Shown here: positions 1 through 15,754 of the stretch, piece by piece
How the letters are laid out: every line of letters starts with the position of its first letter
Position numbering within the stretch: the first letter of the stretch is position 1
IMG/VR virus record: IMGVR_UViG_3300045988_040537
Location: 1-15,754 of that record
Length of the DNA: 15,754 nucleotides
Reading direction: 5' to 3' (one strand)
DNA from: a virus
Program-made: the position numbers and the translations under genes
Notes under the pieces: model-generated
What the model was told of the DNA's origin: nothing
The model's input: only the letters and a program-made list of their open reading frames with translations
The model's database searches: none

Positions 1-32
1 GGTATCCGTATGCATTTTTTCGGTACTCCAGT
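1..32. repeat. Left inverted terminal repeat (32 bp)
   Basis: ggtatccgtatgcattttttcggtactccagt is the exact reverse complement of 15723-15754. Identity stops at position 33 (c versus the a at 15722). Confidence 0.95.
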
Positions 33-100
33 CCCCCATGATCGGGTGCTCGCTAACAGCACAGCTAATGGTACGAGGCTGGGCATTAGCACACGCTATA

Positions 101-149
101 GAAAAAATTCAAAAAAGGGCTTGCATTTTCCGGCAACCTGTGCTATACT
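101..149 (+). promoter_or_regulatory. Left-end early promoter with A-tract UP-like element
   Basis: -35 TTGCAT (121-126), a 17-nt spacer, then extended -10 TGcTATACT (141-149). A-tracts gaaaaaattcaaaaaa lie at 101-116. The predicted transcription start is near 155-156. Confidence 0.65.
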
Positions 150-154
150 AAGAC

Positions 155-558
155 CATGGAAGAGGTGAGTCGCAAGACCCGGGCGGCGATCCTCTCCATG
201 ACAGCCCGAACCGCGCGCGGGATTCACGTATGCGCGGACAGCCTGACAGCCTGACGCGAGAGCGTCAGACAGCCCGCCGCCGTGGCTGGTGGTGTGGTCG
301 TCGCCGCCGTGTATCTTGAAAACTGCATACAGGCCATGACAGCCCGGAACACGCGCAAACACGCCACGACGTGCAGAGCAGTAAAGCGCAGAGCGTGAAC
401 GTGTTTCCGGTGGGCAATCCTTAATGTTGTTTGGTAAATTGCCCGGCGGTATTCAACCCGCCTAAACATAGGGACAAAAATGTGGGATAGCCCTATGGGA
501 TGAAAAGTCTTTGAAAATTAAGACGAAACGCGCCCACGGCACGCCGCCACGCGCGGCG
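155..558 (+). ncRNA. GC-rich untranslated leader, candidate structured RNA (function unknown)
   Basis: No plus-strand ORF of 60 aa or more and no RBS. The region is visibly more GC-rich than the rest of the genome. A 5'-terminal stem pairs 155-165 with 191-200 (10 bp, one bulged A). A perfect 7-bp hairpin with a GAGA loop lies at 251-268. GACAGCC occurs five times. It lies directly downstream of the 121-149 promoter. Confidence 0.3.
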
Positions 559-594
559 CGTCGGCAAACACCAAATTTAACAACAAAAGGAGAA
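542..594 (+). repeat. Intergenic module copy 1: GC hairpin + CGTCGGCAAA + A-rich tract + RBS
   Basis: The hairpin pairs cgccgc (542-547) with gcggcg (553-558), followed immediately by cgtcggcaaacaccaaatttaacaacaaaaggagaa. Positions 555-594 match 933-972 at 38 of 40 positions. Confidence 0.85.
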
Positions 595-599
595 CTATT

Positions 600-926
600 A
601 TGAACACGAAAACCGCGATCCAGATTCTAGCTAATGAAAAGGTCAACACAATCCTAAATGAGCGAGACAACGCGCCATATAGCAAAACCGTAGCGCACCA
701 GACGCTGAACCGCCTAAATAGCTGTCAGGCATGGACATATGAAGATGGCTATTTTATCGTCCTTATCTCTTATAATACAGAAGTGGCGCGCATAGACACG
801 CGAACACGCATTTGCTATGATTATCTGCGTAAAGTCTACGGCTACACGGCAACCAGCGCACAGCACATTAGCAAATTCATGAAAAAGTTTGGGGTGATTA
901 AGAAAGTGACATACCGCCCGGTTTAA
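600..926 (+). CDS. Hypothetical early protein (108 aa)
   Basis: ATG lies 8 nt after AAAGGAG of module copy 1. It is the first ORF after the left-end promoter. I recognise no motif with confidence. Confidence 0.75.
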   Translation: MNTKTAIQILANEKVNTILNERDNAPYSKTVAHQTLNRLNSCQAWTYEDGYFIVLISYNTEVARIDTRTRICYDYLRKVYGYTATSAQHISKFMKKFGVIKKVTYRPV

Positions 927-972
927 TCGGGCGGCGCGTCGGCAAATACCAAAATTAACAACAAAAGGAGAA
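914..972 (+). repeat. Intergenic module copy 2
   Basis: The hairpin pairs ccgcccg (914-920) with cgggcgg (928-934). The TAA stop of the upstream ORF (924-926) sits in the loop. The sequence cgcgtcggcaaataccaaaattaacaacaaaaggagaa follows. Confidence 0.85.
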
Positions 973-978
973 AGAATT

Positions 979-1155
979 ATGAGAAGCTACACTGTAGTAT
1001 ATGACCCGAATAAGGGTTATTGCGCATGGGTAAGAGGGAATGGATTCAAATATCAGGTTTCTTTCTGGTACAAATCCCTCGCGCGTCTTAATCGCTATTG
1101 GGGTTTCCAGAACGGCATCCGTTTTAAATCTGTAAAGGACGTGGTTTACAAATGA
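979..1155 (+). CDS. Small hypothetical early protein (58 aa), absent from the ORF track
   Basis: My translation is MRSYTVVYDPNKGYCAWVRGNGFKYQVSFWYKSLARLNRYWGFQNGIRFKSVKDVVYK. The ATG lies 8 nt after AAAGGAG of module copy 2, the same geometry as the other two module-led genes. Confidence 0.65.
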   Translation: MRSYTVVYDPNKGYCAWVRGNGFKYQVSFWYKSLARLNRYWGFQNGIRFKSVKDVVYK

Positions 1156-1292
1156 CAGACGCAATCACACACGGCTTCGGCTGTACGGCGCTTTTCATCA
1201 TCATCAGCGCGATTAGTTTTTTAACCTTAATTGGCTTTGATTCTCTTTATCAGGAAATTAAAAAATGGTGGAAACATCGTCGAGGGAATTAA
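1152..1292 (+). CDS. Small putative membrane protein (46 aa), absent from the ORF track
   Basis: An ATGA start/stop overlap links it to the previous ORF. My translation is MTDAITHGFGCTALFIIISAISFLTLIGFDSLYQEIKKWWKHRRGN, which has one hydrophobic helix and a basic tail. Its TAA stop lies in the loop of the module 3 hairpin. Confidence 0.55.
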   Translation: MTDAITHGFGCTALFIIISAISFLTLIGFDSLYQEIKKWWKHRRGN

Positions 1293-1332
1293 TCCCTCGC
1301 GTCGGCAAATCCAAATAAACAACGAAAAGGAG
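1281..1332 (+). repeat. Intergenic module copy 3
   Basis: The hairpin pairs cgaggga (1281-1287) with tccctcg (1293-1299). The TAA stop (1290-1292) sits in the loop. The sequence cgtcggcaaatccaaataaacaacgaaaaggag follows. Confidence 0.8.
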
Positions 1333-1339
1333 TAATAAA

Positions 1340-1630
1340 ATGATCGACTTTGAAAAGGTATTTGCAGTTAGCGCAGATATCCAGCCCTATTGTGTAACTC
1401 TGCGCCCCGAAAATCTGGAACGTACCTACGGAGTATTCCTTGCCAGAATGGCAACCACGTTTGACGTTTCCGACGCACTCGCGGCAGAACTTGACTGGAT
1501 TGACAATGAATACAATGGCATCGTAACGCAGACTTTCGGGCGCTATCAGTTAGCACTTTCTCGCGAAAACTGGCTGTCCGTTGCCGTAGTAACGTCTTAT
1601 CGTTATTACAACGGAGGTAGACGCTCATGA
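1340..1630 (+). CDS. Hypothetical early protein (96 aa)
   Basis: ATG lies 7 nt after AAAAGGAG of module copy 3. An ATGA overlap links it to the next ORF. Confidence 0.75.
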   Translation: MIDFEKVFAVSADIQPYCVTLRPENLERTYGVFLARMATTFDVSDALAAELDWIDNEYNGIVTQTFGRYQLALSRENWLSVAVVTSYRYYNGGRRS

Positions 1631-1863
1631 TTAGTGTTATCAACAAAAAATACACTCGGGACGAGGTATCACGCCTAATTGACGCATTTGACCGACTAAA
1701 TGCAGAGTGCTGTGAAGTGTTCGATGGTGTTTGTGACACATGCGAATACAAAACTCTTTGTTGCGACATTCAGAGAACCGAGCAGTTCCTGCTGGACCGG
1801 CTAAATGCAGGATTTTACGGCGATAAAAAGCGCGTCCATCGGTCAAAATTACGCGATAGTTAA
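1627..1863 (+). CDS. Cys-rich small early protein (78 aa), possible metal-binding
   Basis: GGAGG RBS lies upstream and the start is translationally coupled (ATGA). The cluster CCEVFDGVCDTCEYKTLCC holds 7 Cys within 19 residues. Confidence 0.7.
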   Translation: MISVINKKYTRDEVSRLIDAFDRLNAECCEVFDGVCDTCEYKTLCCDIQRTEQFLLDRLNAGFYGDKKRVHRSKLRDS

Positions 1864-1874
1864 ATATTTAACGG

Positions 1875-1903
1875 TTGACAATTTCTGCAATCTATGTTAT
1901 AAT
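1875..1903 (+). promoter_or_regulatory. Consensus sigmaA-type promoter for the p6-like/SSB-like unit
   Basis: TTGACA (1875-1880), a 17-nt spacer, TATAAT (1898-1903). Both hexamers match consensus perfectly. Confidence 0.75.
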
Positions 1904-2052
1904 TATGGCGTAGCCAGCAAGAGAATCCATATCTTTTCTTCCTCCGCGGGCGCAGCGCTCTCCCGCCAAACCCGCACACGGGCGGCACAGTTGCTTGTTC
2001 AGGTGCAACCCCTGATCCGCCCAAAATATCAACTCTTAGGAGGAACAACAAA

Positions 2053-2358
2053 ATGAGAAAGCCCATGATTACCCGCACCATCCAGACCACCCGCGCAACC
2101 GTGATGTTTATCGACACCACCAACCCCACCCCGTACACCGACGACATTGTGCTCCCGCGCACCTACAAGAACGACGACGCCATGTTGAAGCTGGTAAAGC
2201 AGATGTGTGAGACGTCCACGATCAAGGCCGTGGCTATCATGTCCAGCACGGTTGAGAGCGCGCTTTACGGCATGAGCGAGAGCGACTTTGTCGCCCACGC
2301 GCACATCATCGAGAAGCCCAGCAAGGCCGATATCGACAACGACACCGAGAACAACTAA
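2053..2358 (+). CDS. Putative phi29 p6-like dsDNA-binding (histone-like) protein (101 aa)
   Basis: Size and position match phi29: 101 aa versus 104 aa for p6, directly upstream of an SSB-like gene and the TP-pol pair. As I recall p6, its N-terminal ITKTTVNV and C-terminal VYELPVEKFLEVA resemble ITRTIQTTRATV and ALYGMSESDFVAHA here. The tail is acidic. Codon usage is GC3-rich, as in the capsid gene, which suggests high expression. Confidence 0.55.
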   Translation: MRKPMITRTIQTTRATVMFIDTTNPTPYTDDIVLPRTYKNDDAMLKLVKQMCETSTIKAVAIMSSTVESALYGMSESDFVAHAHIIEKPSKADIDNDTENN

Positions 2359-2373
2359 AGGAGGAACTGAACA

Positions 2374-2751
2374 ATGGAAGGCTACAAGGCAAATATCACT
2401 TTCGCAAGCAAGGAACTGACGGGCAAAGAGAAGGTCATGCTTAAAGACCTCACAAACGCCGTCTCTCTCGACGACGCTACCGACGGCAATGCACCTCTTG
2501 TCGTCGACCTCGACTATTACGCACTCATTCACATCCACAACGAACGTAGTGAAAACAAGGAATACGACGTGTGTGTCATCGTGGACAAGGCCGGAACAAA
2601 GTATCGCACGGGTTCCGAGAGCTTCCGCACCTCGCTCGAGGAAATCGTGGAGGATATGGCCGACACTGGTGAGGAGTGGAGTCTCAGCGTCTACCGCATG
2701 CCCAGTAAGAACTACAAGGGCAAGAGTTTCATCACCTGCTCTGTCGTGTAA
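2374..2751 (+). CDS. Putative phi29 p5-like single-stranded DNA-binding protein (125 aa)
   Basis: 125 aa versus 124 aa for phi29 p5, at the same syntenic position. The C-terminal pattern VIVDKAGTKYRTGSESF...LSVYRMPSKNYKGKSFITCSV parallels my recollection of p5 TIFAADGSLYSAISKTV...VKVVQGTSSKGNVFFSLQL. AAAGGAGG RBS. Confidence 0.5.
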   Translation: MEGYKANITFASKELTGKEKVMLKDLTNAVSLDDATDGNAPLVVDLDYYALIHIHNERSENKEYDVCVIVDKAGTKYRTGSESFRTSLEEIVEDMADTGEEWSLSVYRMPSKNYKGKSFITCSVV

Positions 2752-2757
2752 GTGATT

Positions 2758-2808
2758 AGCAAGAGGGCTTCCGGTTATGCGTCTTTTCCGGAAGCCCTCT
2801 TGCTTTCT
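2758..2808 (+). terminator. Intrinsic terminator or attenuator (17-bp perfect stem, weak T-tract)
   Basis: agcaagagggcttccgg (2758-2774) pairs perfectly with ccggaagccctcttgct (2788-2804) around a 13-nt loop. Only ttct follows. Confidence 0.7.
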
Positions 2809-2821
2809 ACGGAGGTAAGAT

Positions 2822-3535
2822 ATGGCTAATGACTATTCTGCGGAATACGCTAAAGAAATAAAGCGAATAAAGAGCTTTACTTCTAAAGCAACTAAGAGGG
2901 GCTACAGATTCCCTGAAAATGTGGTTCCCGCAACGCCGAAAAGGGTAACTAAGAAATCACTAGAAAGAGTTCGCGCAATCACGCCACAAACACTATATCA
3001 AAAAGCAACATATTATGACCCGTTGACGGACGCTCTGTTTCCGGGCGAAGTAGGCCGCACCATTGAACGATCAAGAGCCGCGAAGAAGGCGGCAAAGACT
3101 AAATACGAAAAACACATAAAGACTACGGTTTCAGAACCCGGACAGCCACCTAACGACGTCGACACGGTGTTGCGATGGGTTGAAGATGAACTTGCTAAAT
3201 GGAACATCGAGGATTTAGGACTACCATCGTGGGCGCATTGGAAGCGCAGGACTATAACCTACGACAAGAACACCTTGCAAAGTGTACTTGATGGCGCAAT
3301 AGCCAGAGACGGCAGACGCGCAGTCGCACAAAGGTTACAAGCCCACGCCACACAGATAAACGATAACGTGACGGATATCCTATATAACATATCAGAACGA
3401 GCGAATGTAGCAAGTGAGCTTGTTTGGTTCGGGACAGTGATAAAGGGAGAAGCCTTAACCGAGCTAGAGCGTATGCGGATATCCGTTGCGGAAGTTGAAT
3501 TTGGTTGGGAAGATAATGAGGACGAGGTCTGGTAA
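2822..3535 (+). CDS. Candidate terminal protein (replication primer), 237 aa
   Basis: It lies immediately upstream of the protein-primed PolB and overlaps it, as phi29 gene 3 does with gene 2. The size is similar (237 versus 266 aa). The N-terminal half is basic and the C-terminus acidic. The genome has ITRs. I did not recognise any direct sequence motif. Confidence 0.6.
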   Translation: MANDYSAEYAKEIKRIKSFTSKATKRGYRFPENVVPATPKRVTKKSLERVRAITPQTLYQKATYYDPLTDALFPGEVGRTIERSRAAKKAAKTKYEKHIKTTVSEPGQPPNDVDTVLRWVEDELAKWNIEDLGLPSWAHWKRRTITYDKNTLQSVLDGAIARDGRRAVAQRLQAHATQINDNVTDILYNISERANVASELVWFGTVIKGEALTELERMRISVAEVEFGWEDNEDEVW

Positions 3536-5474
3536 AGTTTTGGTAGCCGACTTTGAAACAACCGTATACGAGGGGCAGGTCAATACAGAAGTTTGGGCGG
3601 CGGCGTGTGTTGAACTGTTCACAGAAGATGTGAAGATTTTTCACTCGATCGGTGAACTGTTCGACTACTTTGCCAGCCTAGAAAGCAACATCGTTTGCTA
3701 CTTCCACAACTTGAAGTTCGACGGTTCTTTCTGGCTAAGCTATCTCATGGATGTGCTCGGCTGGTCGCAAGCAATGGTTGTGCATGGCGAGGACGACATT
3801 GAATTTCTCAAGCCTAGGGAAATGCCAAACAACACATTTAGTTACAGCATATCTTCGATGGGGCAATGGTACAGAATACTTATTAAATACCGCAACAAGA
3901 TAATCGAATTGCGTGACAGCCTTAAACTACTACCATTCACAGTTGAAAAGATCGGTAAGAGCTTCAAGACAAAGCACAAGAAACTAGACATGGAGTACAC
4001 TGGTTTTCGCTTTGCTGGCTGCGAAATAACAGAGGACGAGAAAAAGTACATCGCCAACGACGTGCTTGTGGTCAAGGAAGCTGTTGAAATCATGTTTCAG
4101 GAAGGGCACAAGAAATTGACAATAGGGTCTTGCTGTTTGGCTGAGTATAGGCAGATTCTCGGCAACAAGAGATTCAACGAGCTTTTTCCTGATGTATATG
4201 AAATTCAGCTTGACGATTCATTTGGAAGTCCAAACGTTGGTAAATACATCAACCAGTCTTACCGGGGAGGATGGTGCTATTTAGCACGAGGAAAAGAACA
4301 GCAACTCAAGCATAATGGCACAACAGCAGATGTTAATTCACTGTACCCATCCATGATGTCGTCAGAATCCGGTAACACTTATCCCGTGGGAATCCCGACC
4401 TTTTGGCGAGGAGACTACATTCCAGAAGAAGCAAATGCTTACGACAAGTTTTATTTCGTTCGGTTCAAAACACGCTTTTATTTGCGCCCCGGAAAATTAC
4501 CTTTTATTCAGATAAAAAACACCCTTTCTTATCGTGCCAACGAAATGCTTGAATCCTCCGACCGCTATAACCCAGCAGATGGCAAGTATTACAAGGAGTA
4601 TTATGACGTAAACGGCGATTTACAGGAAGCAAGAGTTGTAATGACCATGACGCAGACCGACTTCAAGCTATTCAAGGAGCACTATGAACTGGTTGACTTT
4701 GAGATTCTGGATGGCTGTTACTTTGAAGCTAGAATAGGGATTTTTGACGAGTACATTGAGAAGTACAAGAAGATTAAGCTAGAGAGCACAGGAGCTAGGA
4801 GAGAGCTTGCTAAACTGTTCTTGAACAACCTGTACGGGAAAATGGCAAGTAGTCCTGTCAGCAACTTCAAGATAGCCTATCTAAAAGAGAACGGCGTAGT
4901 CGGCTTCAACACCATTCTAGCCAATGATAAGAAACCGGGCTACATCCCCGTCGGCTCTGCCATCACCAGTTACGCTAGATGCTTCACCATCCGCGCGGCA
5001 CAAGCGAACTATCAGGGCTCAGATAAACCCGGCTTCATCTACGCAGACACTGATTCAATACACTGTGACCTACCAGCAGACCAAATCAAGGGCATTAAAG
5101 TTCACGATAAGAATTTCTGTTGCTGGAAGCTAGAAAGTTCATGGGACGATGCTTACTTTGTGCGTCAGAAAACATACATTGAACATGTCACGCATGAGAA
5201 TCTTGAACCAGTAGACAAGCCTTATTACAGCGTTAAGTGCGCAGGAATGCCCCAGCACTGTAAAGACCTGTTCGTCATGAGTATGACAGGTGACTACGAC
5301 ACAGAACTAACAGAGGAAGAACAAGATTTTCTTTACTACGACAAAGAACACACGCAAAAGCACATTAGAACATTACAAGATTTTGATATAGGTCTATGTG
5401 TTCCCGGAAAACTTCGCCCTAAAACGATCAAAGGCGGCGTTCTGCTGGTGAACAGCATGTACCAAATGAGGTGA
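3516..5474 (+). CDS. Protein-primed family-B DNA polymerase
   Basis: Exonuclease motifs: ExoI VADFETT, ExoII FHNLKFDGSF, ExoIII YIANDVLV. Polymerase motifs: A DVNSLYPS, B KLFLNNLYGK, C YADTDS, and KxY QKTY. I prefer the ATG at 3516 to the TTG at 3486 used by the ORF track. The 20-nt overlap with the TP gene implies coupling. Confidence 0.95.
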   Translation: MRTRSGKVLVADFETTVYEGQVNTEVWAAACVELFTEDVKIFHSIGELFDYFASLESNIVCYFHNLKFDGSFWLSYLMDVLGWSQAMVVHGEDDIEFLKPREMPNNTFSYSISSMGQWYRILIKYRNKIIELRDSLKLLPFTVEKIGKSFKTKHKKLDMEYTGFRFAGCEITEDEKKYIANDVLVVKEAVEIMFQEGHKKLTIGSCCLAEYRQILGNKRFNELFPDVYEIQLDDSFGSPNVGKYINQSYRGGWCYLARGKEQQLKHNGTTADVNSLYPSMMSSESGNTYPVGIPTFWRGDYIPEEANAYDKFYFVRFKTRFYLRPGKLPFIQIKNTLSYRANEMLESSDRYNPADGKYYKEYYDVNGDLQEARVVMTMTQTDFKLFKEHYELVDFEILDGCYFEARIGIFDEYIEKYKKIKLESTGARRELAKLFLNNLYGKMASSPVSNFKIAYLKENGVVGFNTILANDKKPGYIPVGSAITSYARCFTIRAAQANYQGSDKPGFIYADTDSIHCDLPADQIKGIKVHDKNFCCWKLESSWDDAYFVRQKTYIEHVTHENLEPVDKPYYSVKCAGMPQHCKDLFVMSMTGDYDTELTEEEQDFLYYDKEHTQKHIRTLQDFDIGLCVPGKLRPKTIKGGVLLVNSMYQMR

Positions 5475-5477
5475 CAT

Positions 5478-5771
5478 ATGATTTACATTTTCAACGAGTT
5501 CAGCGGTCAGCCTATGCGCTTCAATATGACCGTGTTAGCGCCTGACAATCCATATCAAGTAGTGGACATTTATGTGCGGTCAGACCTACGCAACACCGAC
5601 CTTAAAATGTCGGAATTCAGGCCGTGCCATGAATGGAAAGAGGTTCGCTCGATTCTTGAGCACTTTGGTTTTGCCAAAGAGCGCGATCAATTTCTTTACT
5701 TCCGCGATGGCAAGATTATTCCAGCTCTTTCCAGCGTGGGTTACGACGGGCTTTTCACAGTAACAGTCTAA
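5478..5771 (+). CDS. Hypothetical protein (97 aa), positional analogue of phi29 gene 1
   Basis: ATG lies 4 nt after the polymerase stop, with a GAGGTG RBS. No motif recognised. Confidence 0.65.
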   Translation: MIYIFNEFSGQPMRFNMTVLAPDNPYQVVDIYVRSDLRNTDLKMSEFRPCHEWKEVRSILEHFGFAKERDQFLYFRDGKIIPALSSVGYDGLFTVTV

Positions 5772-5774
5772 ACT

Positions 5775-5809
5775 AAAATCCCCTGTAGAATCATCTACAG
5801 GGGATTTTT
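5775..5809. terminator. Bidirectional intrinsic terminator between convergent genes
   Basis: aaaatcccctgtaga (5775-5789) pairs with tctacaggggatttt (5794-5808) around a 4-nt loop. An A-tract on one side and a T-tract on the other give a U-tail on either strand. Confidence 0.85.
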
Positions 5810-5922
5810 CATATCTGTAACTCTTGCAACCACAAAGCGGTTGACTTCCGATATTCTGTGCGGGCAGTTTGTTTCACCTGTGTCACCCCGTCAGACCAGT
5901 GCAGTATACAAGAGCAGATACC

Positions 5923-6957
5923 TTAATAAGAGAGTGCTTTGAGTACAGCTTCTTTACAACGGAGGTCTTTAAAGCGGAAACACCCATGCTCAAAATAGTA
6001 TCTCATGTTAGCAATAAAGAAGTCGTTCTTCTTGAGCATAACATAGTTCACGTCATGGTCGTCAGTTGTAACTGTAATGCGCACTCTGAATGTTCTGTCT
6101 GGTGTTGTATCACAGTATACAATTCCGCGCTCAGGGTATTCCCTGATTCCAAACTCCGTGTTTTTATACTTTAGTGTCGCAATGTATCTACTTTCGCCAG
6201 CAGGTTTCTCGATGAACGCCTGACTGTCATTCAGGTACACGCACTCACTCGAATATGCAACATAGCTATTGCGTGCAAAGGCTCTATTAAACCCACTTTC
6301 TTTCTGTGCCTTACTTGCACTATCGACAAACCCCTGTTCAAGCACAAAGCCGTCACCCCGGAGGAAGCGCGTGGAATCGTTAAGTCTTTCGCTTATACCC
6401 ATTTCCACATAGTAGGGATTGATTATCGACACAGGGTTGGCGCACATATAGACAGGCACATAACGCACCTGTTCGCCGTGACCTCTGGCAATACTGGTAT
6501 GCACAGACAGTAGCTTTCTAATTTCATCCTGACAGTAGTGATTAGTCTCACTCTGAAATTCATCGAAGAACATCCGTTGCACATCACTGAACAGGTGACT
6601 ATACTTTTTAAGCTGGTCTGCGCTGTTCAGGGAAATAGCATATCCGCAACTATCATCATCCAAATATAACTCATGGAAGATGCCAGAAGCGCGCCGTCTG
6701 CTTGTCATTACAGAACCTGCAAAGAACAGCCCAGCAATGTCCTTAAAGAATTTGTCTGCGCAATCATCCAGTTCATAGTTATACCTGTAAACAAGGCAGA
6801 ACTTTTCTCCACGATCTTTGAATCTGTTCACAAGCATACGGGAGAAGTACACAGTCTTACCGCCTGTGCGGTTAGTAGTACACATATAAATTTCCGGCTT
6901 CTTGCCATTCAGGTCTTTCATGCTGAGTAACTTTGTGCCATCATAATATTTTCCCAT
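5923..6957 (-). CDS. DNA encapsidation (packaging) ATPase, phi29 gp16-like
   Basis: Walker A is NRTGGKT and Walker B is MFFDEF. CANPVSIINPYYVEMGI parallels phi29 gp16 CLSNAVSVVNPYFLFFNL, and the C-terminal GCFRFKDLRCKEAVLKAL parallels GYLRFDNQVIRNIAYELF. AAAGGGAG RBS. Confidence 0.9.
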   Translation of the reverse strand: MGKYYDGTKLLSMKDLNGKKPEIYMCTTNRTGGKTVYFSRMLVNRFKDRGEKFCLVYRYNYELDDCADKFFKDIAGLFFAGSVMTSRRRASGIFHELYLDDDSCGYAISLNSADQLKKYSHLFSDVQRMFFDEFQSETNHYCQDEIRKLLSVHTSIARGHGEQVRYVPVYMCANPVSIINPYYVEMGISERLNDSTRFLRGDGFVLEQGFVDSASKAQKESGFNRAFARNSYVAYSSECVYLNDSQAFIEKPAGESRYIATLKYKNTEFGIREYPERGIVYCDTTPDRTFRVRITVTTDDHDVNYVMLKKNDFFIANMRYYFEHGCFRFKDLRCKEAVLKALSY

Positions 6958-6989
6958 TCGCTTGTCACTCCCTTTATCTATTCATAATC

Positions 6990-7018
6990 ATTATAACATA
7001 TTGCTTGACAAAAATCAA
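6990..7018 (-). promoter_or_regulatory. Leftward promoter for the packaging ATPase
   Basis: Read on the minus strand: -35 TTGATT (7018-7013), a 17-nt spacer, extended -10 TGtTATAAT (6998-6990). Confidence 0.6.
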
Positions 7019-7033
7019 CCCCTATGATATAAT
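7005..7033 (+). promoter_or_regulatory. Rightward promoter for the lysis/structural operon
   Basis: TTGACA (7005-7010), a 17-nt spacer, extended -10 TGaTATAAT (7025-7033). Confidence 0.75.
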
Positions 7034-7082
7034 TTATAGTAGGTTAAAGACCTGAAAATTAAAAATGAAACGGAGTGGTCGC

Positions 7083-7541
7083 ATGAAGATGGACGTATTC
7101 AAAGCCGCAGTCGCCGCCGCAATTGGAGCGCTTGTTGCTTATGGGGTACAGCTTTTCATCCCCTGTATCGTGCTTGTTGTAGTCATGCTGTTGGACTACA
7201 TCACCGGCATGGTGAAGGCGTGGGAAGCTGGCGAACTGAGTAGCAAGATCGGTATCAAAGGCATTCTCAAGAAGTTGGGCTACCTTGTTATCGTATCTGT
7301 AGCGTGTGTGGTGGACTGGTGTGTGCGCTATGGCGCGGAAAGTGTTGGTATGGATTGGAAGTTTGAATTTCTGTTTGCTTCCATCGTGCTTCTCTGGCTG
7401 GTTATTAATGAACTTATTTCAATCCTCGAAAACGTCTCAGCCATTGGCGCGCCCGTCCCTGCTTTCCTGACAACAATTATTAACAAACTCAAGACCAGTA
7501 CTGAGAACAAGGTAGGTGACAACGAAGATGAAAATCATTGA
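7083..7541 (+). CDS. Holin (Phage_holin_4_1 / toxin-secretion holin type)
   Basis: Several hydrophobic helices. The signature LDYITGMVKAW...SSKIGIKGILKKLGYLVIV is typical of holin family 4_1. GGAG lies 7 nt before the ATG at 7083. The ATG at 7065 is possible but has no RBS. Confidence 0.85.
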   Translation: MKMDVFKAAVAAAIGALVAYGVQLFIPCIVLVVVMLLDYITGMVKAWEAGELSSKIGIKGILKKLGYLVIVSVACVVDWCVRYGAESVGMDWKFEFLFASIVLLWLVINELISILENVSAIGAPVPAFLTTIINKLKTSTENKVGDNEDENH

Positions 7542-8220
7542 ACAGGATTATCATTGGCACGGCGGGCTGACTAAGCGTGAACACACAGACCTGATCGTGC
7601 TACATCACGCCGCCGCAAGTTCCTGTACCGCTATGGATGTTCATAGCTGGCACGTTGCGAACGGTTGGGTAGGCATTGGCTATCACTTCTTTGTGCGGAA
7701 GGACGGCTCGATCTATCGTGGCAGACCTGAACAGTGCGTTGGCGCACACGCTTACGGCGCTAACTATCACTCTATCGGCATTTGCTTCGAGGGCAACTTC
7801 ATGACGGAGACAATGCCTGACGCACAGATCAAGGCTGGCGCTGAGCTGGTGAAGTATCTGAAAAATAAGTGGGGCGTTTCGTGGGTGGCTAAGCACAAGG
7901 ACATTGGAACCACGGATTGCCCCGGCACGTATTTCCCGTTTGACAAGATTGCACACGGGTGTGCGGAAGAAATTAAGAATGAAGGAGCTGAAAAAATTAT
8001 GGTCGAAACTATCGAAATTGGCAATGGCGACCGTGGCAACGCGGTCAAGACCTTGCAGGGTGCGCTTATCGCGCAGGGCTATGCAATGCCGAAGTATGGC
8101 GCTGATGGCGTTTGCGGCGGTGAGACTGTCAGCGCCATTCGCAGTTTCCAGAGCGCCCACGGCCTGAAAGCTGATGGTATTTGTGGTAAAAACACATGGG
8201 GTGCTCTGCTAAGAGGGTGA
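7528..8220 (+). CDS. Endolysin: N-acetylmuramoyl-L-alanine amidase (Amidase_2/PGRP) + PG_binding_1 domain
   Basis: HHAA...GIGYHFFVRKDGSIYRGRP...GAHAYGANYHSIGICFEGNF...HKDIGTTDCPG carries the Zn ligands H, H and C as in T7 lysozyme. The C-terminal VKTLQGALIAQGY...DGVCGGETVSAIRSFQSAHGLKADGICGKNTWGAL is a peptidoglycan-binding repeat. The ATG at 7528 overlaps the holin end. Confidence 0.9.
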   Translation: MKIIEQDYHWHGGLTKREHTDLIVLHHAAASSCTAMDVHSWHVANGWVGIGYHFFVRKDGSIYRGRPEQCVGAHAYGANYHSIGICFEGNFMTETMPDAQIKAGAELVKYLKNKWGVSWVAKHKDIGTTDCPGTYFPFDKIAHGCAEEIKNEGAEKIMVETIEIGNGDRGNAVKTLQGALIAQGYAMPKYGADGVCGGETVSAIRSFQSAHGLKADGICGKNTWGALLRG

Positions 8221-8224
8221 TTGT

Positions 8225-8599
8225 GTGAAGCCGTGGCGTAGAATTGTGGGAACTAAAAATGGCTTTATTGTTTTGCCCAAAGAATGTACGGAGTTTGTGC
8301 TGAATCTGCCCGTGATTTACAGCGTGCAAATTCGGAGTGGCTCTATTATTCCTTCCAAAATTTTAGATGATGTTGGAATCACAACCGAAACCGAAGAAAC
8401 AAAATCGATTCAAGGGTTTAAGCGTGGTTCTTTTTGGGATTTGGTGGTCGCAACAATCTCAGCAGGCGAACCGGGCAAGGTAAACTTGTGTGGTAAACCA
8501 GGGCCAATTTTAACAGATGCTGAAAATTTTCTAGCGGTTAGCGTTAGGACAGTTGGCGGCGTTCCCACAGACGGCGTTCTAACTGGCATGTGGAGGTAA
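8225..8599 (+). CDS. Hypothetical protein (124 aa), GTG start
   Basis: It is the only ORF filling the gap between the endolysin and the tail lysozyme. GAGGG lies 7 nt upstream of the GTG. There is no internal ATG alternative and I recognise no motif. Confidence 0.55.
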   Translation: MKPWRRIVGTKNGFIVLPKECTEFVLNLPVIYSVQIRSGSIIPSKILDDVGITTETEETKSIQGFKRGSFWDLVVATISAGEPGKVNLCGKPGPILTDAENFLAVSVRTVGGVPTDGVLTGMWR

Positions 8600-8602
8600 G
8601 CT

Positions 8603-9208
8603 ATGGCGTGGATTCACACTAACGCAAGCCTTAACTTAGAGCAGATGCAAAACAACGCTGTTGAGTTTCTGTCTTATTTCACAACTTCGGCTACAATTTC
8701 AGACGCAACCTATAATGCCGTGGCTGGAATGCTTGGAGTGCTACAGAGTGAATCCACAATCAACCCCGGCAGATGGGAGGGTGGCGTTGAGTATGGTCAA
8801 CCACCGTCTAATTATGGTTATGGTCTTGCACAATGGACACCGTGGACTAAAGTGTCTGACTACTACGGTTCTACCGACTTGGACAACATGCCGGACTGGG
8901 TACAGTGCGAATTGATCTATGTCGGATTAACTACAGGTAGCCAATGGTTTGCAAATGATTTTGCCAGACCTGTCAACCCGCCAATAACCGGAGTGGAGTT
9001 CTTGCACAGCGACTTACCACCATCCACGCTTGCAAAATATTTCTTATGGTATTTCGAGCACCCCAGTGAATCTGTACTTCCTACGCGTGAAGCGCAGGAT
9101 AGCGCGAATGCTGAATACTGGTACAAATACCTTACCGGAGTAGACCCGCCTAAACCGCATAAGCCGAGAAAATCAATGCCCATATGGTTCTATCTTAGAC
9201 CGTGGTAA
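8603..9208 (+). CDS. Virion/tail-associated lysozyme (phage tail lysozyme family, like the phi29 gp13 N-domain)
   Basis: AGMLGVLQSESTINPGRWE...GYGLAQWTPW matches the characteristic GN.q.ES..nP...GyGl.QWt signature of phage tail lysozymes. GGAGG RBS. Confidence 0.7.
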   Translation: MAWIHTNASLNLEQMQNNAVEFLSYFTTSATISDATYNAVAGMLGVLQSESTINPGRWEGGVEYGQPPSNYGYGLAQWTPWTKVSDYYGSTDLDNMPDWVQCELIYVGLTTGSQWFANDFARPVNPPITGVEFLHSDLPPSTLAKYFLWYFEHPSESVLPTREAQDSANAEYWYKYLTGVDPPKPHKPRKSMPIWFYLRPW

Positions 9209-9219
9209 GGAGGTTAAAC

Positions 9220-9495
9220 ATGGCAAAGAAAACAAAGGATGAACTTCTTGCTTCTGCCAAAGCCATTCTTGGCGACAACACATCCGATGAAGCGCTTACT
9301 TTTATGGAGGACATTTCAGATTCCCTTGAGGTAAACACTGAGGATTGGGAAGCAAAGTACAGAGAAAACGACGCCGCTTGGCGCAAACGCTATGCTGAGC
9401 GCTTCATGTCTAGTGGGGACGATTCAGACTTTGAGCCTGAACCCGATGACGAGCCGAAGCGCCTGACATATGAAGAACTTTTTAAGGAGGAATAA
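9220..9495 (+). CDS. Head scaffolding protein (phi29 gp7-like)
   Basis: 91 aa, highly charged, acidic and probably helical. It lies immediately upstream of the major capsid gene, as phi29 gene 7 does. AAGGAGG lies 6-7 nt before the ATG at 9220. The track's GTG at 9202 lies inside the RBS. Confidence 0.7.
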   Translation: MAKKTKDELLASAKAILGDNTSDEALTFMEDISDSLEVNTEDWEAKYRENDAAWRKRYAERFMSSGDDSDFEPEPDDEPKRLTYEELFKEE

Positions 9496-9498
9496 GAA

Positions 9499-10941
9499 AT
9501 GCCCAGACGCGTATCTGTAAGCACCCTGAACGCTTCCACTATGGACATTCTGAATACCATTCGCCAGAACGCTGGCTATGAGTATCAGAGCCTTGTCCCG
9601 GAGGTTACTAAGGAAACCGACATTCCGCGTGTCGGTGAGGTTCTGGTTGGCTATCCCTCTCTAGCTAACCAGTTCATCAACGCCCTTATCAACCGCATCG
9701 CTCTTGTGAGGGTTAAGAGCGCAACCTTTAATAACGCCTATGCTATGCTCAAGAAGGGTTATCTTGAGATGGGCGAAGTCGTCGAAGAGGTTTTCGTCAA
9801 TATCTGCAAAGCGCGTGAGTTTTCCGTCGAGAAGGCCGCGGGTAGAGAGCTGAAACGTAGCGTACCGGATGTTCGTTCCGCTTTCCACGCTATGAACTGG
9901 CGCGTCCAGTACCCCGTGACTATTCAGGAGCAGGATCTCCAGCAGGCTTTTCTGAGCATGAGTGGCGTACAGGATCTTATCGCCCGCATTGTGGATGCTG
10001 TGTATACTGCCGCAGAGTACGACGAGTTTCTGCTTTTCAAGTACCTGATTATCAAGGCTTACAACGCCAATAAGATTTTCAAGGTGCATATCACGGGCAC
10101 GACGGCGGCTATTAAAAATGATGCCGCTATCTATCGCGGCTATTCCAATGGGCTGACGTTCATGAGTGACAAGTACAACGCTTCCGGAGTGACCACCATC
10201 ACGAAGAAAGAAGATCAGTACCTCTTCATGGACACGCAGTACAATGCGCAGTATGACGTGGAAGTGCTTGCTTCTGCGTTCAACATGGGCAAGGCCGACT
10301 ATCAGGGTAGACTGACGCTGATTGATTCTTTCAGCGAGTTCGACAATGATCGTTTCTCCGAGATCGTCGCTAACTCTGACATGCTCGACCCTGTCACTCC
10401 GGCTGAGCTGACTGCCATGCAGAACGTCAAGGCGATTCTGTTTGACAGCGAGTGGTTCCAGGTTTATGACAACCTGACTAAGTTCACGGAGACGTATGTT
10501 GCTTCCGGTATGTACTGGAACTACTTCCTGAACATGTGGAAAACCGTGTCCTATTCCCCGTTCTCGAACGCTATCGCGTTCACTACCGAAGCTGTTGATG
10601 CCGCGCCCGATTCTATCACTATCCCGGTCGTTTCCGTGGACAAGAGTGATACCTCTACCGTGGTTACATTTGGTAATGCTGAGAGTGACAACAAGGCTGT
10701 CGGTGTTCGTTTCGTCCAGACCCAGCAGATGGTTGAGGACGCGACGGCTGTTCACCCGTATGGCGCTATCATCTATCAGGCGAACGCCAACGCGGCGCTT
10801 GTTCAGGTGGCGTACAAGCAGGCTGACGGAAGCGAGAAACTGTATGTCAGTCAGAATAGCGGCGGGACTGCCGCCGCGACGTTTGACTACACGACCGCGA
10901 AGCCCGGCGACAGTGTCACCTTTAAGCCTGTTGCTGGATAA
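9499..10941 (+). CDS. Major capsid protein (phi29 gp8-like) with C-terminal extra domain
   Basis: Blocks parallel my recollection of phi29 gp8. [19 protein letters not shown] matches [45 protein letters not shown] matches [37 protein letters not shown]...[25 protein letters not shown] matches WFMVYDNLHKM...[25 protein letters not shown]. Confidence 0.92.
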   Translation: [480 protein letters not shown]

Positions 10942-10962
10942 GCTGACGGCTTGGGTAAAATA

Positions 10963-10988
10963 GGGAGTGGGGCATGTGCTCCACTCCC
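10963..10988 (+). promoter_or_regulatory. Stem-loop after the capsid gene (possible attenuator or mRNA stabiliser)
   Basis: gggagtgg (10963-10970) pairs with ccactccc (10981-10988) around a 10-nt loop. No T-tract follows. Confidence 0.4.
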
Positions 10989-11004
10989 GGCTGGGAGGAT
11001 TACG

Positions 11005-12687
11005 ATGTATATCGCACCTAATACAAATATCAGAATCCTGAAAGACGTTCCGCTGGAACCGAGCTACGAGAACACGCTGTACTTCTCTAGCCTTAGCGCA
11101 CAGACCAACTACTTTAGCAGTAAGGCCAAATATAGCCTAACGCAAAATACTTATCAGCGAGTAAACCGTGGGGTTATCCGAGTTGGGGTTAAGGCTGACA
11201 ACCTGTATGACTGCAACTATGTCATGTTCCAGAATGCCGGGTATGGCAATAAGTGGTTTTATGCGTTCATTCTTCAAGTGGAGTTTGTCAATAACACTAC
11301 TGCCGATATCTATTTCGGAATTGATGTTATGCAGACGTATGCATTTGACTACACGCTAAAGGAATGCATGATCGAGAGACAGCATGCCGAATCCGATGAA
11401 ATCGGAGAGAACCTTGTACCAGAGGGTTTGGAGACAGGTGAGTATGTCAGTGAGAATATAACTAATATTGAAAGTCTAAAACCCAACTCAATTGTAATAG
11501 GCGTAGCCGCTACCGAGAACGCCGGTGATTTTTACGGCGGCTATTTTAACGGAACATATTCCGGGATTAACTACTTGGCTTATCCCAACACACTGGTGGG
11601 TGCAAAGCTTTGTCAGAACAAACTTGAACTTCTGACACAATCGGTTAATAATAAGGCAGATAGTATTGTTAGTCTGTTCCTTATGCCAACAGAGATGGTC
11701 GGTACGGATGGCTCGGAACTGACTGTTAAACGGTTCTTACTTGGCGGTGACAACCCTAAGAGCTTCAATGGATATAAGCCGAGAAATAATAAGCTATTCA
11801 CTGAGCCTTACAGTTTCTTAGCCGTGTCTACCAGAACTGGTAACAGCGCAACGTATGGGTGGGAATTTTTCAATCGAGGTAGCGCTGAGGATGACTACGT
11901 TTTCTACTACTTCGGCGACACTACCCCAAACCCTAGCGTGTGGCTTACTCCGCTGAACTATAAGGGGCTTGCAGTAAACGACGATGAAGCGTGTGTTATG
12001 ACTGGCTTCCCGCAGGTAGCGTATACAATTGATACCTATCGCGCTTGGGTGGCACAATCCAGCGGTGTTGTCGCGATGAACGCTATGACTGCTGGTTATG
12101 GGGCATATGCTAAAACCAATGCCGTTGCCGAAAATGCCGCCGCCGCACACATGACCGCAACAATCAAGGCACAGCAAGCCAGTGCCAATTTTGCCAAAAC
12201 TCTTAGCGCCGCTAACGCCGCAAAGGCCACGGCGACGAGAGCCGCCGCCACAGAAGCTGGAACTGCCTCTGCCGCCGCCGCCGCCGCTGTCGGGCCAGCC
12301 GCTATCGGTGCTGTCGCCCTTAGTGTGCTTGGCGCTGTTATCGAACATGCGCGTATGCCTACAGTTGCGAAGGGAATCCAAAGTTCTATGGTGTGGGCTG
12401 GTAGAAAAGCTATGACTTTCTACTTTGACCATAGACATATCACTCGCCAGTTTGCTGAAATTATCGATAGCTATTTCGACATGTACGGTTACGCCCAACA
12501 CAAGGTTGGCGTACCCAACAGAAATGTCAGAAGACATTGGACATATGTTAAAACTGTCGGGTGCGCGGTAGTTGGCTCGATGCCTGCGGATGATATGCGC
12601 AAGATTCAGGAAATTTTTGATGCTGGCATTAGATTCTGGAACACCCCCGGCGAAGTGGGCAATTACTCGCTGGATAATACTCTGTGA
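11005..12687 (+). CDS. Tail knob / distal tail tube protein (phi29 gp9-like)
   Basis: YVMFQNAGYGNKWFYAFILQVEF matches phi29 gp9 YIMFQNADYGNKWFYAFVTELEF. IFDAGIRFWNTPGEVGNYSLDN matches IFDNGITLWHTDNIGNYSVEN. GGGAGGA RBS lies 5 nt before the ATG at 11005. Confidence 0.92.
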   Translation: MYIAPNTNIRILKDVPLEPSYENTLYFSSLSAQTNYFSSKAKYSLTQNTYQRVNRGVIRVGVKADNLYDCNYVMFQNAGYGNKWFYAFILQVEFVNNTTADIYFGIDVMQTYAFDYTLKECMIERQHAESDEIGENLVPEGLETGEYVSENITNIESLKPNSIVIGVAATENAGDFYGGYFNGTYSGINYLAYPNTLVGAKLCQNKLELLTQSVNNKADSIVSLFLMPTEMVGTDGSELTVKRFLLGGDNPKSFNGYKPRNNKLFTEPYSFLAVSTRTGNSATYGWEFFNRGSAEDDYVFYYFGDTTPNPSVWLTPLNYKGLAVNDDEACVMTGFPQVAYTIDTYRAWVAQSSGVVAMNAMTAGYGAYAKTNAVAENAAAAHMTATIKAQQASANFAKTLSAANAAKATATRAAATEAGTASAAAAAAVGPAAIGAVALSVLGAVIEHARMPTVAKGIQSSMVWAGRKAMTFYFDHRHITRQFAEIIDSYFDMYGYAQHKVGVPNRNVRRHWTYVKTVGCAVVGSMPADDMRKIQEIFDAGIRFWNTPGEVGNYSLDNTL

Positions 12688-12702
12688 TTTGGAGGTGAGA
12701 AT

Positions 12703-13581
12703 ATGAGCAGAAAAAACAAGCAGTTTTGGGAATCGGTTGTAATGAACAACGCGACTTGGGCACAGTACGCTAGGCGGCTTACGGAACTTAGCATTTCGAT
12801 GTTTGAATGGAAGAACCTGCCTGATAGCGTTGACCCTAGGTTTCTGGAACTTACCCTTTTCGGAGACGGGCAGGCTGTGTTCTTTAGGGATGAAGTTATG
12901 GGCTACCTTGCTTTGCAATGCGCCGCAAACGGTAACTTCAACCAGTACAGAATTCCAACAAGAAGAAGAGCATATGCTGTTAATGGCTATCAGAAGGATT
13001 TAGATATGAACGATAGTGTGATTATCTATAACAACTATCTAAGAACCAACAGTTGGCTCGATGTGCAGATGTTCGCGAAAAGACTGTATAATCTTGACCG
13101 CGCTATCGACGTTAATGCCAATGCGCAGAAAACCCCTATCCTGCTACTTTGTGACGAGAACCAGAGGTTGACCGTTGAGAACGTGTACATGCAGTATGAC
13201 GGTAATATGCCGGTGATTTTTGGTGATCGTGGCCTTAATACTGGCATGGAAATGAAAACCTTGAATACTCAAGCACCGTTTGTGTGTGATAAGCTGTATG
13301 AACTTAAAACGCAGTTGTGGAACGAAGCCCTGACGTATTTGGGAATTAGTTCTGTGAACAGTGTAAAGAAGGAAAGGCTTATCACCGACGAGGTTACACG
13401 GAACCTTGGCGCAACTGTTGCAAGTAGGTATAGCAGACTGCAAGCAAGGAAAGAAGCCTGTCAACAGATCAATAGAATGTTTGGTCTGAATCTCGACTGC
13501 GAGTATCGTAGTGATATCAGGTATATCGAGGACGAAGATCAAGCGCCTGCCAGCGATGAGGAGGTTGATACTAATGAGTAA
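12703..13581 (+). CDS. Portal / upper collar (connector) protein (phi29 gp10-like)
   Basis: MFEWKNLPDSVDPRFLE matches gp10 LFEWENLPPTINPSFLE. VNANAQKTPILL matches VNQNAQKTPVLI. KKERLITDEV matches KKERMVTDEV. REEACQQINRMFGLN matches REEACEKINELYGLN. The tail is acidic. Confidence 0.92.
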   Translation: MSRKNKQFWESVVMNNATWAQYARRLTELSISMFEWKNLPDSVDPRFLELTLFGDGQAVFFRDEVMGYLALQCAANGNFNQYRIPTRRRAYAVNGYQKDLDMNDSVIIYNNYLRTNSWLDVQMFAKRLYNLDRAIDVNANAQKTPILLLCDENQRLTVENVYMQYDGNMPVIFGDRGLNTGMEMKTLNTQAPFVCDKLYELKTQLWNEALTYLGISSVNSVKKERLITDEVTRNLGATVASRYSRLQARKEACQQINRMFGLNLDCEYRSDIRYIEDEDQAPASDEEVDTNE

Positions 13582-14236
13582 TTACACAACTGAATTGCGC
13601 TGGTGGTGCGAACAGGTGACTGAAATGGCCGGGGAATCGCCCAGTAAAGTCATTCCAAAAGCCGCACCGATGCTGTTTGATTTTAGTTACCCATTTTGGT
13701 CAAACAATCTCAACGACAAAACAGCATTTCAAATTAAGATTGTTCGACATTTCTACACCAGAGAAATAGGGGCTGAAACAATGGGGCTTTTTAGGCTTAG
13801 GCTTGAAGATAAAATGAATGAAATCATGCCCTATTTTAATAAGCTATATAGCGCCGCCTACAAGGAGTTCAATTTCCTTAACACAGACGAGGCAAACGAG
13901 AAAGAAAATTCAAGTGCAAACAACAAGAATAGCTATACTAGCACAAGCGCACAAACAGGAAAGAGCATCGACAAATTCTCCGACACTCCGCAGGGCGCTA
14001 TCACTGATTTGGAAAGCGGGGCATATTTGACCAATGCGACAATCTCAGAGAATGAATCAAATGGAAGTAATAACGGCGGGAACACCGGAGAAGCAACGAG
14101 CGAAACAACAAGAACATATACAGGAAGAAAAGGGGCTTCTGGTGGGCGGCTTTTAAGCGACTACTACGAAGCACAGAAAAACATAGACAGAATGCTGTTT
14201 GATGAACTGAACGTGCTGTTTATGAATATTTGGTAA
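13574..14236 (+). CDS. Lower collar protein (phi29 gp11-like)
   Basis: It follows the portal gene directly (ATGAGTAA overlap, GAGGAGG RBS). HFYTREIGAETMGLFRLRLEDKMNEIMPYFNKLY fits the ..Y.REIG.ET...F...L...MNEIMP.YN.LY pattern I associate with picovirus lower-collar proteins. Confidence 0.7.
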   Translation: MSNYTTELRWWCEQVTEMAGESPSKVIPKAAPMLFDFSYPFWSNNLNDKTAFQIKIVRHFYTREIGAETMGLFRLRLEDKMNEIMPYFNKLYSAAYKEFNFLNTDEANEKENSSANNKNSYTSTSAQTGKSIDKFSDTPQGAITDLESGAYLTNATISENESNGSNNGGNTGEATSETTRTYTGRKGASGGRLLSDYYEAQKNIDRMLFDELNVLFMNIW

Positions 14237-14246
14237 GGAGGTTCAT

Positions 14247-14879
14247 ATGGCAGATAACCTTGAAAAATTCAACTGGCCTTTTCGCTGCTACCCCGTCCTG
14301 CCCCTTGTGTATGACGAGAGTTTATCGTATTATGAGTGCATTGGAAAAATGCGCGAAAAGGTCAATGAGCTGGTAGCCTATGTCCAGAATCTTGAGGGCA
14401 TTTCAAATGCCTACACAGACCAGCAAATTGGTGCTTTGCGTGATTATCTGGAGACTGAGCTTAGCACAGCCATTGCGGAAGTTAGCGCTGATTTGTCAGG
14501 TCTTGAAGCGAAGATGAACGCAGAAGATAATCGCCTGCAAGAAGAAATCAACAATTTGGCGGCTGAAATTAATGCCGTTATTGCCAGCCTTGACGCCAGC
14601 ATTGAAGTTAAACTTCGCGAGTACGATAACTACATCAAAGACTACATCGCCAGTCAGCTTATTGATGTGAAGGTTATCAATTACTTCACTGGTGAAGCTG
14701 TTACGATTCAGGCGATGTTCGATTATCTGGCGGCTCTTCACATTGACAATGGCCTTACTTATGACGAAATTGCCGCGCGTGGTTACAACTACAACCAGCT
14801 CGCTCAGCTTGCCACAAGCAATGGCGGCACATATCAGGCTCTTAACAGAAACGCGGCTACAATCTGGCCTGCACAGTAA
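14247..14879 (+). CDS. Tail fibre/appendage protein with central coiled coil
   Basis: The N-terminal PLVYDESLSYYECIGKMREKVNELV resembles the virion-attachment motif common at the N-termini of Firmicutes phage fibre proteins. A long heptad-like helical segment follows (LETELSTAIAEVSADLSGLEAKMNAEDNRLQEEINNLAAEINAVIASL). Confidence 0.6.
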   Translation: MADNLEKFNWPFRCYPVLPLVYDESLSYYECIGKMREKVNELVAYVQNLEGISNAYTDQQIGALRDYLETELSTAIAEVSADLSGLEAKMNAEDNRLQEEINNLAAEINAVIASLDASIEVKLREYDNYIKDYIASQLIDVKVINYFTGEAVTIQAMFDYLAALHIDNGLTYDEIAARGYNYNQLAQLATSNGGTYQALNRNAATIWPAQ

Positions 14880-14894
14880 AAGGAGGAATAAATT

Positions 14895-15665
14895 ATGCCC
14901 GGTGCAACTAATCACTTTAAACTTCCCATCGCTCTCGGTTCTGACCTCTACAACCATCTTACAATCGACAATGCGGCATATGAGAAGATCGACGATCAGA
15001 TGTTCAAAAATCAGAACGCGGCTTTCTCTACAGCTACGCACACTAAGAGTGGCAATACTCACGTCATTGTGAGAAACATTCCTACTTGCGCTGTTTTCTG
15101 GTTCACGGCCACCGACGATTATCGTACTGGTGAACCGATCACGGTGAACGGCAACAGCGTAAGTGCGCGTCTCCCGACTGGTGCTGGTCTGCCCGACTAT
15201 TGTTGGAGAATCAACAGCAAGGTAATTTGCATTGTTGAGGGTAGCGCCATGACGGTGTTCAGCACTGTCTCTTCTTCTGACGCGGCGGCAAGCGCATACC
15301 CCGTGGGTAGTGTTTTTATCAGCACTGTTGCAACTTCGCCTGCTACGCTTCTTGGGTTCGGCACATGGGAGCGCATTCAGGGGCGTTTCCTGTTCGCGTC
15401 TGACAGTACACATGCGGCTGGCACAACTGGTGGCGAAGAGAAGCACACTCTTACGGTGGCTGAGCTTCCTGCGCATAACCATCAGAGTGGTAGTCAGGGT
15501 GGCTACTACCTGTATGGCGGGGATGGAACGTCTGATGGCCCCGCCGCTGGTCAGGGCTACCGCACCGCGATTACGAGTCAGAGAACCGGTAATACTGGTT
15601 CAGATACTGCGCATAACAATATGCCGCCTTATCTGAGTGTGTATATGTGGAAGAGAACAGCATAA
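14895..15665 (+). CDS. Tail fibre / receptor-binding protein with C-terminal baseplate-type domain
   Basis: YPVGSVFIS...LLGFGTWERIQGRFLFASD...GGEEKHTLTVAELPAHNHQ...HNNMPPYLSVYMWKRTA is the conserved C-terminal module annotated in many phages as phage baseplate or tail fibre protein. It is the last gene of the late operon. Confidence 0.7.
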   Translation: MPGATNHFKLPIALGSDLYNHLTIDNAAYEKIDDQMFKNQNAAFSTATHTKSGNTHVIVRNIPTCAVFWFTATDDYRTGEPITVNGNSVSARLPTGAGLPDYCWRINSKVICIVEGSAMTVFSTVSSSDAAASAYPVGSVFISTVATSPATLLGFGTWERIQGRFLFASDSTHAAGTTGGEEKHTLTVAELPAHNHQSGSQGGYYLYGGDGTSDGPAAGQGYRTAITSQRTGNTGSDTAHNNMPPYLSVYMWKRTA

Positions 15666-15674
15666 ATTTGGTGT

Positions 15675-15714
15675 GGCTGGCGTGTGCCTTGCGGTGCGCG
15701 CCAGCCGTCTTTTT
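15675..15714 (+). terminator. Intrinsic terminator of the late operon
   Basis: ggctggcg (15675-15682) pairs with cgccagcc (15699-15706), followed by gtcttttt. Confidence 0.8.
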
Positions 15715-15722
15715 GCGCTTCA

Positions 15723-15754
15723 ACTGGAGTACCGAAAAAATGCATACGGATACC
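15723..15754. repeat. Right inverted terminal repeat (32 bp)
   Basis: actggagtaccgaaaaaatgcatacggatacc is the exact reverse complement of 1-32. Confidence 0.95.

Follow-up and report, generated by a model that had tools for sequence, protein, structure and literature searches.

More than 2000 phi29-like entries were sorted into clusters in a 2024 review, among them genomes as small as those of Astrid (11.7 kb) and AD70P2 (12.3 kb); CS229P1 is already included, and CS229P1-3 constitute cluster 06 (PMC11476376). These three phages (GenBank OP172772-4; unclassified Caudoviricetes) are cultured, with Clostridium_Q symbiosum as host, and have genomes of 16.2–16.5 kb. In phi29 (Salasmaviridae, Picovirinae), the ATPase gene has the orientation of the late genes and is the last in their operon, with the lysis genes downstream of the tail genes. 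The phi29 packaging RNA (pRNA), encoded at the left end of the genome far from gene 16, has to our knowledge so far been described only in Bacillus phages.

The window studied here is the whole 15,754-nucleotide stretch of IMG/VR record IMGVR_UViG_3300045988_040537. Its reading as the complete or near-complete linear genome of a virulent phi29-type podophage, taken together with the terminal protein, pRNA and clade assignments discussed below, is quite probable. A first-pass annotation had described it as a phage of this type bounded by inverted terminal repeats (ITRs), and the ITR, the DNA polymerase and the hallmark proteins support this description. Profile matches likewise confirm the phi29-type set of head, connector and tail genes, and the reported orientation holds: every protein gene except that of the ATPase is on the plus strand, and the holin and endolysin genes open the late block. 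The features are as follows.

1–32, plus strand: left ITR (32/32 exact with the right end)
33–599, no strand: left non-coding region, no credible ORF (partly conserved in L003 and L004, the relatives described below)
600–926, 979–1155, 1152–1292, 1340–1630 and 1627–1863, plus strand: five small early ORFs, function unassigned (ORF calls)
2053–2358, plus strand: p6-like dsDNA-binding protein, weak match (phrog_6370, E=1.5e-4, full length)
2374–2751, plus strand: phi29 p5-type SSB (PF17427 Phi29_Phage_SSB, residues 9–123)
2758–2804, plus strand: perfect 17-bp hairpin between the SSB and candidate terminal protein genes (100% complementary, 13-nt loop)
2822–3535, plus strand: candidate terminal protein, 237 aa (position, general shape)
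3516–5474, plus strand: protein-primed family B DNA polymerase (PolB), 652 aa (phrog_1907, E=1.9e-131; PF03175)
5478–5771, plus strand: 97-aa ORF, last of the early block (no family found in profile searches)
5775–5808, both strands: bidirectional intrinsic terminator (15-bp perfect stem, T runs on both strands)
5811–5922, minus strand: pRNA-like structured RNA, 112 nt (covariance model, covariation)
5923–6957, minus strand: gp16-type DNA packaging ATPase, 344 aa (phrog_2150, E=1.9e-52; PF05894)
6990–7033, one on each strand: back-to-back promoters, TTGACA-17-TATAAT (plus) and TTGATT-17-TATAAT (minus)
7065–7541, plus strand: holin (PF05105, phrog_199)
7516–8220, plus strand: amidase endolysin (Amidase_2 and PG_binding_1 domains)
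8225–8599, plus strand: 124-aa ORF (no family found in profile searches)
8603–9208, plus strand: gp13-type tail-associated lysozyme (PF18013; 34% identity to phi29 gp13)
9220–9495, plus strand: putative scaffolding protein, small and acidic (position upstream of the major capsid protein gene)
9499–10941, plus strand: phi29-type major capsid protein, MCP (PF25622, E=5e-90)
11005–12687, plus strand: tail knob, gp9 (revised start at 11005; phrog_2248, PF16838 and PF20934)
12703–13581, plus strand: connector or upper collar, gp10 (PF05352)
13574–14236, plus strand: lower collar, gp11 (profile search, CS229P2 comparison)
14247–15665, plus strand: two tail-fibre genes (profile searches, CS229P2 comparison)
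15673–15708, plus strand: intrinsic terminator of the late block (16-bp stem, then T run)
15723–15754, minus strand: right ITR (pairs with 1–32)

The window shares with phi29 a protein-primed PolB, SSB, p6-like protein, gp16 ATPase, MCP, gp9, gp10, gp11, gp13-type lysozyme, holin and ITRs, as well as the replication gene order 6-5-3-2 and the placement of PolB and ATPase on opposite strands. It differs in its inverted ATPase gene, in its lysis genes at the head of the late block and in the length of the ITR (32 bp, compared to 6 bp). Protein identities are 28–37% and genome similarity is 1.5%. The gp8.5 head fibre, the gp12 appendage, the right-end early operon and parS of the phi29 comparison are all missing from the window.

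The polymerase assignment of the first-pass annotation is well founded. PolB aligns to the phi29 DNA polymerase (PDB 1XHX) over chain residues 10–538 (E=3e-76), a range that contains both insertions for protein priming, TPR1 (about 261–358 in the published phi29 numbering) and TPR2 (about 398–420); identity to phi29 PolB is 34%. The expected motifs were found: D12-x-E, N65LKFD, Y178IAND, D272VNSLYP, K433LFLNNLYG, Y509ADTDS and K552TY. The SSB scores 26.3 bits against a PF17427 cut-off of 25, and the p6-like protein is 38% identical to its syntenic counterpart in CS229P2.

The terminal protein proposed earlier stands as a candidate by position and general shape, but it has no match in Pfam, PHROG or PDB, nor to a p3 profile. 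Its gene lies directly upstream of PolB, which it overlaps, and follows the SSB gene as in phi29 (6-5-4-3-2). From its position only, we infer that this 237-aa protein is the terminal protein. It has a basic N-terminal half and an acidic C-terminus, and is homologous to the syntenic CS229P2 protein (29% identity). Comparison with phi29 p3 revealed no similarity in sequence, profile-profile alignment or fold, and the one named fold match, to the Av-1 terminal protein, is non-significant (E=1.8). A serine is present at or adjoining the position of Ser191 in all 14 aligned homologues; in the AF2 model (pLDDT 79), this residue maps to a loop within the C-terminal helical bundle. The ITR starts with GG, giving the template a 3'-terminal CC consistent with initiation by sliding back. 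Opposite the second C of this end, PolB would link dGMP to the terminal protein, perhaps to Ser191; after a one-base slide back, strand-displacement replication would proceed from both ITRs.

As the first-pass annotation noted, bases 1–32 (GGTATCCGTATGCATTTTTTCGGTACTCCAGT) are the exact reverse complement of 15723–15754 (32/32, 100%). The match reaches both edges of the window and breaks off at base 33; its chance probability at fixed positions is about 4^-32. The genome is likely complete, or lacks no more than its outermost bases, and the true ITR could exceed 32 bp. The contig might comprise the unique part flanked by no more than the inner 32 bases of what is really a longer ITR, collapsed by a de Bruijn graph assembler, in which case the window edges would not be physical termini and the genome would be somewhat larger. 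Such assemblers collapse an ITR longer than k, leaving exactly k−1 or k repeat bases per end, and a repeat of 32 (33−1) bases that stops exactly at both edges is the expected outcome. The ITR of Clostridium phage HM2 is longer, at ∼170 nt, and the terminal inverted repeats of the related GenBank metagenome records MT835904 and MT836152 are exactly 124 nt long in both cases, which looks like a k-mer length. However, 33 is not a usual final k in common assemblers, and no contig with an outer ITR part was found when the first 24 nt of the window were used to probe IMG/VR, JGI metagenome contigs and GTDB genomes. Among ∼23 relatives with whole contigs, a search for terminal inverted repeats found none, which is unexpected if the clade usually had long ITRs, and the ends of cultured CS229P2 form only an imperfect repeat of ∼18 nt. 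We consider collapse of a longer repeat possible but unlikely.

Far less probable is that the repeat is an adapter, chimera or other assembly artefact, the molecule really being circular, circularly permuted or a fragment of a concatemer. Nothing specific suggests this beyond the general worry that applies to metagenomic contigs. The adapter origin raised in the first-pass annotation does not hold up: the 24-nt probe had no match in the three collections, and the full 32-mer was not found in IMG/VR, the collection scanned for it, so the ITR is not a recurrent adapter-like sequence. Moreover, circular or permuted genomes yield direct rather than inverted repeats, a protein-primed PolB predicts ITRs, and the gene order proceeds without disruption from the early genes on the left to a fibre gene and terminator on the right, matching cultured CS229P2, which is linear. 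It is similarly hard to credit that the element is a linear plasmid or phage-plasmid and not strictly lytic. Phage-plasmids carrying partition and toxin-antitoxin genes do occur among phi29-like entries (PMC11476376). In the window, however, no ORF matches an integrase, repressor, ParA/ParB or toxin-antitoxin protein, no parS site is present even with 3 mismatches allowed, and a full lysis and virion set is encoded. The preferred reading is that of a linear, virulent phage genome.

The first-pass annotation also suggested a distinct lineage at the small end of tailed phages. The layout does differ from that of phi29, and the PolB identity and genome similarity to phi29 are low, but close relatives exist. 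In tblastn and IMG/VR scans, a related PolB was found in at least 130 IMG/VR contigs, and members of this clade show the same gene layout. The closest genome is IMGVR_UViG_3300045988_050570 (L003; PolB 97% identical, genome similarity 84.3%), followed by IMGVR_UViG_3300045988_081643 (L004; 88% and 78.1%). Both are collinear with more than 90% of the window, and their pRNA-like regions are almost identical to that of the window (89.9 bits in all three). L003 has no ITR because the first 216 and last 93 bases of the window are missing from it. Most of the related contigs are 15–17 kb long, so that 15.75 kb is ordinary for the clade, and phi29-like genomes are known down to the size of Astrid.

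CS229P1-3 share the gene order of the window: the small early genes and those for the p6-like protein, SSB-like protein, candidate terminal protein and PolB point forward, the ATPase gene is inverted, and the late genes are again forward. Identities between the window and CS229P2, all collinear, are 69% for the ATPase (compared to 28% with phi29 gp16), 60% for PolB, 57% for the connector, 43% for the MCP and 29% for the candidate terminal protein. The CS229P genomes also carry the same pRNA-like RNA after the ATPase gene (83.9 bits; loops CUGUA/UACAG). Genome similarity, however, is only 14.5%, and the GC content is 47.5%, compared to 37% in the window. The late block of the window starts with the holin, the amidase endolysin and an extra ORF; the corresponding place in CS229P2 is taken by two small ORFs and a longer gp13-like protein. 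The CS229P2 fibre is a single 945-aa protein, whereas that of the window is split into two genes, and a parS palindrome, absent from the window, follows the CS229P2 ATPase gene. The window is a new species of an uncultured genus, and the clade to which this genus belongs is populous and already sampled, with CS229P1-3 as its cultured members. A gut Clostridia bacterium is the probable host, with weak hints from endolysin identity (41–55%) and MAG binning.

The pRNA-like RNA begins at the base right after the ATPase stop codon, on the same strand. It has paired 5' and 3' ends, a three-way junction, an arm with a bulge and a hairpin, and a second hairpin. RNA base i corresponds to window coordinate 5923−i.

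Bases 2–7 with 107–112: P1 helix
Bases 9–14 with 97–102: P1b helix
Bases 18–22 with 90–94: P2 helix
Bases 29–36 with 59–67: C helix
Bases 37–42 (window 5886–5881): CE bulge, GUGACA
Bases 43–58: E hairpin
Bases 73–85: D hairpin, loop AAGUCAA (window 5847–5841)

The intergenic stretch next to the ATPase gene is conserved in distant relatives (nhmmer). RNAalifold, applied to a structure-blind MAFFT alignment, detected compensatory changes in 18 of 24 pairs. Of the 84 sequences searched with the covariance model, 82 contain exactly one match; without exception it lies on the ATPase strand, no more than a few tens of bases 3' of the ATPase stop codon. For the full structure, 90.1% of cells pair, compared to 29–44% with the partners slid; the covariation score is 0.557 (0.160 in shuffles), with double changes in 30 of 36 pairs. 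The CE bulge and D loop are complementary in the window (UGAC with GUCA), and this pairing varies as AGC/GCU, ACGC/GCGU, UGAC/GUCA, CUGUA/UACAG, AAGUA/UACUU and UAACA/UGUUA. Both it and the C helix covary, although they lie outside the model that built the alignment. The minus strand is assigned as coding because of the many G-U pairs.

The element resembles Bacillus pRNA (RF00044) in its core size (∼112–118 nt), in the order of its parts (bulged 5'/3' A helix, three-way junction, C helix, 5'-strand bulge, E hairpin, D hairpin), in the bulge/D-loop complementarity with sequences that covary between phages, and in a dispensable-looking 3' hairpin that follows, in the window the terminator. It differs in a bulge of 6 nt (RUAGCA in most members) compared to 9 unpaired C-E positions in the Rfam consensus line, a short E stem (3 bp) whose 10-nt loop is conserved, an A-helix bulge on the 3' strand, and a gene immediately next to, and co-oriented with, the ATPase gene. 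RF00044 did not match the window element (211 nt searched, even at E≤10), while the phi29 pRNA control was found at 145 bits; conversely, our covariance models had no match in phi29 pRNA, HM2 or CI55P1. As neither direction gave a match, what is shown is the same architecture, not homology to pRNA. Clostridium phages HM2 and CI55P1 have look-alike elements next to their ATPase genes, with 5–6 bp of bulge/loop complementarity. On sequence grounds, we infer that the 112-nt RNA would be the prohead (packaging) RNA of the clade. Its paired 5'/3' end would hold the ATPase, the bulge and hairpin arms would sit on the connector N-termini, which are basic across the clade like that of phi29 gp10 (MSRKNK in the window, MARKRSN in phi29), and the CE-bulge/D-loop complementarity would join neighbouring RNAs into a ring, as in phi29.

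The element could instead act on the ATPase mRNA, as a 3'-UTR or cis element for its stability, processing or regulation, or be an unrelated small RNA, the bulge/loop pairing then being an ordinary intramolecular pseudoknot. Its start at the base after the ATPase stop, with no convincing promoter directly upstream, and the RF00044 result would fit such a role, and sequence data do not distinguish intramolecular from intermolecular pairing. Nevertheless, the pRNA plan is matched in size, helix order, 5'-side bulge of the C/E arm, three-way junction and covarying bulge/D-loop complementarity, and the element accompanies a gp16-type ATPase; the phi29 counterpart of this enzyme depends on pRNA. 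The CI55P1 look-alike sits upstream rather than downstream of the ATPase gene, which argues against a 3'-UTR role. We therefore regard a function other than packaging as doubtful.

The predicted promoters and terminators fit three transcription units. The plus-strand promoter at 6990–7033 (12/12 consensus, with TG) precedes the holin gene, and its minus-strand partner precedes the ATPase gene; the ATPase-RNA unit and the early block both end at the bidirectional terminator. Upstream of the p6-like gene, at 1875–1903, is a sigma-70 promoter that fits the consensus perfectly, and the 2758–2804 hairpin is possibly an attenuator or terminator.

The late block runs from holin through endolysin, gp13-type lysozyme, scaffold, MCP, tail knob, connector and lower collar to the fibres. 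The putative scaffold has an RBS and ATG at 9220 and is 37% identical to the syntenic CS229P2 protein. The MCP contains an extra C-terminal region (residues ∼363–480). The first fibre gene (14247–14879) encodes a coiled-coil protein resembling the N-terminal part of the CS229P2 fibre, and the second (14895–15665) contains a T4 Gp10_C-type domain. At the other end of the genome, ORF 600–926 has the sole annotation among the five early ORFs, a weak match to a family of unknown function, and hairpin plus GCGTCGGCAAA...AAAGGAG units are repeated between the first three. The left non-coding region has a promoter-like TTGCAT-17-TATACT at 121–150 and five copies of GACAGCC at 200–344 (nine in the whole window, 1.6 expected). 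The leftmost 200–300 bases of L004 are unrelated to those of the window and contain two tandem consensus promoters.

A conserved RNA of prohead RNA (pRNA) shape (112 nt, 5811-5922, minus strand), located beside the packaging ATPase gene, is the feature of this genome worth pursuing. It is embedded in the gene set listed below. The window has a GC content of 47.5%, and 22 credible genes cover 91% of the sequence. No tRNAs were detected in the whole window, and family searches of its ORFs found no integrase, repressor or partition gene.

Features of the window in genome order, with the basis of assignment in brackets.
600-1863, plus strand: five small early ORFs, function unassigned (no family-based role)
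2053-2358, plus strand: weak p6-like dsDNA-binding protein (phrog_6370, E=1.5e-4)
2374-2751, plus strand: phi29-type SSB (PF17427, just over cut-off)
2822-3535, plus strand: terminal-protein (TP) candidate, 237 aa (position)
3516-5474, plus strand: PolB (family searches, phi29 polymerase alignment)
5478-5771, plus strand: 97-aa ORF
5923-6957, minus strand: gp16-type packaging ATPase (PF05894)
After the ATPase gene, plus strand: holin, then endolysin (Amidase_2/PG_binding_1)
After the endolysin, plus strand: unassigned ORF, then gp13-type lysozyme
Between the gp13-type lysozyme and MCP, plus strand: small acidic protein in scaffold position (position)
After the scaffold-position gene, plus strand: MCP (PF25622)
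After MCP, plus strand: tail knob (PF16838 and PF20934)
After the tail knob, plus strand: connector (PF05352)
After the connector, plus strand: lower collar (phrog_3225/5472)
End of the late block, plus strand: two fibre genes, the second with a T4 Gp10_C-type domain

The phi29-type MCP, tail knob, connector, lower collar and gp16 ATPase are all present, and the morphogenesis and ATPase matches exceed curated cut-offs wherever such a cut-off exists. The published hallmark set of phi29-like phages comprises p2, p8, p9, p10, p11 and p16 (PMC11476376). PolB contains the full set of exonuclease and polymerase motifs and aligns with the solved phi29 polymerase across chain residues 10-538 (E=3e-76). 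We take this range, in the published phi29 numbering, to include TPR1 and TPR2, the insertions that mark protein-primed polymerases, which places PolB among the protein-priming family B enzymes. The p6-like protein, SSB, TP candidate and PolB follow the same order as in phi29, 6-5-(4)-3-2. These proteins, together with the inverted terminal repeat (ITR), lend good support to the first-pass annotation of the window as a protein-primed phi29-type phage genome.

A megablast search with the whole window returned no match among GenBank phages, so that protein and profile searches were required. Using tblastn, PolB matched human-faecal records and the cultured Clostridium phages CS229P1-3 (host Clostridium_Q symbiosum) at 60-63% identity, compared to 34% for phi29. 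In IMG/VR, at least 130 stretches encode a related PolB, mostly on contigs of 15-17 kb. Genome-wide similarity to the window is 84.3% for L003 and 78.1% for L004 (the two closest IMG/VR contigs), 14.5% for CS229P2 and 1.5% for phi29 (ICTV family Salasmaviridae), whose proteins are 28-37% identical to those of the window. Since the nearest relative stands at 84.3%, the window represents a new species in an uncultured genus under the usual cut-offs of 95% (species) and 70% (genus) genome similarity. The cultured phages closest to the window have no classification below the level of Caudoviricetes.

CS229P2 has the same plan as the window, with an inverted ATPase gene, and the two genomes are collinear at the protein level. 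The window shares with the CS229P-type clostridial gut clade both the gene order and an inverted ATPase gene with the conserved RNA after it, and is a new member of this known clade. In a 2024 review, phi29-like entries number more than 2000, with CS229P1 as a representative of cluster 06, and the genomes listed go down to 11.7 kb (PMC11476376). In view of these relatives and reviewed clusters, the architecture and size of the window are typical of a sampled clade rather than of a new lineage, and its initial description as very small and as a distinct lineage was overstated on both counts. The layout had also been regarded as unlike that of phi29. This holds for the strand of the remaining late genes and for the lysis genes, which are placed first in the window; it does not hold for PolB and the ATPase, whose genes lie on opposite strands in phi29 also. 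A clostridial host fits the data, as gut Clostridia MAGs contain relatives of the endolysin as well as PolB-bearing contigs; the endolysin and MAG bins point to nothing finer than gut Clostridia. Taken alone, the genome adds one more species to a well-represented clade of small gut phages with cultured members, and changes little.

The C-terminal domain of the distal fibre protein (14895-15665) is of the type found at the C-terminus of T4 baseplate Gp10 (PF21939, E=1e-23). It has no counterpart in CS229P2, suggesting that the receptor-binding module has been swapped.

Between the early block and the ATPase gene, at the 3' end of the latter, lie 151 bases whose nucleotide sequence is conserved in many distant relatives, in which coding DNA is only ~65% identical. 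In every relative, the RNA starts with (G)GUAUC just downstream of the ATPase stop codon and ends with GAUAU ~112-117 nt further on, followed by a terminator. It was assigned to the minus strand because of its frequent G-U pairs. RNAalifold, applied to a structure-blind MAFFT alignment of 27 diverse copies, identified compensatory changes in 18 of 24 pairs. A covariance model built from this alignment found a single match in each of 82 of the 84 sources (46-120 bits). Every match lay on the same strand as the ATPase gene and downstream of its stop codon, and phi29 gave none.

From 5' to 3', the RNA consists of a long helix formed by its two ends and interrupted by a bulge, a three-way junction, a C helix, a 6-nt bulge on the 5' strand, a short E stem with a conserved 10-nt loop, and a D hairpin. 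Every helix is backed by covariation. Across 69 distinct sequences, the full structure pairs in 90.1% of cells, compared to 29-44% when partners are slid by 1-3 columns, with a covariation score of 0.557 (0.160 in shuffles) and changes on both sides in 30 of 36 pairs. The 6-nt bulge and the D loop are complementary, and this complementarity covaries. Most members have AGC/GCU; the window has UGAC/GUCA and CS229P2 has CUGUA/UACAG, while ACGC/GCGU, UGCA/UGCA, AAGUA/UACUU and UAACA/UGUUA are found elsewhere. Altogether, 36 distinct combinations occur, each with 3-5 Watson-Crick pairs. The bulge/D-loop pairing on its own gives 82.6% of cells paired (22-43% when slid) and a covariation score of 0.329 versus at most 0.082. 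The C helix and the bulge/D-loop pairing constitute independent tests of the structure, since neither was part of the model behind the alignment.

No promoter evident for the RNA alone was found directly upstream. The sequence TATTAA, formed by the Tyr and stop codons, was considered and rejected because it is too close to yield a 5' end at base 1. Processing of the ATPase transcript may give rise to the RNA. A pRNA in the 600-nt left non-coding region, as suggested by analogy with phi29, was also dropped, as conservation there is confined to the two nearest relatives.

The RNA shares with phi29 pRNA, as represented by the consensus of the Rfam pRNA family RF00044, the order and topology of its elements: an A helix, a three-way junction, a C/E arm with a bulge, and a D hairpin. 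In phi29, pairing of the right-hand (CE) loop of one RNA with the left-hand (D) loop of its neighbour closes a ring on the prohead (PMC12670572). The equivalent loops in the window clade are likewise complementary and covary between phages. An Rfam scan of the whole window gave no match at E<=1, and RF00044 did not match the element even at E<=10; the same model recovered phi29 pRNA at 145 bits. Conversely, two covariance models of the new RNA (R1 and R2) had no match in phi29 pRNA, the phages HM2 and CI55P1, or the phi29-like GenBank records MT835904 and MT836152. Because neither set of models matches across, the likeness is one of architecture rather than of demonstrable descent.

The connectors of the clade have basic N-termini (MSRKNK, MAKRK...), as does phi29 gp10 (MARKRSN). 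The N-terminal tail of phi29 gp10 binds pRNA. This basic N-terminus and the linkage to the gp16-type gene are the sole, indirect support for a role in which the RNA would bind the connector, form a ring and be needed for packaging. Look-alike elements are present in two other, more distant lineages of clostridial phi29-like phages: in HM2 (6085-6185, downstream of the ATPase gene), with GUAGUC in the bulge and GACUAC in the D loop, and in CI55P1 (4748-4897, upstream of the ATPase gene), with UACCA and UGGUA; both come from single-sequence folds and inspection alone, and the CI55P1 fold has a z-score of -0.5. On sequence grounds, we lean modestly towards the 112-nt RNA being the working prohead RNA of the clade, with the HM2 and CI55P1 elements as further versions of it. 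The phi29-like record MT835854 contains, also beside its ATPase gene, a 39.7-bit match (10288-10420) with a 23-nt insertion in the D arm.

Reviews from 2016, 2024 and 2025 describe pRNA solely in phi29 and related Bacillus phages (PMC5066667, PMC11476376, PMC12670572), and our literature searches found no report of pRNA in clostridial or gut phages. A covariation-supported, ATPase-linked RNA of pRNA shape in 82 genomes, including the cultured CS229P1-3, and a look-alike in HM2 now make the presence of a motor RNA in non-Bacillus phi29-like phages a question that can be addressed at the bench. If this reading is true, the RNA ring of the packaging motor would not be peculiar to the Bacillus relatives of phi29 but widespread among phi29-like phages and perhaps ancestral to them, with its gene ancestrally linked to gene 16. 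The dozens of natural loop-pair variants could serve studies of motor assembly and RNA nanotechnology.

The first 32 bases of the window (GGTATCCGTATGCATTTTTTCGGTACTCCAGT) are the exact reverse complement of the final 32, as originally reported for this genome. The match touches both edges and stops at base 33, in keeping with the linear, ITR-bearing genomes of phi29-like protein-primed podophages. The next best inverted repeat in a search of the whole window is 27 nt at 78%. The first 24 nt of the ITR had no match in IMG/VR, JGI metagenome contigs or GTDB genomes, and the full 32-mer had none in IMG/VR, which argues against an adapter or a recurrent artefact. Two origins would account for a repeat with the same end point on both edges: true termini, or a longer ITR that a de Bruijn assembler has collapsed, leaving exactly k-1 or k repeat bases at each contig end. 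A longer ITR is favoured by the terminal repeats of exactly 124 nt in both MT835904 and MT836152 (related GenBank records) and of ~170 nt in Clostridium phage HM2. However, relatives available as whole contigs carry no terminal repeat at all, the ends of CS229P2 give merely an imperfect repeat of ~18 nt, and 33 is an unusual final k among common assemblers. None of the relatives checked has a terminal repeat able to confirm that of the window. We therefore regard the window edges as probably the true, or near-true, termini.

The identical repeat length in MT835904 and MT836152, two unrelated-looking metagenomic phi29-like records, suggests a k-mer effect of the assembler on longer ITRs, and calls for caution where completeness is judged from ITRs. 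The 5' end of the genome, GGTATCC (1-7), agrees in its first six bases with the start of the pRNA-like RNA, GGUAUCU (5916-5922, minus strand). The RNAs of some relatives begin with GGUAUCC, and the genome ends of CS229P2 differ. The match may be due to chance.

The 237-aa protein (2822-3535) is, by position, a candidate for the terminal protein, which would be linked covalently to the 5' ends. Its gene lies directly upstream of, and overlaps, the PolB gene, its size favors this assignment, and CS229P2 has a homologue at the equivalent locus. The N-terminal half is basic and the C-terminus acidic. No match was found in Pfam, PHROGs or a PDB sequence search, and hhalign comparison of a profile of 14 homologues with phi29 p3 gave 1% probability. 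The AF2 model (pLDDT 79) is all-helical save for one hairpin. Foldseek searches of PDB and BFVD with this model returned nothing beyond uncharacterised podovirus homologues and one non-significant match, to the terminal protein of Actinomyces phage Av-1. A serine is found at or beside the position of S191 in 14 of 14 aligned homologues. In the model, S191 lies in a loop joining two helices of the C-terminal bundle, which recalls the loop placement of Ser232, the priming residue of phi29 p3. Since the genome starts with GG, the 3' end of the template is CC; this end would allow initiation opposite its second base and then sliding back, the phi29 mechanism.

A perfect late promoter (TTGACA-17-TATAAT with an upstream TG, 7005-7033) precedes the holin gene, and a good divergent promoter (7018-6990, minus strand) is directed at the ATPase gene. 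The second perfect sigma-70 consensus promoter, also with an upstream TG (1875-1903), lies ahead of the replication genes and falls inside an 83-aa ORF (1805-2056), which is probably not a gene, as it has no family match and overlaps its neighbour. A perfect 15-bp hairpin with T runs on both strands (5775-5808) ends both the early block and the minus-strand unit, and the late block finishes with a 16-bp terminator (15673-15708), 14 bases short of the right ITR.

Several repeats were noted in the early region. GACAGCC occurs five times within 145 bases of the left non-coding region (200-344) and nine times in the whole window (1.6 expected), and a 23-nt direct repeat is found at 196-218 and 334-356; an early regulator or the p6-like protein could bind at these repeats. 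Units of ~45 nt, each a hairpin followed by GCGTCGGCAAAYACCAAA...AACAACAAAAGGAG, precede three early ORFs (550-594, 928-972, 1298-1315) and may be boundary or translation-initiation cassettes. A perfect 17-bp hairpin followed by TTTCT (2758-2804) separates the SSB gene from the TP-candidate gene and could act as an attenuator of transcription entering the TP-candidate and polymerase genes. The left end of L004 (40-195) contains two tandem ~60-nt units, each with a consensus TTGACA-17-TATAAT promoter. The window sequence there is unrelated, indicating that left ends are exchanged among close relatives.

The reverse complement of the 16-mer TGTTTCACGTGRAACA is the Bacillus parS consensus. No copy is present in the window with up to 3 mismatches allowed. 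The 16-mer is found in many clostridial relatives, namely L001 (5780-5795), L013, L051, L062, L065, L067-L069, L071, L072, L084-L086 and L088 (the last four being HM2, MT835854, MT835904 and CI55P1). It lies directly after the ATPase stop codon in CS229P2 and at four sites in phi29, whose parS sites contribute to trapping of the genome in spores (PMC2731898).

Follow-up and report, generated by a model that had tools for sequence, protein, structure and literature searches.

The early leader of a phi29-like phage

The window, i.e. the whole stretch of 15,754 nucleotides that was analysed, is a complete 15.75-kb phi29-like genome that encodes PolB, a gp16 ATPase, a connector and a phi29-type capsid protein and carries 32-bp terminal repeats. 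Its nearest named relatives are Clostridium symbiosum phages, and its host group is the gut Clostridia; no known phage gave a whole-genome nucleotide match to the window, and a tRNA/tmRNA search of the window found none. The region 150-599 is the 5' leader of the early operon and lies ahead of the first early gene (ATG at 600), and the elements described below, from the left-end promoter to the third predicted site, are on the plus strand. In agreement with the original prediction, the leader contains no credible ORF. Its plus-strand ORFs are at most 38 aa long and have no RBS, its minus-strand ORFs of 50-88 aa match no Pfam family, and a search for coding potential at 96-469 on both strands gave no Pfam match. 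The leader is also GC-rich as had been claimed, with a GC content of 0.61 at 151-450 compared with mostly 0.41-0.54 in the rest of the window; two further patches of the window reach 0.57-0.60. The claim of structure agrees with the z-scores of the leader folding energy, which were -4.8 on the plus strand and -4.3 on the minus strand. From this modelling the leader RNA is likely structured, and the folding energy by itself does not indicate a strand.

The left-end early promoter at 101-149 consists of A-tracts (101-119), a -35 element TTGCAT (121-126) and an extended -10 element TGcTATACT (141-149) with a spacer of 17 nt, and transcription is predicted to start near 156. A consensus scan missed this promoter because the -35 element matches at only 3/6 positions. 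It is nevertheless plausible, since the aligned position in L002, the nearest relative with the region, is a perfect promoter (TTGACA-17-TGgTATAAT). Thus the promoter that had been predicted, with its extended -10 element and A-tracts, is plausible, but these observations do not show it to be strong. No plausible terminator was found upstream of gene 1; the only plus-strand consensus matches (287-309 and 294-307) have weak T tails. The leader RNA runs on into the RBS of gene 1 at 588-593.

The first part of the leader (155-306) is variable and GC-rich, and contains a 5' stem, four of the five GACAGCC copies, a hairpin with a GAGA loop and a decayed promoter copy at about 266-300. When we examined the repeats and stems noticed earlier in this part, most of them were found as described. 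The 5' stem pairs 155-165 with 191-200, not as ten continuous base pairs but as 6 + 4 bp with one bulged A, and the hairpin CUGACGC-GAGA-GCGUCAG is present at 251-268. The copy of cgccgccgtg at 302-311 is correctly placed, whereas the first copy lies at 275-284 and not at 277-286. The 13-mer repeat extends to 23 nt with 87% identity (196-218 and 334-356). All five copies of GACAGCC are at the expected positions within 145 nt (200-344), and the motif occurs 9 times in the whole window against 1.6 expected, a number that was reached in 0/200 shuffles. The stretch 150-306 is not conserved or alignable in L002, in which two intact tandem promoters stand instead, and the leaders of L016, L031 and L111 also carry tandem promoter/leader duplications. 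These comparisons suggest that 155-306 is a poorly conserved remnant of such a tandem duplication. We also compared the GACAGCC copies with the promoter core of L002; only the copy at 266-281 matched, with 3 mismatches and not above chance, so that the idea of a decayed promoter rests on the L002 alignment only.

Downstream of this part, a boxA-like motif, GUGUAUCUUGAAAACUGCAUACAGG, is located at 309-333 and recurs in the early leaders of every related clade. A related 16-mer, CTTTGAAAACTGAATA, is found upstream of the 16S gene (rrn leader) and in the 16S-23S spacer of the bacterial loci L351, L353 and L286, and window positions 315-330 agree with it at 14/16 positions. In its sequence and its promoter-proximal place in a long operon, the motif resembles the boxA of rrn operons and of lambdoid nut sites, whose function is the binding of NusB/NusE and antitermination; in the window it is a candidate for such a function by its sequence. 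In mobile elements, the motif is also found close to pemK RNA motifs, and a literature search with the sequence string gave nothing useful. It is followed by a conserved spacer (334-418), which contains the second copy of the 23-nt repeat (334-356), is 90-93% identical in L001 and L002, and has a homologue of equal length in clade C3. The consensus fold of this structured spacer is weak, with an RNAalifold energy of only -7.5 kcal/mol and little covariation.

An RNA related to the type-I hammerhead

In order to find relatives of the leader, 80 related loci were searched with blastn and nhmmer. Only 3/80 loci shared sequence with the region, and the matches were limited to L001, L002 and a 24-nt island in L016/L017; this island was the lead to the hammerhead. 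Positions 507-529 of the window are an exact 23-mer that occurs in more than 120 viral contigs with canonical type-I hammerheads, where it stands in the context NNNNNN-CUGAnGA-[stem II]-GAAAC-[hairpin]-GUC-cut-NNNNNN just 5' of an RBS. The stems of this canonical phage set are 100% paired, with covariation. A covariance model built from the canonical set recognized the window at 501-562 with 36.4 bits (E about 2e-8, model positions 12-57 of 65). In addition, the segment 507-528, in which stem II is closed by G10.1-C11.1 and followed by G12-A13-A14 and A15.1, is the same as in the canonical ribozymes and invariant in the 24 variant sequences. The element of L016 had a match to the type-III model (Rfam Hammerhead_3, 26.7 bits), and the type-I assignment is preferred on account of its 6-bp stem I and its fit to the more than 120 canonical examples.

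The fold was examined in an alignment of 24 variant sequences from 3 clades. In the variant helices, 98.1% of cells are paired compared with 33-45% when the partners are slid. Ten pairs, in a count that takes in the long-range stem I and the pseudoknot, are changed on both sides, and 0/500 shuffles reach the observed score, the covariation amounting to only three or four clade-level events. All helices, among them the three round the core, are supported by covariation across the three clades, and the GAA, stem II and A15.1-U16.1 are all invariant. The segment 307-606 is 93% identical in L002, in which neither the neighbouring coding sequence nor 150-306 can be aligned. Judged by these comparisons, the last ~145 nt of the leader (419-562) is a pseudoknotted RNA derived from the type-I hammerhead common in phages. 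It keeps stem-loop II, G12-A13-A14, stem III with A15.1-U16.1, C17 and stem I, and it is changed where CUGAnGA normally joins stems I and II, with two hairpins and a loop-to-strand pseudoknot inserted at that place.

The element begins with an anti-leader arm, CCUUAAUGUUGUUUGGUAAA (419-438), which is complementary to the repeated gene leader including its Shine-Dalgarno AAGG. The predicted duplexes of this arm with the leaders at 563, 941 and 1304 have energies of -20.7, -22.3 and -19.3 kcal/mol, respectively, compared with -9 +/- 2.4 kcal/mol for shuffles and -5 to -15 for other gene leaders. The arm continues into the 3' strand of stem I, UUGCC (439-443), which pairs with GGCAA at 563-567 and is followed by the invariant unpaired C444; the 5 pairs of stem I are 99% paired, and 3 of them are changed on both sides across clades. 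The inserted hairpin A (445-462, GGCGG-UAUUCAAC-CCGCC) is almost invariant in the 24 sequences, while the inserted hairpin B (467-497) has a variable stem with 3 covarying pairs and a conserved loop, AAAAUGUGGGAUA. In this loop, GUGGG (482-486) forms the 5' strand of the pseudoknot and pairs with CCCAC (533-537), an interaction that is 99% paired and in which clade C3 has a compensatory exchange of G-C for C-G. The core strand GGAUGAAAA (498-506) occupies the place of CUGAnGA, and the canonical model aligns U501-A506 to U4-A9. Then follow stem-loop II (507-524, GUCUU-UGAAAAUU-AAGAC), which together with GAAAC makes up the exact 23-mer of the canonical phage hammerheads, and the segment 525-532, in which the invariant GAA (G12-A13-A14) precedes the 5' strand of stem III, ACGCG. 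Stem III shows 100% pairing, and 2 of its pairs covary; beyond the pseudoknot strand, sequence and alignment place a small inner hairpin (544-547/553-556) and the 3' strand CGCGU (557-561) at 544-561. The predicted cleavage site 1 lies at 562-563 (GCGCGUC-cut-GGCAAAC), with U561 as U16.1 and C562 as H17, and is followed by the gene 1 leader GGCAAACACCAAAUUUAACAACAAAAGGAGAA (563-599; repeat families D1, D2 and D4), which precedes the ATG at 600. Two further pairings were considered and rejected. A local hairpin (413-419/438-444) obtained from energy minimisation competes with stem I and is not conserved in other clades, and in a kissing interaction of the hairpin A loop with loop II the positions that would be involved change without compensatory partners.

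The core departs from the canonical one in several respects. The first 4 kb of the window (1-4000) contain no CUGAnGA. Stem I and the core strand are separated by 54 nt with two hairpins, and there is neither a CUGAnGA box that directly joins stems I and II nor an adjacent stem I. The core strand consensus across clades is G-N-G-A-N-G-W-A-R-A. The window lacks C3-U4 and, under the alignment that the canonical model prefers, has A505 at the G8 position, compared with G at this position in L001, L002 and other clades, and clade C3 is off the consensus at the A6 or A9 position. Since insertions between CUGAnGA and its stems never exceed 1-2 nt in published hammerhead alignments (PMC10085705), catalytic activity of the form in the window would be unprecedented. 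The Rfam hammerhead models gave no match on the window at E<=10, including 100-1400, nor did any other Rfam family match in 100-1400 at this threshold, and on L016 the Hammerhead_3 match was sub-threshold only. The absence of a hammerhead match is a weak counter-argument, because these models also overlook the canonical phage examples.

Repeated sites ahead of the early genes

Two further sites resemble cleavage site 1. Site 2 (914-978) consists of a hairpin (914-934) whose loop contains the gene 1 stop codon and of CGCGU (935-939), with a predicted cut between C940 and G941, after which the leader of the gene starting at 979 follows. Site 3 (1281-1339) has a hairpin (1281-1299) with a stop codon in its loop and CGU (1300-1302), and the predicted cut C1303/G1304 is followed by the leader of the gene that begins at 1340. 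Around site 2, neither a CUGAnGA nor a GAAA core was found. The module of hairpin, CGCGU-C-cut and GGCAAA leader precedes each of the first three early gene units, with a core only at the first.

The same arrangement was observed in relatives. There are 3 sites in the window, 6 in L217 and 5 in L241, with the core attached to the first site only, and L002 has 5 copies of the leader module by approximate matching. In each of 4 clades the site is flanked by constant sequences, 4 nt on its 5' side and 5-6 nt on its 3' side, that are complementary to the arms of the clade's own core, these arms being ACGCG/UUGCC, ACAC/UCUCC, AUGC/GCCC and ACAC/CACCC; the hairpins before the sites differ. Among 74 predicted sites, U16.1 is present in 74/74, and at H17 there are 55 C, 16 A, 3 U and no G, a pattern that obeys the hammerhead NUH rule. 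Canonical cores are accompanied by core-less sites as well. In L016, which has a canonical core (CUGACGA) and four core-less sites, the arm GUUUGCUUU and ACAC pair with the sequences that flank each substrate hairpin on either side, and canonical cores in L017, L086 and L177 are likewise accompanied by such sites. A second core considered in L016 (577-617) proved on inspection to be a fortuitous combination of CUGAnGA and GAAAC within a gene, with stem II absent. As read from the sequences, the core-less sites of the window and of three further clades, being complementary to both arms of a distant core, are what a bipartite or trans-acting hammerhead would present. The core-less sites and the cis site are paralogues, and part of the arm match could have been inherited rather than selected.

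Possible functions and known systems

Based on these observations, we consider it somewhat probable that one hammerhead-derived putative ribozyme in the early leader processes the early polycistronic RNA at several sites. Transcription from near 156 would cross the GC-rich stretch, the boxA-like element (309-333) and the conserved spacer, and then the ribozyme-like RNA at 419-562. A cut after C562 would release a leader RNA of ~407 nt that ends in a 2',3'-cyclic phosphate, and a gene 1 mRNA that starts with a 5'-OH. The same single core would also pair with the two core-less modules, the distal pairing being made through the ACGCG strand and the 25-nt anti-leader arm, and would cut after C940 and C1303. 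The early polycistronic RNA would be split in this way into separate gene units, in which the upstream fragments each end in a hairpin and the downstream fragments each begin with the shared GGCAAA...AAGGAG leader. Because the Shine-Dalgarno sequence is covered by the anti-leader arm as well, translation may be coupled to cutting. Arms that pair over such a length (about -20 kcal/mol) would make product release slow. It is possible, and we propose it only tentatively, that the single core with its guide-like arms (5 nt of stem III and ~25 nt of anti-leader) is a multi-site enzyme for 3-6 core-less modules and not a self-cleaver that acts once, in which the insert replaces C3/U4 or acts as a regulatory (allosteric) domain.

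Other explanations have to be weighed against this proposal. We regard as unlikely the explanation that the element is the relic of a dead ribozyme, the hairpin and GUC-GG modules being cut by a host or phage RNase or left uncut, and the fold with its anti-leader arm regulating translation or stability by covering the Shine-Dalgarno sequence. The non-canonical core without CUGAnGA, the A at the G8 position in the window, the pairing of the arm with the Shine-Dalgarno sequences of all three leaders and the hairpin at the end of each upstream cistron would fit a relic. RNase III, a host protein, cuts T7 early RNA within a duplex between early genes, and the modules described here are similarly repeated hairpins between early cistrons that would divide a polycistronic early RNA; unlike the T7 sites, however, they obey the NUH rule and covary with an RNA core. 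The strict U16.1 and non-G H17 over the 74 sites fit hammerhead chemistry, and the invariance of GAA, stem II and A15.1-U16.1 also speaks against a relic. So does the same architecture with fully canonical cores in L016, L017, L086 and L177, which is hard to explain unless the core recognises the sites.

Two readings of the leader at other levels seem less credible still. The GACAGCC cluster and GC-rich repeats (~196-356) might be DNA sites for an early regulator or a p6-like protein near the origin, which we consider improbable and which would be compatible with the RNA reading of 419-562. The five GACAGCC copies in 145 nt, the 23-nt direct repeat, the GACAG-type motifs that also adjoin the promoters of L002 and L111, and a p6-like dsDNA-binding protein encoded at 2053-2358 are in its favour. 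However, 150-306 is not conserved between close relatives, and GACAGCC overlaps decayed -35-like elements (TTGACAG) of duplicated promoters, an overlap that explains its recurrence without a binding function; judging from the sequences, the cluster at 200-344 is better explained by promoter/leader duplication remnants than by a DNA-binding array. The proposal that the region is a pRNA analogue, a packaging RNA that would link connector and gp16 ATPase in the manner of phi29, appears very improbable. This phage does have phi29-type connector, ATPase and capsid genes, and like phi29 pRNA the leader is a structured non-coding RNA encoded beside the left genome end with its own promoter, from which a ribozyme cut at 562 would free a discrete structured RNA of ~407 nt. 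It has no sequence or structure match to phi29 pRNA. Neither the whole window nor 100-1400 gave an Rfam pRNA match at E<=10, and nine relatives gave nothing at the gathering threshold. Nor is the leader a separate terminated gene, since it continues into gene 1 without a plausible terminator. The conserved hairpin B loop pairs intramolecularly with 533-537, and alignment inspection revealed no conserved mutually complementary loop pair. The part at 150-306 has no conserved counterpart in L002, a model of the conserved leader part detected that part in a few clades only, and relatives sharing the packaging motor genes have quite different or much shorter leaders. What is conserved is the 3' part, which is related to the hammerhead and goes together with mRNA leaders and not with packaging genes. 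So far, pRNA has been described only for phi29 and its relatives among the Bacillus phages (PMC11476376). The second option of the original prediction, a structured early leader controlling the downstream early genes, was essentially right. The conserved 3' part is homologous to the hammerhead, and the RNA runs into the first early gene.

The putative ribozyme can be compared with several known hammerheads. Type-I hammerheads are known from phage and prophage intergenic regions (Perreault et al. 2011, PMC3088659). The element in the window shares with them the identical stem-loop II and GAAAC, stem III, the NUH site and stem I, as well as the location just 5' of an RBS in a polycistronic phage transcript and the same presumed role in mRNA processing. 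While those ribozymes are complete at each cut site and form tandem arrays, the window has one core for several core-less sites, and its CUGAnGA is replaced by a strand with a two-hairpin interruption that is pseudoknotted to the stem III region. According to the account given in PMC6765202, the discontinuous hammerhead in mammalian Clec2 3' UTRs (Martick et al. 2008, as cited there) likewise has its enzyme and substrate parts hundreds of nucleotides apart in one mRNA, but in that account it has one substrate strand per enzyme strand and a canonical core, compared with the 3-6 modules and the 25-nt antisense arm here. The non-circularly permuted hammerheads of types SGC and CSG (Eckert et al. 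2023, PMC10085705) are similar in their unexpected connectivity, their pseudoknots and their discovery by comparative analysis; their conserved blocks are intact and only reordered, whereas the window keeps the type I order with block C interrupted and partly lost.

With respect to the annotation of this genome, a tempting but wrong assignment as pRNA is removed, and these phi29-like phages of the gut give no evidence of a pRNA. Small self-cleaving ribozymes are viewed as single-turnover, cis-acting elements. If the proposed processing is true, the CUGAnGA strand, which was thought to tolerate no insertion, would be interruptible by about 55 nt of structured RNA, and this would bear on ribozyme searches and on the design of trans-cleaving hammerheads. 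One core with several core-less sites and covarying arms would then represent natural guide-directed RNA cleavage by a small ribozyme, and phage hammerheads would gain a concrete role in the division and control of early polycistronic mRNA.

The genome and its early leader

The window is a complete linear genome of 15,754 bp with perfect 32-bp inverted terminal repeats, and it encodes a protein-primed type-B DNA polymerase, a phi29 gp16-type packaging ATPase, a phi29-type connector, a major capsid protein, a tail knob, a phi29-type SSB, and a p6-like dsDNA-binding protein. No nucleotide-level match was found among deposited phages, and the nearest named relatives by polymerase are the Clostridium symbiosum phages CS229P1-P3, together with unannotated human-faecal phages (~60% identity). 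IMG/VR contained at least 130 relatives, of which 80 were retained (L001-L080). The gp16-type ATPase gene (5923-6957, minus strand) is the sole large minus-strand gene; it is convergent with the polymerase operon, and this gene order differs from that of phi29. Since a perfect inverted repeat with 15-bp arms and a U-run lies between them (5775-5808), it is probably a bidirectional terminator. Another perfect inverted repeat (2758-2804, 17-bp arms) separates the SSB-like gene from the putative terminal-protein gene. A perfect consensus promoter (1875-1903, TTGACA-17-TATAAT with TG upstream) was observed in the interval that separates the small early genes from the block of p6-like, SSB, terminal-protein, and polymerase genes, and thus the ORF called at 1805-2056 may not be a gene. 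The related small phi29-like phage L012 carries a tRNA gene among its early genes (1773-1843, 70.8 bits), as does L013.

The original prediction described the leader as GC-rich and without a credible ORF, and both descriptions agree with our analysis: no credible ORF lies between the promoter and the ATG of gene 1 at 600, and the GC content is 0.61 at 151-450 versus mostly 0.41-0.54 in the rest of the window. The listed repeats and hairpins are all present, and the five GACAGCC copies are well over chance (9 in the whole window versus 1.6 expected), while the cgccgccgtg repeat exists with its first copy at 275-284, two nucleotides away from where it had been placed. The left-end promoter (TTGCAT-17-TGcTATACT) aligns with a perfect promoter of the close relative L002, but its -35 element is weak and a consensus scan missed it. 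The folding energy of the leader is unusually low on the plus and minus strands alike, so that it gives no indication of strand.

Relative L001 shares 217-612 with the window at 90% identity and L002 shares 307-606 at 93%, while the coding sequence past the ATG could not be aligned between the window and L002, indicating that the 3' half of the leader is conserved better than the surrounding genes. In place of 150-306, L002 has two intact tandem promoters. The 5' half varies and represents what is left of a promoter/leader duplication; L016 (three copies), L031, and L111 show duplications of this kind as well. In the L203 clade of relatives, a homologue of the spacer 334-418 has the same length, but the spacer yielded no convincing consensus fold.

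The leader had been proposed as an analogue of the phi29 packaging RNA (pRNA), which we now consider highly improbable. No Rfam pRNA model matched the window, the leader is not conserved across relatives sharing the same packaging genes, and it has no transcription unit of its own. In addition, a 2024 review of phi29-like phages reports pRNA only from phi29 and related Bacillus phages (PMC11476376).

The segment 309-333 (GUGUAUCUUGAAAACUGCAUACAGG) is a motif that all related clades have in their early leaders, 5' of the hammerhead or variant described below. A related 16-mer, CTTTGAAAACTGAATA, occurs in one Clostridiales, one Faecalibacillus, and one deltaproteobacterial genome, both in the 16S-23S spacer and ahead of the 16S gene by ~110-160 nt; these are the positions of boxA, an antitermination signal. 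Based on these positions, we read 309-333 as a putative boxA-like antitermination signal that may bind NusB/NusE. The 16-mer was also observed in Streptococcus and Veillonella contigs (L292, L299, L326), where a pemK RNA motif follows ~150 nt downstream and SQ2397 and sRNA_0030 elements lie nearby; these copies apparently belong to one shared mobile element, and the motif is therefore not limited to rrn operons and phages.

A hammerhead-derived core with an insert

Beyond the window's own clade, the sole similarity to the leader is a 24-nt island common to loci L016 and L017. In L016, CUGACGA flanks the island, which is followed by GAAAC, a hairpin, and GUC, forming a complete type-I hammerhead (stem I ACACCC/GGGUGU) with a weak Rfam Hammerhead_3 match. 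When we searched IMG/VR with the 23-mer GTCTTTGAAAATTAAGACGAAAC, at least 120 stretches on contigs of 4 to 282 kb were recovered, and nearly all of the matches listed show the layout NNNNNN-CUGAnGA-[23-mer]-hairpin-GUC|N'N'N'N'N'N' with an RBS just downstream. Pairing of the stems is complete (100%) across 29 diverse examples, and covariation extends to stem III, which played no part in their selection. These canonical elements are the intergenic hammerhead class of phages and prophages of Perreault et al. (PMC3088659). Locus L031 carries a canonical CUGACGA hammerhead (308-476) with a stem II insertion of ~90 nt containing further hairpins, and one cut-site module without a core at ~780.

Stem II of hammerheads normally varies freely. 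Here stem-loop II of the phage type-I hammerhead is kept as the exact 23-mer GUCUUUGAAAAUUAAGACGAAAC (window 507-529; loci L081-L200) in at least 120 viral contigs of 4-282 kb, and its loop region CUUUGAAAAUUAA is similar to the boxA-like motif CUUUGAAAACUGAA. A further constraint, for instance protein binding or a tertiary contact, may therefore act on it.

A covariance model of the canonical set matched the window locally at 501-562 (36.4 bits); the match is limited to model positions 12-57 of 65, so that C3 and stem I are missing, and the first 4 kb of the window contain no CUGAnGA. Patterns from the neighbouring conserved hairpins yielded 23 more sequences, giving an alignment of 24 in three clades, all from phi29-like contigs of ~14-18 kb and mostly from gut samples. 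The shared architecture begins with an anti-leader strand, followed by the stem I 3' strand (439-443), an invariant C directly 3' of it (C444), hairpin A (445-462), hairpin B (467-497), and a core strand (497-506) with the consensus G-N-G-A-N-G-W-A-R-A. Stem-loop II and GAA come next and lead into the stem III 5' strand (528-532) and a CCCAC segment (533-537) that forms a pseudoknot with the hairpin B loop (482-486). The remainder is a small hairpin and then the stem III 3' strand (557-561), which C562 separates from the stem I 5' strand (563-567).

In the MAFFT alignment, 98.1% of cells in this fold are paired, versus 33-45% when the partners are slid, and none of 500 shuffles reached the observed pairing score. 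Both-sided changes occur in 10 pairs, of which the long-range stem I contributes three and the pseudoknot one (GUGGG/CCCAC to GUGCG/CGCAC); covariation events are few, as there are three clades, yet all helices are consistent. This insert-bearing form falls beyond the described range of hammerheads. Since the invariant C444 adjoins stem I and the UAAA before stem I is conserved, likewise in canonical examples, the arrangement suggests, as a reading rather than a result, that the insert entered directly after C3. The window lacks C3 and U4 at their usual place, and the alignment that the canonical model favours puts an A of the window at the G8 position, where its closest relatives have G. Catalysis is thus the chief doubt of the ribozyme reading, and activity is predicted only. 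In all three clades, the 4-5 nt after GAA recur a few nucleotides downstream (ACGCG..ACGCC at window 528-561, ACAC..ACAC in L111, AUGC..AUGY in L203), so that the strand before the cut site could pair either with the core as stem III or extend its own hairpin, an alternative that may act as a conformational switch.

One core and several predicted cut sites

The surroundings of the predicted cut, CGCGUC|GGCAAAyACCAAA...AACAACAAAAGGAG, are repeated ahead of the genes at 979 and 1340 (families D1, D2, D4), in both cases directly 3' of a hairpin containing the preceding gene's stop codon, and no ribozyme core was found near either recurrence. Such core-less recurrences are present in all clades, with three sites in the window, six in L217, and five in L241; approximate matching gave four copies of the leader module in L001 and five in L002. 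The flanks of the sites, four nucleotides on the 5' side and five or six on the 3' side, do not vary within a clade and are complementary to the core of that clade, while the hairpins 5' of the sites are not alike. The post-GAA strand and stem I pair as ACGCG with CGCGU and UUGCC with GGCAA in the window clade, as ACAC with GUGU and UCUCC with GGAGA in the L111 clade, and as AUGC with GCAU and GCCC with GGGC in the L203 clade. Among 74 predicted sites, U16.1 is present in all, and H17 is C in 55, A in 16, U in 3, and G in none, a pattern that is the hammerhead NUH rule at these predicted positions. When we calculated duplex energies, the 30-nt arm 415-444 paired with the three window leaders at -19 to -22 kcal/mol, versus -9 +/- 2.4 for shuffles and -5 to -15 kcal/mol for the other 17 gene leaders.

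The distal sites of the L203 clade (AUC|GGGC) match the core better than the cis site (AUA|GGGUU). In all 14 genomes of this clade (for example L241, with sites at 390, 648, 1097, 1344, and 1686), the cis site carries A at H17 and G-U pairs in stem I. The distal sites have C, rarely U, at H17 and Watson-Crick pairs, a pattern that would fit distal sites being favoured as substrates.

The same layout also occurs with canonical cores. L016 and L017 each have one CUGACGA hammerhead and four core-less sites, and the downstream strand of their core (ACAC..GUUUGCUUU) pairs on both flanks of each substrate hairpin; L086 and L177 resemble them. A suspected second core in L016 was a chance match. Some 13-kb relatives (L109, L193) have a complete hammerhead with its own stem I before every gene, which is the published arrangement, whereas the window has a single core and several core-less sites. 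Earlier papers report prophage RNAs with complete hammerheads in tandem (PMC3088659), a bipartite hammerhead from mammals along with a stated search for ribozymes that cleave in trans (PMC6765202), and hammerheads in permuted form (PMC10085705). We found no description of a single core with multiple core-less targets or of the insert-bearing variant in the literature, of which our coverage was incomplete, so that an earlier description is possible.

Predicted processing of the early transcript

The computed support consists of hammerhead homology, a pseudoknotted fold that is conserved, a substrate module that recurs, complementarity with covariation between the single core and all modules, and the NUH pattern. 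We propose that the RNA would cleave itself after C562 and that the core would also cut after C940 and C1303 at the distal sites, either on its own transcript or in trans once released. The products would be a leader RNA of ~407 nt and the units 563-940, 941-1303, and 1304 onward; every upstream product would have a hairpin at its end, and every downstream product would start with 5'-OH-GGCAAA. Since the anti-leader arm would cover the Shine-Dalgarno sequence, cutting, arm binding, and translation are probably linked, in one direction or the other.

Follow-up and report, generated by a model that had tools for sequence, protein, structure and literature searches.

A phi29-like podovirus of gut Firmicutes carries three copies of a compact intergenic module in its left-end accessory operon, and comparison with related genomes shows, at the level of sequence, that such modules are the boundaries of gene cassettes. 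With moderate confidence, we read the module as an RNA-level insulator coupled to a standard leader for translation, and its shared sequence as what drives the shuffling of cassettes by homologous recombination. The window, which is the whole stretch of 15,754 nt that was analysed, is a complete phage genome of 15.7 kb with 32-nt inverted terminal repeats, and both here and in relatives the modules are confined to the left-end operon.

Architecture of the left-end modules

In each module, a GC hairpin, which either overlaps the stop codon of the preceding gene or comes immediately after it, is followed by the invariant CGTCGGCAAA, an unstructured C/A-rich leader, a Shine–Dalgarno sequence (SD) and the start codon, with a GUC-to-start distance of 39–41 nt in the window. 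The features of the left end are as follows.

121–149, + strand: candidate left-end promoter, read from sequence (−35 TTGCAT 121–126, TG 141–142, −10 TATACT 144–149)
320–541, + strand: conserved non-coding region adjoining module 1 upstream, with module 1 as its 3′ boundary
542–558, + strand: module 1 hairpin, CGCCGC-cacgc-GCGGCG
559–599, + strand: module 1 core and leader, CGTCGGCAAA 559–568, C/A-rich leader, SD GGAG 589–592, start 600, GUC to start 40 nt
600–926, + strand: cassette 1, gene A, 108 aa, DUF8033 family (PF26096)
914–934, + strand: module 2 hairpin, CCGCCCG-gtttaat-CGGGCGG, gene A stop TAA 924–926 in the loop
935–978, + strand: module 2 spacer CG, core and leader, CGTCGGCAAA 937–946, SD GGAG 967–970, start 979, GUC to start 41 nt
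979–1292, + strand: cassette 2, genes B (979–1155, 58 aa) and C (1152–1292, 46 aa, hydrophobic)
1281–1299, + strand: module 3 hairpin, CGAGGGA-attaa-TCCCTCG, gene C stop TAA 1290–1292 in the loop
1300–1339, + strand: module 3 core and leader, CGTCGGCAAA 1300–1309, SD GGAG 1329–1332, start 1340, GUC to start 39 nt
1340–1863, + strand: cassette 3, genes D (1340–1630, 96 aa) and E (1627–1863, 78 aa, Cys-rich)

The first-pass annotation had described a triplicated arrangement of hairpin, invariant core, A-rich tract and ribosome-binding site, and all of its features are present in the sequence, including the upstream stop codon in the hairpin loop of copies 2 and 3 and the match of copies 1 and 2 at 38 of 40 positions (555–594 versus 933–972), which was borne out by direct count. 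The same two copies form repeat family D4, with 93% identity over 45 nt. CGTCGGCAAA occurs exactly at 559, 937 and 1300, each time on the + strand; dinucleotide shuffles contain a mean of 0.04 matches, and 0 of 200 shuffles reach three. It adjoins the hairpin in copies 1 and 3 and follows a 2-nt gap (CG) in copy 2. Folding energies of the hairpin windows are −13 to −18 kcal/mol, compared with a mean of −4.3 kcal/mol for other 35-nt windows of the same regions, and the hairpin at 914–934 can be extended to 9 bp using one G·U pair. GUC is unpaired between two helices, the small second one being merely GG/CC in the three copies of the window. Variants of AACAAC(A/G)AAAGGAG stand before two other genes as well, the p6-like and SSB genes at 2044 and 2350 (repeat family D1), so this string is not specific to the module; it is the general ribosome-binding context of the phage's early genes, and hairpin, (C)GUCGGCAA and CCAAA are the module-specific part.

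The genes behind the three modules belong to unrelated families and the repeats are therefore not by-products of gene duplication, which removes paralogy as their source. Genes B and C overlap with no module between them and always co-travel in relatives, and the protein of gene A is always present in relatives' arrays. The promoter scan finds no site in 542–599, 914–978 or 1281–1339, and no TAnnnT −10 at suitable spacing is visible by eye in the leader; a promoter within the module was accordingly rejected. A strong promoter lies at 1875–1903, downstream of cassette 3, the last of the array. The whole array would be driven by the left-end promoter at 121–149, which is conserved in one relative (L021) and replaced at the equivalent position of another (L006) by two TTGACA-N17-TATAAT/TACAAT promoters; because its score falls under the cut-off of the promoter scan, we infer this promoter. 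Module 1 is preceded by the non-coding region, with no upstream gene. That region (320–541) is 85–94% identical to relatives versus ~82% for adjacent genes, has no long ORF and no Rfam match, and is a candidate prohead RNA or structured leader. A cross-subclade consensus fold was dropped because the alignment was too poor for any structure, and pairing of the core with this region as an antisense or guide RNA was rejected, cognate duplex energies being no better than those of shuffled cores.

Cassette boundaries and selection on RNA structure

Searching related phages for the motif, as the first-pass annotation had proposed, reveals the module architecture 68 times in 14 close genomes and some 23 times in two subclades that are more remote, taken together (cores GUCUGGU and GUCGGG). 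The core is GTCGGCAA in 61 of the 68; the second subclade (p6-like protein 43–49% identical) contributes 20 modules with core GTCTGGT, and L066 three with core GTCGGG. The core is uniform within a genome and differs between subclades (GUCGGC, GUCUGG, GUCGGG), and post-core spacer variants tend to resemble each other within one genome. Across modules, GUC lies 37–42 nt from the start codon, and the leader is mostly A (59%) and C (26%), with 9% U and 6% G. Subclades I and II together contain 88 modules, with stems of 4–11 bp; those of the window measure 6–9 bp. The cultured relatives CS229P1–3 have no such modules, the early genes of CS229P2 being tightly packed, and eight further IMG/VR matches to CGCGTCGGCAAA-N-CCAAA, which have neither hairpin nor SD, were discarded as chance matches. 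The MAG bin labels of relatives are unreliable as host indicators.

Cassette maps of the 14 genomes contain arrays of three to seven cassettes with a module at every cassette boundary. Cassette content and order vary among genomes: cassette X occupies two different positions, and cassettes Y, Z, A′ and f21 occur in some genomes and are missing from others. Modules that bound every cassette, in arrays that vary in this way, establish the cassette-boundary reading. Nucleotide identity steps at the modules (non-coding region 85–94%, A 82–83%, BC 81–84%, DE 93–96%), and in relatives the identity to the gene-D leader begins within the core. The hairpin co-travels with the gene before it and the 3′ leader with the gene after it, which places the crossover in the core; crossovers seem to be spread over several positions within the module, in the manner of homologous exchange. 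In relatives, the hairpin sequence of module 1 is found at the end of the non-coding region and also of cassettes X and Y.

While stem sequences diverge, their pairing is maintained. The 28 and 18 distinct hairpin sequences all form Watson–Crick or G·U stems ending 0–3 nt before GUC, and the hairpin window reaches −8 kcal/mol or lower in 33 of 37 modules versus 12% of control windows. Orthologues of the hairpin behind gene A have 97.8% of cells paired, compared with 28–49% for slid controls, and show compensatory double changes at two pairs. Single stem transitions yield G·U on the + strand in six cases and A·C in none; among orthologues of the module 3 hairpin, A-to-G changes keep the pairing as G·U. 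Transitions confined to G·U fit + strand RNA and not duplex DNA or the opposite strand. Selection on RNA structure and not on stem sequence is thus supported by the alignments, in keeping with the RNA-level function that the first-pass annotation had proposed from conserved structure and divergent stems, where it offered alternatives with no choice among them. Some of the conservation of the core could be due to gene conversion among the copies instead of function.

The earlier view that the hairpins are not classical terminators also stands. No U-tract follows any of the three, the tails being CGTCGGCAAA (copies 1 and 3) and CGCGTCGGCA (copy 2), and none appears in the terminator scan; the apparent terminators elsewhere in the phage have 16–17-bp stems, at 2758–2804 followed by TTCTAC and at 15673–15708 followed by a T-run. 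Lacking both a promoter and a U-tract, the module is not a PeSL element of T4-like phages, nor is it a terminator.

A proposed RNA insulator and alternative readings

On the reading that we favour, the three copies are the junctions of a promoter-less cassette array in the left-end accessory operon, which would be co-transcribed from the left-end promoter as a polycistronic RNA. Each cassette comprises one or two ORFs, ends in its own GC-rich stem-loop overlapping the stop codon, and starts with the shared leader, that is (C)GUCGGCAA, an optional 3-bp GGC/GCC helix, the unstructured C/A-rich tract, SD and start codon. In the mechanism that we propose, the hairpin may act as a structural insulator, blocking exonucleolytic decay from both sides and keeping the next ribosome-binding site free of pairing with coding sequence upstream, while the G/U-poor leader would provide an identical open translation-initiation region for cassettes of any origin. 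The invariant GUC(N)GG at the hairpin foot is most likely where an endoribonuclease or RNA-binding protein makes contact or cuts; cleavage or protein binding would then take place at GUC, and RNA processing at CGUCGGCAAA is a candidate role. At the DNA level, comparison of the genomes shows the outcome: the leader is the sole sequence common to unrelated cassettes, and exchange between modules by homologous recombination inserts, deletes and reorders them. Structured RNA elements at like positions in more distant relatives lend the RNA reading support by analogy, as do the clustered hammerheads of prophage operons (PMC3088659). Points that weigh against the insulator reading are the score of the left-end promoter below the scan cut-off, a second helix of just GG/CC in the window's copies, the possible share of gene conversion in the conservation of the core, the lack of a recognisable RNase or RNA-binding protein in the genome, and the cultured relatives that do without modules. 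A bolder version, which we consider rather unlikely, is that hairpin, GUC and mini-helix form a previously undescribed RNA punctuation that cuts the transcript into gene-length mRNAs and is coupled to recombinase-free, integron-like swapping. Such punctuation might operate through cleavage or binding by a host or phage factor, or through self-cleavage.

The phi29-like phages have among the smallest genomes of tailed phages, and the gut clade studied here keeps a left-end plug-in slot for accessory genes. The rule that we propose is that a small ORF, given the standard leader and a 3′ GC hairpin, is expressed from the common promoter and movable by plain homologous recombination, which would amount to a concrete rule for gene flux in very small phages. 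The modules could serve as natural context-independent expression adaptors for Firmicutes, and the partner of GUC(N)GG between two helices could represent a new RNase or RNA-binding specificity. If the punctuation reading is true, the same signal would also define the recombinase-free swapping of accessory genes among tiny phi29-like gut phages.

A coordinate translational operator is an unlikely alternative to the insulator reading, although the one that survives best. T4 RegA, which regulates many early mRNAs, would be its analogue: a phage or host RNA-binding protein on the hairpin foot, GUC(N)GG and the second helix of every cassette leader would switch the accessory set off or on jointly. 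Such a protein would account for the same short motif at a fixed 37–42 nt from every start and for selection on + strand RNA, and a core that is uniform per genome and different between subclades is expected if it co-evolves with a trans factor. However, within-genome uniformity is also expected from gene conversion, and the motif lies at least 20 nt upstream of the SD, where binding would not obviously occlude the ribosome. A candidate RNA-binding protein was not found among the phage proteins; those of the window include no recognisable RNase, RNA-binding protein, recombinase or integrase. The DUF8033 protein of gene A was considered as the trans factor and set aside, since its AlphaFold model, although confident (pLDDT 87.5), has no informative match among PDB folds (none better than E 0.26), and a PDB sequence search with genes A and E returned no match.

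Less likely again is a series of leaky transcription attenuators, in which the hairpins would pause or partly terminate the polymerase and grade expression along the array, a role that has been proposed for PeSL stem-loops. The hairpins are indeed stable, intergenic and on the coding strand, and a PeSL stem-loop lowered the expression of a downstream reporter to about the same degree as a strong terminator did (PMC2839356). Yet the 8–9 nt after the stems are G/C-rich (CGCGUCGGC) with a single U and thus offer no weak RNA–DNA hybrid to release, translating ribosomes would melt hairpins that contain stop codons, and the phage's apparent terminators use 16–17-bp stems instead. We regard as equally doubtful that the module is a recombination scaffold only, with a leader kept by exchange or gene conversion, hairpins that are relic terminators and an RNA role confined to that of an ordinary ribosome-binding site. 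The direct sight of cassette shuffling at modules and the likeness of spacer variants within a genome speak for this reading, but compensatory changes and the 6:0 ratio of G·U to A·C show ongoing selection on + strand pairing, the architecture outlasts complete change of core and stem sequence between subclades, and the GUC-to-start distance is tightly constrained.

Lower still in probability is a novel RNA-processing signal, either a self-cleaving motif of minimal size or a degenerate punctuation mark, tRNA-like or derived from a ribozyme, that a host tRNA-processing enzyme or another RNase would cut. An unpaired GUC flanked by two helices would suit such a signal, as would several elements of relatives: the tRNA model RF00005 matches the leader of the p6-like gene in L067 and L023 at 42.5 and 41.7 bits (gathering score 29), a junction of L063 gives a twister-sister-like match, and T-loop-like hairpins (GGUGCAAGUCC or GGUUCAAAUCC) recur at distant relatives' junctions. 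Against this, the L063 match scores 23.3 bits, under its gathering score of 34, and no Rfam ribozyme model matches the window at gathering score. At E up to 10, positions 1–2100 and 440–1400 contain no hammerhead, twister, twister-sister, pistol or hatchet, and the window's modules have no ribozyme or tRNA match; likewise, ARAGORN and RF00005 find no tRNA-like element in the window. The conserved part is smaller than any known ribozyme core. A GGGAUGA-stem-CGAAAC-hairpin-GUC stretch before module 1 is conserved across subclades, but a canonical hammerhead was rejected there, as the stretch lacks C3/U4, stem I and an Rfam match; modules 2 and 3, with coding sequence only upstream, have no counterpart of its upstream half.

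Chi sites are read by host RecBCD/AddAB and are over-represented and strand-skewed in the host genome. A DNA-level site, whether a Chi-like hotspot for host AddAB/RexAB or an integron-like site-specific crossover that reads the folded hairpin, is very improbable: the motif is asymmetric, in one orientation and exactly at cassette boundaries, GCGCGTC (most copies) is one base off GCGCGTG, the Chi of Lactococcus/Streptococcus (PMC5959072), which may not be the host's, and the array is integron-like in its promoter-less, one-orientation cassettes and its structure-conserved, sequence-variable junction hairpins, but no recombinase or integrase is encoded, the core lacks the inverse-core pairing needed by attC, crossovers seem to fall at differing module points, like homologous exchange, and G·U-only transitions favour RNA over duplex DNA.

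Relation to known intergenic elements

The closest comparison is with PeSL elements, to which the first-pass annotation had likened the module as a possible cassette boundary. Like PeSL of T4-like phages, the module is a repeated composite intergenic motif of upstream stop, stem-loop, SD and downstream start (PMC2839356, PMC4122927). It too is concentrated among variable small early genes, where indels and replacements between phages map and recombination between copies shuffles genes; in our 14 genomes, such events between relatives map to the module, whose stable stem-loop is bounded by an upstream stop and a downstream SD and start. PeSL is defined as a strong sigma-70 early promoter joined to a stem-loop (PMC2839356). 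The promoter, with an AT-rich upstream element, makes each gene its own transcription unit, and the stem-loop is proposed to work as a terminator or attenuator, exchange between copies giving mini-circles (PMC2839356, PMC4122927). In contrast, the module has no −35/−10, its cassettes depend on an upstream promoter, and its conserved part is GUC(N)GG plus leader. The likeness extends to the flanking of variable cassettes and stops short of PeSL membership, with no promoter in any module. The phages differ as well, PeSL residing in T4-like myoviruses and the module in a 15.7-kb phi29-like podovirus.

Repeated intercistronic hairpins in early polycistronic RNA are also a feature of T7 and Bacillus phage SP82, whose RNase III sites are long, irregular stem-loops spanning about two turns of helix (~20 bp or more), often with an internal loop, and whose early RNA retains after processing a 3′ hairpin that stabilises the upstream mRNA. 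Stems of 6–9 bp in the window, and of 4–11 bp in the 88 modules, are too short for RNase III. Integrons rely on a tyrosine-recombinase integrase and on attC sites of 57–141 nt with extrahelical bases, in which the core GTTRRRY pairs with an inverse core. The module array resembles theirs in its promoter-less, one-orientation cassettes behind a common promoter, which vary in number and order, and in a junction hairpin conserved structurally, not in sequence, beside a short conserved core. Unlike integrons, however, the window encodes no integrase or other recombinase, its hairpins are 6–9 bp, its core is not GTTRRRY and has no inverse-core pairing (an upstream GAC pairs with GUC in some copies only), and the data point to selection at the RNA level and to homologous exchange.

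The start-associated sequence (SAS) comprises 13 bp very close to the start codon, whereas the module core lies 37–42 nt upstream. The SAS/ESAS elements of Cluster K mycobacteriophages are nevertheless comparable as a one-orientation motif in front of some of the genes, frequently with an inverted repeat upstream and with a consensus that varies by subcluster (PMC3203893). The ESAS inverted repeats are a conserved 17-bp sequence (PMC3203893), whereas the module conserves structure alone, as its 28 distinct hairpins illustrate.

Clustered hammerheads flank variable genes in prophage operons and are proposed to divide a polycistronic RNA into gene-length mRNAs (PMC3088659). The module similarly places structured RNA between single genes or short blocks of a long transcript, with variation in the flanked genes, although the window has no ribozyme-model match and the module is far smaller than known cores. 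The tRNA-like, and possibly ribozyme-like, elements at equivalent positions in distant relatives suggest that RNA punctuation is general, and unexplored, in this phage group.

Genome context of the modules

The window ends in perfect 32-nt inverted terminal repeats (1–32 and 15723–15754) and encodes the following recognisable proteins:

2053–2358, phi29-type dsDNA-binding (p6-like) protein
2374–2751, phi29-type SSB
2822–3535, candidate terminal protein, from position and size, without a family match
3486–5474, protein-primed family-B DNA polymerase
5926–6957, minus strand, packaging ATPase
7065–7538, holin
7516–8217, amidase endolysin
9499–10938, Phi29_MCP capsid protein
10951–12684, tail knob
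12703–13578, connector
13511–14233, lower collar

The nearest deposited genomes are those of the Clostridium symbiosum phages CS229P1-3 and human-faecal phage contigs, at ~65% DNA identity across the polymerase and packaging genes. The terminal repeats, the gene set and these neighbours identify the window as a small phi29-like podovirus genome, complete and linear, with protein-primed replication and a host among the gut Firmicutes. The modules sit in a left-end operon of small, function-unassigned genes, 5′ of a perfect sigma-70 promoter (1875–1903). A perfect 14-bp palindrome, GTTAAATATTTAAC (1859–1872), lies 2 bp 5′ of the −35 box of this promoter, is kept in relatives and looks like an operator. 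Further along, a divergent promoter region (6940–7033) separates the packaging ATPase gene on the minus strand from the holin and late genes. Its plus strand holds a perfect TTGACA-17-TATAAT at 7005–7033, and its minus strand has three promoter-like sites that overlap one another.

The protein of gene A (600–926) is a DUF8033 member (PF26096) with the invariant motif YGYTATSAQHI.KF, and all module-bearing genomes encode it, some of them twice. Its AlphaFold model is confident (pLDDT 87.5); a fold search against the PDB found no structural relative (best match, E 0.26). No recombinase, RNase or RNA-binding protein is recognisable among the proteins encoded by the genome.

Modules as boundaries of exchanged cassettes

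Each module comprises a GC hairpin at or over the upstream stop codon, a fixed core starting with GUC, a C/A-rich leader, an SD and a start codon. The positions reported by the first-pass annotation are borne out: the hairpins (542–558, 914–934 and 1281–1299), A-rich tract, SD and ATG are all present with three exact copies of CGTCGGCAAA (559, 937 and 1300), and the loops of hairpins 2 and 3 enclose the stop codons of genes A and C. The expected number of exact copies is 0.04, and none of 200 shuffles reached three. Folding energies are −13 to −18 kcal/mol for the hairpin windows, compared with an average of −4.3 kcal/mol elsewhere in these regions. The module is narrower than originally drawn, with the hairpin, (C)GUCGGCAA and CCAAA being module-specific, whereas AACAAC(A/G)AAAGGAG provides the ribosome-binding context of early genes in this phage generally and also precedes the p6-like and SSB genes.

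A motif scan of viral contigs returned two genomes, one carrying 5 modules and the other 4. Further genomes came from searches independent of the motif, in which the p6-like protein was run against viral, metagenome and genome collections and contigs that encode gene A homologues were looked up. The 14 close genomes hold 68 modules, 61 of them with the core GTCGGCAA and the others with the variants GTAGGC, GCCGGC and GTCGGCT(T/A). A second subclade of five genomes, whose p6-like protein is 43–49% identical, has 20 modules of the same layout with the core GTCTGGT, and one more module-bearing genome (L066) has GTCGGG. The layout therefore outlasts complete sequence turnover, and the core is uniform inside each genome but different between subclades. 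The module is thus a genuine feature that its lineage conserves. It is absent from more distant relatives (~30% p6 identity) and from the cultured CS229 phages, in which early genes directly adjoin one another, and we found no description of such a module in a review of phi29-like phages (PMC11476376).

Modules do not occupy all gene junctions. The overlapping pairs B/C (979–1155 and 1152–1292) and D/E (1340–1630 and 1627–1863) have no internal module and always travel together, and all boundaries between cassette units are modules. With a module before each unit, the window is the minimal array, A-BC-DE, and the 14 close genomes carry 3–7 cassettes, including X-A-BC-Y-DE, A-BC-Z-DE, X-X-A-BC-Z-DE, A-BC-A′-X-DE and X-A-Y′-BC-A′-f21-DE. 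Cassette X occurs at the array head or directly 5′ of DE, with diverged copies at both sites in one genome (L021), and in the second subclade an extra p6 paralogue forms a cassette flanked by modules. These comparisons bear out the expectation that relatives would carry modules at the boundaries of variable cassettes.

The two halves of a module follow different genes. The hairpin accompanies the gene that it follows (X, Y and most non-coding-region copies end CGCCGC-cacgc-GCGGCG, A ends CCGCCCGAT... and C ends CGAGGGAA...), and the 3′ part of the leader stays with the downstream gene. Module 3 of the window equals the left half of the after-C module of the related genome L006 and the right half of its before-D module, joined in the core. 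Between genomes, nucleotide identity shifts at modules, from 85–94% in the non-coding region to 82–83% in A, 81–84% in BC, 93–96% in DE and 93–97% in p6. Recombination between shared leaders would give such patterns, and the crossovers, which seem to fall at varied points in the module, fit homologous rather than site-specific exchange. Comparison of the genomes shows the module as a conserved, strand-specific, structure-constrained junction at which cassette content changes exactly.

The proposal of a cassette boundary like PeSL is therefore supported by the relatives in its first part only. A PeSL is by definition a stem-loop linked to a strong sigma-70 promoter (PMC2839356), and the promoter scan shows no such promoter in the modules, which rules PeSL out. 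The module is best filed with the repeated regulatory junctions through which modular shuffling proceeds; this one lacks a promoter and belongs to a phi29-like phage. A gene-duplication by-product is ruled out because the genes flanked by modules are unrelated.

The GC-rich non-coding stretch 3′ of the candidate left-end promoter (157–541, conserved core 320–541) exceeds the neighbouring genes in conservation (85–94% vs ~82%), with blocks such as CCTT(A/T)(A/T)TGTTGTTTGG and GATGA-stem-CGAAAC common to the subclades. In phi29 the prohead RNA (pRNA) is encoded at the genome's left end, and by analogy this stretch is a pRNA candidate; an Rfam search of it gave no match. Three copies of TGACAGCC(C/T)G..., two as CCATGACAGCCCG (repeat families D5 and D19), lie at 199–357, in the part absent from L006.

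RNA structure and a possible mechanism

The hairpins vary in sequence (28 distinct among the 68 modules of the close genomes, 18 among the 20 of the second subclade), with stems of 4–11 bp that in every case stop 0–3 nt 5′ of GUC. In the orthologous hairpin 3′ of gene A, 97.8% of cells are paired, compared with 28–49% in slid controls, and at two pairs both bases have changed in a compensatory way (C-G to A-U and G-C to A-U), a covariation matched by 7 of 500 shuffles. Among single transitions in the stems of all hairpin families, six leave the coding strand with a G·U pair and not one produces A·C, the change tolerated only by the opposite strand (probability ~0.016 at a simple 50:50 expectation), which points to selection on the plus-strand RNA rather than on duplex DNA. 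Right 3′ of GUC there is room for a small second helix (for example GGC/GCC, UGGU/ACCA, UGGC/GCCA, GGG/CCC and once the 7-bp UGGAAUU/AAUUCCA, the GGG/CCC and 7-bp cases identified by eye), which can form in 50 of the 68 modules and 19 of the 20, vs 7% and 22% of shuffles. It is probable for the family and weak in the window, where the three copies offer only GG/CC. From core to SD the leader consists of 59% A, 26% C, 9% U and 6% G; the start codon is 37–42 nt 3′ of GUC in the close subclade and 39–41 nt in the window. The RNA-level role proposed at first is thus supported by sequence comparison as structure, though not yet as mechanism.

Known RNA elements do not account for the module. A T7-type RNase III site is ruled out by the short stems, and a known ribozyme or tRNA-like element by searches of the window without a match. 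An intrinsic terminator is ruled out by the G/C-rich tail: as first noted, no U-tract follows any of the three hairpins, and none was returned by the terminator scan. Terminator-like hairpins of this phage have 16–17-bp stems, at 2758–2804 (followed by TTCTAC) and 15673–15708 (followed by a T-run). The former, a perfect 17-bp inverted repeat directly 3′ of the SSB gene and unlike the short module hairpins, probably serves as terminator for the p6/SSB unit.

We suggest that the candidate left-end promoter (121–149) drives the whole array as a single transcript, since the scan found no strong promoter 5′ of 1875 and gave only two weaker sites there, both within gene A. The hairpin would insulate adjoining cistrons, blocking 3′-to-5′ and 5′-to-3′ exonucleases and keeping the leader free of pairing with coding sequence 5′ of it, the G/U-poor leader would act as a context-independent initiation region, and GUC(N)GG at the hairpin foot may be a contact or cleavage site of a putative factor. 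Prophage operons provide a documented precedent, in which variable genes are flanked by clustered hammerheads (PMC3088659).

Structured RNAs in the p6-like leader and in distant relatives

Other structured RNAs at equivalent positions in more distant relatives (conserved-loop hairpins, a weak twister-sister-like match at one junction, and tRNA-model matches in the p6-like gene leader) argue, indirectly, for an RNA-processing theme. These relatives have repeated junction elements of their own, in which a variable-stem hairpin with a conserved 7-nt loop (GG-UGCAAGU-CC or GG-UUCAAAU-CC) is followed by a second hairpin and then by a leader ending in an SD, in these related genomes:

L023, at 357, 825, 1214 and 2101
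L063, at 377, 707, 1130 and 1573
L031, at 1242; L040, at 1489
L067, at 1202 and 1584; L069, at 1126 and 2299

These elements may be a variant ribozyme or tRNA-like class; L063 600–690 matches the twister-sister model weakly (23.3 bits, E 0.93, gathering score 34), mainly through the conserved-loop hairpin.

The p6-like gene leader is also structured. In the window (1980–2022), an outer stem GGGCGG/CCGCCC, compensated to GGTCGG/CCGACC in the related genomes L006 and L007, surrounds the T-loop-like hairpin CAGG-ugcaacc-CCTG. At this position two distant relatives have Rfam tRNA matches over threshold (L067 2566–2650 and L023 3749–3815; 42.5 and 41.7 bits), and L015 and L066 a cloverleaf-like fold. 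An ARAGORN scan of L015, L023 and the window called no tRNA.

In another distant relative, L044, the junctions at 470, 887 and 1859 carry GCCGA(T/C)GATGG(C/T)AAACCA 5′ of the SD. The piece GGCAAAC...CCAAA is common to the window core and two of these three copies, which hints that it predates the subclades.

Follow-up and report, generated by a model that had tools for sequence, protein, structure and literature searches.

Interleaved, two-fold symmetric divergent promoters between the packaging ATPase gene and the late operon of a phi29-like phage family, and a pRNA-like RNA in the ATPase unit

Competition between overlapping divergent promoters has been documented for the gonococcal mtrR/mtrCDE pair, for the Pc/Pr pair of the Bacillus subtilis plasmid pLS20, and for synthetic and Escherichia coli pairs. 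At mtrR/mtrCDE, changes that improve a -35 box have been proposed to shift polymerase between the two promoters, and the authors of the pLS20 work concluded that polymerase cannot bind both promoters at once and is therefore itself part of a switch. Combining a model with experiment on a synthetic promoter, Bendtsen et al. (2011) found that a high-occupancy consensus promoter with an extended -10 box inhibits its overlapping partner; in their treatment, two promoters overlap when the reverse start lies between -80 and +20 of the forward promoter, the footprint of the polymerase extends from about -55 to +20, and a switch requires either a regulator or strongly unequal promoters. According to Grainger's group, competition arises only at high activity. 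With regard to the packaging motor of phi29, complementarity between the bulge and the D loop is the basis of ring formation by the packaging RNA (pRNA), and a 2024 review lists pRNA as known only for phi29 and related Bacillus phages.

The DNA analyzed here (hereinafter the window) comprises all 15,754 nucleotides of the IMG/VR virus record IMGVR_UViG_3300045988_040537 and, given its 32-bp inverted terminal repeats (1-32 and 15723-15754), represents the complete linear genome of a small phi29-like podovirus. The encoded proteins include a protein-primed-type DNA polymerase, a phi29-type SSB, a weak p6-like protein, a holin, an endolysin, and the major head, tail, connector and collar proteins; a megablast search of the whole window against the phage collection produced no match. 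All supported genes are on the plus strand except for the gene of the packaging ATPase of the phi29 gp16 type (5923-6957, minus strand; phrog_2150 terminase, E 1.9e-52), and no other minus-strand gene is supported in the window. The ATPase shows 69% identity to the protein annotated for DNA packaging in the cultured Clostridium symbiosum phages CS229P1-3 and 75% identity to a homologue on a human gut contig; CS229P2 has the same gene order, again with only the packaging gene inverted. The first-pass annotation of this DNA, which was made from the sequence alone, regarded the region upstream of the ATPase gene as the only strand-switch region of the genome. It is indeed the only divergent one, but the ATPase gene also takes part in a convergent junction (5772-5922), between the stop codons of the early operon (5771) and of the ATPase gene (5923). 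This junction contains a strong hairpin (5775-5809) with a 15-bp stem and flanking A and T runs, which is probably a two-way terminator of the early operon and the ATPase-RNA unit (see below for the RNA); a search of Rfam with positions 5770-5935 matched only the terminator parts of leader families.

Among the early ORFs, that at 2053-2358 has a full-length but weak match to phrog_6370 (p6-type; E = 1.5e-4) and no Pfam match. In agreement with the first-pass annotation, no p4 homologue was detectable among the early ORFs with PHROG or Pfam, searches which a very divergent p4 could escape, and several small early proteins belong to no family recognisable in these two collections. All promoters that can be recognised in the window are of the host housekeeping type. 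Apart from the pair described below, the window contains a single perfect promoter (1875-1903, TTGACA-17-TGtTATAAT), located upstream of the genes for the p6-like protein, the SSB-like protein, the putative terminal protein and the polymerase. A promoter-like site at 120-150 (TTGCAT-17-TGcTATACT) is followed by approximately 450 nt of G+C-rich non-coding sequence (region 120-600), in which the motif GACAGCCYG occurs five times at 200-346 (0.18 copies expected, with no shuffled sequence reaching five).

The promoter core (6990-7033, both strands) is a 44-bp, two-fold symmetric segment composed of the leftward -10 hexamer, 9 bp, the rightward -35 hexamer, 2 bp, the leftward -35 hexamer, 9 bp and the rightward -10 hexamer. 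The rightward sigma-A-type promoter (7005-7033, plus strand) consists of TTGACA (7005-7010), a 17-nt spacer and TGaTATAAT (7025-7033), whereas the leftward one (6990-7018, minus strand) consists of TTGATT (7018-7013), a 17-nt spacer and TGtTATAAT (6998-6990); in the promoter scan of the window, they matched the consensus at 12 of 12 and 10 of 12 positions, respectively, each with a TG upstream of the -10 hexamer. The two -35 hexamers are thus only 2 bp apart, and each lies within the spacer of the other promoter. The extended -10 element of the rightward promoter, TaTGaTATAAT (7023-7033, plus strand), is of the TRTG type and has the counterpart TaTGtTATAAT (7000-6990, minus strand) in the leftward promoter. 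The -10 hexamers (6990-6995 and 7028-7033) are separated by 32 bp, and the predicted transcription starts (approximately 7039-7041 rightward and 6982-6984 leftward) by about 57 bp. The sequence was re-read along with the promoter scan, and all coordinates and sequences of the first-pass annotation proved correct, including the arms attataacata and tatgatataat, which are complementary at 10 of 11 positions around a centre at 7011.5; a repeat finder extends these arms to 19 nt (6990-7008 and 7015-7033) at 79% complementarity. The inverted repeat is fully explained by the Gram-positive extended -10 consensus, TRTGnTATAAT, being present twice.

The significance of the layout was assessed with a model of 22 specified bases, ATTATANCA-N6-TTG-N8-CAA-N6-TGNTATAAT. 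The window contains a single match to this model, with no mismatches, and none of the 200 dinucleotide-preserving shuffles of the window matched even when up to three mismatches were allowed. The window shows no excess of generic promoter-like sites (24 compared to 20.7 +/- 4.8 expected); the signal of the promoter pair is one of quality and geometry, not of the number of sites.

The predicted 5' leader of the ATPase mRNA (6958-6983, minus strand) contains a Shine-Dalgarno sequence, GGGAG (6972-6968), 10 nt before the ATG at 6957. Across the family, the distance from the leftward -10 hexamer to the ATPase ATG is mostly about 23-39 nt, with outliers at 15-19 and 42-62 nt; in the loci L024, L027 and L084 (approximately 2990-3000), the start codon is located only 5-6 nt past the -10 hexamer, which suggests that the respective ATPase mRNAs are leaderless or nearly so. 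On the other side of the core, the first gene of the rightward operon encodes a holin (7083-7541, plus strand; phrog_199, E 3.7e-21, with the alignment beginning at residue 11 when the ORF is read from 7065). The likely start codon is the ATG at 7083 rather than the listed one at 7065, given the GGAG at 7072-7075 and the extent of the PHROG alignment. The holin gene is followed by genes for the endolysin and for capsid, tail and connector proteins. A perfect 11-nt inverted repeat that flanks the core (6908-6918 and 7046-7056) was considered as a functional element and is treated as probably due to chance: it is common only to the window and L002, is broken without compensation in the nearest relative (L001) and is absent elsewhere. 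The flanking inverted repeats that do recur in the relatives are the two Shine-Dalgarno sites.

A protein-guided search of IMG/VR identified 209 relatives, of which 80 loci were retrieved and compared together with the window. The exact 44-bp geometry is present in 68 of these 81 loci, and most of the others are interleaved as well, with a span of 41-43 bp, gaps of 3-5 bp between the -35 hexamers and both spacers of 17 bp. When later loci were added, the layout model fitted 183 of 196 related loci, which contain 126 distinct cores. In 24 representatives with less than 85% identity, the two -10 hexamers, the two TG/CA dinucleotides, the T/A of TRTG and TTG...CAA approach the maximal information content, and the spacer positions have next to none. 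This profile is that of two promoters, with no other conservation in the core, and the comparison shows purifying selection on the boxes, on their spacing and on the two-fold geometry throughout a large family of phages. The interdigitation of two real-looking promoters that was proposed in the first-pass annotation is thereby borne out.

The central 14-mer of the core varies widely between lineages; in L005, L007, L107 and L121, it is TTGATTTTTGTCAA, the exact reverse complement of the one in the window (TTGACAAAAATCAA), so that in these phages the perfect -35 box faces the ATPase gene instead of the late operon. A search of 2.9 million viral contigs for the exact pattern yielded at least 119 matches, and among the 80 listed, 76 are located directly upstream of an ATPase homologue of this phage family, of which the layout is a hallmark; it is also present in CS229P2, a phage in culture. 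Every insertion or deletion disrupts at least one of the two 17-bp spacers, and this may be the reason why the exact 44-bp spacing is fixed, in which case the conserved geometry speaks less strongly for a function of the interleaving than for that of the individual promoters. A 44-bp core is also found in a distant phi29-like phage (polymerase 28% identical), in this case between co-directional genes (L119 4112-4155 and L093 744-787); the leftward promoter of this phage would have no gene to serve and may produce an antisense or small RNA.

Several natural variants depart from the interleaved layout. In L067, two perfect promoters are arranged back to back, without interleaving, over a 74-bp span. 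In MT836152, in which the ATPase is 39% identical and is likewise inverted, both promoters are again un-interleaved, with adjacent -35 boxes (TGTCAAGACTTGACA) and 16-bp spacers. The phages HM2 and MT835904 have a co-directional ATPase gene and no such promoter region. Given that both promoters persist when separated, each of them is apparently functional and interleaving is not obligatory.

The same 44-bp pattern occurs in bacteria at least 120 times in one-genome-per-species contigs, compared to 0.03-3 occurrences expected from composition. The large-collection scans covered the 44-bp geometry only, so these counts, like those for the viral contigs, carry no information on a preference over spans of 41-46 bp. 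Among the bacterial matches listed, 73 are located between nusA and the RNase J gene in Saccharibacteria (L205-L323; for example, L206 1721-1764), with the core consensus ATTATAGCAAAnnnCTTGAAAAAATGCAAGnnnTTTGGTATAAT; 12 adjoin an ORF of 74 amino acids in Anaerococcus and Peptoniphilus; 7 represent the present phage family binned into metagenome-assembled genomes (MAGs); and 28 are found in other contexts, many of them between divergent ORFs. The layout thus works with the host polymerase alone at housekeeping genes, and it recurs independently. The version next to the 74-amino-acid ORF has perfect 18-bp arms, ATTATACCACAAGTGTTG ... CAACACTTGTGGTATAAT (L150 368-411, L204, L215, L234 and others, and also one 33-kb viral contig), and these sites look likely to be true dyad operators. 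The phage members found in MAGs (L212, L219, L242, L295, L298, L299 and L318) come from bins that include Agathobacter sp., Coprobacillaceae and Clostridia, which may hint at the hosts.

Taken together, these observations lead us to consider it probable, although by no means assured, that the two strong, interleaved sigma-A-type promoters represent a compact device for co-expressing two units and setting their ratio with the host polymerase alone, rather than a regulated temporal switch. Under this scenario, the leftward promoter would drive a packaging-motor unit of about 1.2 kb that consists of the ATPase gene, the pRNA-like RNA and the terminator, and the rightward promoter would drive the lysis and structural operon. 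The assignment of the ATPase gene to the leftward promoter, made already in the first-pass annotation, holds: this is the only minus-strand gene, and no other promoter is predicted for it. With the predicted starts about 57 bp apart, the footprints of two polymerases would overlap almost completely and only one polymerase would be bound at a time. Mutual exclusion, which had also been proposed previously, is a reasonable and likely inference, given that this distance falls inside the interval from -80 to +20 and that both promoters are near-consensus, although it is drawn from E. coli footprints and not from those of a clostridial polymerase. The two units would then share a single entry site, with initiations split between them according to how the -35 and -10 boxes of one promoter compare in quality with those of the other; each promoter escape would free the site, so that both units would be expressed together over time. 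Without a regulator, such an arrangement amounts to partition rather than to a switch. Co-expression is in keeping with the content of the two units, both of which encode late functions that are required together. Under the twin-domain model, supercoiling is induced by transcription. A positive coupling of the two units via such supercoiling is possible.

A more far-reaching version of the co-expression reading is that the 44-bp two-fold symmetric pair with interleaved -35 boxes constitutes a distinct, recurrent class of bidirectional promoters, with starts about 57 bp apart and one entry site, which is found in gut phages and independently in bacteria, and which in these phages couples the cassette of the ATPase and packaging RNA to the late operon solely through the choice of orientation by the polymerase, without a p4-like protein. 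We put this forward only tentatively and consider it doubtful at present.

The first-pass annotation interpreted the 44-bp core as a built-in either/or switch. In its regulated form, this interpretation implies that a phage or host factor biases the polymerase toward one promoter and thus separates the expression of the ATPase and RNA from that of the lysis and structural genes in time, replacing p4. The overlapping layout would give a regulator leverage on both promoters at once, p4 is absent, several early proteins belong to no recognised family, and the p6-like protein is weakly detected; moreover, near-consensus promoters on a late operon leave the early/late timing unexplained, which makes an undetected regulator possible. 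The -35 scores of the two promoters also show a negative correlation (r = -0.2, p ~0.05-0.08), but one too weak to be relied upon. However, no regulator was found, no positions outside of the promoter boxes are conserved as an operator would be, and the free mirrored positions are not palindromic. Neither is one side consistently stronger: of the representatives, 18 have the better -35 box on the right and 18 on the left, with 10 ties. The late functions that are needed together are encoded in both units, the natural variants L067 and MT836152 are un-interleaved, and the identical layout is found at the nusA/RNase J housekeeping genes of Saccharibacteria. Accordingly, the switch interpretation fares poorly, and we consider it unlikely.

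Still less probable is that the central palindrome, TTGACA-NN-TGTCAA, serves as an operator for a dimeric repressor that shuts both promoters, as might happen at an early stage of infection or in a carrier state. Many members of the family have a dyad-like centre, such as TTGACAAAAGTCAA, and some of the unrelated 44-bp patterns have long perfect arms, such as the 18-bp ones next to the 74-amino-acid ORF of Anaerococcus and Peptoniphilus. Nevertheless, when a dyad operator beyond the promoter boxes was sought, the free mirrored positions were complementary at 1.67 of 6, compared to 1.95 expected from pairing the arms of different phages, and across the phage family the inner -35 positions were less complementary than by chance (1.07 of 3 compared to 1.39 of 3, z = -2.5). 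The variability of the central 14-mer between lineages also argues against an operator, as does the lack of a helix-turn-helix protein detectable among the early ORFs by PHROG or Pfam. Thus, the symmetric conservation beyond the needs of the promoters that characterises dyad operators of the tetR/tetA or bio type is not observed here.

The zone of UP elements upstream of bacterial promoters includes approximately -50 to -45. The leftward -10 hexamer occupies this very zone with respect to the rightward promoter, but the idea that a single promoter fires and that symmetry has produced the other, for instance as an A/T-rich element upstream of the active one, is highly improbable because the C-A corresponding to the TG of the extended -10 and the full hexamer are conserved on both sides, the ATPase gene needs a promoter and has no other candidate, both promoters are kept when separated in L067 and MT836152, and a Shine-Dalgarno sequence and an ATG follow at a conserved distance downstream.

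The leftward unit also encompasses a structured RNA of 112 nt with the architecture of the phi29 pRNA (5811-5922, minus strand), which is located directly after the stop codon of the ATPase gene and is followed by the terminator. It consists of a terminal helix, a C helix, a bulge, an E hairpin and a D hairpin. In an alignment of 28 representatives, the hand-drawn structure has 90.7% of cells paired, compared to 30-41% in slid controls, with double changes in 29 of the 38 pairs. Four nucleotides of the bulge pair with the D loop (columns 40-44 versus 85-88) in 94.6% of cells, with double changes in all 4 pairs; as read from the alignment, this pairing would look alike within and between molecules. 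In the window, the respective tetranucleotides are TGAC/GTCA; L003 has AAGC/GCTT, and L018 and L010 have AACC/GGTT. Within the 3' end of the window's ATPase gene, no promoter dedicated to the RNA is predicted, and co-transcription with the ATPase is therefore the simplest reading. The genome opens with the same six bases, GGTATC, as does the RNA at its conserved 5' end (GGTATCTGC).

The covariance model of this RNA, R1, scores 102 bits at the RNA, its sole match in the window, and has one match in CS229P2 and a single match in each of 80 relatives out of 80, invariably on the strand of the ATPase gene and 0-60 nt after the ATPase stop codon. Against the phi29 pRNA (209-315, minus strand), R1 aligns from end to end but with a score of only 6.6 bits, and Rfam gave no family match at E <= 1 for the whole window, nor did its pRNA model match at E <= 10 in a segment of 166 nt. 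The RNA thus shows the pRNA architecture with covariation and the covarying complementarity of the bulge and the D loop, but not an Rfam or reciprocal profile match to the pRNA class. There is no significant R1 match in HM2, MT835904 and MT836152, and the best non-significant full-length alignments in these three phages lie just after the ATPase gene. In HM2 and MT835904 (L082 4048-4152 and L083 4070-4174), these alignments are on the ATPase strand, with E = 0.35-0.47 within a few hundred nucleotides, and these two phages may possess versions of the RNA that have diverged further.

The promoter pair is a natural, highly conserved test case for polymerase competition, in which both promoters are near-consensus and no regulator is evident; the "uncoupled" variants in L067 and MT836152 and the cultured relatives CS229P1-3 provide material for comparison. 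For this branch of the phi29-like phages, control of the late genes according to the p4 model can be dismissed. Should the 112-nt RNA be a genuine packaging RNA, the distribution of this unusual motor component would extend beyond Bacillus phages, and approximately 95 distinct natural sequences, 31 of them below 80% identity, would become available for work on the packaging motor and in RNA nanotechnology.

Compared with the systems described previously, the promoter pair belongs to a known kind, the overlapping divergent promoters, of which it is an unusually clean and widespread example; given the documented cases of competition, the suggestion in the first-pass annotation that the control logic may be new was overstated. 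The closest precedent is mtrR/mtrCDE of Neisseria gonorrhoeae, where housekeeping-sigma promoters on opposite strands have adjacent -35 hexamers, one of which lies between the -10 and -35 boxes of the other promoter. The mtr region, however, is bound by the repressor MtrR and the activator MtrA, whereas no regulator or operator is evident for the phage core, in which both promoters are near-consensus, have extended -10 boxes, follow an exact two-fold geometry and serve a packaging cassette and a late operon. The pLS20 Pc/Pr pair resembles the phage core in consisting of sigma-A promoters in a Gram-positive element; in that case, each promoter has its -10 box where the other has its -35 box, whereas in the phage it is the -35 boxes that cross, with the -10 boxes kept apart. 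Furthermore, Pc is several hundred-fold stronger than Pr, and control is exerted by RcoLS20 and DNA looping.

With -35 and -10 boxes on both strands and both spacers of 17 bp, within the 16-18 bp range of the class, the core represents tail-to-tail overlapping divergent housekeeping-sigma promoters in the sense of Bendtsen et al. (2011), with a predicted reverse start at about -57; that class is a general one, based on E. coli data, and includes neither a fixed 44-bp symmetric geometry nor conservation across a phage family. The bidirectional promoters of Warman, Grainger and colleagues are similar in that pseudo-symmetric DNA engages the polymerase in two orientations, but they share a -10 element and have starts 7-25 bp apart, most often 18, compared to the predicted 57 bp or so in the phage; by their definition, the core is a separate divergent promoter pair.

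In the A2c/A2b/A3 region of phi29, which p4 and p6 control, divergent promoters are also located near the late operon, and an SSB-like protein and, going by a weak match, a p6-like protein are encoded in the present phage. However, A3 has a -10 box (5178-5183) without a usable -35 box and depends on p4 bound at 5095-5121, whereas the rightward promoter described here has a perfect TTGACA and should not need an activator, and no p4 homologue is detectable. The early promoters of phi29 lie approximately 70-200 bp from A3 and are not interleaved with it, and the leftward unit in the present phages consists of the ATPase gene and the RNA instead of replication genes. Of the two elements of the locus, the pRNA-like RNA is the more novel result. 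It resembles the phi29 pRNA in size (about 115-120 nt in phi29), in the terminal helix formed by the 5' and 3' ends, in the presence of the C helix, bulge, E and D hairpins in the same order, and in the pairing of four bulge nucleotides with the D loop, which in some members is AACC/GGUU as in phi29; unlike the phi29 pRNA, which is encoded at the genome's left end and has its own promoter, it directly follows the ATPase gene.
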